Below are positions 1-64,000 of a stretch of 64,000 nt of DNA, in pieces; within the stretch, counting starts at the first letter, position 1, and every line of letters begins with the position of its first letter. The notes under the pieces are model-generated. The model was not told the origin of the DNA. It did not search any database and worked only from the letters and a program-made list of their open reading frames with translations. This stretch comes from Podarcis bocagei (lineage: Eukaryota): the NCBI GenBank assembly GCA_964188305.1, contig OZ076893.1. The stretch is one strand, 5' to 3'. Both the position numbers and the translations under genes were made by a program.

Positions 1-1020
1 AGGTGGAGACGCTCCTTCAGGTATACTGGACCGAGGCCGTTTAGGGCTTTAAAGGTCAGCACCAACACTTTGAATTGTGCTCGGAAACGTACTGGGAGCC
101 AATGTAGGTCTTTCAAGACCGGTGTTATATGGTCTCAGCGGCCGTTCCCAGTCACCAGTCTGGCTGCTGCATTCTGGATTAGTTGTAGTTTCCGGGTCAC
201 CTTCAAAGGTAGCCCCACGTAGAGCGCATTGCAGTAGTCCAAGCGGGAGATAACCAGAGCATGCACCACTCTGGCGAGGCAGTCCGCGGGCAGATAGGGT
301 CTCAGCCTACGTACCAGATGGAGCTGGTACACAGCTGCCCTGGACACGGATTTAACCTGTGCCTCCATGGACAGCTGTGAGTCCAAAATGACTCCCAGGC
401 TGCGCACCTGGTCCTTCAGGGGCACTGTTACCCCATTCAGGACCAGGGAATCCCCCACACCTGCCCGCCTCCTGTCCCCCAGAAACAGTACTTCTGTCTT
501 GTCAGGATTCAATCTCAATCTGTTTGCCGCCATCCATCCTCCAACCGCCTCCAGACACTCACACAGGACCTTCACCGCCTTCACTGGTTCTGATTTGAAA
601 GAGAGGTAAAGCTGGGTATCATCTGCATACTGATGAACACCCAGCCCAAACCCCCTGATGATCTCTCCCAGCGGCTGCATATAGATGTTGAAAAGCATGG
701 GGGAGAGGACAGAACCCTGAGGCACCCCACAAGTGAGAGCCCAGGGGTCTGAACACTCATCCCCCACCACCACTTTCTGAACACGGCCCAGGAGGAAGGA
801 GCGGAACCACTGTATGACAGTGCCCCCAGCTCCCAGCCCCTCAAGACGGTCCAGAAGGATGTTATGGTCGATGGTATCAAACGCCGCTGAGAGATCCAGC
901 AGAACTAGGAAACAGCTCTCACCTTTGTCCCTAGCCCGCCGGAGATCATCAACCAGTGCGACCAAGGCAGTTTCAGTCCCGTGATGAGGCCTGAATCCCG
1001 ATTGGAAGGGATCCAAATAG
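1..1020 (-). mobile_element. 5'-truncated L2-clade LINE, reverse transcriptase region (runs off window start)
   Basis: ORF 135..1061(-) has RT motifs LDPFQSGFR..HGTETAL, LLDLSAAFDTIDH, GVPQGSVLSP and YADDTQLY, then the L2-type SRLDYCNALYVGLP. The stop at 135-137 is a premature TGA: the frame continues DHITPVLKDLHWLPVRFRAQFK to base 1. Homology ends at ~1020, so the ORF's annotated N-terminus is flanking DNA. Confidence 0.92.
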
Positions 1021-1159
1021 TATTCCAATAGTATTACTATACTATTATTATTACCACCCAATATAGTGTATCTGTATCGTTTTTAACCTGTAGTGAGCTG
1101 TAGCAATCTGGATTTATGTTATAAATTGATTTTAATCTAGTACTAGGCTGCTTATATTT

Positions 1160-2286
1160 ACAAGTCTGAATAGGTTGCCTATAGTTTATATTGAAGATCA
1201 TTGTAATACACACCCGCACTCACACCCCCGGTGGTTCAGATACAGAATTTCCCTGTTCCATTCAATAGCAAGAATTGGGTTCCTCTCCTTAAATTGTTGG
1301 CATTTAATTGAACATTGGCTGCAACATGTAACCCATTATTTTAATACAGGACTTCATCTGTAATGTGGATGCAACATTTTTTGTGCACCTTTGAACTCCA
1401 CAGAAAATGCATTTGCTTTAATTTTTTGGAGATGTAAATGGTTGTGCATGTTCTCAATGCTGCCTCTGTGGACAGTTGGGAAAAATATTGTACAAAGTAC
1501 TTTGACATCATGGTTCAGATCTAGAGTTTCCCTGTTTCATATACCAGTGAGGGTTGGATTTCACTGATCAAATTATTGGTATTTAATTGAGCATTGGATG
1601 CAATGCTTAACCCATTGTTTTAATGTAGGAGGTCATGTGTAATGTGGATGCAACCTTTTTATGTGTATCTTTGAACTCCACAGAAGACGCTTTTGCTTTA
1701 ATCTTTTGGAGGTGTAAATTGTGCAGCGTGTTCTCAACGCTGCCTCTGTGGACAGTTGGCGTGGGCATGGTGGCACCATTCTCTAGGCCTCTGTTTGGCA
1801 TGGCAGTATCTGGCCTTCTCCTTCTAGCTTCAAACAAGGCAGGATCTATCAGTTCCCAGTTGGGGCTGAATGGTAGTATTTTGTTCTTGTTGCTAAATTG
1901 GCCGAATGAGAGGATGAATGACAGGAGCTTTCTCATCTGCTAGGCAGTCAATAATTAAAGACTGGCTGTAATTGGACCCCAGCCATTCTTTTTAAATGTG
2001 CCGCAACTGGCAAGTGCTATGTAGGTTAGAAAGCAAAAGGATCCTATAGTGGGCAGCCTAAGACCTGAAAGGAGAGTTACCCAAACCAACCTTCATGGCA
2101 TTCTTACTAGTTTGGGGGAATCTGGTCATGGCAATTACTCGTCTGTACTGATGACCTCATTGACTGTAGCACTTACTGGCTCAGAGCTGATGATACCTAA
2201 TGGTCTTCATTTGCACTCAGTGGAGCTGAGGGGGAGGGCACTGAAGAGAATAGACCAGTTTCAGTATTGATCTAATACTTGGACCC
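1160..2286. repeat. Duplicated non-coding segment: diverged unit ~1160-1480 followed by unit 1487-2286, paralogous to 12150-12953 (possibly a decayed L1 remnant on the - strand)
   Basis: 1487-2286 aligns nearly base-for-base with 12188-12953 (attgtacaaagtactttgacatcatgg...aatacttggaccc). 1160-1480 is an older, more diverged copy of the same sequence. The L1 origin is only tentative (WINIE, SPFRSW and LHMT..KTMG-like peptides on the - strand). Confidence 0.8.
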
Positions 2287-3052
2287 TGGCGGGTGGGCAT
2301 CAAAGGAGAAACATCATCCTACCTCTGAGGTAGTTTGTCTGTCTTTGGTCCCCACCATGCACACAGGCACTATGGCAGTGGTCACATCCTGGGATATGAC
2401 TTTGACTGACTGGCTAAAGCAAGTGAGGGTAGCTGATGGGTCTCAAACCCTCAATGAGTTAGGGACTTTCTCTGCATGTGAAGACAAGTTCTGGTGGATT
2501 GAGCAGACAAAATAATAGTGGGTTCAGCAATCAAGAAGGTGGTTACTGCACATGCCGTAGAGGGAAGTGAGTGGCAGATCACTTCCTCTTCAACCTGGGA
2601 AGGTAACACATTTAGGAGAAGGAAAACTCTGATCCAAAACTCTGCTGCCTTGCAGGCTATCCCCTACAGAAATCCAGAGTGTGGTCCGTAAGACAATTGG
2701 ATGTCATCTGCTAATAATTTATAATTAATCCTTGATTGTGTAACAATCTAGTGAGCACTTGTTTGTATCTATTATGTCTAAGTTAACTTCACACCTAAAA
2801 GCTGAGCGATTTTGTTGTTGTCTTCCAACTTGTTGAGATAAGATGTCTTCTGTTTCTCTCTCTCATCACTAATCATCCTGTAGATAGCTTCTGCATGAAT
2901 GAAGCATTTGAACTCCAGAAACTGAAAGTGATTTTTCCAATCTGATTCATGCTGAAAGGTCTACTAACAATGGGCAATTATGCACCAGCAGAGTGGCACT
3001 AACATCACTTTGTGGGTGGAAACCAGTGGAGGCCGACCAGACCGTGCAGAGG

Positions 3053-3054
<2 letters not shown>

Positions 3055-3100
<46 letters not shown>
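3055..3100. repeat. (GT)n microsatellite
   Basis: Perfect GT run. Confidence 0.98.
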
Positions 3101-3102
<2 letters not shown>

Positions 3103-3868
3103 CAAGCTGCATACTCAGGATCCCTTACATACTATTGGCTTACGAAAAACCTATAATGTTATTGTTCTGTGTAAAGAAGAGGGTGATGAGCCATACCTGT
3201 GAGACTGTGAAGTAGATGCGCAAGGTCAGAAACACACATAGTAAATTAAATTAACACTAGAAATTGGAAAGCTATCTACCGTGACTGAATTACTGGAGCA
3301 CATGAATGTGAGGGGAACAATGGCAAAGTTGAGAGCTGCTAAATAAATCTATTGAAGGGGTTGTCTACACAAATAGACCAATATTCTGAGCGCTAATACA
3401 AGGTGAGATGACAAAACTAAGCATGAGATGTGGGACTAATTTCAGTGATAAGCGATGTAATACAAGATGCCTCCTTAGCATAAGACTCAAACACAGGAAG
3501 ATACATACCTCTAAAAGCAGACATTATTGTGTCTAAGGTTCATGTGAAGGCCTAACTATAGGCAATAATATATTTTCCTCAATTTCTTAATAGTCCCATA
3601 CTAAAAATGATAACGTTTAATTGTGCAGCCTGTAATTCCATTCTTGTCAGCAGCACTGCACATTAATAAGCTTGCAAATAATTGTAAATATCTCTATCAA
3701 CGTAGAGTAAAAAATTAACCTGCAAAATATCAAGATTGGGGTGAAAATAAAAGCTAGTAAAGAAGGTTCACATATTCTGCTTAAAAGCCTGCCTTGAGTC
3801 ATCACATATAAACACCAACAGAGACCTTCTGTGACATGTATTGGGGAGAAATATCACTGGGAAAAGAT

Positions 3869-3910
3869 TGCAGTTCTCTGCTTCAGACTCACAGTGTCAC
3901 TGTTGGACAA
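3869..3910 (+). promoter_or_regulatory. Pcdh CSE/CTCF promoter element (CACT variant of the CGCT box)
   Basis: TGCAGttctctgcttcagactcacagtgtCACTgttggacaa. TGCAG upstream module lies 29 bp before the box; element is ~250 bp upstream of the ATG. Confidence 0.8.
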
Positions 3911-4154
3911 GGCGGCAATCCAAGGGCAGCTGAAGTTCCACTGATGCTTTCTGCAGAGAGATCTCTTTGTCCCAAACTGCACATCAGGAAAACCAGCAGA
4001 CGCTGGAACAAACATTTCAGCTGAGAAAGAAAAAAGAAAACACTGCAGCATATACAAATTAAGCCAAAGGATCCAGTTCTTTTTTTACTGGGCAAAAAAA
4101 TCTCCTGTCTTGGTGGAAATCTGAAATCCTGTGCTCATCAAAGAGAAGAGGAAA

Positions 4155-6584
4155 ATGAATATGAGAGGAATCCTTCATGGAGAGAGCTTTCAAACACCAG
4201 GAAGGTATATAACACTTCTGATATTATCATCTTTGTTTTGTGGAGCAGTTTTGGAAGAGGTTCACTATTCCATCCCTGAGGAGATGGCAAAGGGGTCTTT
4301 GGTGGGAAATCTTGCCAAGGATCTGGGACTGAATGCCAGAGAACTGAAGAGCAGAAACCTGCATATCCTTTCTGAAGGTAAAAAGCCATATTTCACTATC
4401 AGTGCACAAAATGGAAACCTGTATGTAAATGAAAGGATAGATCGTGAGGAAATATGTGGGGAGAGTGTACACTGTCTGATTAATTTTGAAGCTGTGGTTG
4501 AAAATCCTTTGAATGTTTTCCATATTATTGTAGCAATTCAGGACATTAATGATAATATGCCACAGTTCTTAAATGAAATCATGAGGCTTGAAATTGTTGA
4601 ATCCACATTACCAGGTACAAGATTTCATACTGGGAAAGCGGAAGATCCTGATATTGGGACTAATACTCTCCAGAATTACCAGCTAAGTCCAAATAACTAT
4701 TTAATTCTAGAGATTCGACAGGGAGAAGATGGCCATAAATATGCAGAATTGGTGTTGCAAAAATCTTTGGATCGGGAAAGTGATCACTCCCTTCAGTTGA
4801 TCCTTACGGCCCTGGATGGGGGTGAACCCAGAAAAACTGGGACTGCCCAGATATGGATTAATGTCACAGATGCCAATGACAACCCACCAGTCTTCACTCA
4901 AGAAGTTTATACAGTTAACCTGAGGGAAAATTCTCCTGTGGGGTCGCCCATACTGCAAGTAAAAGCCTCTGATAGAGATGAAGGTCTGAATGCCCAAATT
5001 CATTATACATTTAGTAATATTCCTAAAAGAGCCTACCAAAAATTTGACCTATTTCCACAAAATGGAACAATTACAATTAAGGAAGCTCTTGACTTTGAGG
5101 AAACAGAGAAGTACACTATGACCGTTGAAGCAAGAGATGGAGGAGGATTAGTGGCTCATTGTAATGTCAATATAAAGATTCTAGATGAGAATGACAATGC
5201 TCCAGAGATCATTCTGGCCTCCTTATCCAGTCCGATTCCAGAAGACTCTGTTTCTGGAACAGTAATTGCTCTCATCAACGTAAAGGATAAAGATTCTGGA
5301 GAAAATGGAAAAATTACCTGCCACTTACAAAGTAATGTACCATTTAAAATAGTGTCAACATCTAAGAACTACTATAAAATCCTCACAGACAGTCCTTTGG
5401 ACAGAGAAAAAGCCTCAGGATACAACATCACAATCACGGCCACCGACAAAGGTAGCCCCCCTCTCTCCTCCAACAAAACCATCTCCCTGCAGATTTCAGA
5501 CATCAATGACAACCCCCCTGCCTTTGAAAAATCAACCTACAGTGTCTTTGTGCCTGAAAACAATCCCTCAGGTGCCTCCATTTTTGCCATCAAAGCCTCG
5601 GACCCGGATCTGGACCGCAACTCACGTATCACTTACTCCATCCTCAACAGCAACATGGAGGAGCTGCCTCTCTCCTCTTACGTCTCCATCAACTCTGAGA
5701 CGGGAACTATCTATGCACAGCGCTCCTTTGACTATGAGCAATTCCGGGAGTTTCACATCCAAGTGAAGGTCCAAGATGGTGGCTCTCCCTCTCTCAGCAA
5801 CAACGCCACCGTGTGGGTGTACATTTTGGATCAGAACGATAACAGCCCTCGCGTTCTGTATCCTGTCCCGGGTGCTGAGGGCTCTGCCTTGTTTGAGATG
5901 GTTCCTCACTCGGCAGAGCCAGGCTACCTAGTGACCAAAGTGGTGGCTGTGGACGCTGACTCTGGGCACAATGCCTGGCTCTCCTACCAAGTGCTGCAGG
6001 CCACGGAGCCAGCCCTCTTCACCATTGGGACCCACACGGGAGAGATCAGGACGTCACGAGCCCTTCTGGAGAAAGATGCTGTGAAACAGAAGCTGGTCAT
6101 CTTGGTGAAGGACAATGGGAAGGCTCCGCTCTCAGCTACTGTGGTCCTCAACCTTGTGGTTGCTGAGAACTTCCAAGAGGCACTTCCAGAAATGACTAGG
6201 CAATCCAGTGACACAGAACATCATTCAGACCTCCAGTTTTACTTGGTGCTGGCTTTGGCATTGATCTCATTTTTATTCCTCCTGACGGTGATACTGGTCA
6301 TTGTCATGAAACTTCGACAATCAGGAAATCCCAAATTATTCCAATGCTTTGAACCTAATGCTTTTTCTAAGGCACAGGTTATATTTCCACCAAACTATGA
6401 AGAAGGAACTTTACCTTATTCCTACCAACTCTGTCTATCATCAGAGATGAGGAAAGAGCAGATCTCTTTCCCAAAACCCCATATCCAGGTGGCAGAAAAC
6501 TTGCTATGCAATGATAGCTCTCAGGTGGTTCTTGTGGATGGCAACTGTGGGGATGCCAATGCCAAAGAGGAGGTTGGTGAGCAG
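4155..6584 (+). CDS. Protocadherin gamma-B-like variable exon (gene 1)
   Basis: Signal peptide, [22 protein letters not shown], six EC repeats (DRE, DxNDN, AxDxG), [20 protein letters not shown], and gammaB-type [13 protein letters not shown]. First ATG is at 4155 (the ORF track starts at a GTG). Donor CAG|GTAAGT at 6584/6585, phase 0; unspliced readthrough stops at 6641. Confidence 0.93.
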
Positions 6585-7844
6585 GTAAGTTTTGCTTTCA
6601 GAAACTGTGATGTTGGCATTACAACCTTGTTCCTTGTATGAGCATAACTAGTATTTTTAGCAGTCTTCCTCTTAACTGCCTAATTTGCTAAATGAGAGAA
6701 CTAAAAAAAAATCAAATTATATTACTAGCACCAGCTGTTCAGACTGTAGAAAACTTTTTTTACAAGTAGTCTACAAATTGCAATGACAGAGGCAAATTCA
6801 ATGCTAAGTCTGAAAATGACGTTCAGGTGAGTCTTCATGAATTATGGAATTTATATCCTGTTCTTCCTTCTAGTAATTTTCTTCCTGTAGATTATTAAAA
6901 TATCACCATCATTATATACAGTAGTTATTTTTTAGTTCCTCCTAGAGGTTAGATATGTGGATTTTTACTTCGTTCACTCACATAGTTTATTCATCCTGTT
7001 CTGATTCGAGTTAACTGAAAAATGTGTAAAACATGAATGCTTCCTATTTGTTCATAGTAGATCTTTTGGAGTGTTTTGAACTTCTCTGGAAGATTCATGT
7101 AGAAAGAACTTGTATGACATGCAGAATGCTCAGAAAAGCGCAACTAAGATGGTCAAGTGGGTGGAACAACTTTATTCGGGGAAAAATGCAATGCTTAACA
7201 ATATTTAGTTTAGATCAAAGACAAGGGAGAAGCAATATGAGAGAGCTGGTCCTGCCAGTGCCACATTTCAACCACATCTACAGGACAGCAAGTAATTTAA
7301 GTGGGAGGTGCAAGGCAACCAATGCTAGGATGCAACATTTTTGTGGGGCATGTCCTGAAATGAAAGGTTCCAGGTGGATATAATAAGGGAAGTTGAAATA
7401 ATAACAGGATGCACTTTATCAACAGTTATTCTGATTGTTTTATTCAGCTGTATTAAGGGTTTAATATTAGCAGAGTAGTAGTCCAAGACTTGTTAACTAT
7501 AGCAAGAACAACTATTTGGTATAAGTTGAGTGGAGTGTGTGGTTAAGAACACCAGCTTTACAGGAGTGGAGTATGGGATATTTTATCTATGGTTAAACTA
7601 ATGAATATGGTAAGAGTCAGAGTGCGGAGACTGATAACATTGTTGTGGAAAAATACAACATTTTCATACTTAATTTCACAATAAGGTTCAAGATAATACA
7701 GACGCGCACACCCTGTTAGAAACTTTATATATCGGTATGCTTTCTTTGAGTGTATAATATAAAACTATTGAAACTTGTATTCAGCCATTATTTTTATTTA
7801 TACAGAACAATCACACATACTTTACACATTTTAATAAATAAATA

Positions 7845-8050
7845 ACTTATGGGAATTGCTCCCACAAAAAGCTGTGATGGCCACTAACTTGGATGCCTTA
7901 TAGACAACTTCATGGTGGCCGCAAGTCGTGCTGACTATATCCCGTCAGGTACTAGAAGTAGGATGTCTCCAAATGCCACAGTGGGAGACAAGTTGCTTAA
8001 CAAGAAAGGCCTTGGGTCTGATCCATCAAGGCTCTTCTTATGTTGTTACA
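7845..8050 (+). mobile_element. Degenerate CR1 LINE 3' end
   Basis: gctgtgatggccactaacttggatg...tagacaacttcatgg...ggtctgatccatcaaggctcttcttatg, similar to the CR1 ends at 18400-19375. Confidence 0.6.
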
Positions 8051-8375
8051 TTTTAATGAAAGGAATTGTGTGTCCTGATGTTGTGTGATAGACTGGTGGA
8101 CAAAGGACTATAAGTGTGTTAAAGTGAGGCAATGCTCTGCTGGTGATCCCTTGGGTATGTAGCTTCCATTCAACAGGGCTCAATTTCAGTGGGACAGACA
8201 TCAAGGCAAAACATGTTTTCAATAGGCTGTATATCTCCAGACTGGGTTTTGAGTCTTGTGACCTGTTATGCGCAGCAATCAGAGGAGCTGTTGCTTTAAT
8301 GTGTACAAACTGAAAGCAAATAACTTGAAATTTGCTAAAGGGAAACTACTGTACATTGCACAACATGGTTTTCCT

Positions 8376-8417
8376 TGCAGTTCCTTGAGTGGTCCTCTAA
8401 GTGTCAGTGTTGGCCAG
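8376..8417 (+). promoter_or_regulatory. Pcdh CSE/CTCF promoter element (CAGT variant)
   Basis: TGCAGttccttgagtggtcctctaagtgtCAGTgttggccag; 29-bp spacing; identical to 28422-28463. Confidence 0.75.
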
Positions 8418-8674
8418 TATGAGAGCCAGAGAGAGGATAGAGATCCAGTGATGCTTCCTGCAGTAACTCCCATCACTGTTATTCAGATCAGGCGAGCTGA
8501 AGAGCACAGAGACAGGGAACTCTTGCAGAGAAGGAAAAATCTCTTTTGCTTTGCACAAAACAAGGGCAGTTTATTCTTCCTCAGTGATACCTCATGTTGT
8601 TTCCTTCATCACTGTGAGAGCTTGAGCATAGGAAACAGAAAAGGAAGCAGCCTGTTTTTGAGAGAACCAGCCAG

Positions 8675-11095
8675 ATGGAGAGAAGGCACCCAGGGAATGG
8701 CAGGGCACTCACAAGGCAAGTACTGCTTCTCTCTCTATTGTCTTTTACCTGTTGGGCTGCATCAGAGCAGATTCATTATTCAACCCCTGAGGAGATGGCA
8801 AAGGGTTCCGTTGTGGGGAACCTCGCCAAGGACCTGGGACTGAGCGCCAAAGAACTAAAACATCGCAATCTGCACACTGTGTCTGTGGCTAAAATGCAGC
8901 ATTTCAGTATCAATGCAGAGAATGGAAACCTCTATGTAAATGACAGGATTGATAGGGAGGGGATATGTGGCAAAAATCCACTTTGCTTTGTTCAGTTTGA
9001 AGTTGTGGTAGAAAACCCGCTGAATGTTTTCCATGTAACAGTAGAAATCCAGGATGTTAATGATAATGCGCCCCAGTTCCTGAATAGCAACATCAACTTG
9101 GGGACAGGAGAACAAACCTTGCCTGGGGCCCGCTTTCTCCTTGGGAAGGCGGAAGATCCTGACATTGGGATGAACTCTCTCCAGGATTACCAGCTGAGCT
9201 CCAATCAGTATTTCTCTTTGGAAGTTAGAGAGAGAAAAGATGGAAATAAATATGCAGAATTGGTGTTGCAGAAATCTTTGGATCGGGAAAAAGAACAAAC
9301 CCTTCACTTAGTACTTACCGCAATGGATGGGGGTAAGCCTAGGAAAACTGGAACCGCCCAGATACGGATTAATATCACCGATGCCAATGACAACCCTCCC
9401 ATTTTCACTCAAGAGGTGTACAAGGTCAGTTTGAGTGAAAATGCTCCTATTGGATCCACGGTGCTCCAGGTCATAGCCTCTGATGATGATGAAGGTTCAT
9501 ATGCCCAAATCAGGTATCATTTCAGCAACATACCAGCAACTTCCCAAGAGAAATTCAGTCTAGATCCCATTGGTGGCAGAATCACCCTCTTGGAGCGACT
9601 GGATTTTGAGGACAACGATGAATATACTATGACGGTTGCTGCAAAAGATGGCGGAGGATTGGTGACTCATTGCAATATTGAGATAAGGGTTCTTGATGAG
9701 AATGATAATGCCCCGGATGTGACCTTAACCTCCATGTTCAGCCCAGTTCCTGAAGATTCACCATCTGGAACCTTAATTGCTCTGATCAATGTAAATGACA
9801 AAGATGCCGGTGATAATGGAAAAGTTACCTGCTATTTAAACAGTGATTTGCCCTTCAAGATTATTTCCTCATCTAACAATTTCTACAAACTTCTGACAGT
9901 CAGCCCTTTGGACAGAGAAAAAACTCCTGCATATAATATTACAATCACAGCCACTGACAATGGAACTCCCCCACTGAACACCCATAAAGTCATCTTACTA
10001 CAGATATCTGATATCAATGATAATGCCCCTTCCTTTCAGAAATCTTTGTATGCTATCTATGTGCCTGAAAACAATCCTTCAGGTGCCTCCATTTTCACCA
10101 TCAAAGCCTCAGATCCCGATATGGACCAGAACTCACGGATTACATACTCCATCCTCAACAGCAACATTGAGGAGCTTCCCATCTCCTCCTATATCTCCAT
10201 TAATTCTGAGACCGGCACCATCTATGCCCAGAGATCCTTTGACTATGAACAATTCAGAGAGTTCCGGCTGCAAGTGAAGGCCCAAGATGGGGGTTCTCCC
10301 CCTCTCAGCAGCAATGTGACCGTCAGAGTGTTTGTTCTTGACAGGAATGATAACAGCCCTCGTATCCTGTCCCCCTCACAAGAAGCCAAGGGCTCAGCCT
10401 TGTTTGAGATGGTGCCTCGTTCGGCCGAGGCAGATTATCTTGTCACCAAGGTGGTGGCCGTGGATGCAGATTCTGGACACAACGCCTGGCTCTCCTACCA
10501 CCTGACTCAGGCCACTGAGCCGGCACTCTTCACGGTTGGTTCTCATACTGGAGAGATCAGGACCGCCAGGGCCTTTGTGGAGAGAGACGCTGTGAAACAG
10601 AGACTGATCATTATGGTGAAGGATAACGGACAGCCGTCTCTCTCAGCCACCATGACTCTGAACCTGGTGTTTGCTGAGAACTTTCAGGAGGCCCTTCCGG
10701 AAATGAAGAGCCAACCCAGCAGCTCGGAGTATCAGTCTGACCTGCAGTTCTACTTGGTGCTGGCCTTAGCTGTGATCTCCTTCTTGTTCCTCTTGACCGT
10801 GATTCTGGCCGTTACAATGAAGCTCCGTCACTCAGGGCATCCCAGGTTCCTACAGTGCTTTGGTCCTGTTCCCCATTCCAAGAATGGTGCCATCTTCCCA
10901 CCCAACTTTGAAGATGGGACTTTGCCCTATTCCTACCAGCTGTGTCTGTCTTCTGAGACCAGGAAGAATGAGTTTGCCTTCATGACACCCAATGTTCAGA
11001 TACTAGACAATATTCTTGGCAGTGAGAAACCTGCTGTGCCTTTTACAGGCAACAGTGGAAACAATTTTCAGTCTGAGATGGCTAATGGTGAAGAG
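8675..11095 (+). CDS. Protocadherin gamma-B-like variable exon (gene 2)
   Basis: Six EC repeats, TM, and [16 protein letters not shown]. Donor GAG|GTAAGA at 11095/11096, phase 0 (807 codons); readthrough stops at 11221. Confidence 0.93.
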
Positions 11096-11607
11096 GTAAG
11101 ATTTGTTCTCTGCAGTTACATGCATGGTACACTCTGTAGCTCTTTACCGTTAAGTGACATTTCAATACAACGTTTTATACATCATATGTACTTGCCTTTT
11201 CATTTTTCAGTCTTTAGTTAATTTTCCATCTAGATTCATGAATCATCATCTTCTTTATATATAGTAAACAGCTGAGGCTAAACTACCTGTTGCAGGTATA
11301 GTCTATTTTCTCCATTGCATTTTGAGATTTCTAGTTCAATCCTAACCATATCTACCCAGATGTGAGTCCTGTTGAATTCAGTGTGACTTTCTGTCAGGTA
11401 AGAGTGCTTAGGTTTTAAGCTTTGGAATTTGAATAGTGGGAACATGAAATTAAATGAAGTGAAATGGATATATATATTGCTCATTTAATCTTATGAGTGG
11501 GTGTGGAATGTGCCAACGTTTTTATTATGTCATTGAGGAGGTGCACTTCTTTCTGTATGGTAGAGTTGTGTGCTATTGAGTTCAATAGGGCTTACTCCCA
11601 GGTTGTA

Positions 11608-11858
11608 CAGTCGTACGTTGGAAGTCGAACAGAATCTGTTCCGGACGTTCGTTTGACTTCCAAAATGTTTGAAACCCAAATTGTTGCTTCTGACTGGATG
11701 CAGGAAGCTCCTGCAGCCAATCAGAAGTCTTGGAACCCCCATCAGACATTTGGGTTCCAAAAGAATGTTTACAAACCAGAACAATCACTTCCAGGTTTGC
11801 AGCATTCGGGAGCCAAAACATCTGAGTTCCAGGGTGTTCGGGATCCAAAGTACAATTG
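11608..11858. mobile_element. Tc1/mariner (pogo/Tigger-like) MITE
   Basis: Imperfect TIRs cagtcgtacgttgga ... tccaaagtacaattg, flanked by TA at 11606-7 and 11859-60. Confidence 0.75.
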
Positions 11859-12149
11859 TATTCCAGCTTTCCAGCATATGTAGCTTGAACATTAAATAAT
11901 ATAGTAAATGAGGAAGATAATTATTTTCTGCTCATTTCATTACATGGGGTGGGAGCAATGTGCCGATGCTTCTACTTTATAATCATAGCCCCCTTCTTTC
12001 TTTCCTTTTGAATCAACATTCAATTATTGGAGTACAATGTATCAATTTCCACCAGTAATGCGTTGTAGCTACCAGGATTTAAAATAATATGATATGGTTT
12101 CACTAGGTCTAAAACGATTTTAAGCTAGGATATACTAGGGATCTTGCAG

Positions 12150-12953
12150 AAGTCTGAATAGGCTAATTGTGGTTCATGTTGAAGAACATTGTACAAAGTA
12201 CTTTGACATCATGGTTCAGATCTAGAGTTTCCCTGTTTCATATACCAGTGATGATTGAATTTCACTGATCAAATTGTTGGTATTTAATTGAGCATTGAAT
12301 GCAATGCTTAACCCATTGTTTTAATGTAGGAGGTCATGTGTAATGTGGGTGCAACCTTTTTATGTTTTTACTTTAATCTTTTGGAGGTGTAAATTGTGCA
12401 GCATGTTCTCAACGCTGCCTCTGTGGACAGTTGGCGTGGGCATGGTGGCACCATTCTCTATGCCTCTGTTTGGCATGGCAGTATCTGGCCTTCTCCTTCT
12501 AGCTTCAAACAAGGCAGGATCTATCAGTTCCCAGTTGGGGCTGAATGGTAGTATTTCGTTCTTGTTGCTATATTGGCCGAATGAGAGGATGAATGACAGG
12601 AGCTTTCTCATCTGCTAGGCAGTCAATAATTAAAGACTGGCTGTATTTGGACCCCAGCCATTCTTTTTAAATGTGCCGCAACTGGCAAGTGCTATGTAGG
12701 TTAGAAAACATAAGGATCCTATAGTGAGCAGCCCAAGACCTGAAAGGAGAGTTACCCAAACCAACCTCCATGGTATTCTTACTAATTTGGGAGAATCTGG
12801 TCATGGCAATTATTCGTCTGTACTGATGACCTCATTGACTTACTGGCTCAGGGCTGATGATACCTAAAGGTCCTCATTTGCACTCAGTGGAGCTGAGGAG
12901 GAGGGCACTGAAGAGAAAAGACCAGTTTCAATATTGATCCAATACTTGGACCC
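12150..12953. repeat. Second copy of the non-coding segment at 1160-2286
   Basis: Direct alignment; the spurious ORFs 12343/12360 mirror ORFs 1635/1607. Confidence 0.85.
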
Positions 12954-13430
12954 AGAATGGCGACAACTGTTTAATGTGCCTGGCAGAAAAGACAGTTCCT
13001 AGCCTCCATCTTGGCATTAAGTATGTCATCACTGAGGTTGTAGAAGTAGTATAATTTAATCATATGTAGACCAGACTTGTTAATAAATAAGTTGTGGCAC
13101 ATAGTCAAATCCATCCACTGTGTCTGGCTTCATGCTGGGGTGTGGAAGCAAACATAGACCACACTTTTTACCTGTATTGTGTAGTTCAATCATGTTTCAG
13201 TTTGCGTGATATAAAATCCGCCACCAGGTCAAGACTAATTGGCAGTGGTCTTCTAGAGTAGAGCGTGGATATTGATTATTTAGCTGGAGATACATTAAAG
13301 CCCTTTATGCACAACTAGTTGATCATATTTATTTTATAGTTGTAAACTGCTTAGAGACTGCTTTTGCTGAAGAAATGTGAATTGTGGCTATCTTGGAAGG
13401 TATATGTATTATTTAGGGTTATGTATATAG

Positions 13431-13565
13431 TGGGCTGGATCCAGACTTGGCCATACATAGAGCTGAAGCATTGAAATCAACTTGACAAGTGAGCTATTAC
13501 TGAGTTAAACCACATTGATTTTTGTGGATCAGCTATAACTATGACTAAGGCTGTTATCCAAATCC
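13431..13565. mobile_element. Degenerate palindromic MITE-like element
   Basis: gggctggatccagacttggccatacatagag...cattgaaatcaa / cattgattt...ctataactatgactaag..tatccaa: imperfect inverted arms; similar element at ~41975-42095. Confidence 0.45.
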
Positions 13566-14239
13566 TGGCTTGGGCGTCGTGAGGCATAACAGAGCAAAGA
13601 GACCACTGTCACATCCTCAGCATTGCTGCTGGTCTGGGCAGAAGGTGGAGGGGCACCTCACTTAGACCCACATCAGGCCCAGTGCCACCACGGGACAGTA
13701 GTGGGACTGGTTCCTGTCTCTCCCTGTCCTTGTCCCCTTTCAGAATTTTTCATCAGCTGCCATGAGTGCAGATCCCACTGGCATGACTTCTAACCAAGCA
13801 TACATTTGGCAGAGGGAACAGGCAATTCTGCCCCAGCAGAGTGACCCCCTGTGGGTAGAGGCCAGTGGAGGCTGGTAGGGCTTGGCTGAGGAACAGCTCC
13901 AACCAATCCAAACCCTACCACCACCAGCGCAGTGCAAAAGATTGCAGGCTAAGTCTGGAGCTAAAGCTGAGTAAAGATCCTCAAATATCCAGGATTTGTC
14001 AGAACAGCAACATTACTTATAATATATATAAGTATAATATATATATTATAATATTATATAGTATTAGTGCAATTATTCCCATACTGCAGGAAGAGCCTTG
14101 TGGCTTACTTAAAGGAACCTGCTGAGTTCATGCCAAATGCAGGACATAAACTGCATTACTATTCTGTTTCTTACACTACACCAGCTGAAGACACTTAAAA
14201 CACATTGAACACTTGAATTGCACTTAATTCAATTTATAA

Positions 14240-14355
14240 ACAGAGGTTGGATGGCCATCTGCCATGGATGCTTTAGCTGAGATTCCTGCACTGCTGGGGG
14301 TTGGACTAGATGACCCCTGGGGTCACTTCCAACTCTAAGATTCCATCATTCTATC
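14240..14355 (+). mobile_element. CR1-type 3' terminus
   Basis: agaggttggatggccatctg...gattcctgcactgctgggggttggactagatgacccctggggtcacttccaactctaagattccat, a typical CR1 3' end with an ATTCTRTG-like tail. Confidence 0.7.
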
Positions 14356-14771
14356 TCTCCTTCCTTGGAGGTTTTTAAAACCTTGAATAAAATAATTTCC
14401 TCAATTCTCCCATCGTCTTTTTCTTTATACACTGTAACACTTCATAGAGAAATCCACTAGAGAAATTCAATTTTTCTCTTAGAGAGGTTTACAGATTGAT
14501 ATTCTTGGTAAAAATTGTAAGTGCTTTAAATTGAGGAAAAGAATCTATACTATGTTTTTATTGCTTGTTCTTTGCTGCAAATACTCCTTTGAAGTTGATT
14601 TTTTTTAACCTGTTATACAAGTGAAAGATAACACAAACAAAACACAAATAGTTCTACTTTATAACAGAAGAGGGCTCACACATCCTGTATCAGAATATAG
14701 TTTGAGTCATTAAATATAAATACCACCATGCCATGTCATGAATTAGGGAAGAAAAATCACTGGGAAAAGAT

Positions 14772-14813
14772 TGCAGTTCTCTGCTTCAGACTCACAGTGT
14801 CACTGTTGGACAA
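14772..14813 (+). promoter_or_regulatory. Pcdh CSE/CTCF promoter element (CACT variant)
   Basis: Identical to 3869-3910. Confidence 0.8.
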
Positions 14814-15060
14814 GGCGGCAATCCATGGGCAGCTGAAGTTCCACTGATGCTTTCTGCAGAGAGATCTCTTTGTCCCAAACTGCACATCGGGAAAACCAGC
14901 AGACGCTGGAACAAACGTTTCAGCTGAGAAAGAAAAAAGAAAACACTGCAGCACATACAAATTAAACCAAAAGATCCAGTTCTTTTTTTTACTGGGCAAA
15001 ATAAAATCTCCTGTCTTTGTGGACATCTGAAATCCTGTGCTCATCAAAGAGAAGAGGAAA

Positions 15061-17490
15061 ATGAACAGAAGAGGAATCCTTCATGGAGAGAGCTTTCAAA
15101 CACCAGGAAGGCATATAACACTTCTGATATTATCATCTTTGTTCTGTGGAACAGTTTTGGAAGAGGTTCACTATTCCATCCCTGAGGAGATGGCAAAGGG
15201 ATCTTTGGTGGGAAATCTTGCCAAGGATCTGGGACTGAATGCCAGAGAACTGAAGAGCAGAAACCTGCATATCCTTTCTGAAGGTAAAAAGCCATATTTC
15301 ACTATCAATGCTGAAAATGGAAACCTATATGTGAATGAGAGGATAGATCGTGAGGGAATGTGTAGAGAGAGCACACACTGCATTATTGATTTTGAAGCTG
15401 TGGTTGAAAAGCCATTGAATGTTTTCCATGTAAGTGTAGCAATTCAGGACATTAATGATAACATCCCACAATTCATAAAGGGCAATATTGGGCTTCAAAT
15501 AATTGAATCCACATTGCCAGGTGCCAAATTTCTTCTTGGGAAAGCTCAGGATCCTGATATTGGGATTAATTCTCTCCAAAATTACCAGCTGAGTTCAAAT
15601 CACTATTTCATTCTAGAGATTCGACAGAGAGAAGATGGCCATAAATATGCAGAATTGGTGTTGCAGAAACCTTTGGATCGGGAAAGTGAGCACTCGCTTC
15701 AGTTGATCCTTACGGCCTTGGATGGGGGTGAGCCCAGAAAAACTGGGACTGCCCAGATATGGATTAACATCACAGATGCCAATGACAACCCACCAGTCTT
15801 CACTCAAGAGCTTTATACAGTTAACCTGAGGGAAAATTCCCCCGTGGGGTCCCCAATACTCCAAGTAAAAGCCTCTGATAGGGATGAAGGTCTAAATGCA
15901 CATATTAGTTATATTTTTAATAACATCCCAGAAACAGCCCACCAAATATTTGAACTAGATCCACAAAGTGGAACAATTACAATTAAGGAAGCTCTTGACT
16001 TTGAGGAAACAGAGAAGTACACTATGACAGTTGAAGCAAGAGATGGAGGAGGATTAGTGGCTCACTGTAATGTTGATATAAAGATTATAGATGAGAATGA
16101 CAATGCTCCAGAGATCATTCTGGCCTCCTTATCCAGTCCGATTCCAGAAGACTCTGTTTCTGGAACAGTAATTGCTCTCATCAACGTAAAGGATAGGGAT
16201 TCTGGAGAAAACGGAAAAATTACCTGCCACTTACAAAGTAATGTTCCATTTAAAATAGCATCAGTATCTAAGAATAACTACAAAATCCACACAGACAGTC
16301 CTTTGGACAGAGAAAAAGCCTCAGGATACAACATCACAATCATGGCCACTGACAAAGGTAGCCCTCCTCTCTCCTCCAACAAAACCATCTCCCTGCAGAT
16401 TTCAGATATCAATGACAACCCCCCTGCCTTTGAAAAATCAACCTACAGTGTCTTTGTGCCTGAAAACAATCCCTCAGGTTCCTCCATTTTCTCCATCAAA
16501 GCCTCGGACCCGGATCTGGACCGCAACTCACGTATCACTTACTCCATCCTCAACAGCAACATGGAGGAGCTGCCTCTCTCCTCTTACGTCTCCATCAACT
16601 CTGAGACGGGAACTATCTATGCACAGCGCTCCTTTGACTATGAGCAATTCCGGGAGTTTCACATCCAAGTGAAGGTCCAAGATGGCGGCTCTCCCTCTCT
16701 CAGCAACAACGCCACCGTGTGGGTGTACATTTTGGATCAGAACGATAACAGCCCTCGCGTTCTGTATCCTGTCCCAGGTGTTGAGGGCTCTGCCTTGTTT
16801 GAGATGGTTCCTCACTCGGCAGAGCCAGGCTACCTAGTGACCAAAGTGGTGGCTGTGGACGCTGACTCTGGGCACAATGCCTGGCTCTCCTACCAAGTGC
16901 TGCAGGCCACGGAGCCAGCCCTCTTCACCATTGGGACCCACACGGGAGAGATCAGGACGTCACGAGCCCTTCTGGAGAAAGATGCTGTGAAACAGAAGCT
17001 GGTCATCTTGGTGAAGGACAATGGGAAGGCTCCGCTCTCAGCTACTGTGGTCCTCAACCTTGTGGTTGCCGAGAACTTCCAAGAGGCACTTCCGGAAATG
17101 ACTAGGCAATCCAGTGACACAGAACATCATTCTGACCTCCAGTTTTACTTGGTGCTGGCTTTGGCATTGATCTCATTTTTATTCCTCATGACAGTGATAC
17201 TGGTCATTGTCATGAAACTTCGACAATCAGGAAATCCCAAATTATTCCAGTGCTTTGAACCTAATGCTTTTTCTAAGGCGCAGGTCATATTTCCACCAAA
17301 CTATGAAGAAGGAACTTTACCTTATTCCTACCAACTCTGCCTATCGTCAGAGATGAGGAAAGAGCAGATCTCTTTCCCGAAACCCCATATCCAGGTTACA
17401 GAAAACTTGCTGTGCAATGATAGCTCTCAGGTGGTTCTTGTGGATGGCAACTGTGGGGATGCCAATGCCAAAGAGGAGGTTGGTGAGCAG
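15061..17490 (+). CDS. Protocadherin gamma-B-like variable exon (gene 3; close paralogue of genes 1 and 6)
   Basis: Same architecture; ATG at 15061. Donor CAG|GTAAGC at 17490/17491, phase 0 (810 codons, same length as gene 1). Confidence 0.93.
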
Positions 17491-17881
17491 GTAAGCTTTG
17501 CTTTCGGAACTGTGATGTTGGCAGCACAGGCTTGCTCCTCGTAGGAATAAAACCAGACCTTTCTTTCTGTCAGAATGCACCAGCACTCAGTTCTGGCGCC
17601 TCTCAGGTAGGCTATTTTGCCATTATAAGAGAACAAAGTAGGCACCTCTTTGCCTAGACAAATTGCACTGAGTAAAACTAATATTTTTAGCTTGTCTTCC
17701 TCTTACCTACCTGATTTAGTACATGAGAGAACTAGAAAAACATGAAATTATATTACTAGAACCTGCTGTTCAGAATGTAGAGAATTTTTTTTACAAGCCT
17801 TCAAGTTGCAATGGCAGGGGCATTTTCAATGCTGTAGCTGAAAATTATGTTCAGGTGAGTCTTGATCTTGTTATGGTTTAA

Positions 17882-18237
17882 AGGTAAAGGTAAAGGGACC
17901 CCTGACCATTAGGTCCAGTCGTGGCCGACTCTGGGGTTGTGGCGCTCATCTCACTTTACTGGCTGAGGGAGCAGGCGTACAGCTTCCGGGTCATGTGGCC
18001 AGCAGGACTAAGCCACTTCTGGCGAAATCAAAGCAGTGCATGGAAACGCCGTTTACCTTCCTGCCGGAGCGGTACCTATTTATCTATTTGCACTTTGACG
18101 TGCTTTCAAACTGCTAGGTTGGCAGGAGCTGAGACCGAGCAACAGGAACTCACCCCATCGCGGGGATTCAAACCACCGACCTTCTGATCGGCAAGTCCTA
18201 GGCTCTGTGGTTTAACCCACAGCGCCACCCGCGTCCC
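17882..18237 (-). mobile_element. Full-length Sauria SINE (lacertid POM-type) with 14-bp TSD
   Basis: The - strand begins gggacgcgggtggcgctgtgggttaaacc (tRNA-derived head) and ends in an (ACCTTT)n tail. TTGTTATGGTTTAA is duplicated at 17868-17881 and 18240-18253. Confidence 0.9.
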
Positions 18238-18399
18238 TGTTGTTATGGTTTAACTTCTAGTAATTATGAATGAAATGGAAGAGTGCGGTGAATTTGAGTT
18301 TTCCGTACTAATGTAGATATCAGTAATAAGGTAACAGCAATTCAATGTAAGACCCCATGTAAGAAAGTGCAAAGAAATCTTTTTTTCACATATTTTGTC

Positions 18400-19375
18400 A
18401 TCAGCGGTAACTGACTAGGAACAAGATCCTGGAGTCATAGTGGATAGCTTGATGAAGATATTGACATGACACAGTGTAAAACAGATGTGGAAAAGGTGAA
18501 GACCATGGTAGAAATTGTTAGGAAAGGAATTAAAAATAAAACTGAAGAATGTTCAGGAAAGAGCAAGCACAATGACAGGTGGGTGGAGTAATTCCCCTAT
18601 GAAAAAAGGTTATGACATTTTTTATTTTTAAGTTTAGGGGAGAAAAGGCAAATAAGGAAGGACATAACTGAGAGGCATAGATTTCAGCATAGCGTGGAAA
18701 ATGGAGAAATAGAAAAGTTTTCTCTCTCTCATAACTAACAAGAGGCTGTGATAGCCCACAGCCTGAATGGCTTTAAAAGAGGTTTACACAAATTCCATGG
18801 CTACTAACCATGTTGTCTAGGTTCTGCCTCCACTGCCAGAGGCTATATGCCTGTGAGTATGAGGTTCATGGAATCACAGGTGGTGGCAGTGCTGTTGTGC
18901 TCATGTTCTGCTTGGGGGCTTCCCATGGGCTTCTGGTGGCCTCCATGAGTGCTGGACAAGCTCCACCTTTGGGCCAATATTGCAGGCTTCTTCTTATGTT
19001 ATGTTTCTTTGTTCTTTATAACAATGTAAGTTATAGTTCACCTTATAGTTCAGCTATGGAATTTGCTACTACAAGATGCAGTGATCACCCCCAACTTGGT
19101 GGCTTTAAGGAGAATTAGATCATATGAGGGCTCCTACAGGAAAAATGGCAAGATGTAAATTTAATAAAGAAATTTATGGTGGATAAAGCCATCACTGGTT
19201 TGTAGTCATGGTGGCAATATTACCTCTAGTCCCAGAGGCATTGTGCCCCTGATTTTAGTTGCTGTGGTCCAAGAATGGAGCTTCTGAGAGGAATCTGGCC
19301 AGCCACTGTGGGAGACAGGATGCTTGACTGGATAGGTCAATGGTCTGATTCAGTAGGACTGTTCTTATGTTTTCA
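18400..19375 (+). mobile_element. Two tandem degenerate CR1 LINE 3' fragments
   Basis: RT C-terminal remnants (gttaggaaaggaatt, gttcaggaaagagcaa, cccctatgaaaaaaggtta), then gatggctttaaaagagg..acaaattccatgg, with termini ...cttcttatgttatg (~19003) and ...gttcttatgttttc (~19372). Confidence 0.7.
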
Positions 19376-20949
19376 TGGAATGGAATTCTGTGCATGGGTA
19401 TGCTGTGTGGTGTTGTGAGACAGACCGTAAGATGAAAATTTAATGAATTTAATAAATGGGGGGAAATTGCATCTTGTGGGCTATTATACAGAACAATAAT
19501 AGGGGCTATTACCATTAATGTGGACAAATCAAAATCAAACTACTTCTGTTATTTTCCAAGGAAACCTCTACAGTATCGTAAAATCCTTCTGAATTGGATA
19601 TCTTGATTTCTTGTATCACTCTCTTACTTTGTCTTTCTATTGCTCTCAGTTCCTGACCGTCATAATGTAATCATCACAATCTTTTCATTTAATGTATTTC
19701 ATATATTACTTAATTGCCAAAGTCTCTAATCTAGCAATCCTTTGACATCCTCCTTCATCTAGAGCATATGAGTTCAAATATACCAGTAATGGTGTGTACA
19801 AACTGCATGATAATGTGCATTCAGTTCCGGATTCAGATACGCCTTTTGGGGGTGCTGTGCACACGTCATCCCGATGTCAGCCCTGTCCCACACTATTTGT
19901 CATTTTAGGTGTATCCTTCTGGAATGGTTATAATCTGTTTTGTGCCAAGATTGTACTTCTCAAGCACTTGTTGCATGCATGTGTAGACCAAGAATGCTTT
20001 CTTAGGTCACCTCCTATTGGAGCAGATCTACTGATGTTGCATGGCTGTGCCACTGCAACTCACCTTGTTTAACCTGTCTGTGAATGAAAGAGGCAAAAAC
20101 AAAAACGGAGCAGTACAGCAACTTAGCTCTCTCCATAAACATATGTATATCAACACATCAGTTTCCAACCCCCTCTCAAAAGACTGAAAAAATATGTGCT
20201 TTTTAAAAGGTATGTGAAAATAGGAAGTACTGATGGGGAGGGGAACACAGAACTTCATTACACACTAGTTTGAAAACATGCCCACCTGTGTACAGACAGC
20301 ACAGAGAGTAGCTGCTACTTTGGATGATGTTATTGCACAAAGGTGTGTGAAATTGCAAACAACCAGGTCTTTTTTCCAGTAGCACCTCTCCTGAGCATTC
20401 CGGCAGACCTGGGATGGATTGGGACTTGGCGTGGTGAGTGTTTTGGGCTCTTTTTAAGGTAGTTGGTGTGGCGTGTGTTTTTGATTGCTCCCAAAAAGAA
20501 GCTCAACAACTTTGGGAGTTCCTGCACCTCTCTTTGTAAAGAAGAAGAAGAAGAAGCACTGCAAACAACTACGTACAAAGTGAGGGGGGGTGATTTCCCC
20601 TGTGCATTTTAGAGGCTACATGTGTACACAGCCTATGATGTCCAACAAACCTATTTCACGCTGTTGGATCCAATACAATGCCAAGCGCTGGTAGAGCAAT
20701 TACTGCAATTGTTCCTGCATTGGTGGTTAGATCCTGCTCTGGCCACAGGGGAGCAAATGCTGCAGAAGGAGCTCTGCATGGCACCAGCAAGTAGGAGTCT
20801 GCTATGGAACTAATACCAGTGAACAGATTTTTATGACCCACCACTGCCTAAGTAGAAGCGGGAGAGATCTTAACATTGCTGCTTATTGTACCCTCAGTAA
20901 ACAGGCGCTGTCTAAATAGAAGTTGTTTATTGTACCCTCAGTAAACAGA

Positions 20950-21016
20950 AAGGAAGGAAGGAAGGAAGGAAGGAAGGAAGGAAGGAAGGAAGGAAGGAAG
21001 GAAGGAAGGAAGGAAG
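20950..21016. repeat. (GGAA)n microsatellite
   Basis: Perfect AAGG run. Confidence 0.97.
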
Positions 21017-21917
21017 ATGCATGGGATTCTCTGAAACTGTTCCTTACCTCCAGAATTTGGCAGATTGTAAAGATTCAACTGTAAGGACTTGTAAGGAAAC
21101 TATAATCAAAAGCACAGAAAATAGCACTTCTGAAAGACAGAGGGAGCAGATGCTAGATGAATACTGTTATATGAGTCAGCATTGTGATGCTGTGGCGCAA
21201 AAGAGCTGGACCATGTGTAGTTTGCATTTACAGGAGAACTCTTGGAGTAGCCAGATTTCTACTAGGGACCGAGAAGAACTGTTCTGGACACATGCATTCC
21301 GTAAATGCTGATTGACAGACATCTAACAACTTAGGAAAGATTCAAAAAAGAATTATTCCAGCCCTTCTGCTGAAGAAAATAATTATAATAAATAAATTTT
21401 CAGAAAATGTTTAATTAAGCATCCCTTAGTTTGCCTTTTTCATATAAAAAAAGTTTTAGAATGTTTTACTTTGAAATTATTTTACAAGTTCCCTCCCCTC
21501 ATAATGTTTTGTGAGGAATTCCTAGTAGATGCTGTGATGTATTTCCAGTAAAAATGTTTTTAAAATACTATATATATTTAGGAGTCAATGTTCCAAGAGC
21601 TAGGGAAAATGCATGGAAACATAAGATTTTCATGACTTTCATCTAACATTAGGATTCCTATGTACAAATTTCCATACTTGTTTATGCAGTAACTGTGGAG
21701 TTGCACATTACATACCTATGTAGAAAACTTAATCTTACCAAGGGAGGTTTAACTGACTTGTTGGTTATTGGGGTTCTCTCCTTTTCTAGCGAATAAGAAT
21801 CCACTTCTACGCTTACAAAGGATAACTTGGTGTTTCATGATAAATTAAAATAAATACTCACTTGGTTTTGTTTATCTGTGAAACAGTGTGCACACCAGCA
21901 GCATTCCCGCTTATGTG

Positions 21918-22050
21918 GGATACCTCAGTTCAGTAGAGTATGAGACTCTTAATGTGGGTTTAAGCCCCATGTGGGACAAAAAGATTCCTGAATTACAGGG
22001 GATTGGACTAGATCACCTTCGTGGTGCCTTCAAAATCTGTGATCCTATTA
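21918..22050 (+). mobile_element. Degenerate tRNA-derived SINE with CR1-like tail
   Basis: cctcagttcagtagagtatgagactcttaat..gtgggtttaagccccatg (A/B-box-like), followed by gattcctg..caggggattggactagat. Confidence 0.55.
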
Positions 22051-22157
22051 TATGTCTTGTGTATTGACGCAAATAAATGCATTAAATTGATAGAGCAAGG
22101 AAACACAAGCATGACATTTAGTGATAAAACAGGTTAGTAATTAATTTATGCATTGTG

Positions 22158-22224
<67 letters not shown>
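22158..22224. repeat. Compound (TA)n(CA)n microsatellite
   Basis: Perfect runs, ~45 bp upstream of the gammaA CSE. Confidence 0.97.
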
Positions 22225-22227
<3 letters not shown>

Positions 22228-22269
22228 GTTGGATATACAATGAGAATCGAAACAAAAAAATGTAGTGTG

Positions 22270-22310
22270 TGCAGTTCCTGGCTGTGACTCTGAGTGTCGC
22301 TGTTGACCAA
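22270..22310 (+). promoter_or_regulatory. Pcdh CSE/CTCF promoter element (canonical CGCT box)
   Basis: TGCAGttcctggctgtgactctgagtgtCGCTgttgaccaa; 28-bp spacing. Confidence 0.9.
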
Positions 22311-22496
22311 CCAAGGCTAAGAAATATACTGAGAAATTCATCCTTCCCAGATGAGCAGCTCAGCTCAGAAAATGCTGAGAGATCAGAGTTTCAGTGAACA
22401 TTTTTGCTTTGGGAATCTCAGCTGCAAGTCCCTTTCTGGCAACACTCCGTCATCCTGAATCACAGATCTCCCCAACAGCTTCATATCAGACCAGGA

Positions 22497-24908
22497 ATGG
22501 CAACAGCAAAGTATCCCCAAGCTTGCAAAAGGAGAGTTTTCTTTTTATTTCTGTTTGCTAACATCTGCCAAGCCATCACCAGACAGATCCAGTACTCCAT
22601 TCCTGAAGAAACTGAGAGAGGCTTTTTGGTGGGGAATATTGCAAGGGATCTTGGACTGGACGCAAAGGAGCTCTCAGATCGTGGAATTCGCATTGTTTCC
22701 CCAGGTAGGACTCAGTATTTTGCTTTGAATTATAAGAGTGGCCATTTGCACACCACAAAGAGAATAGACAGAGAGGAGATCTGTGGTCAGGAAGAGAAAT
22801 GTATTTTGAATTTTGAGATTATAGTTGAAGATTCAATGAAAATTTATGGAGTTGAAGTGGAAGTGACAGATATCAATGACCATGCACCCACCTTCCCGTC
22901 AGAGAAACTAGTGATAAATATCAGCGAGAATGCAGCTTTGGGGTCCCAGTTTCCCCTCTTGGAAGCTCAAGATCCTGATTTAGGAAACAATTCTCTACAG
23001 GGGTACAAACTCAGCAACAATAGCCATTTTTCTTTGATTCTCCAAACATCAGTTAAGGGCAAACAATATGGAAAAATTGTGTTGGAAAGACCTCTGGACC
23101 ATGAAAAAGAAGCAGTTCATAATCTTATCTTCACCGCATATGATGGTGGTGATCCAGTCAGGAGTGGCACTGCACAGCTGCACATTACAGTCCTGGATGC
23201 GAATGACAATGCACCGATTTTTAGCCAACGCATCTATGAAGTGAGCGCAAGGGAGGATTTACCTCTAGGAACCATTGTGGTTACATTAAAAGCTACTGAT
23301 CTGGATGAAGGGACCAACAAAGAAATGACATTTTCGTTTGCAGAAATCACGGAAAAGGCTTCCCAGATATTCCACTTAGATAAACACACAGGTGCACTAA
23401 CTCTCATAGGAAGTTTAGATTATGAGGACTCTGCTCTTCATGAAATTGAGGTCCAGGTCCGTGATGGTGGAGGTCTATTGGACAGATCAACTGTCATAGT
23501 ATTTGTTACTGATGTAAATGACAATGCACCCAAACTGGAAATAACTTCACTTATCAGCTCCATCCCTGAGAACTCTCCACCAGCGACTGCAATAGCCCTT
23601 CTGAATGTGCAAGATGAGGATTCGGCAGAGAATGCAGAAGTCACGTGCTCTATCCCCAGCAACCTCCCCTTTCTACTGACAAAAGCCTATGGCAACTACT
23701 ACAGTTTGGTGACAGCAAGAGCCCTGGACAGAGAGCAGGTGGCAGCCTACAACATCACTGTCACTGTCACGGATCATGGGACCCCTCCACTTTCCACATC
23801 GATTGTTATTCCACTTGAGATTTTAGACACAAATGACAACCCTCCACACTTCCTGCAATCCGTTTATACTTCGTATTTAATGGAGAACAACCCAAGAGGG
23901 GCCTCCATATTTTCCCTGAAAGCTGATGATCCAGACTGTGGAGAGAACTCCAGAGTCACTTATTCCATCATTGAGCACAACATCAGTGACTCCCCAGTAT
24001 CTTTCTTCCTCTCCATTAACTCTGAGACTGGGATTGTCTATGGCCTGATCTCTTTTGATTATGAGGAGATGAGGGAGATTAAGTTCCTGGTCAAGGCCCA
24101 GGACGGAGGTTCTCCACCACTCAGCTCCAACGTCTCAGTGACTCTCTTCATCCTGGACCAGAATGACAATGCTCCCCAAATCCTGTACCCCTCCGCTCCC
24201 ACTGATGGCTCCACGGGGATAGAGCTGGCCCCTCGCTCCTCTGAGTCAGGCTACCTGGTCACTAAGGTGGTGGCCGTGGATGCGGACTCTGGCCAGAATG
24301 CCTGGCTCTCCTACCAGCTGATCAAGGCCACCGAGCCAGGGCTCTTCACTCTGGGGCTCCACACGGGAGAGATCAGGACAGCCCGCTTCTTTCTGGAGAA
24401 AGATGCCCTCAAGCAAAGCCTGGTGGTTTTAGTCAAGGACAATGGGCAGCCACCTCTCTCTGCTTCAGCCACTCTGACTGTGGTGCTGGCTGACACCATC
24501 CCTGCAATCCTCTCAGACCTGAGCAGCATCTCAGCTCCTGTAGAACCTCCGTCTGACCTCACCTTCTACCTGGTCCTTGCAGTGGCTTTTGTCTCCTGCT
24601 TGTTCTTCATCTTCCTCCTTGTGTTACTGGCAGTTAAACTTCATAGGTGGAGATATTCACAGTCTGGAACTGAGAAGTTTAGTGGAGTTCCAGTTTCACA
24701 GTTTGTGGGGATTGACGGAGTCCGAGCATTTCTGCACTCCTACTGCCAGGAGGTTTCTCTCACTACAGACTCTAGGAAGAGCAATTTCGGATTTCCCAAG
24801 GGAAATATTTCCAATACTATGACCAGTCACCAGCCCTGTGAGATAAATGATCCCTTTCTCATTGCTGAAGAGATTGCAAACAGTAATGGGGATTCAGCCA
24901 ATATACAG
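22497..24908 (+). CDS. Protocadherin gamma-A-like variable exon (gene 4)
   Basis: gammaA hallmarks: [78 protein letters not shown] at 22497 (the ORF track starts at a TTG). Donor CAG|GTGAAG at 24908/24909, phase 0. Confidence 0.92.
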
Positions 24909-27138
24909 GTGAAGTCTTGCTATCAAATCAAAGGTTTTTCACTTTATATTTTCAGTTAGACATTAATGCCATTTATATTATTTGTTTTGCACTTGTTCTG
25001 AAGAAATGGAACTGGAGACATATTCTCTCATTTATACTTGTTCTCTTCAGATAAAATGAGGTTTGGGAGTTCACATAGTTCACTTTTTGTATATGTGGTT
25101 GTTTCTGTCGCAAGCAAATGCGTGTAGAGATAGGAGAATTGTAAACAGCTTGTCCCACAAGAGCTTAAGTGCTTAAAGAGCAACCATGAGACAAATATTA
25201 GAGATATTCATATATTTTCTTGTTCAGCAATTTTTGCATGATTGTGATGGTTATCTTGTTTAAATTGAATGCTTCTTTCGGAGCTTCTTTCTTGAGCTTC
25301 TTGCCTCTTGGAAAGGTTATTTAGTTCTCAAATAATAGTATCTGTTGAAAATCTAGGCTTCCCAAAATATTTGAACTTTTATTTACTGCCCTCTAATTCT
25401 GTGTCTGAAATAGTTTATGTCTTTACTCATATGGATAGATCAGTTGTGTGTTTACTAAACAGGGTCAATAATCTATCTAATTAGTATTTTCCAGCCTTAT
25501 GAGCAGTAGGTGGTAACTCAGGTGTTTCTCAGCCTAGCTTTATTAGATGTTTTAAAAAACTGGAGATATCAGGAATTAAACCTGTATACTAAGTAAGAAC
25601 TCATCTAGTTTATTGGCCAAGTATGTGAGCTGATAGGCATGAGATCTGTAATTTGAATATTGGCTCTTGCCACAAACTTTGGTGACATTAAATGATTTAT
25701 TGCATTTAAAAATGGAAATAGATCCCTTGGATGGGACAGCAGAAGCAGAGTTGCAAGAAAAATCTTAACCCAATTCATTATTTGCACTGAGAAGGCGAAA
25801 GGTCCCATTGATACTGTCTCTGCACCCATGGTCATGATCCTGCTCCCCCAATGACATCTATTTCCATTAAGAATGCATTTTCATTCAATGTAATAAAACA
25901 TTTAAAGCCACATATGCTTTTGCTCTAATTAGGCATGTTACTTTTTCTCATTCTCAGCTGCAAATCTGTAATACCAGTGCAATAAATCACACTGGCCTAA
26001 CACTCAGAAGTGCCATATAATGGCCAAGTATTGTCTCTGCCAGTGGGGAATGGCTCCCTGCTCTTTCCCTTCCATTGGTTCAGTCTCCCAGAATTTCATC
26101 ATATAGAAAACAATGGTGTGTTAAATGTTCGTGTAGTAGGATATTATAACAAGGCAAATTTATTTCACATTTTGAGCAATAATATTTGGCCTCATCTGAG
26201 AGTCTAAAGAGGTCAGACAGGTATTTTAATAAGCCAGTGATGATACACAAAGCAATCCAACCCCCATTTCCACTGAGCTAGGGAACAATGGGGTTGGATT
26301 AGGCAGAGACGTCCCCCTGCCTGGCTCTCTCGGTTCAGCTGACATCACCTTCTACCTGCTGGATGTGCAGGAGCCAATGGAGAGCCCCAAATGGGGCATT
26401 CTGAGGGCAGGGGCATGGCTGAGCTGGCCCAGTAACTGCTGTATCCTGAGCCAGTCTTGCTGCAGTCATGCAACAGACTCGGACCAGGTCATTCTGGATC
26501 TCCATATTCTGCTATGGCTAATGTGAACAGCAGGGCTGTGGATCTGGCAGTGGCCGCATAACTCTGCAAAGTCCCAACGGTGGGAGGGGACTTTTTGATG
26601 TGTGTCCTCCTATAGTTGCCTTCAGTTAGCTCAAGCCATATGTAATTGTATATTTATCATCCTTGTATTTTGTATGATTTTTTAAAAAAACTTTCTGCAA
26701 TATGAATGAGAGAAGCTATGAGAGCAATGAAAATCTTTCAGTTCTGGATGGAGTTGGATGACTTTATAAAGAATGCCAGGCTCTTGTTGGATATGTCTGA
26801 ACACGGCACAAGGCCTGTTTGCGTTTCTATGATTTGTCTTAGGAGCAGCAAAGAGAGTTTCCTTGTTCACTGAAATTGCATGGGGGTGCCACGCAGGACT
26901 GTTTTAGCTGTTGACAGGAAGCTACAACTCAATCTATCCCCACCACCCAAAGCAAGCTACCTCCTAAAGACCACGGTGGCATATTTTCAATAAAACCTGC
27001 TAACAAAATTGCTCACATTGGTCCTATTTATACCTCAGAATCAGAAGATCTCGCTTCTAACACCTTAGACTTACAAATCTTTTATCACTCTGTCTTTTTT
27101 ATCTGTTAACATTGGCAAGTCATTACCACTCCTTGAAG

Positions 27139-27240
27139 ATTCGCCACTTTTTCCCTGAGGAAATGGAGGAAGGCTCTTTACTTGGAAGTATCACCAAGGA
27201 TCAGCAACTACTGGTGATAAAGAAACTCTCAAACCTTGAA
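27139..27240 (+). pseudogene. Relic of a Pcdh EC1 N-terminus (probably gammaA)
   Basis: attcgccactttttccctgaggaaatggaggaaggctctttacttggaagtatcaccaaggatcag translates to IRHFFPEEMEEGSLLGSITKDQ, compared with [22 protein letters not shown] in gene 4. No continuing ORF. Confidence 0.6.
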
Positions 27241-28009
27241 ACCACCCCACACTGTTTACCATGACAGGATTCAATTCTCTGCTTCAAATTAATGGCACAG
27301 TTTATTTGTGCAACACAGATATGTAATATGGTGGGGGAACGTTAAATATATTAGTTATATCTGTACACAAGTATATATATTAACAATGTCACCATATTAC
27401 CAATAAAAAGTGGACATGAGTATCATCTTCATGTAAGCGAAACTGCAGTCCCAGATGCAATCTCAATTTTCACAGCACTATCTAAAAAGCCACTGAAAGT
27501 AGCTCTAGCCTCTGTGTTCCTATGCTGTCTTCTGATCCCTTTGCTGAAGACCTTGGAGAGAGCCTCTGGTCTCCTCTGGGAGCTGCAGCCTCCTCAGTCA
27601 AAGTCCTAGTGCATGAAGAAGCTACACCCATTATTGACAAGGAAGGCAAAAGAGGAATCTTCCTTTGAATATGTCTGCAAAACGCTAACTGCCATCTCTG
27701 CCCACATCTACCATGAACTGAGGTTACTGAGAAGAGTAGCAGGGAAAAGAGAGCCCATTCTTCACTTTGTTGCTGAAGGGAACTGAGTGAAGCGGGGGGG
27801 AATTATCCATAAGTTTATCCACACCTAGTATCTCAAAGGGCCTTCCACTGCATTTAAAAAGGGATAGTTTGTGCTTCTTTTGCATGTATGTGTAAGGGGA
27901 ATAATGAAAATCTGCCAGAGCCACCAATCCCATTTTGAAAGGGAGCTGGATTGAGGCCACTTAGAAAATAAATGAAATCTATTCATAACCAAACATTATG
28001 AGTGTAGTT

Positions 28010-28182
28010 ACAGGTAGGTATATTGGTCTGCCGTAGTCAAAACAAAATTTAAAAAATCCTTCCAGTAGCACCTTAGAGACCCATTAAGTTTGTTATTGGT
28101 ATGAGCTTCCGTGTGCATGCACAAATAAGTGTGCATGCACACGAAAACTCATACCAATAACAAACTTAGTTGGTCTCTATCG
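28010..28182. mobile_element. Penelope-like element inverted pLTR remnant (hairpin) with 11-bp TSD
   Basis: Fold-back 28074-28179 (tagagac..aagtttgttattggtatgagc..gtgtgcatgcac / gtgcatgcacacgaaaactcataccaataacaaacttag..gtctcta). TGAGTGTAGTT is duplicated at 27999-28009 and 28183-28193. Confidence 0.75.
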
Positions 28183-28421
28183 TGAGTGTAGTTTGTTTTA
28201 TTTTTGTTTTATTTATATTGCTTTTTTGGACCTGTAACCCACCCTGGAAGCCTTTGTTGCTGAAGGTGTGGACAATAAAAGTAATGTGCTAAACAAAGGT
28301 GAAACAAGGAAAAACTTTTTCAAATGCTCCACTTGCAATTGGCTAAAGAAAAAGTTCACATTGTGGAAACGTGCATTATTTTAGCTCCATCTTTCTATGT
28401 TATGGTGAACATGGTTTTCCT

Positions 28422-28463
28422 TGCAGTTCCTTGAGTGGTCCTCTAAGTGTCAGTGTTGGCCAG
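28422..28463 (+). promoter_or_regulatory. Pcdh CSE/CTCF promoter element (CAGT variant)
   Basis: Identical to 8376-8417. Confidence 0.75.
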
Positions 28464-28734
28464 TATGAGAGCCAGAGAGAGGATAGAGATCCAGTGATGC
28501 TTCCTAGACTGCAGTAACTCCCATCCCTGCTATTCAGAGCAGGCCAACTGAAGAGCACAGAGACAGGGAACTCTTGCAGAGAAGGAAAAATCTCTTTTGC
28601 TTTGCACACATATGAGAACAAGGGCAGTTTATTCTTCCTCAGTGATACCTCATGTTGTTTCCTTCATCACTGTGAGAGCTTGAGCATAGGAAACTGAGAA
28701 AAGGAAGCAGCCTGTTTTTGAGAGAACCAGCCAG

Positions 28735-31146
28735 ATGGAGAGAAGGCACCCAGGGAATGGCAGGGCACTCACAAGGCAAGTACTGCTTCTCTCTCTCTTG
28801 TCTTTTACCTGTTGGGCTGCATCAGAGCAGATTCATTATTCAACCCCTGAGGAGATGGCAAAGGGTTCCGTTGTGGGGAACCTCGCCAAGGACCTGGGAC
28901 TGAGCACCAAAGAACTAAAACATCGCAATCTGCACACTGTGTCTGTGGCTAAAATGCAGCATTTCAGTATCAATGCAGAGAATGGAAACCTCTATGTAAA
29001 TGACAGGATTGATAGGGAGGGGATATGTGGCAAAAATCCACTTTGCTTTGTTCAGTTTGAAGTTGTGGTGGAAAACCCGCTGAATGTTTTCCATGTAACA
29101 GTAGAAATCCAGGATGTTAATGATAATGCACCCCAGTTCCTGAATAGCAATATCAATTTAGAGATGCTTGAAACCACTCTGCCAAGCACACGATTTCTCC
29201 TTGGGAAGGCGGACGATCCTGACATTGGGATGAACTCTCTCCATGATTACCAGCTGAGCTCCAATCAGTACTTCAATTTGGAAGTTAGAAAGAGAAAAGA
29301 TGGAAATAGTTATGCAGAATTAGTGCTAAATAAACCACTGGATCGGGAAAATGAACAGATGTTCCACTTAATCCTTACAGCCTTGGATGGCGGTCAGCCT
29401 AGGAAAACTGGGACTGCCCAGATATGGATTAATGTTACTGATGTGAATGACAACCCACCTGTTTTCACTCAAGAGGTGTACAAGGTCAGCTTGAGGGAGA
29501 ATACTCCCCTTGGATCTCCTGTACTTCAGGTTGCAGCCTCAGATAAAGATGAAGGTACAAATGCCCAAATCAGGTATCATTTCAGCAATATACCAGCAAG
29601 TGTCCAATTGAAATTCAGAGTGGATCCAATAAATGGTACAATCACTCTTATAGATCCATTGGACTTTGAGGAAACTGAAGAATATACAATGATGGTTGCA
29701 GCAAAAGATGGTGGCGGACTGTTAACACATTGCAATATTGAAATAACTGTGCTTGATGAGAATGATAATGCCCCGGATGTGACCTTAGCCTCCATGTTCA
29801 GTCCTGTTCCTGAAGATTCTCTGCCAGGAACAGTTATTGCTCTGATCAATGTAAATGACAGAGATAGTGGAGATAATGGAAAAGTTACTTGCTATTTACA
29901 AGATGATTTACCCTTCAAAATTCTTCCCTCATCTAACAATTACTTCAAGCTCCAGACAGACAGTATCCTGGACAGAGAAATAGCTCCTGCATATAATATT
30001 ACAATCACAGCCACTGATAGAGGAACTCCACCTCTTTCCACACACAAAACAATCTCACTACAGATCTCAGATATCAATGATAATGCCCCTACATTTCAGA
30101 GATCAACCTACAGCATCTATGTGCCAGAAAACAATCCTTCAGGTGCCTCCATTTTCACCATCAAAGCCTCTGATCCCGACATGGACCAGAACTCACGGAT
30201 CACTTACTCCATCCTCAACAGCAACATTGAGGAACTTCCCATCTCCTCCTATATCTCCATTAATTCTGAGACTGGCACCATCTATGCCCAGAGATCCTTT
30301 GACTATGAACAATTCAGAGAGTTCCGGCTGCAAGTGAAGGCCCAAGATGGGGGTTCTCCCCCTCTCAGCAGCAATGTGACCGTCAGGGTGTTTGTTCTTG
30401 ACAGGAATGATAACAGCCCTTGTATCCTGTCCCCCTCACAAGAAGCCAAGGGCTCAGCCTTGTTTGAGATGGTTCCTCGTTCGGCCGAGGCAGATTATCT
30501 TGTCACCAAGGTGGTGGCCGTGGATGCAGATTCTGGACACAACGCCTGGCTCTCCTACCACCTGACTCAGGCCACTGAGCCGGCACTCTTCACGGTTGGT
30601 TCTCATACTGGAGAGATCAGGACCGCCAGGGCCTTTGTGGAGAGAGACGCTGTGAAACAGAGACTGGTCATTATGGTGAAGGATAACGGGCAGCCGTCTC
30701 TCTCGGCCACCATGACTCTGAACCTGGTGTTTGCTGAGAACTTTCAGGAGGCCCTTCCGGAAATGAAGAGCCAACCCAGCAGCTCAGAGTATCAGTCTGA
30801 CCTGCAGTTCTACTTGGTGCTGGCCTTAGCTGTGATCTCCTTCTTGTTCCTCTTGACTGTCATTCTGGCCGTTACAATGAAGCTCCGTCAATCAGGGCAT
30901 CCCAGGTTCCTACAGTGCTTTGGTCCTGTTCCCCATTCCAAGAATGGTGCCATTTTCCCACCCAACTTTGAAGATGGGACTTTGCCCTATTCCTACCAGC
31001 TGTGTCTGTCTTCTGAGTCCAGGAAGAATGAGTTTGCCTTCCTGACACCCAGTGTTCAGATGGTAGACAATATTATTGGCAGTGAAAAACCTTTTACAGG
31101 CAACGGAGGAAGCAATTTAATTTCTGAGATGGCAAGTGATGATAAG
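28735..31146 (+). CDS. Protocadherin gamma-B-like variable exon (gene 5; close paralogue of gene 2)
   Basis: Six EC repeats, TM and gammaB cytoplasmic motif. Donor AAG|GTATGG at 31146/31147, phase 0. Confidence 0.93.
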
Positions 31147-32429
31147 GTATGGTTTATTCCAGAATATTTTTCATTGCACGCTGCATGATCTTTTACCATA
31201 ACTGACACTGAAACATTATATAGAGGAGAATTCATTTTCTCTGACATATATGTTCACTGAAAAATGAGTTATTTAAATCTGGAAAGCAGTAGCTCAGCCT
31301 TATTTATTGGGCCCCTCATGAACCGTCTACTGATTTATGCACGATAAAAGAGTAAGGTTTACAGTGTCAAGGCAAAAATATCTAAGCATTGGATCTAAGT
31401 AGCTTTGCTTTACTCAGTTGGACTACTAAACCAGTTCTGTGGTATTTATGACGTTGGAAGTTTACAGTAGGATCCCATGCATGTCTACTCAAAAGGAACT
31501 CCAGGTGAAGTGAACATGTATAAGACTGCAGTCTCAGTGTCTTGGACTTTCAAAGTAATGATGTCCGTAAGGAGTAGCTTTATTGAGGTTTCCAGAAGTA
31601 GTGTGCAGAAGTGCTGAACAATTTAAGAATAATTATATTTAGGATGCATCTGTATGCAAGCTTCTTGCTTGCTTCCACTCCTCTTTCCTGCCATACCCTC
31701 AGGTGCACACAAATGGCAATGTGCTGGCCATCATTTTATGTGTGGCTTTGCCTTCTCCTGCCCTCTCTCTTCTCCCATCACCAGCCTTCAAATAAGCTAA
31801 GCTGTATAGAGCAGCTAGTTGTAAGCTGGAGCTCTGGGGCTGGAAAAGTATAGGGGAAGTTTTTCAGGGATTCCCATCAAAAGTAATGGCCAGCATGCTG
31901 CTTTAGTTGCAAACTGGCAATTTCTTTCTTCATTTGCAGTTGCTTCCTCATTTGGGGCAGGGGTTGGGCTTTGCCATTTTTCTGTGTTGTAGGGCCAAGC
32001 TGATCTCTTAAATACTGTTTATTAGGACAACTGAGGAGGGGAGAGGAGAAGAAACATAAGCATTGGATGCAACCCAAACATATTTGTTATAGTATAAACT
32101 TTAGTGGACTCAAGTCATTGGGACTGGAAATATTCAATGAAGAGTGTGCTATAAATACTGTAAATCAAAATAAGGCTAAATGTAAGAGTGAGAACAAAAA
32201 CACCACATTGTGATTCCATTTTCTGACACATCTCATCTATACCGGAAGTTCTATTTATGGCATAGTGCCATTAAATTATAATTTTGTTTTACAATTTTTC
32301 ATTCTATCGCCATTCTTCTTCTATTTGCACTTTGTCAACTATTCTTCTCCTTGAAATACTCAGTCCACCCGATCTATCTCTGTTCCATTCATTTGTTTCT
32401 TGTGGTCCTCTTATCATTTTTTATCTTCC

Positions 32430-32582
32430 TGGGTTGCCATATTTTGAATAGAAAAAAGAGGACACATTTGCCAACCTCGACTTTTAACTAATGTTTTAAT
32501 GTATGTAAAATGACAACTCTCATTTTACATACCCATGAAAAAGAGGGCATGTCCTGGCAAAAGAGGACATATGGCAACCCTA
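32430..32582. mobile_element. hAT-like MITE
   Basis: Inverted ends gggttgccatat ... atatggcaaccc, with internal aaaagaggaca subrepeats. Confidence 0.6.
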
Positions 32583-33589
32583 TGACATGGATTCAGTTTG
32601 ATTTCTTTTATTTCTTTGTTGCATCCTCCTAGGTTTCTGTGTAGACCATCTACAACTGTTTCCTTTTAAAGCCTGTCTTTAAAACCCTGCTCAAACCTGT
32701 CATTTGGTTGGATTTGCAATTGTTCTCCAGATGCGTTCCAGACTTACTGTAGCAATTTTTGCATACAACTCGAATGCACTATGACAAAACTTAGCATTTT
32801 TATGGCAGCAAAATATCAGGTCACATGATTACTACACCCATCCTATTCCGGGAATCAGAGGCAACATCCAACCAATGAAACCACCATCTCATCCCAATCC
32901 TGGCCATTCTCTCATAGCAGATACTTAAGAGCATTTAACATAAACGTGTTGCCCCCTAAACACACTTTCAGAGTTGTAATCTAAAAATGCTCTCTTATAC
33001 ATTCCTTCTCTGTGTTACTTGTAGTGAGGATCTTAATTTATCAGTGCTTATGAGTAAAGAAGTAGGGTTCACTGATTAACTAACCAGAAGCAGCAGGTTA
33101 TATGGTGCAAGCATAGGTTTCTGTGTTTTTAGGAGATGTGTATATAAGGGAGTATTGTGGCCTGTGAGGTGCTCTTTCCTCTCACAATTCCTCCCCTCCT
33201 GATCAGCAAGAGAATGAATTCCATGCAATGTATCTGGGCCACTCTAGTTTCTGTGTCGCTCCCACCAGTGTTCCCCCACTGAAACAAAATATCATATTGT
33301 AGGAAAGAGAAAGAGAAAGCAAACTAATCTAAGGCAATGTACCCCAGACTTAAAGACTCCTTAATAGATTGTTTTATAACTTTTTTCATGAAAATATCCA
33401 AAGAGTGATACGGCACAATGTTCTATACAATGTCTGAATTGCTCCTACAACTGGAAAATTTCTTCTAATGTTCACCATAAATCTCTCTTCTGGTGCTGAA
33501 CCTTCTTTTTTTCTAACATCGTTTTGAAATTTGACTTTGTTTCCTCTCTCTATCTTTGTTTCTCTAAGTTAGCACAGACAGTTCCATCA

Positions 33590-33777
33590 TCTGCTCCTCC
33601 GTCTGACCTCACCTTCTACCTGGCCCTTGCAGTGGCTTTTGACTCCTGCTTGTTCCTCATCTTCCTCCTTGTGTTAGTGGTCATCAGGTTGCACAGATGG
33701 AGAAATTCTCAGCTGGTTGAGTCGGGGAGTGTGAATTTCAGTGGCGCTCCCATCTCACAGTTTGTGGGGATCAATGC
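33590..33777 (+). pseudogene. Isolated gammaA TM/juxtamembrane relic
   Basis: ORF 33524..33799 contains [51 protein letters not shown], matching gene 4 at ~24546-24716. No EC domains are attached. Confidence 0.85.
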
Positions 33778-34449
33778 ATTGGTGATAGATGTAGTATAAA
33801 TGTTTTCAACTTTGCCATATTGGCAAGCTGTTGTATCCTCTGCATATAAATCTACATACCTACAGTAATTGTTAGCGGCATATTTCCTCCCTTATTTGGA
33901 AAATGTACTGAAACATTGTTGTGAGTAGTCAAAGTCAAAAAAATCTACTGGTCTTGAGGGAAGAGTTTCAGAAAATTGCCCATTGGCATCAAACATTTCA
34001 GGTACAAGAATCCCATGAACACAGACCATCTTTACTGGACTGAATCTACAAAAAAGTGATCCTTTCCTGTTTTTTCAAAAAAATACTTTTTTACAAATAC
34101 TTTTTTTAAAAAAGGAGTGTGGATATATTTTTTTAAAGCAATGATTATTTCAAAAAAGAAGGCAATATAAGGGATGAAATCCAGAACTTTCATCTAATTA
34201 AAATATAATATTTTATGTATATAAAGTGATTTTCTTGCAAATGGCCTGTGAGGGATATTTTGTTGAAAACATTAAAATTGTGAAGGGGTTGTACACATCC
34301 ATCAATATGGTCAAGAACTTAGTACTGTAATACATAACACAATTCCTTTTAGTCACTAAATGTTGCTTTCAAAGTATTAAAATGTTTTTTTATGGAGAGG
34401 GAAAGCATATATTTCAGTTCTTCCGGTTTATTCTTGGAGCTGATTCACT

Positions 34450-34491
34450 TGCAGTTCTTCAGTTGGAACTCACAGTGCCGCTGTTGGCCAA
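34450..34491 (+). promoter_or_regulatory. Pcdh CSE/CTCF promoter element (canonical CGCT box)
   Basis: TGCAGttcttcagttggaactcacagtgcCGCTgttggccaa; 29-bp spacing. Confidence 0.9.
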
Positions 34492-34708
34492 TTTGGGAAT
34501 CAAAGAGCTATTAGGGATCCGCTGTCAGATTGCTACTCACCAGCTGCAGAAAGAACAGACTACAAAGACCTGCCTGCTGTTACTGAGATGAGGAAACAAA
34601 TGTGATACAAGCAAACTGAGAGGGAAATCAAAGGAATCAACTTATTCTTCTGAATACCTGTATTTTGGACAAAAATATATATTAGCTCACCTGCTCATTA
34701 GCAGAAGA

Positions 34709-37141
34709 ATGGAGATGAGGATGGAAGTTATTCCTAGAGAAAGCTTCAGGGCATTCAGAAGCCACATTTTGCTTCTACTATTATTGTTTTTCCTCTGCTG
34801 GGAGATCTCAGAGTCAGTTCACTATTCCATCCCTGAGGAGATGGCAAAGGGATCTTTTGTGGGAAATCTTGCCAAGGATCTGGGACTGAATGCCAGAGAA
34901 CTGAGGAATAGAAACCTGCATATCATTTCTGAAGGTAAAAAACCATATTTCAGTATCAATGCAGAAAATGGAAATGTGTATGTGAATGAGAGGATAGATC
35001 GTGAGGGAATGTGCAAAGAGAGCACACAGTGCTTCATTAATTTTGAAGCCTTAGTTGAAAATCCATTAAATGTTTTCCATGTAAGTGTAGCGATTCAGGA
35101 CATTAATGACAATATACCACATTTCCTGAATGACAATATAAGGCTTGAAATAATTGAATCCACATTGCCAGGTGCCAGATTTCTCCTTGGGAAAGCTGAA
35201 GATCCTGATATTGGGAAGAATTCTCTTCAAGACTACCAGTTAAGCCCAAATCAGTTTTTCACATTGGAGGTTCAGGATAGTGTGGATGGACATAAATATG
35301 CGGAATTGGTGCTGCAAAAACCTTTGGATCGGGAAAATGATCACTCCCTTCAGTTGATCCTTACGGCCCTGGATGGAGGTGAGCCCAGAAAAACTGGGAC
35401 AGCCCAGTTATCGATTAATGTCACAGATGCCAATGACAACCCACCAGTCTTCAATCAAGAGGTCTATGAGATCACCGTGAGGGAAAATTCCCCTGTGGGG
35501 TCCCCCATACTCCACGTAAAAGCCTCTGATAGGGATGAAGGTCTAAATGCACATATTAGTTATATTTTTAATAACATCCAAGAAACAGCCCACCAAATAT
35601 TTGAACTAGAACCACAAAGTGGTACAATTACAATTAAAAAAGCTCTTGACTTTGAGGAAACAGAGAAGTACACTATGACAGTTGAAGCAAGAGATGGAGG
35701 AGGATTAGTGGCTCACTGTAAAATTGAAATAAAGATTATAGATGAGAATGACAATGCTCCAGAGATCATTCTGGCCTCCTTATCTAGTCCAATTCCTGAA
35801 GATTCTGTTCCTGGGACAGTAATTGCTGTTATCAGTGTAAAGGATAAAGATTCTGAAGAAAATGGAAAAATTACATGCCATCTACAAGGTAATGTACCAT
35901 TTAAAATCTTATCCTCATCTAACAATTATTACAAAATTCTCACAGATAGTCCTTTGGACAGAGAAAAAGCCTCAGGATACAACATCACAATCACGGCCAC
36001 CGACAAAGGTAGCCCCCCTCTCTCCTCCAACAAAACCATCTCCCTGCAGATTTCAGATATCAATGACAACCCCCCTGCCTTTGAAAAATCAACCTACAGT
36101 GTCTTTGTGCCTGAAAACAATCCCTCAGGTGCCTCCATTTTCTCAATCAAAGCCTCGGACCCGGATCTGGACCGCAACTCACGTATCACTTACTCCATCC
36201 TCAACAGCAACATGGAGGAGCTGCCTCTCTCCTCTTACGTCTCCATCAACTCTGAGACGGGAACTATCTATGCACAGCGCTCCTTTGACTATGAGCAATT
36301 CAGGGAGTTTCAGATCCAAGTGAAGGCCCAAGATGGCGGCTCTCCCTCTCTCAGCAACAACGCCACCGTGTGGGTGTACATTTTGGATCAGAACGATAAC
36401 AGCCCTCGCGTTCTGTATCCTCTCCCGGGTGTTGAGGACTCTGCCTTGTTTGAGATGGTTCCTCACTCGGCAGAGCCAGGCTACCTAGTGACCAAAGTGG
36501 TGGCTGTGGACGCGGACTCTGGGCACAATGCCTGGCTCTCCTACCAAGTGCTGCAGGCCACAGAGCCGGCCCTCTTCACCATTGGGACCCACACGGGAGA
36601 GATCAGGACATCACGAGCCCTTCTGGAGAAAGATGCTGTGAAACAGAAGCTGGTCATCTTGGTGAAGGACAATGGGAAGGCTCCGCTCTCAGCTACTGTG
36701 GTCCTCAACCTCGTGGTTGCCGAGAACTTCCAAGAGGCACTTCCAGAAATGACTAGGCAATCCAGTGACACAGAACATCATTCTGACCTCCAGTTTTACT
36801 TGGTGCTGGCTTTGGCATTGATCTCATTTTTATTCCTCCTGACGGTGATACTGGTCATTGTCATGAAACTTCGACAATCAGGAAATCCCAAATTATTCCA
36901 ATGCTTTGAACCTAATGCTTTTTCTAAGGCGCAGGTCATATTTCCACCAAACTATGAAGAAGGAACTTTACCTTATTCCTACCAACTCTGTCTATCATCA
37001 GAGATGAGGAAAGAGGAGATCTCTTTCCCAAAACCCCATATCCAGGTGGCAGAAAATTTGTTATGCAATGATAGCTCTCAGGTGGTTCTTGTGGATGGCA
37101 ACTGTGGGGATGCCAATGCCAAAGAGGAGGTTGGTGAGCAG
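34709..37141 (+). CDS. Protocadherin gamma-B-like variable exon (gene 6)
   Basis: Six EC repeats; TM and cytoplasmic part nearly identical to genes 1 and 3, but with its own promoter and signal peptide. Donor CAG|GTAAGT at 37141/37142, phase 0. Confidence 0.93.
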
Positions 37142-38177
37142 GTAAGTTTTGCTTTCAGAACTGTGATGTTGGCACTACATCTTTCTTCCTCATAGGTATT
37201 ATGAGCTACTGTTTTTAGATCATTATGTGCTCAAGTGTCTGATGCTTTATATGGGAAGAACCAGTACTTAGACCTGCCTGAACGGCATGCCACTGAGGCA
37301 TTCTGAACATGCTTACTTAGCACATCCAACTGGTACTTGGATTCTTGGCACTCTTACAAGCGAGTCCTTTCCTAAACTAAGCTGAGCATCTTCTTTTTCT
37401 GCTTTTGTTGTGATCTGGCTATATCAGTGTAGCTATAGATTGAATAATTTCCCTTGGTTTTTACCAATCTGTTGAGTAGATTAATTCTATCCATATGGTT
37501 TTCTATCCCCGAAAATTAATAGCATCTAATAGAATAGCATTCTCCCACACATATGCCATCCTAGCAGAAGCTTGACAACAAAGGCACCCATGATAACATG
37601 GATAATATAACTACATGTTGTGAACTAGTAATACACAAATATAGAAATCAGCATTTTGTGACATTCCCATATCATGGACATTTTGTTTGGTTGCATGTAT
37701 TGCTGGTTCACACACATTTCTCCACGTGGCTGTGATTGAGAATAGTCTGGGCTGTTCATGTGTCAACAACAGATATTGTGTGGATCATATGTGTGCTGGG
37801 GTCACAGCACCTGGAAAAGAACTTACAGACTATGAAATTTGCTCTTTAGCAAGAGAGCCATCCATGTTCATATTTCCTGTGGCATGTTTTACAATCAGAA
37901 TATGGAATAAAACCTTGATAAGAGTAAAGGTAACTTCATTTCAACCCAATATGTTCGAGGAATTCCAGTGAGCTTTTATGGGAATGGAGTAAAAATCTAG
38001 TGAGCCTGGGATTCTTTTCATGTTGCATTTTGTACTTCACCTGAGGAGACCACCTCAATCCTCTTTCCTTATCTTCCTCAGGGTTTGACCTTTGAGCTCC
38101 AAATGAAAGGAAACCTATCTTAAAATAAACATAGGTTTTTTAAAATCTGCTATTCATCCAAGGTGAATTGGCAGAAT

Positions 38178-38228
38178 GATATAGATATAGATATAGATAT
38201 AGATATAGATATAGATATAGATATAGAT
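38178..38228. repeat. (GATATA)n microsatellite
   Basis: Tandem hexamer run with a decayed extension to ~38265. Confidence 0.95.
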
Positions 38229-39999
38229 ACAAATGATATAGATGATTAGATACAGATATAGATATGTAATGCATTCACTTTTTCTGACATTTGCACAGGA
38301 CAATGTCCAAACTGATAATGCTCAAGTCAAATAATGGCCTTTCTTGCATAGTGAATATAAAGCAGGGTAGCCAGCGTTTTTTGTCCAGTAAGCACATTTG
38401 GAATTTGGAGAGAGTGTTGTGGTCACCAGCCAGAAATGGCTGCTATAGAGGCGTGTCTTGACACAAAGTGGCTGCCATGGAGATGTGATGTAACACAAAA
38501 GAGATGCCTAGCGTGTGGCATAATGGATTCAGTGCAGGAGAGGCTGAATCCATGCAACAGAAACTGAGTACAAAGAGGTTTTTTTTTATTATACCTGAAA
38601 AGCATCGTAAGACAAGTAAGGAGCATGGGGTCCTGTTTGCCAGCCCTGCAGTCAGCTGACTCCATCCACTGCACTGAGCTCTTAGAAGCCTCCTCACAAT
38701 TGAGAACCCTGATAATGAAACACCCTTACAATACTGCAATTCCTTGTTCAGTCATAACACCCAAGCCAGGTTAAAACCTATGCACATACGGCTGTAAACG
38801 TGTAGGTTCTTCTTCCCAATGCTCCACTGAATATGCAGATGTTGGACAGGGCCAGAGGCAGCACAAACATTGGGGAATGTGCATGAATTCTACACATGAA
38901 GGAATAATCAGTGAACAACCATAGAAAGAGGCAGTGAGGTGGGCATCTCTTGCTGAAATGACCCATTTTCCTTTATCTAGACCACTGAGCTCACTGTGAA
39001 TCATTTACTTTATCATTGTTTCTGTTTAGGTTTGTTTCCTAATAATAACTTTGATTTTCATTGGCTGCTCTCATGATCATATGTACTTGGAAGTATGCTT
39101 CACTAAAATCTATTGGACTTCCTGACATGTAATTATGCTTAGCAGAATGAAGTACTGAAGTACTACCGTTCTAAGAGGAGCTCATAACAATCTGAGAAGC
39201 ATGTTTGTTATATCCACTTTCATTAAATAAGGTAGCAATTTTACTTGATTAGCTTTGCTTTTTAAAAAGTTACTATTTGTTTAGCTGTCAGGAGATAGGG
39301 ATGTGATCTCTTCTTGCTAATTAATAGTATATTGATGTTGGCCACAAACCTCCACATAGAAATTGGGATCTCTGAAGAGGGTAGTATCAGGAGACATTTT
39401 CAATGCTGCATTTGCGTGAAATCTGTTTAAAATAATCTGTTCATATTTTAGAACTCTTTGTGTACTACAAATTTTGCATATATTTTACAACTGTAAAACA
39501 TTTTCCCCAAAATAGTTCAGATCGTGCCAATGTTTTCTGCTTCATGAAAGGCTTGGGCCAGGATCCAGAGAAGACTCTTTCTGTGAATCTGAAAGCATTT
39601 GTGGGGCGTGTTTTTGTTCACTTGCAGTCCCCATGCCATAATGGATGGGGCTTTTGAAGCTAATAAAAACTGAGTTTCAAGAATGGTTTGTAATAGGGTG
39701 TGGGAGACAATCAGCTGTTATAAGAAGTCAGAAAGTATTGCATCACCCCAACCAATATTTTGGAACCCAACTTTACTTGTGCCCTGTTATACTTCCCACC
39801 AACATCAGACACGTGAAAGTTTATTGTGGTGACTTAGCAATAAAAGATAGGCAGTCTACACATACTCAAAAGTGCTTTCCTCATATTCTGGGGCTCTTTA
39901 AAATGGTGTGGCCAAATCATGGTCAGCTCTAACAGTAATTAAAGGGAGAACTGTGGCTTCAGTAGCAGAGTGCATGCTTCTTCTGCACAAATGAGATGA

Positions 40000-41510
40000 G
40001 ACTGGATATAAGAGATCTTTCAGAGAGAGGTGTACATTGTTTTCACAATATAGGTCTCAGTATTTTACTCTGAAGCTGGTCATTTACACACCACAGACCA
40101 AATATATGGAGAGGAATTTGTGGCCATGTAGAGAAGTGTGTCATGAATTTTGTGATTATATATGGAGGGGTCAATGAAAATTTATGGAGTGGAAACTGAA
40201 ATGATAGCTATTAATGACAATGGGCCCAGGTTCCCATCAGAAGAACCAGAAACAAAAGTTGGTGAGAATAAAGCAAGAGAACTCCAATTTACCATCTATA
40301 AGGCACAAGACACTGATTTGAAAGCCAATTCTCTCTAGAACCTCAAAATCAGCTAAAGGAATAATTTTATCCTGGACATGAAAATAGCAGCTGGAGGTGC
40401 CAGATATGTTGAACTGGTGGTAGAAAAAATTCTTAACCACAAAGAGGAAGCTGCTCACCATCCGCTCCTCACAGTATATTAAGGAGGAGAGTCAGAAAAG
40501 TCTGGTACTTCAAAAACCTGAGTCACAATTCTTGATGCACTGACAGTGCCTTGGGCTTTAAACAAGCCTCCATTATTCAGTGAGTCCAGGCTCAATATAG
40601 AGATTGTTAATATTTGTTATCCTTGTTACCTGTGTATGGCTATGCTCTTTAGTTAGCCATATCCTCACATATTGTACTGCCAAAGAAAACCCCCCAAAGA
40701 AATCTCTCTCAAGATGACAACAGAAGCCCTCCTAAGCATGCAAAATCTCGATTAAAGAATCCATGGAGAAATCCTGTGTTCGGTTCTGACAGTCTCCCTT
40801 TCAAACTGAAGAAATCGATCAGCAACCATTACAGTTTGGTACCAAGTAGTGGCTGTTTCTGTGCATCACGCAGACTGAAGAGGAGATGGGAGCTGTTGCT
40901 TCAGCAGTGAAGGAACTTAGACTTGGAGCTTATACAGGAGCTAGAGGACCCATCCCTTCCAGGATCTCAGGCAGGACTTGTTTCCATTTGATTCCTTCTC
41001 ATGAGTAGCCTCTGCAGCGGCTATCCAGGTACTGCGGCAACTCTTATGTTCCTGCCTGATTCACCTTCTTCTCTGAGCCTGTGGCCCCCAAAGAGATGAG
41101 GAAGATTCTGAGAGCCAGACAGTATCTCAGCTACTCAGTCCTGGGGCAGGGTTGTGAGGTCCATGAAGAACAACGTATCCAGACTGAGAATAACTTATTA
41201 AAAATGAGATCAGTAATTTGTCTATATAACTCTATTAATTCTGTCTGGGGTTATTTATGCCTGATGTTCTTTCATTTATGAAAAGTTCCAGGAGATTAAG
41301 TTCCATGGAAGAGCCAAGGATGGAGGTTCCCCACCACTCAGCTCCAAGGTCTCAGTGACTCTCTTCATCCTGGACCAAAATGACAGTGCTCCCCAAATCC
41401 TGTACCCCTTCCCTCCCACTGATGGTTCCACAGGGATAGAGCTGGCCCTTCACTCCTCTGAGCCAGGCTACCTACCTGGTCACTAAGGTAGTGGCCATGG
41501 ATTTGGACTC
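40000..41510 (+). pseudogene. Degraded gammaA variable-exon pseudogene (EC1-EC2, part of EC4, EC5-EC6 start)
   Basis: 40000-40550 aligns with gene 4 EC1/EC2 (ctcagtatttt, tcaatgaaaatttatggagt, ttaatgacaat..ttcccatcagaa). 40725-40845 resembles EC4 (ALLxxQ..YSLV). 41291-41510 is ~90% identical to 24074-24289. Stops, indels and a 4-bp duplication (ctacctacct, ~41468) break the frame; EC3 and TM are missing. Confidence 0.85.
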
Positions 41511-42665
41511 AGACATATACTTCCTGTATGGCCCATACTGATTTTAGGAACATATTTCAAACACTCTGATTTTGTCATCAGTGACTACAATTATCATTTG
41601 CAACTTGTCTGTTTATATAACGTTCTTGCCTATCCTCAGTCTCTGTAGATTGAATAGGATATAAGGCTAGAAAACAAAATTGTTGCAATTATTGCAGAAG
41701 TATCGCATGCAGTATCCTAGACAGAGATGGGCAGGTGGTGGGTCAGGATCTACTGATAGATCTTTGGGTGATTTTCAGCAGAATGGCAAGGGTTTCTGGC
41801 TCCCAGCTTAACAATAACAAAAAACTTTTTTTCACCTAAATTAGGCTGCCGAAATGAGGAAAACTAACCAGGAGTGAACTTTTGTGTAGAATGATTGTGG
41901 AACAGTTCTGTTCTGGTACTGAAAACACATTCCTTGGCTCAGAATGTGCTCAGAAGAAGCCTGTTGTTTAATTCTGTGGGTGGTACTCAATGCTAGTCCT
42001 ACTCAGACCTATTGAAGTTGATGGACATGACAAACTTAGGTTCACTTATGTCACTGAGTCTACCTCAGGGTAGGACTTAGTTGACTACAACCCTATGTCT
42101 TTTGCACCTGGTTCTGACTGATAGATTAACTTGATGTCTGCCCATTCCTGCCCTATGAAATGAAGTATTGTGGATTCAGAAATTCTAGCGGGTGGGGAGC
42201 AAGGGCCCAGCACTTGTAGTTGTTCCCCACATGACAGCTCTTCATAATGACTCCCACCCCTTTCTGCCTCAGTTTCTTCCTCTAATCATAAAAAAGAGGT
42301 TGGCAGTTTGGCACAAAAGCTGGTACTATGGGCATTGCCTTTAGACCTTCTGAAGAATTTAAGGCTTTGCTTTGGGGGGCTATTGTGAAGGAAACCCTCT
42401 GAAATTAAGTGCCGAGTGCTATATTTCTGCCTCAGAAACTTTGTTTATGAAGTTCTTGATACAAAGCCCACTGATAGGTAATAACTTCAGAGTGTTTCCT
42501 GTATGCACCATATGTGTGTTCACTCTTGCACATACTGCCTTAAGGAGAATTGTGAAATGCACACACAACTAAATAATTGCATAAACCTGTGCACATCTAG
42601 AGAGAAATGTTGCTACCCTGTCAGCCTCTGAACTCTTATCAGCATGTTGTGCCAGTAGGTGCTCC

Positions 42666-42707
42666 TGCAGTTTTCCAGCAGAGACTCAGAGTGCCGCTGT
42701 TGGCCAA
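42666..42707 (+). promoter_or_regulatory. Pcdh CSE/CTCF promoter element (canonical CGCT box)
   Basis: TGCAGttttccagcagagactcagagtgcCGCTgttggccaa; 29-bp spacing. Confidence 0.9.
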
Positions 42708-42831
42708 TACGGGATAAGGATAGAAATCAGGGGTCCATTCACTTTTCCTGTGATGTAACAATTACTGAGTTAAGTTCTACAAATCTGAAGGAGCTGGAAT
42801 TGAGGGACAACAATATAGCATCCTACCAAAA

Positions 42832-45378
42832 ATGGATCCCTCCCCGTTGAGACTGCATCAGGGAATGATGCCTGCTCCTGACAACAACTTCTTGCAGCAT
42901 GAAAGAAACTTGAAGACCCGAATCAGAAAAGAAAAGATGCAAACAAAGCAGCCGAGGAAATGGCTGAAGATCACAGGGAGCAGGGAGCCACTCCGGCGGC
43001 AAGTACAGCTTTCCTTGTTATTCTCTTTGTTCTGCCTGACAATGTCGGAAGAGGTCTGGTATTCAATTCCTGAGGAAAGGGAGAAGGGTTCTCTTGTGGG
43101 AAATCTGGCCAAGGATTTGGGTCTGAGTAAGAGAGACCTAGTGAAGAGGAAGCTCCGTATTGTTTCTGCAGCTAATGCTCAGTTCTTTACTGTGAATGAG
43201 GAACATGGAGACTTCTATGTAAGAGACCAAATAGATCGAGAAGCAATCTGTGGGAAATCACCACGTTGTGTCCTTAACTTTGAAACTGTGGTTGAAAACC
43301 CTCTAAATGTTTTTCATATAAGCATCACCATAGAGGATATTAATGATAATGCACCACAATTTTTAAAAGATGATATCAAGCTAGAAATAAGTGAATCTAG
43401 CTTGACTGGAGCCATATTCCCCCTTGAAAGTGCTGAAGATCCTGACGTTGGAATAAATTCTCTGCAAAATTACCAGCTGAGCAGTAACCAGTACTTCACC
43501 TTGGAAGTTAAAGAAAGTCCAGATGGAAATAAATATCCTATTTTAGTGCAAAGCAAACCTCTGGATCGGGAAAGTGAGCACAGCCTCCACTTGATCCTTA
43601 CAGGCCTGGATGGTGGAGAACCAAGAAAAACTGGAACAGCCCAGATATGGATTAATGTCACTGATGCCAATGACAACCCACCTGTTTTCACTGAGGAAGT
43701 CTATAAACTCAGCCTAAAAGAGAGTGCACCAAAAGGATCGTTAGTGATCCAGGTGAAAGCCTCAGATGCAGATGAAGGTCCTTATGCACAGATAAGATAC
43801 AGTTTTAGCAATATCCCAGCTAAAGCAAGACAGAAATTCAGCCTGGATCCTGAAAGTGGAGCAATTTTAGTTAGGGAGACTTTAGACTTTGAAGAATCCA
43901 GAAGCTATATGATGTTAGTGGAAGCCAAAGATGGTGGTGGACTACTGGCACATTGTAAAGTCGAGATTGATATTCTGGATGAGAATGACAATGCTCCAGA
44001 GATTTTGCTAACATCTATCTTTAGTCCAGTTCCTGAAGACTCTCTACCAGGAACTGTCATAGCTTTGATCAATGTGGATGATAGAGATGAAGGAGAAAAT
44101 GGGAAGGTTACTTGCCACATACAATATAATTTGCCTTTTAAAATTCTTTCTTCATCTAACAGTTACTACAAGTTACTTACAGAGAGTCCCCTAGACAGAG
44201 AAAAAGCCTCAGGATACAACATCACAATCACGGCCACCGACAAAGGTAGCCCCCCTCTCTCCTCCAACAAAACCATCTCCCTGCAGATTTCAGATATCAA
44301 TGACAACCCCCCTTCCTTTGAAAAATCAACCTACAGTGTCTTTGTGCCAGAAAACAATCCCTCAGGTGCCTCCATTTTTGCCCTCAAAGCTTCGGACCCG
44401 GATCTGGACCGCAACTCACGTATCACTTACTCCATCCTCAACAGCAACATGGAGGAGCTGCCTCTCTCCTCTTACGTCTCCATCAACTCTGAGACGGGAA
44501 CTATCTATGCACAGCGCTCCTTTGACTATGAGCAATTCAGGGAGTTTCAGATCCAAGTGAAGGCCCAAGATGGCGGCTCTCCCTCTCTCAGCAACAATGC
44601 CACCGTGTGGGTGTACATTTTGGATCAGAACGATAACAGCCCTCGCGTTCTGTATCCTTTCCCAGGTGCTGAGGGCTCTGCCTTGTTTGAGATGGTTCCT
44701 CACTCGGCAGAGCCAGGCTACCTCGTGACCAAAGTGGTGGCTGTGGACGCGGACTCTGGGCACAATGCCTGGCTCTCCTACCAAGTGCTGCAGGCCACAG
44801 AGCCGGCCCTCTTCACCATTGGGACCCACACGGGAGAGATCAGGACATCACGAGCCCTTCTGGAGAAAGATGCTGTGAAACAGAAGCTGGTCATCTTGGT
44901 GAAGGACAATGGGAAGGCTCCGCTCTCAGCTACTGTGGTCCTCAACCTCGTGGTTGCCGAGAACTTCCAAGAGGCACTTCCGGAAATGAGCAAACCAGCC
45001 ATTGACTCTAAGTATCAGTCTGATATGAATGCCATTTTAGTTATAGCCTTGGCTTTGGTCTCATTCTTATTCCTTTTTACAGTCTTAACAGTTTTAATAC
45101 TTAAATGTCGGAGACAGAGAAGCCCAACAGTGCTTGGATCCTACAATACTGACTTGTACTCTAGCTTGGGACACAAATTTTCCTGCAATTACAATAATGG
45201 GACATTGACATTGCCCTATTCATATGAAGTGTGCTTAGCGTCTAAGGCAGACCGGAATGAGTTTGCCTTTCTGAAACCAAACCCCTCAGTGGCCACAGAT
45301 GATCCCATTCTGAAGGACGATTCTGGAATTGGGAATGAATCTCTGGGTGAAAATCTCATCCCTGATAACAGTGTGCAG
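42832..45378 (+). CDS. Protocadherin gamma-B-like variable exon (gene 7; start uncertain, 42937 plausible)
   Basis: Six EC repeats; distinct TM/cytoplasmic domain ([17 protein letters not shown]). Several in-frame ATGs between 42832 and 42937. Donor CAG|GTGAGA at 45378/45379, phase 0. Confidence 0.9.
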
Positions 45379-45961
45379 GTGAGAATCACAGATACATTTT
45401 AAGACATAGACTGCAAGGCTGTAATATTTCCGTTTTCTAACCTGTTTATTCAGAGTGAAGAAAAGCAGCTTGGTGGCACCCAGAATTCACCTGCATTTCG
45501 AACACTGCTTAGTTAAGATGCTTCTTTTTTAGGGGGGGAGGAACCCTGATGAATAATATAAGTAAAAGGTAGTATCTTGTCATAGAATATACAGTAGTCT
45601 TCTGCACCTATAAGGTATGGATGTTTCCATAAAGTGAGATATTTTCATGGAACCTGGTAAGCTTGAACTTTCCTTTAGATTTGAGAGTAATGGACCCAAG
45701 AAGACATTTAACAATGTCAGAATTGTCCCTTTATTCTTCAAAAGTAACAGGACAATCATTCTATCGCAAGAATGTAATTTCTTCTTTGGTACAAATTTGT
45801 TGGGTTATGTCTGCCCTCTACTGATCAGATGTTATACTGCAGTTCTGGGTTTAGCATATAGTGTTCCTAGACTTTATTACAAGCGCAACCAACTTAATAA
45901 TATTTAGCTACAAATCAGTTTTACTTTGTGTTGATTTTAAATACCTTGTCTTATTTGTTGC

Positions 45962-45964
<3 letters not shown>

Positions 45965-46003
<39 letters not shown>
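45965..46003. repeat. (GT)n microsatellite
   Basis: Perfect run. Confidence 0.97.
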
Positions 46004-46005
<2 letters not shown>

Positions 46006-46211
46006 GAATGCTGTCACAATCTTCTCTTCTTCAGGCTAAACATACCCCGTCGTAGGGCTTGTCTTTCATACTATGGACCATATCTACGTTGCCCTCCTCT
46101 GAACCTGTTCCAATTTATCTAAATTCTTCTAAATATGTGATGTCCAGGACTGGACATAGTTCTTCAGATGCAATATGAGTAGTACATGAGTTTTGTTTGT
46201 TTTCCTTTTGG

Positions 46212-46442
46212 CTATATTTCCAAATCTGAAAGGCTGTGCTCGTTTAAGCAAGTGGCAACAGGTTTTTCAAGGCTTGTGTGTGTGTGACTACTCATTTGTG
46301 ATTTTTTGAAATTGTAACAAAGGTCTGTCCTCGTTTTTCCAACATAGTGTATATGGCACGCAGGGTACTTACATTCTGTAACACAGGTGAAACTGTATAA
46401 CACGGAATTTAAAGTGTTATGATCAGTGATAGGGTTTTGCAA
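46212..46442 (-). mobile_element. Penelope-like element GIY-YIG endonuclease remnant
   Basis: ORF peptide ..FTC..CxxxxCHIHYVGKTRTDL..F...KPVA..LNEHSLSDLEI resembles the YVG(Q/K)T and KPVAxHFN motifs of PLE endonucleases. Confidence 0.65.
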
Positions 46443-46875
46443 GGATACTGGCTATCAAGGGTGATGGAGGGAAGATGATGGATCAAAGCATGCTATAAAT
46501 GGGATATGATATTGCATGTTTCTATCTTCCACACCCAGAGAGCGTCTCCTCCACACAGGTGGGACAAATACTAAGAAGCAGCACCTATCTCCATATTTTT
46601 TTTTAGTATGTGTGCATCCAGCATCCATCTATCCCCTTGTGATCAAGAAGATCTTACAGACTGATCAGTGTCTACTACTCCCTTCTGCACATTGCATCTG
46701 TTTAAAAATAATAATCTTGAAATGTGATTCTGCCTTTTTAAAATTGGATTATAGGAATTGTAAAGAGGCATAAGACTCATTTGAATGGATTGACTCTGCT
46801 AAAGATAATATTTGTCATCTGTTAGGACTAAGTCATCTATAAGCTAGAGAAATTGACTGAGAAAGGAGAGGCAGT

Positions 46876-46960
46876 GATAAAATATTTTTAATATTTTGTT
46901 GGAAGCCGCCCAGAGTGGCTGGGAAAACCCAGCCAGATGGGCGGGGTATAAATAATAAAT
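46876..46960 (+). mobile_element. L2 LINE 3' terminus fragment
   Basis: tgttggaagccgcccagagtggctggg..acccagccagatgggcggggtataaataataaat. Confidence 0.65.
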
Positions 46961-48709
46961 TCAAGCAGGAGACAGGACCTAATAACCTAATAACATCAGC
47001 CATGCCAACGGAGTTCATTCACCTGCCCATAAAACACCATTACCAACAATGCCTTTGTCTGGATCACCCATGAGACAAGGAGAGGCAACAGCCTCAGGTG
47101 GCAGGATCTACAGGGGCAGCAGATCCCAAAATAGATCTTTATTCCTCCCTTTTTCCTGGTGTAGCTATTCACTCACCCCTTCTTCCCTGGCAGGGAGGGG
47201 GTGCCATTTTGTGGTTTGCCTCAGGTGCCAAAAAGTATTAGGCTGGCCTATAAACAGGCCATTTGTACTAAAGAACACAAATCTGATATAAAAAATGGCA
47301 ACATTCAATGGAAGAGCAGGATTCCCTGCTGGTGACCCCAAATTAACAATACTCTGGCAAAAAGACTTAAACAGGCAGTTCCAGCTTGGAGTTGCTGTAC
47401 TAGAATTTCTCAGCAAGTTTCATACTGTTCTGTTCTGGCTCAGCTGAATCAATTGATTTGCTTCATAGTACGAAAACAAGAGAATTCTTTGGCAGCTAAC
47501 GTATGTATTGCGGAATAAGCTTTCATGGTGGACGCTAGCCCACAAAAACTTTCGCCATAATAAATTTGCTAGGCTTAAAAAGACTCTGTTGTTTTCAGGC
47601 AACAAATTTCAGTCTTTGAGGTGCCACAAGACATTTTGTTCTCTTTATGGGCTTCTCTTGAATCATCAAATCACATGTGTAATTTTGCATCAGGACCAAC
47701 TTTTTGATATAAAGGCAGGCCACTTAAAAATGGCAGGCAAAAGGAGACATTTGGCAGCCAAGTTTGGGTGTTACTCAGTTGATCCTAAGATAAATGTGAG
47801 TCATCAGTTGCTGCAACAGTGGACAAATAGAGGTGGCAGCTTAACACAGGATGATGCTTTCTGACTGAACATGTTTTAAAATGCTTCTCAGATTTTGGCA
47901 GGAACTACGGGCAATCAATTTCTAAAGTTATATCTACAATGGTAAATTAGCATTTACTGAATGGCCTGTTGTTGTTAAAATTTGTATACCACCCTTCATC
48001 TGAAAGATCACAAGTTGGTTTAATTAAAACCACTCTGCAAAGAATAATGGAATATGATACCAAAGGCATGAAAAGCAAACTAGTGGATTCCTGATATATT
48101 TGTTATTATCTCTTCTATGTAGCTGAGAATTCACATAGAAAATGTTCTGCTCTCTAGCTTACTCCAGAATGTCAGCAGTTTTTTGTTTGTTGCAGCAAAA
48201 CCCACAATGACTACCTTAAAGGTTTATTGTGGCATACAGGTTATGTATTTTATTGCTTCAGTTGAGGCTATGTTCTTATCACTATGCAAAGCATGGGTAG
48301 AGAGCGAATTTCCCCCTACCTCTCATCTCATAATTCAAGGTCTTCAAAGAAGTGGTCTGCATACAGTTCAAGGCTGACATAAGAAAATACTTCTGTACAA
48401 AGTTAATAATTAACTCAGCATCCTAAGATGTGATGAGATTGCTTTATGAAAAATGGTTGAACCTACATAGATGAAGGCAGTATACCTCAAAGGAACAGCT
48501 GGTGCCTTTCATTTCTATTCCTTGCTTGACAGCTTGCAGAGGTTTTTGCTTTCTGATATTAACAGCAGAATGCTGATCTAGATGGATTTTGCTTTGATTC
48601 AGCAAGGCAACTCTTGATCTTAGCTACCCCAAGTGACTTGTGAATGTTCCAGGGAAATGAACATTTTTATTATGAATTATTATTATGCACACAGGTGTAA
48701 AACAAGATA

Positions 48710-49124
48710 CCGTATTTTTCTGTGTATTGGACGAGGGTTTTTGACTCAAAAATCACTTCAGAAAACTGAGGTCGTCCAATACATGGATAGTAGCATGGCA
48801 GCGGGGAGAAGGGTGGTGTGCCGCCAGCCATTCGGTGGGCTGGAGAGCGGATTCCCCCGATGCTGCAGCGAGCGGGAAGCGATCTGGGGGGTGTTTACTG
48901 CCCACAGCTGCGTGGTGGGGAGAAGCAGCATGCTGCCAGCCAGCTCTTTGATGGGGCGCAAATTCACCCAATGCCGTTGTGTGTGGGAAATGATCAAGGG
49001 AGTGTTTTCTGCCCACAGCTGCGTGGGGGGAGAGGCTGGACAACTTTGAGCCATCTCCCCTCATTTTCTTAAACGGAGGTGTGTGTCTTATACAAGGGGA
49101 CGTCTTATAGACAGAAAAGTACAG
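48710..49124. mobile_element. Tc1/mariner-type MITE
   Basis: Imperfect TIRs ccgtatttttctgtgtattggacg ... cgtcttatagacagaaaagtacag, flanked by TA. Confidence 0.7.
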
Positions 49125-50140
49125 TAACTTGGTCAGCGAGAAACTAGAAAATTGAAAAAGCCACCAGGTGATTCTGAAACTATTGTAGTCATTAGTTGGG
49201 TAATAGCCTAATCCTATACATGTTTACTTGGAAGTAAGGGTGAAAATAGACACAATGGTGATCAATTTGTAAACAGCTGCTGGGGGCAGTGATCTGGATC
49301 AGGACCACAACAGGAGCAAAGGCTTGAATCTTCTCTCTCTCCCAGCCCCGGTCTGGATTGGGCTTTCCTATACTTGTTATTTAGTAAACAAGAAACAATC
49401 ATGAACATGCCATTGTCGTTCCCTCCACAAGTGCAACGTATTTTACTCCCAACAGTAAATGTCCACAGGATTGCAACCTTACAGCCCTGTTTCGTAAATT
49501 TCAATGTACTTATCTACATACAGCCTGTGCAGAATCTATGCAGGATTTGGCTGTTAACCACTTAAAGCTAGCTATAATGCACTTTACATATAAGCTATTG
49601 AGAGAGGTTTTGTCAATCGTGGGCCTAAGAACTATGGTCTTAGCCCACAAAAGGCAAGAGGGCAAAGGATGTGATGATACTACTTCATATGAACAGGTTT
49701 TTGGCTGGTAGTTGATGTGAGGGGACCGTTAACCAGACTGACTTTTGCTGTGCTCTGAGTTGCATTTTGTGTGGGATGTATATGACTATAAATCCAATCC
49801 AACCATCAGCGGAAAATGATGGGGCAGGACAGTGGTGAGATTAATGATATATACTGCATCATTTTAAGGCAACGTTTAACCATGTGCTGAGCCTCAAAGT
49901 ATGCATGGTGGTTTGGTCTGAAGATTTTGTTTTGTTAGGGAAATGCGGTCAAAGGACTAAAAGTTGATTGCAGGAAAGAGACTTAGGAGGAAGGAGTGAT
50001 CAACATTCTCCCTTCTAATTCTTTTTGTAATCAAAATCACCCCCCCTCCCACAGCACTCCCCCTATTGTCTCATGTGGTGGGGGAAAGAAGTTAGTGTCC
50101 AATATACCTCTGATGAAAATAGGGATGTCCTATTTAATAT

Positions 50141-51298
50141 TCTTTCCATATTCTATGGGTCATTAGACTAAAATCAGTCATGTTAAAAGGTGTGTGGGGG
50201 TGTGCAGCAAATATCCTTTGGAAACATATGCTTGAGGAATATCCCAAATCTGATGCAACAACAAAACAACAACAAAACAACAACAACAATTGACTGGGTT
50301 GCCCTAGCAACTCTGGCGGCTTCCAATATATATAAAAACATATACAACATAAAAAATACTTCACTATGCAGGGCTGCCTTCAGATATCTTCTAAAGGTTG
50401 TATAATGGGGTGGCCATATTTCAAGAGGTAAAAATCCGGACCCAAAAAGTTGTTGAGCATTTTAGGGCAGTAACCAGATAGCCTCTCCCCCTTCGCAGAG
50501 CCTAAGCCACCCTTGCCAGAGCCAGAACTCCATTCAGTGAGGACTAGAGACTTGTTTCTTTATTTTAAATTGAAATTTGGGAAACATGGCCAGTTAAGGA
50601 TTCAAACAGACAATGGGTGGCATGTCTAGAATCCAAGAAAACCTGACAGATAAGGCTACAGAGACAACCTTATTTTGACTTCAGTCGGAGAGATTAAATA
50701 TACGCTTACCTTTCCCATCCAAAGTGCTTAATTTTTTCTAAGACTGTTTCTACTGCATATTACAGTGTCTTTAGAATTCGTTCAAAATTTTGGTTTTATC
50801 ATTTCCTTCTAAATAATCTTGAGGTTGTTAATATTTGCCTCTGTGTGGCCAAAAAGCTGTTCATAAATCACAAAAATATTAATAAAATAGATATGATTGA
50901 CACTATTTTTAGAAAGAAGACAATGAAAACCCACTTTAAATTGTGAAAGAAATGTCATTTGTGAGTGCTGAGGTGGGGCTCATGTCTCCATAGAAAAAAG
51001 CAAAGGCAAAGATCCCTTGCAGTGCAGAAAATAGTGCGCTCCTCCCTGCTACCAGCTGCATATATCAGGGAGAAGCTGTACGTAGGTAGAAGCTTGCTTG
51101 TCACCCAGGAGGCTCTCTCTCACACAATCCAGAGAGACTAGGTAAGAAGTCAAGAGCTAATCATGAATAGATTTGCATGGTTGCATCAGATTTGGGATAT
51201 TCCTCAAGCATATGTTTCCAAAGGATATTTGCTGCACACCCACACAGACCTTTTAACATGACTGATTTTAGTCTAATGACCCATAGAATATGGAAAGA
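50141..51298. repeat. 119-bp near-perfect inverted repeat (50141-50259 / 51180-51298)
   Basis: The arms are reverse complements with 2 mismatches; spacer is 920 bp. Confidence 0.95.
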
Positions 51299-51441
51299 TA
51301 TTTTAGCCTGTGGTGTTTTCCTGATATAAATTTCCTCCCCGGCTAGCAACTTGTTATATTTTCAGTAGGTGTTCCTCCGTTACTTCTTTGCCTTCTATGC
51401 AACCTGATACATTTGCACAAGGCAAAGGTCCATTCAAGACT

Positions 51442-51444
<3 letters not shown>

Positions 51445-51491
<47 letters not shown>
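51445..51491. repeat. (AC)n microsatellite
   Basis: Perfect run. Confidence 0.97.
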
Positions 51492-51492
<1 letters not shown>

Positions 51493-53395
51493 CCTCTATT
51501 TCTCAATTAAGACTGAAATAAATTGTAGTCAGAGATCAACACTATGTGCCTCATTCAGAAACATAAAAAGTAGCCTGATGAAGAATTTGGCTCAGTTCAA
51601 AGGTTTGTGAGCAGCACTGGTTGGAATTGTTGTTGTTCTTACATTAGTAATTTACAATATGAAAACAGCACCCCCAAAAAATAGAATAAATAATCCAAGT
51701 CACAGCAGCAGCAGCAACCTGTCATAATGCAGACAATAAAACCCCTCAGCATAAGCCACAGCTCCTGCAATAAGCATAGTCATAAAAACAATGGAAAAGT
51801 AAGAGCAATGGCCAATAAAAGCAGAGAGTGTGCGTGGCATTAAGGCTGCTAACCAAAACTGCAGTGCCAGCTGCCAACCAAGGCCTTTTGGAACAAATAT
51901 ATATGGGGCACTCATGAAGGTGGCATGTGGGCTTCCTTGGTAAGGGGTTCAATAGTATAGGTGCCCCACAGTGGCGCTTTAAAGAAAAGACCTAGCATTT
52001 ATCTTGCAAGCAAACAGTGCCTAGGGCAACTGAGACAGAACTGAAGGGCCTCGTTCCTTTTCAGGAGACAAGCCACATGGTTCTGCTGTGGCTTTAAGGA
52101 TAGGCCTGCATAGAACTCGCTGCAGTGGTGATGGGAATCAGATGCTTAGCGTTTGCTCGCAGTGTGATAGGAGTGTGACTGGTTCTCACCAATAAATTTA
52201 CTGGCCTAGGTCAGCGGGGTGGGGTGGGGACATTTGGATCAGGGCCAGTAGCCAAGCTGCCAGTAACCAAAGAGGGGGAGAGCATGCTGTCATAATACAG
52301 CTGTTCCAGGAAGGCAAGTTTGAGTAGAGCCATAAGGCCACAATAAAGATTTTTAGGTCTTGCTCCCATTCTGTGGCACTGATCCAAACTAGGAAAAGCA
52401 AAGTGTATGGGGTGATCCAATCACAGATCTCCCATTGAATTCTCAGTTTGGCTAGTCATATGCTATCACTATTGCTTGCTAATTTTTTCCATTGTTGTTG
52501 ACCTTCAATTCAAAATCAACAGGCTGGGGTACATAGAAGCACATCCGCTGCAAAAAGTCTTATCTGCTGGCCTTGTGGGAGGAAAGTAACATTTTTGCCT
52601 TGTCATGGAACTTGGATAGCCAAGCTGTTAGCATTAACATTTCCTCTGTGCTGAATATTTACCCCCTGCTGCACCATTCTGTTCTTTTCACGTGCTTTCT
52701 GTGCTCTCTCTCTTGTATTATGCTGGGTGTACATTCCATCATTTTAAGTGTATGCCACCTTGGGGGTTCTTATTTGGGTCAGAAGGCAGGCAGTTTTTTG
52801 TTTGTTGTTTAAAGCGGAAGAAGAGAGAGAGAGAGAATGTTTAAAAAGGGATATGTGAAAATAACCGTCATTCTTGTACTGTCCAGTGTGGTGTGGAATG
52901 GCCACAGACACAAGCTCTTTTACACCATTAACATGGGGCAGCCTCAATTGATTTTCAGACTTTATATCTTTGAACTGTCCATCCTTCGGTGTGCCTTATG
53001 AAATTGCTGCACTTCAAATAATCTGTCTTTCAACTCCATTTTCTGCGCTATTAATGTTTATGAAGAAGCTTCTCCATTCCTGTATTTAGCATTGGCATTA
53101 ACGCCCATGCCATTTTCTGGCCATTTAATTTTGTTCTTTAGAAGCTAGGCCTTTGGTGGGAAATTCTGTTAAAGTGGGATTTGGAAGAGTATCGCATTAA
53201 GCCTAAGATTCAGTACAAACTTGCTTTCTTCAAGTCTATGAAAAAGCATCCCTGAACAGACATTTCATCTGACCAAAGTCCAACTTTCCTGGTTTTCCTG
53301 CTGGTGGACAGGAAGAAATATGGGGTCTTTGGTACTTTTTATATGGAAGGTCCTCAATTCGTATTCCTCCCACTGCCAGCTAAAGAGGTTATTGT

Positions 53396-53479
53396 GGCTC
53401 CTGCTTTGCAGGGGGTTGGACTAGATGACCACTTGGGTCCCTTCCAGCTCTATAATTCTTTGATTCTATGATTCTATGA
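53396..53479 (+). mobile_element. CR1 3' terminus
   Basis: cctgctttgcagggggttggactagatgacc..gggtcccttccagctc followed by an (attctatg)n tail. Confidence 0.75.
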
Positions 53480-54536
53480 AAGATGTTCTCCCAAGGTCTT
53501 TGACTTGCTGCCTGTTGGAGTAGTCAATGATGGGCTAATGGTCTGATACACTGTCAGCCAGTTTTACATATTCCAGCAATTATTTAACTGATAGGCACTC
53601 TACTGTTGCATAATGGAAACAGCTACCTGTGATCATAAATGGGATGTGCATAATATTTCCAATACCAGCTGCTAAGAACTCCCATTGGCAGGGAAGCAGG
53701 ATAGGTAGGTGATCAGTTGCCTTGAGCGCTGGCCAGTTGAACAGGGTGGGTAGAGATGCAGGAGTGAGCAGGTAGGAGCAAGCAGGGGCAAGAGCAATGC
53801 TTCAAGACTGTTGCTCAACCCCTTGAAGGGTAAATCTATGATTTAGCTGCAGCTGAAGAAGGGAAGGGCTCAACCTAAGCACTGCTCCATCCTAGAAATT
53901 GTTGGTAAACATACATCAGTGTACCTCCCAACACTGTTTAATGGCTTGTATCACATAACACCAAATTTGCGTCCTTTTTACTTCAGGTTCATTCATCTGG
54001 AATAACTACTATTCCTGTCCCATAGTCACAAAGCTAGACTGAAGAAAAGGAAGCATCCTGAGACTTGGTTGTTCTAATCCCCCTTGTCTGAGAAGGACGG
54101 CTCTGTGACTACTTGCAGTCTCTAGCTAGTGCAGCTTGGCTGCCCCAGTCTTCACAGTGTCCAGACCCTAACTCTGCACTCTGTGGGATGGTGCAATGCT
54201 GGAGATTGGAGCCAATCCTCCCCACTGTGCCATCTAGATCAAGAGGAAGGGTAAGCAAGCAAGTACAGGCTCCCACCAGAGGTGGCCCATCTCATTTTGC
54301 CCCTACATATGTGCCACCTGCTGCCCCCACCCAAGGCTCACTTATGGGGTTGTGTAGATGTGGCTTCTGGGTTCCAGCCAGGGGCGGACTTTGATAATAT
54401 GGTGCCCTGAGCAAGTACAAAATTTGGGGGGTCTCTCCACCCCACCCCCAAGAAAAAAATATTTCTTATCTTCACAATAATTCCTTTTTGTATTTTTTTT
54501 ACTGATCTTCTTAGTAGGAACCCATATAAATAAATG

Positions 54537-54544
54537 TATTATTA

Positions 54545-54589
<45 letters not shown>
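54537..54589. repeat. (TAT)n microsatellite
   Basis: Imperfect trinucleotide run. Confidence 0.9.
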
Positions 54590-54931
54590 TTGCACCCCCT
54601 TGGCTCAGAGCCCTGTACAAGAGAACTGCTTGCACTGCCCTAATCTGGCACTGCTCTAGTGAGAGCACCATGAGAAGGCCTCCGGAGGCCTCTGTGGGCT
54701 CTTGCGATACCTCACTGGAACTTGGAAGACATTGCCGCCACTTCCCCTCACTACTCTGGTGGCAATGGGGGGGGCATCTCTGCAGGGATTCCACCACCTG
54801 AGGTGACTTCTTTAGACTGTCTCATGCCCTGGCTCCCACTCATTCTCTTCTAGGGTGGGGTTTGCAGGTGAGCAAACTGAAGCAGCAGTGGCTTCTCCTT
54901 GTGATGATCACTGGCCTAAACCTTCTTGCCA

Positions 54932-54934
<3 letters not shown>

Positions 54935-54971
<37 letters not shown>
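54935..54971. repeat. (GA)n microsatellite
   Basis: Perfect run. Confidence 0.97.
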
Positions 54972-54974
<3 letters not shown>

Positions 54975-55330
54975 TAAGCAAGCTTTGGTGCAGGGTAATG
55001 GTTGCTTCTGCACTTTGCCTGTGCTCTCCCTGTGGAGCCAAACCCCACCATCTATGGTGAGAGCAAAGGCAAGTGAAAGGAGAAGACACTGCTTCCCCAG
55101 GTCCCCTCACCTTCTGTCTCTGGCCAGTGTAGCAGGGAGTTGAGAGCAAGCAGCAATTGTAAGTTTAGCTTAGCATCAATGATCTGTACTCTGATAACTT
55201 CCAGGTTCATAGGAGCCAACTCCTAGGGACTGAGGTCTCCCCTAAAATATTTGAGGGGACTGGGCCGCTCAAAGGCATTGTCATTGAAATGGTGTGTGTG
55301 TGCCATGTCTTGTGACTGATTATGCTGTAC

Positions 55331-55760
55331 CAGGTTAGACTACTGTGATACACTCTCTGTGGGGTTGCCTCTGAAATATGGCTTGGAAATTGCTGCGAGT
55401 TCAGAATGCAGCTGCTGGATCACCAACTGAGGTAGGCTTATTAGGATAATGTAACATTGGTGCTATATGCCCGTTGCATTAGCTTCCAATTTCTGAACCC
55501 AAGTGCTGGCTTTGACTTTTAAAGCCTTTTCCAGCTTAGGACCCAGGATACTTTATGTGTCAGCCGAGACATTCAGAACTTCAACAGAAGTCAGCTGCTC
55601 CCCAAAGAAAGGGCCTTCTCAGTGGTGGTGCCTCAGTTGTGAAGTGCAATCTGTAGAGGGGTCCACTTGGTACCTATTTTGTCATCCTTCCAGCACCAGG
55701 TAGACTTTTCCATTTCCCCAGCCCTTTTAGAGCTGATTTTAGCCCTGTGGATTCTTTGCC
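55331..55760 (+). mobile_element. Old L2 LINE 3' fragment
   Basis: aggttagactactgtgatacactc..gtggggttgcctctgaaa..cagaatgcagctgct..gtgctggctttgacttttaaagcc corresponds to RLDYC..VGLPLK..QNAAA..VLxLTFKA, homologous to the L2 at 1-1020. Confidence 0.75.
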
Positions 55761-55957
55761 TGCTTGCATAAGATCCCTGGCTTTTATTACTGTTCTGCTG
55801 TATATTGCCTGTACTTTAATCCATGCACACGCACACACAAACTATCCTGGGGGTTTCCAATGAAGGTTAGTATAGAAATTCCTGTAACAAAATCATAATA
55901 AAATAACCTGCCCTCTTCCTGCACACCCCTTTCCTTTTGAGCAGCAGATTGGGGAGC

Positions 55958-56106
55958 CAGTGGCGTAGCGTGGGTTGTCAGCACCCGGGGCAAGGCAAGT
56001 AATTTGCGCCCCCTAACCCGTGGATTTGCGCCCCCTAACCCTAACCCCCAGATGTTGCGCCGGGTGCGGCCGCCCCCCCTGCACCCCAACCCACGCTACG
56101 CCACTG
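55958..56106. mobile_element. Young hAT-type MITE with perfect 20-bp TIRs and 8-bp TSD
   Basis: TIR CAGTGGCGTAGCGTGGGTTG / CAACCCACGCTACGCCACTG. TGGGGAGC is duplicated at 55950-55957 and 56107-56114. Confidence 0.9.
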
Positions 56107-57560
56107 TGGGGAGCAGAGGGAGAGGGGAAGCTTACACCGCCTTGGGGGGCTTGCGGGGAGCACTGGGCTGCCCCACCGAGCCGCCACGCCGGGAGAGCGT
56201 AAGCGAGGGAGCCAGAGGCGGAGGCACCGGAGGCAGGCAGGCATCTCTCTCCCGATCCCTCGGAAGCGTCCGGGGTCCAGCCCTTCCTCCACGCTCCCCA
56301 GCGAGAACAATGAGCCCTCGCTGCCTCCTTGGTCCGCGCTTCCCTTCGCTCCTTCTCGCGGCGGCGGAGCGGGGAGGGCTGTGCAGCCTATGGGGCAGCC
56401 TCCGCAAGCCTTTCACCGAGGAACACCCCCGCCCCACCCCCCAAAAAGAAGTCACCAGGCCCCGCCGGCCCAGGTTGGATGGAGCCGTGCGCCTCGTGCC
56501 TCGGAGTCCCGGCGGCGAGCCGGGGAGGCGGAGCGGGAGCGGCCTCTCCTGCAGTTAATGGTCGCGACTCTGCGCGCCGCTGTTGACCCGGCGATGCTGG
56601 CGGCGAAGCAGCGCGAAGTGGGACGCTGCCGCCGCCGCCGCCGCGAGTTGAGCGCCAGCACCAGACGGAGCGCAGTCCCGCCGCCGGAGCGCCGCGCCGC
56701 CGAGCAATGCCCGACCCCCAAAGTCCGCGCGAGGCGAGCCTGGACCGGGCAGGGTCGCGGCCGCATGGAAGGGACGGCTGAAAACTTTTAGAGGGACCTC
56801 CCCGCCGCTCCCGCGAAAAGAAAGAAACTTTGCGAGGCCGGGAGATGAGAGGCGCCGCGGGAAGGAGCCGGCCGAGAGCGCGATGGCTGCCCGTCGTGGG
56901 CTTCTGGCTGTGGCTGGGCGTCTCGGAGCGGGCGCTCGCCGCCACGCGCTACGCCATCCCCGAGGAGATGCCCAGGGGCTCTTCGGTGGGCAACGTGGTG
57001 GGCGACCTGGGTCTGGATCTTGCCCAGCTGCCCGCGAGGAACCTCCGCGTGGTGTCCGGCGGCGGGCGAAAGTACTTCGAGGTGGACCTGGGCAGCGGGA
57101 AGTTGCTGGTGAGCGAGCGCATCGACCGCGAGGAACTTTGCGGGGCCCTCTCGCCGTGCGCGCTGAGCCTGGAGGTGGTGGCGGAGAGCCCGCTGGTGCT
57201 GTACGGCGTGACGGTGGAGATCCAGGACGTCAACGACAACGACCCGGCTTTCCAGAGCAAGCAGATGAAGCTGGAGATCAGCGAGTCGGTGACCCCCGGA
57301 GCGCGTTTCCCCTTGGAGAGCGCGCAGGACCCCGACGTGGGAAGCAACTCTCTGCAGACCTACCAGCTCAGCGCCAACCCGCACTTCGTGCTGGACGTGC
57401 AGACGCGAGGCGACGGGACGAAGTATGCGGAGCTGGTGCTCGAGAAAGAGCTGGACCGGGAGCAGCAGCGGGAAGTGCAGCTGCTTCTCACGGCGATGGA
57501 TGGAGGGACCCCACCCCGATCGGCCAGCTTGCAGGTGCTGGTTGACGTCCTGGATGCAAA
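55960..57560. promoter_or_regulatory. CpG island over the PCDHGC3 promoter and EC1-EC2
   Basis: Very GC- and CpG-rich (e.g. gccgccgccgccgcg, many cgcg) against an AT-rich, CpG-poor background. Confidence 0.9.
56550..56590 (+). promoter_or_regulatory. Pcdh CSE/CTCF promoter element of gammaC3
   Basis: TGCAGttaatggtcgcgactctgcgcgcCGCTgttgaccc; 28-bp spacing; ~270 bp upstream of the ATG. Confidence 0.85.
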
Positions 57561-59289
57561 TGACAACGCCCCTGTCTTCAACCAGTCCATCTACAGAGCC
57601 AGCGTGAAAGAAGACACACCCTTGAACACCCTGGTTGTCCAGGCCAGAGCTTTCGACCTGGATGAAGGCCCCAATGGGGAGATTGTGTACTCTTTCAGCA
57701 GTCACACCCCTGCCAGAGTCCGACAGCTCTTTGCCCTGGACTCTGCCACTGGAGAACTGAGGCTGAAGGGGTTGCTGGATTTTGAAGAAGCCAAATTTTA
57801 TGAGATTTATATCCAGGCAAAAGATAAGGGTTCAAATCCTGGTGTCGCTCATTGCAAAGTGCTGGTAGAGATTGTGGATGTGAACGACAACACCCCAGAA
57901 ATAACAGTGACGTCGGTGTACAGCCCAATACCAGAAGACGCGGCTCCAGGGACTGTGATTGCGTTGCTGAGTGTCACGGATCAGGACTCTGGTGATAATG
58001 GCCTAGTAAATTGCTTTATACCTTCTGGGATCCCTTTTGCCCTCAGCTCTTCCCTTAAAAACTATTATACCTTACAGACCAAAGGACCCTTGGACAGGGA
58101 ACTTGTCTCTGAGTACAACATCACCATCACAGCTCAGGATGCAGGCACACCCTCACTCATGGCAGAAAAGCAAATACTGGTTAAAGTATCTGATGTAAAT
58201 GACAACCCTCCTAAATTTCCACAATCCTCCTATGATGTGTACGTGGAGGAAAACAACCTTCCAGGGACCCTGATCTTTAACATCAGTGCCTCTGACCCGG
58301 ATCTGAACCGGAATTCCCACCTTTCCTACTCCATCCTGGATAGTCCCATGTCCTCGGGAGACTTGGCGGGCAGGTATTTTTCTATTAACCGGGAAAATGG
58401 CAGCATATATGTCCTAGTCCCCTTGGACCATGAGGGGACCATGGAGTTCAGGCTAGTGGTCCAGGTTCGTGATGCTGGCCTCCCGCCTCTCGCCACTAAC
58501 ATCACTGTCAATGTTTTTGTCACAGATCAGAATGACAATGCACCCAGGCTCTTATACCCAAACTCAAACAACAGTTCTTCGCTCTCAGAAGTCATCTCAC
58601 CCACAGTCAGCCCGGGTTACATGGTCACAAAAATTGTGGCCTGGGATGCAGATTCTGGTTACAATGCCTGGCTCTCGTATTCCTTCCTTCAGGTCACTGA
58701 CCCAGGGCTGTTCACTGTGGGGCTGCATTCTGGGGAGATAAGCACAGCTCGTTCTCTGCAAGAGGAAGATTCTCGCAAGCAAACATTGCTCATCTTAATA
58801 AAAGACAATGGGGAGCCTGCCTTGTCCTCCACAGTGACCCTTGCTGTAGATGTAGCAGAGACATCTAGGGAGACACTGACAGACTTGACTGCTGTGTCCA
58901 CTACACCCCAAACAAAGAAGCACTTGACTTTCTATTTAATCATTGCTGTCATCTTGATCTCAGTGGCCTTCTTTGTCACCGTGGTTGGGGTGGGGATTTA
59001 TAAATTTTACAAGTGGAGGCAATCCAAGGATATATTCAAAGCCTCCAGAAGCTCCCTTTATAGAACCCCGGGGCCTTTCAACCACATAGACACTGTGCGG
59101 AGTGGATTTACTCCTCCAAACTTCTACCAGCAGGTCCTCACCACGGACTCTCGCCAGAGTGAACTTCTGTACAAAATGCCCTTTGCTCCCAGCCCTATGG
59201 GGAGCCGCCAGAGCACTATCACAAGATGTGACCCTGCAATATATAACCAGCTAATAAGCACAAATAAGAGGCTTCTGGTGTCCTCTGAG
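56845..59289 (+). CDS. PCDHGC3: Protocadherin gamma-C3 variable exon
   Basis: Diagnostic C3 peptides: EIYIQAKDKGSNP..AHCKVLVE, ITVTSVYSP, SSSLKNYY, SSYDVYVEENNLPG, KWRQS..SSLYRTPGP, LTTDSR, SRQ..CDP. ATG at 56845. Donor GAG|GTAATG at 59289/59290, phase 0. Its position after the alternate exons matches the known cluster order. Confidence 0.92.
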
Positions 59290-60977
59290 GTAATGTATGC
59301 TTGTTGTCCTTCTCCAACAAAGTTGGGAAATCCCAGCTCTGAGCTTAAGTTGACTTAAAGGCAGACCACTCAATGTCTTTCTACCCGGAAACAGGGTAGT
59401 TCCTGTAGAACACATTCTTTTTCCTGTTTTCTGTCTCCATCTAGTGCTGTGTCATTTAATAGCATGATTAAGAGCCCCCGCCTGTTTAACCCCTGTGCAT
59501 GTGTTGTTTCCTTCCGACATTACATGGAGTTGGGTGGTTTGTTCTTTCTGCTCTGGGTCAGATCAATGTGATCAGCTGTTGTTGGGTTGCATAGTCATTG
59601 CCTCTGAAGAATGATAGCTCCCAGTAAGTTTATGTTTTACGAAAAATCATACGCAAGGAAACAGTAATGCTGTGTAAATAATGGGTTAGATATGTATTGG
59701 GAGGCCTTTTGACTTGGGTGCTTCTTCAAGACACTAAAGGGAGATCACCTTCAACATTTCCTTGGGGGCCTAGCCTCTGATGTATGTCTGTTTGATATTC
59801 ATCTATGATGGGGTGGAAATGTAAGACTTATTCCTTTTCCTTATGTGTATGGTGGAATTGAACCTATTCTCTATGTAGCCAAACATGAGTAGGAGTAGGA
59901 GTAGGAGTAGCAGAAGAAGAGACATTAGAACAGGGCTCTGATGGCTTCTCATTCAGACTAATTTGGTAGGGGGAAATGGCACTTTCTATGGAAGCAATGG
60001 CAGCAGCCTTCCAGGGAAGATGCTCTTCTATACAAAAGAGACTTCTGGGAAAGAGCCTGAGCATGGATGTCTTTCAGAAGGAGGCCTACACACAGGACCA
60101 GCCACCAGGTGTGCACCCCCAAATTAGTTTACCTGGAGGCCACAGCAGGTGGAGGCAAGGATGGGCAGCAGCATGGGGGTGGTGAGGAGAGATGGTCTCC
60201 CTTGCCCTGATGCTGAGAAGTGCCATTTTCATTTCCCCTCAGTGCTTCTGGGCCCCAATATAGCACCACTATGTTGAAGTGAGGCCCAGAGGCCCTGGGA
60301 CCGTTGGAGAAGGTGGCAGCTGTTGCCACTTGGTTTGGTGCTTCTGTTCCCAATGAAGGGCCCTGTGCTTGTTATTTTAAGAAATCGAGGGGGTTGCGGA
60401 TATTGCTCTGGGGCCTATGCTTGTCAGAGGACCCAGACTTTGAGCTTTCATTGAAAAAATGTAAGAGCCTAGCCCTTCTAGAAATGAAGTTATCAAGCAA
60501 AATGTGTGAGTACCCTTCTAAGTGAGTGAGCCAGCCCAGCTATCCCCACCTTTCAGTGTTTTTAGCAAATGAGTGACGTCTGAGCTGTGGTTGATGAGTA
60601 AGTTGTTTAGACACCAGGCTAAAGAATAACTGGTGTCTTAAAGAGCTGCCATTTCCCTCTTCCATCCAGTGCACTTTCTGCCCTGCTTGTTTCATTTTCT
60701 AGTCCTTGGAATTTCTGTTATTTAGCCAATCTGTTCTTTCTACAAAACAGGATGCATCTTTCCTGTGGTGAGTTGGTCTAAGATCAGGTACTCACTATAA
60801 GTTATTTTCTGTAAATATTATTACACAATAAGTGTGGGTAGATGTTAAAGAATACCCCACCCTATAGCAAGTGCAAAATGTGAAAAGTATGCAAAGAGGC
60901 TTGGGCATTCTGTCATACCAACATTTCTCCAATGAAAATAGGGACGTCCCATTCCATAATGATAATTTTACTATTTA

Positions 60978-61236
60978 CCATATTTTTTGCTCTATAAGAC
61001 TCACTTTTTCCCTCCTAAAAAGTAAGGGGAAATGTGTGTGCGTCTTATGGAGCGAATGCAGGCTGCACAGCTATCCCAGAAGCCAGAACAGCAAGAGGGA
61101 TTGCTGTTTTTACTGCGCAGCGATCCCTCTTGCTGTTCTGGCTTCTGAGATTCAAAATATTTTGTTTCTTGTTTTCCTCCCCCAAAAACTAGGTGCGTCT
61201 TGTGGTCTGGTGCGTTTTATAGAGCGAAAAATATGG
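60978..61236. mobile_element. Tc1/mariner-type MITE with internal palindrome, nested in an older repeat (~60915-61350)
   Basis: TIRs ccatattttttgctctataagac ... gttttatagagcgaaaaatatgg, flanked by TA. Internal cagaagccagaacagcaagagggat / atccctcttgctgttctggcttctg. The host repeat matches 50100-50400. Confidence 0.8.
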
Positions 61237-62156
61237 TATATCCACACATCTTACTGAGTTACCCCAGCCACTCTGGGCAGCTTCCAACATATATAAAAAA
61301 CTTCCCTTCCCTATACAGGATTGCCTTCTGATGGCTTGCAGGCCGCATAAAATTGAGGGGGCCCAGTCCCCTGCTTAATTGGAGGGGCTCAGCTCCCCCC
61401 CCATGTTGTCCCTGATCAGGTGGGAGATAGTAGAGATGCTACGATACTAAGATAATGTGTTCCCTGTTGAATGTCCAGGAAAACAGGCAGCCCCATCATA
61501 GAGTTCATATCAAAAGTCAATAAGTGAAAAGATAATGCAATATGTTATTGTATGAAAGTGAATATTAACTAGAGATTTTGCCTGCAATCCAGAAAAGCTA
61601 CTGTGTAGAGAGGAGAAGGAGGAGTAATAACAACAACAATAGCCAGGTTCTTTCTCACAATGCCTACAAAGCACACCTGCCAACACCTACATAGGTAAGC
61701 TTTTTCCTGACTCTTCCACCAGCTGCACAAAGCTATTGTGCTTTAGGGTTTCTGAGTCTCAAGGTTTTACCTAAAGTTTCAGGCTTCAGCTTTCTTTTGG
61801 GAATCACAAGTGGCAGGCTACTTTCAGCTTGACTTAAATGTTGTTGTCTTGCACCCCATCCCCATTCTGTCCAACAGTCTTCCCCCCTAAAATACCAGGC
61901 ATAGGCAAACTGCCCCAGGAGGCATCAAATTCCCTTCCTTCCCAGGCTCCTCTCATATTCTGATCACTGATAACATTAGGTAGCACTCGTGTGACACTCA
62001 TTTTATCTTGTTATTGTGTAACAGCAGAAGGCTGGCAGTGAATTATGTTAATTGCTGGGATTGTATGTGCATGCTAGTTTCCTTTGAAATATTCATGAAC
62101 ATTTTCACTCTGAAGAGAGCATGTTGTGTGTCTTGTTTGTAAGATTTCCTCACAGA

Positions 62157-62406
62157 GGCCCAGTTCTCACCAAGATGGTTAATCTGTGTCTAGGCTGTAC
62201 CATTTCAGATTGCAGATGAAACCCACATCTTTGAATGTTCCTGCGCACAAAGAATTCAGAGCTCTGTCAAAGGTAGATGTCAGGAAGATGGATCCTAATC
62301 GTGGGGTGGCTGGCATGGAGGAGCATACAGCCATCTTGAGTCCCCACCTGCAGTCTGAAGTGGTACAGCCCAGACTCAGGTGTACAACCTCATTGAGAAC
62401 TGAGCC
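62157..62406. mobile_element. Old MITE with ~62-bp imperfect TIRs (PIF/Harbinger-like)
   Basis: 62157-62218 against the reverse complement of 62345-62406 gives 48/62 ungapped matches. Ends are GGCCCAGTTCTCA / TGAGAACTGAGCC, with AGA on both flanks. Confidence 0.6.
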
Positions 62407-64000
62407 AGAAGCGCAATTCCTATAATTCCTTGGGAATGATTGCTGCACCAGTTTGAATCTGCAGTGTAGATACATGCTCAGGGTGCATTCTGCTACACAA
62501 TTAGATGCTATAGGCAGGAAGTTGTTTTAGGGTACAGTAATAAACTGCGGCTTTATGTGGAGAGGGTGCTGGAAGAAGGACCAGGAAGCCCAGAGATTGC
62601 AAGAGTAAAGGAGAGGTTGCCACAAAGCGTCTGGCTCCAGGCCAGTTCTCACCCCTGATAGTTTGTGAATAGCTTTCAGGGCCATCATTTCAGTGAACTG
62701 GTTCTGAGTCTTTGTACCTGGTTAATTTGGCATTTAGTATTTGGCATCTGATATCCAAACATGTTTTAGAGCAATGTGGTACCTAACCTTTCGGTTGTGT
62801 GGGAAATATATATACACATTCTCAACAGTAATTGATATTTTGTATGTAGCTTCCTTTTATTTTATACCTTGAGTTTTAAATTGTGCATCAACTTTTAATT
62901 AATTCATCATAGGTTTTTAATATGCTGTATTTTACTGCTTGGTTTGGTTTGTGAGCCACCCAGAAAACTGCTATAGGGCAGCCTTATAAATGTAATAATA
63001 ATGATGATGCTGATGTTAATTCATCGATAACTGATTAGTGATTTCATCTGTACTTTTAATTTGTTGTTGAGATTTAAATTATTGTTGTTTATTAGTACTA
63101 TTTTGATGCCAAAAGGGTTGCATTGCTGTTATCAATTCATAATTAGGCTTTCATAACTGCCATACGTGTTGCTTTGCTTGAAATGTGAACCCTGAGATCC
63201 TTGGAAATTGTTTTAGCTACGTTTTCCTACCCAAAATTACATAGTCTGGGAGATTGTTAAGAAAATGACTATGATCAGAAAAATAGGGCGGGCAAAAGAG
63301 ACAGCGGAAGAGAGGTGTGTTTGTGTGTCCGTGTGTGTCCTGTCAATAGGCATTAGCAATTCCAGCACAATATGATGACCCTAAGCTGATGTACTCTTAA
63401 AGCTGCACCAGATCCCACACTTAATCTGTACAGGCAGAACCATTAGTTTCTTTAGTGTTTTTAACAAAAGTTAGAATGATGCGCAGAGGCTTTTCATTAG
63501 TAGACCATCTGGCTCTAAAATATGCAAAACCAGGGCAGACTCTCACCAAATATAACCAGGGCTCCTTCACATATTACTGAAACAATGTGAACATTTAGTG
63601 TGTTCATTACATTTTCAGTTGAGGAGGCTGTACTTATTAAAATCATATGTGCTTGAAAATATGTTGCAAGAGGCCAGGACCTGCTGCGCTTTGTGCACGG
63701 AAATAAATGCAGGCGACAGCTTCATATGCTGTGGGTTTTACTGCCAAACACACTGGTCTTCTAGTTTGTAACAAGCATCCCTGAATTATAGAACATTGAG
63801 ATTGGAAAGAAGAAATCTCACTTTGAAAATTAAGATGAGCATATATGCAGCCAAAGCAACACAGGAGAATCCAAGATCAGAAACTTTATCATCTAATCTT
63901 GAGCAATGCAAGAAAGCAACCATATTTGTTTTTCTGTAAAGATAATGGAAGACAAAGAGTGGAAAGAGCTGGCTAACATCACGCTGTCTAGCCATCTGCC

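What the first reader, a model, noticed from the sequence alone, without database searches (positions are those of the whole stretch)
3869..28463. Four of eight Pcdh promoters carry CpG-free CSE/CTCF sites (CGCT changed to CACT or CAGT)
Seen: genes 1 and 3 have ...gtgtCACTgtt and genes 2 and 5 have ...gtgtCAGTgtt, with no CpG anywhere in the 42-bp element. Genes 4, 6, 7 and C3 keep CGCT. The TGCAG module, the spacing and the downstream GTTG are intact, and all four ORFs are intact. Known: in mammals, stochastic Pcdh promoter choice is tied to DNA methylation that blocks CTCF at the CSE, and the general CTCF motif tolerates CAC/CAG at this position. Inference: two separate gammaB lineages may have methylation-insensitive CTCF anchors, and so be constitutively looped or chosen by a different rule. 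That would be a variant of the neuronal barcode mechanism.
Basis: partly seen in the sequence, partly recalled or inferred. Interest (0 to 1): 0.7.

Follow-up and report, generated by a model that had tools for sequence, protein, structure and literature searches.

The report
CpG-less protocadherin promoter elements in a lizard
Four of the eight neuronal protocadherin promoters in this wall-lizard window have lost the single CpG of their conserved CTCF-binding element, most likely through ordinary decay of methylated CpGs at a motif position where CTCF accepts the change, so it is a real but modest variant and not shown to be a new gene-choice rule.

Summary
Eight protocadherin variable exons (six gamma-B-like, one gamma-A-like, one gamma-C3-like) each carry one conserved sequence element (CSE). 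The box reads CACT in g1/g3, CAGT in g2/g5 and CGCT in g4/g6/g7/g8. The four variant 42-bp elements contain no CpG.

- The four cases reduce to two losses. g1/g3 and g2/g5 are old paralogue pairs whose promoter and 5' exon are kept 97-100% identical, probably by gene conversion.
- All alternate promoters are as CpG-poor as the intergenic DNA (observed/expected 0.05-0.27 against 0.21). Only the C3-like promoter is a CpG island. CG to CA is therefore the expected mutation.
- The box maps to CTCF core positions 12-15, where the consensus is C-R-S. Published structures show CpG, methyl-CpG and CpA are all accepted at 12-13.
- All four genes look functional: intact exons, consensus splice donors, dN/dS 0.24-0.29, and separate orthologues in other lacertids.

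CSEs without a CGCT box are already reported for zebrafish and Xenopus alpha clusters.

Two unchecked notes from this scan report the same loss in 6/10 and 7/10 CSEs of neighbouring windows of this genome, so it may be cluster-wide.

The parts
3869..3910 (+). CSE of g1 (gamma-B-like); box CACT at 3898-3901; no CpG in the element
4155..6584 (+). g1 variable exon, first ATG to splice donor CAG|GTAAGT; 6 cadherin repeats, TM and Cadherin_C_2
   Evidence: 96% aa identity to Podarcis lilfordi gamma-B1-like X11
8376..8417 (+). CSE of g2 (gamma-B-like); box CAGT at 8405-8408; no CpG in the element
8675..11095 (+). g2 variable exon, donor GAG|GTAAGA
   Evidence: 94-95% aa identity to Zootoca X18 and P. 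lilfordi X16
14772..14813 (+). CSE of g3; box CACT at 14801-14804; identical to the g1 CSE
15061..17490 (+). g3 variable exon, donor CAG|GTAAGC
22270..22311 (+). CSE of g4 (gamma-A-like); box CGCT at 22298-22301; spacing 1 bp shorter
28422..28463 (+). CSE of g5; box CAGT at 28451-28454; identical to the g2 CSE
28735..31146 (+). g5 variable exon, donor AAG|GTATGG
34450..34491 (+). CSE of g6 (gamma-B-like, closest paralogue of g1/g3); box CGCT at 34479-34482
42666..42707 (+). CSE of g7 (gamma-B-like); box CGCT at 42695-42698
56550..56591 (+). CSE of g8 (gamma-C3-like), inside the only CpG island of the window; box CGCT at 56578-56581; 6 CpGs in the element
3794..6638 (+). Tract shared by g1 and g3 (partner 14702-17543), 94% overall. 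Promoter and 5' exon are 97-99% identical, the EC2-EC3 part about 83%, and the 3' half 97-100%.
8362..11032 (+). Tract shared by g2 and g5 (partner 28408-31092), 91.5% overall. It starts abruptly 14 bp upstream of the CSE, and the first ~96 bp, CSE included, are 100% identical.

Best explanation
These are working protocadherin promoter elements. Each is a CTCF-type site made of an upstream motif TGCAGTTCY and a weak core ending in the CGCT box.

In two gamma-B lineages the single CpG of the box mutated to CpA. This is the usual route: deamination of a methylated cytosine on the opposite strand. The g2/g5 lineage carries a further C-to-G change.

The loss happened in promoters that are as CpG-depleted as the surrounding intergenic DNA, so they were probably methylated in the germ line. 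It fell on CTCF core positions 13 and 14, which are degenerate (R and S), so CTCF binding is expected to survive.

Each variant now sits in two genes. The promoter and 5' exon of old paralogue pairs are kept almost identical by gene conversion or unequal crossover.

Shown here: the sequences, the CpG depletion, the paralogue mosaic, and purifying selection on the exons. Inferred: germ-line methylation, retained CTCF binding, and the absence of any special choice rule.
For: - CSE states and CpG counts.
- CpG observed/expected is 0.05-0.27 in the alternate promoters, 0.21 in 34.7 kb of intergenic DNA, and 1.12 at the C3-like promoter.
- The g1 and g3 promoters differ at two more sites by CpA against CpG. 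g2 and g5 differ at one CpG. CpG decay is therefore ongoing.
- Register: with CGCT at core positions 12-15, the upstream TGCAGTTCC puts T at -12 and C at -10, as in the CTCF ZF9-11 structure paper. The review assigns ZF3 to the CGCT box.
- Consensus CCASYAGRKGGCRS, with the H19 and FII sites reading GGCAG. CpG or CpA both occur at positions 12-13, and ZF3/ZF4 accept all forms.
- Seven of the nine best core-consensus matches elsewhere in the window read CA at 12-13, and none reads CG.
- Both losses went CG to CA, which CTCF tolerates. Neither went CG to TG, which would destroy the near-invariant C12.
- g6 and g7 are closer relatives of g1/g3 than g2/g5 are, and they keep CGCT. The two losses are therefore independent.
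- Genes are intact: domains, splice donors, dN/dS 0.24-0.29.
- g1, g2, g3 and g5 each group with their own orthologue in P. lilfordi, P. muralis, Zootoca or Lacerta.
- CSEs without a CGCT box are already reported in zebrafish and Xenopus alpha clusters.
Against: - There are no data on CTCF binding, methylation or expression for this species.
- The core match to the CTCF consensus is weak for all CSEs here (9-12 of 15), so a one-base change could matter more than in a strong site.
- Three of five independent alternate lineages keep the CpG. That is more than the ~21% background retention, and it hints at some preference for G at this position.
- Reviews citing Guo 2012 state that methylation of exactly this CpG blocks CTCF at Pcdh promoters. 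If so, its loss has a regulatory consequence.
Confidence: 0.68

Rival explanations
1. Without a CpG in the element, CTCF cannot be excluded by CpG methylation. These four promoters would then be constitutive loop anchors, or be chosen by a different rule from their CGCT neighbours.
For: - There is no CpG in the 42-bp element.
- The Pcdh literature states that methylation of the CGCT CpG precludes CTCF binding.
- The same literature states that the CpG-free HS5-1b site is constitutively occupied.
- The rest of the element and the genes are intact.
Against: - Structural and binding studies place the inhibitory methyl at core C2. Methylation at 12-13 is neutral or slightly stimulatory.
- One Pcdh-alpha EMSA study saw no effect of CpG methylation.
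- All alternate promoters are CpG-poor, so any methylation-based control is thin for the CGCT genes as well.
- The CAC context can still be methylated in neurons.
- The loss may be the majority state across the cluster, according to unchecked notes.
- Silencing can also act through chromatin marks other than DNA methylation (general knowledge).
Confidence: 0.12
2. Promoter weakening. The substitutions reduce CTCF affinity at an already weak core, so these genes are chosen less often or are on the way to being lost.
For: - The core matches only 9-12 of 15 consensus positions.
- Point mutations in the CSE reduce promoter activity in mammals.
- Another promoter of the same cluster is reported as disrupted by a transposon (earlier finding).
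Against: - dN/dS is 0.24-0.29, the ORFs and splice donors are intact, and orthologues are kept in several lacertids.
- The changed bases are consensus-compatible.
- With CAGT, the g2/g5 core scores highest of all CSEs in this register, 12 of 15.
- Every other invariant CSE position is kept.
Confidence: 0.08
3. A cluster-wide shift. In lacertids most alternate gamma promoters lack the box CpG and all are CpG-poor, so promoter choice in this lineage does not depend on CpG methylation of the CTCF site at all. The four promoters are then examples of the general state.
For: - In this window, 4 of 7 alternate CSEs lack the CpG and all 7 promoters are CpG-poor.
- Unchecked first-reader notes report 6 of 10 and 7 of 10 in neighbouring windows.
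- Zebrafish and Xenopus alpha CSEs lack the box.
- Human PCDHG promoters are associated with CpG islands.
Against: - The neighbouring windows could not be read here.
- No methylome or expression data were available.
- Few CpGs can still carry regulation, and the retained CpG in 3 of 5 lineages suggests some constraint.
Confidence: 0.12

Closest known systems
Mammalian clustered-protocadherin CSE (CGCT-box promoter element, a forward-oriented CTCF site; Wu et al. 2001, as described in PMC7811963 and PMC6881428)
   Same: One element lies about 200-290 bp upstream of each variable-exon ATG, on the coding strand. It has a conserved TGCAG module, a fixed spacing, and a box followed by TGTTG. The C-type promoter lies in a CpG island.
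   Different: In four elements the box reads CACT or CAGT, so there is no CpG. The alternate promoters here are CpG-poor, whereas human PCDHG promoters are associated with CpG islands.
CSEs without a CGCT box in zebrafish and Xenopus tropicalis alpha-protocadherin promoters (PMC4978886)
   Same: [quoted passage not shown]
   Different: Those cases are in alpha clusters of fish and frog. Here the elements are gamma-B-type, in a squamate, sit next to CGCT-bearing neighbours, and differ by only one or two bases.
HS5-1b, the CpG-free CTCF site of the Pcdh-alpha enhancer (bioRxiv 10.1101/525543)
   Same: A CTCF-type site in a Pcdh cluster without any CpG. It is described as not regulated by CpG methylation and as constitutively occupied.
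   Different: HS5-1b is an enhancer site in reverse orientation in mammals, and its occupancy has been measured. The lizard sites are promoter sites with no occupancy data.
Generic CTCF sites with CpA at core positions 12-13 (PMC10484683, PMC10325916, PMC6746451)
   Same: C-A-C and C-A-G at positions 12-14 fit the consensus C-R-S. Only 29% of CTCF motifs carry a CpG at position 2 or 12.
   Different: The lizard cores are weak matches overall and probably depend on the upstream motif.

Membership tests
Clustered protocadherin variable exon (gamma type) | One large exon encoding a signal peptide, six cadherin repeats, a TM segment and a short cytoplasmic part | tested here: met
   Pfam finds Cadherin_2, five Cadherin domains and Cadherin_C_2 in all eight ORFs. 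Best named relatives are gamma-B, gamma-A12-like and gamma-C3-like.
Clustered protocadherin variable exon (gamma type) | Exon ends in a 5' splice donor that joins it to shared constant exons | tested here: met
   GT donors lie exactly where full-length Zootoca isoforms switch to the constant-region sequence.
Pcdh conserved sequence element (CSE) | Conserved ~22-42 bp element at a fixed distance (~200 bp) upstream of the start codon, same strand as the gene | tested here: met
   There are eight elements, one per exon, with the box 137-284 bp upstream of the first in-frame ATG.
Pcdh conserved sequence element (CSE) | Highly conserved CGCT box | tested here: not met
   g1/g3 read CACT and g2/g5 read CAGT. 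g4, g6, g7 and g8 read CGCT. The box is also absent in zebrafish and Xenopus alpha CSEs, so the feature is not universal.
CTCF-binding site | Match to the core consensus CCASYAGRKGGCRS | tested here: inconclusive
   In the register with the box at positions 12-15, the CSEs score 9-12 of 15 positions, and g2/g5 score 12. This was a plain consensus count, not a calibrated matrix.
CTCF-binding site | Upstream motif at the right distance (T at -12, C at -10) | tested here: met
   TGCAGTTCC/T ends 9 bp before the core. The T and C fall at the stated positions (sequence; numbering from PMC10484683). g1/g3 have T in place of C at -10.
CTCF-binding site | CTCF occupancy in cells | not testable with these tools
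   No ChIP data are reachable from here.
Methylation-insensitive constitutive CTCF anchor (HS5-1b-like) | No CpG in the site | tested here: met
   There are 0 CpGs in the 42-bp element of g1, g2, g3 and g5. The nearest CpG is at +15 in g1/g3, +88 in g2 and -81 in g5.
Methylation-insensitive constitutive CTCF anchor (HS5-1b-like) | Cell-invariant CTCF/cohesin occupancy | not testable with these tools
   This needs ChIP or single-cell data from lizard neurons.

The most novel reading that the evidence does not exclude
In lacertid lizards the CpG of the CSE box is dispensable across the whole gamma cluster, and alternate promoters sit in germ-line-methylated, CpG-poor DNA. Stochastic promoter choice there would then not be gated by CpG methylation of the CTCF site. 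The methylation-gated CGCT box of mammals would be a lineage-specific refinement and not the ancestral barcode mechanism.
Probability: 0.2. Interest if true: 0.6.

Novelty: new member of a known kind. Interest (0 to 1): 0.3.

Why it matters
If CpG-free and CGCT promoters behave alike in lizard neurons, that would be natural evidence that methylation of the box CpG is not needed for stochastic protocadherin choice. This point is disputed between the Pcdh literature and CTCF structural work. If they behave differently, the neighbouring twin promoters differ by one or two bases in an otherwise identical element. They would then be a ready-made natural experiment. On present evidence the simplest reading is ordinary CpG decay at a tolerated motif position.

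Tried and rejected
- **Reads.** The look-up of sequencing runs listed DNA runs of at least six coded organisms holding the 6-kb stretch, plus some RNA runs. After that, no letters of 5913-5955 were sent to any search tool. Only local scripts read the window file.
- **Papers.** Guo 2012 (PNAS) and Yin 2017 (Cell Res) are not held. Their claims are cited through reviews.
- **Anole cluster paper.** It does not discuss the CSE.
- **Single origin of the CpA state.** Rejected, because g6 and g7 are closer to g1/g3 than g2/g5 are, and they keep CGCT.
- **Recent tandem duplication as the only cause of the twin promoters.** Rejected, because each twin has its own orthologue in other lacertids and EC2-EC3 differ by about 20%.
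- **Sequencing error.** Rejected, because each variant is read twice in independent copies.
- **A compensating exonic CTCF site in the four genes.** None was found. The only exonic consensus match is in g4.
- **Metagenome and prokaryote collections.** Not scanned. They do not hold lizard DNA and could return human-like contigs.


Full report
**What is in the window**

The plus strand carries eight long ORFs of 817-856 codons. Each encodes Cadherin_2, five Cadherin repeats and the protocadherin cytoplasmic domain Cadherin_C_2. The closest named proteins are lacertid gamma-B protocadherins. g1 is 96% identical to a Podarcis lilfordi isoform. g2 is 94-95% identical to Zootoca vivipara and P. lilfordi isoforms. 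g4 is gamma-A-like and g8 is gamma-C3-like. The window is therefore the 3' part of the gamma cluster of a wall lizard.

Each variable exon ends in a consensus GT donor. The donor lies exactly where full-length lacertid isoforms change to the shared constant-region sequence. I built no joined spliced model. The exons were handled one by one.

**The observation**

An alignment of the eight upstream regions shows one conserved element per gene. It has the form TGCAGTT, about 12 variable bases, CTC, then ..G.G.C..TGTTG.
- The box reads CACT in g1 and g3.
- It reads CAGT in g2 and g5.
- It reads CGCT in g4, g6, g7 and g8.

The 42-bp element holds no CpG in g1, g2, g3 and g5. It holds one in g4, g6 and g7, and six in g8. 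The pattern is far above chance: 5 matches against 0.09 expected, and 6 against 0.07. No relic CSE exists elsewhere in the window. One small addition: g1 and g3 have a CpG 15 bp after the box, just outside the element.

**Four promoters, two events**

g1 and g3 share a tract from 3794 to 6638, 94% identical. g2 and g5 share one from 8362 to 11032, 91.5% identical. Both tracts are mosaics. Promoter and 5' exon are 97-100% identical, the EC2-EC3 part about 80%, and the 3' half 97-100%. The g2/g5 tract starts abruptly 14 bp before the CSE, and its first ~96 bp are identical.

A tree of the N-terminal 360 residues places each twin with its own orthologue:
- g1 groups with P. lilfordi X11.
- g2 groups with P. 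lilfordi X16 and Zootoca X18.
- g5 groups with P. lilfordi X18 and a Lacerta agilis protein.
- g3's nearest rows by path are a P. muralis protein (92% identical) and a Zootoca protein. It shares a supported six-row set with the Zootoca protein, but the fork inside that set is unresolved.

The pairs are therefore old duplicates whose promoters were homogenised later. This is the concerted evolution known for these clusters (cites it for lizard as well).

g6 and g7 are closer to g1/g3 (dS 0.21-0.26 for g6, 0.71 for g1 against g7) than g2/g5 are (dS 1.29), and they keep CGCT. The CpG was thus lost at least twice independently.

**Mutational background**

CpG observed/expected is 0.05-0.27 in the seven alternate promoters and 0.24-0.32 in their exons. 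It is 0.21 in 34.7 kb of intergenic DNA and 1.12 at the C3-like promoter, the only CpG island. The alternate promoters are thus not protected from CpG decay, which indicates germ-line methylation (inference).

The twin promoters show the process at work. Two of the few g1/g3 differences are CpA in g1 against CpG in g3. g2 keeps a CpG that g5 has lost.

CG to CA in the box is the same kind of change. Both independent losses went to CA and none went to TG.

**Where the box sits in the CTCF motif**

The review by Wu and Jia assigns the CGCT box to zinc finger 3. That puts the box at core positions 12-15. In this register the upstream TGCAGTTCC places T at -12 and C at -10. These are the two positions the ZF3-ZF11 structure paper names as specified by ZF9-ZF10. 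The register therefore holds.

The consensus is CCASYAGRKGGCRS, and the classical H19 and chicken FII sites read GGCAG. CAC and CAG at 12-14 are consensus bases.

In a simple consensus count the CSEs score 9-12 of 15 in this register, and g2/g5 score the highest, at 12. Seven of the nine best core matches elsewhere in the window read CA at 12-13, and none reads CG.

**Does this CpG gate CTCF?**

The evidence conflicts.
- Pcdh reviews state that methylation of the box CpG precludes CTCF binding. They also describe a CpG-free Pcdh site, HS5-1b, as constitutive.
- Structural and quantitative binding work places the inhibitory methyl at core C2. Full methylation at 12-13 slightly enhanced affinity. 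ZF3/ZF4 accept CpG, methyl-CpG, both hemimethylated forms and CpA. A methyl on the opposite strand, which the T of TpG mimics, stimulates binding.
- One Pcdh-alpha study found no effect of CpG methylation on the SSE-CSE complex.
- Only 29% of CTCF motifs have a CpG at position 2 or 12, so CpG-free cores are the norm.
- CACT is a CAC context, the preferred target of neuronal non-CpG methylation. The cytosine is therefore not necessarily unmethylatable.

**Are the genes alive?**

Yes, as far as sequence can tell. The domains are intact and the donors are intact. dN/dS is 0.29 for g1/g3 and 0.24 for g2/g5. Separate orthologues are retained in other lacertids. This argues against simple promoter decay.

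**Comparison with what is known**

CSEs without a CGCT box are already described for zebrafish and Xenopus alpha promoters. In Xenopus gamma the box is less conserved than in mammals. The anole cluster paper does not treat promoters. Human PCDHG promoters are associated with CpG islands overlapping CTCF sites, unlike the CpG-poor lizard promoters.

I file the finding as a new member of a known kind. These are CSE/CTCF promoter sites with a consensus-compatible, CpG-free box in a squamate gamma cluster.

**Earlier notes of this scan**

Two unchecked first-reader notes on neighbouring windows of the same genome report that six of ten and seven of ten CSEs have lost the box CpG, and that the promoters are CpG-poor. 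I could not read those windows. If the notes are right, the loss is the majority state. That weakens the idea of two special lineages. It raises a broader question: whether CpG methylation of the CSE matters at all in this species. A followed-up note describes a transposon splitting another CSE of this cluster.

**What could not be done**

- Consequently there is no cross-species promoter alignment and no RNA evidence.
- The run search shows only that the 6-kb stretch is held, at least in part, in runs of seven coded organisms. It also shows that some small runs guessed to be RNA hold 21-30% of its sampled words. That is a weak lead and not evidence of expression.

**Verdict**

The proposed new choice rule is possible but unsupported. 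The most likely reading is ordinary decay of a methylated CpG at a degenerate CTCF position, spread to paralogues by gene conversion, in genes that remain functional.

Noticed in passing
window 1-64000 (promoters at 3769-4154, 8276-8674, 14672-15060, 22170-22496, 28322-28734, 34350-34708, 42566-42831; island about 56000-58000): All seven alternate promoters have CpG observed/expected of 0.05-0.27, no higher than the intergenic DNA (0.21). The gamma-C3-like promoter is a strong CpG island (1.12). This suggests germ-line methylation of alternate promoters but not of C-type promoters.
   Followed up: yes
window 8362 and 3794 (partners 28408 and 14702): The homogenised tracts between old paralogues include the whole promoter. 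In g2/g5 the tract begins only 14 bp upstream of the CSE, so promoters are co-converted with the 5' exon.
   Followed up: partly
window 54273-54287 (+) and 54310-54324 (-): Two good matches to the CTCF core consensus (13 of 15) lie in opposite orientation 23 bp apart. They sit about 2.2 kb upstream of the C3-like CSE, between the alternate and C-type exons. This could be a boundary element.
   Followed up: no
window 23732-23746 (+): A CTCF core-consensus match (AGAGCAGGTGGCAGC, 13 of 15) lies inside the gamma-A-like exon g4, about 1.2 kb after its ATG. It recalls the exonic CTCF sites of mammalian alpha exons. None was found in the gamma-B exons.
   Followed up: no
window 22183-22224: A perfect (AC)21 microsatellite lies about 45 bp upstream of the g4 CSE.
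   Followed up: no
window 135-1061 (-): A 308-codon ORF carries a reverse-transcriptase domain (RVT_1, E 2e-31). It is a retroelement fragment in the intergenic DNA upstream of g1.
   Followed up: partly
window 1480-2286 and 12181-12953: An 807-bp intergenic block is 92% identical between the regions upstream of g1 and g3. It is separated from the gene tracts by unrelated DNA, and may be a remnant of an older segmental duplication.
   Followed up: no
window 42832-42951: The g7 ORF and its Zootoca orthologue start about 40 codons further upstream, relative to the first cadherin domain, than the other genes. The CSE box lies only 137 bp from that ATG. A downstream ATG may be the real start.
   Followed up: no
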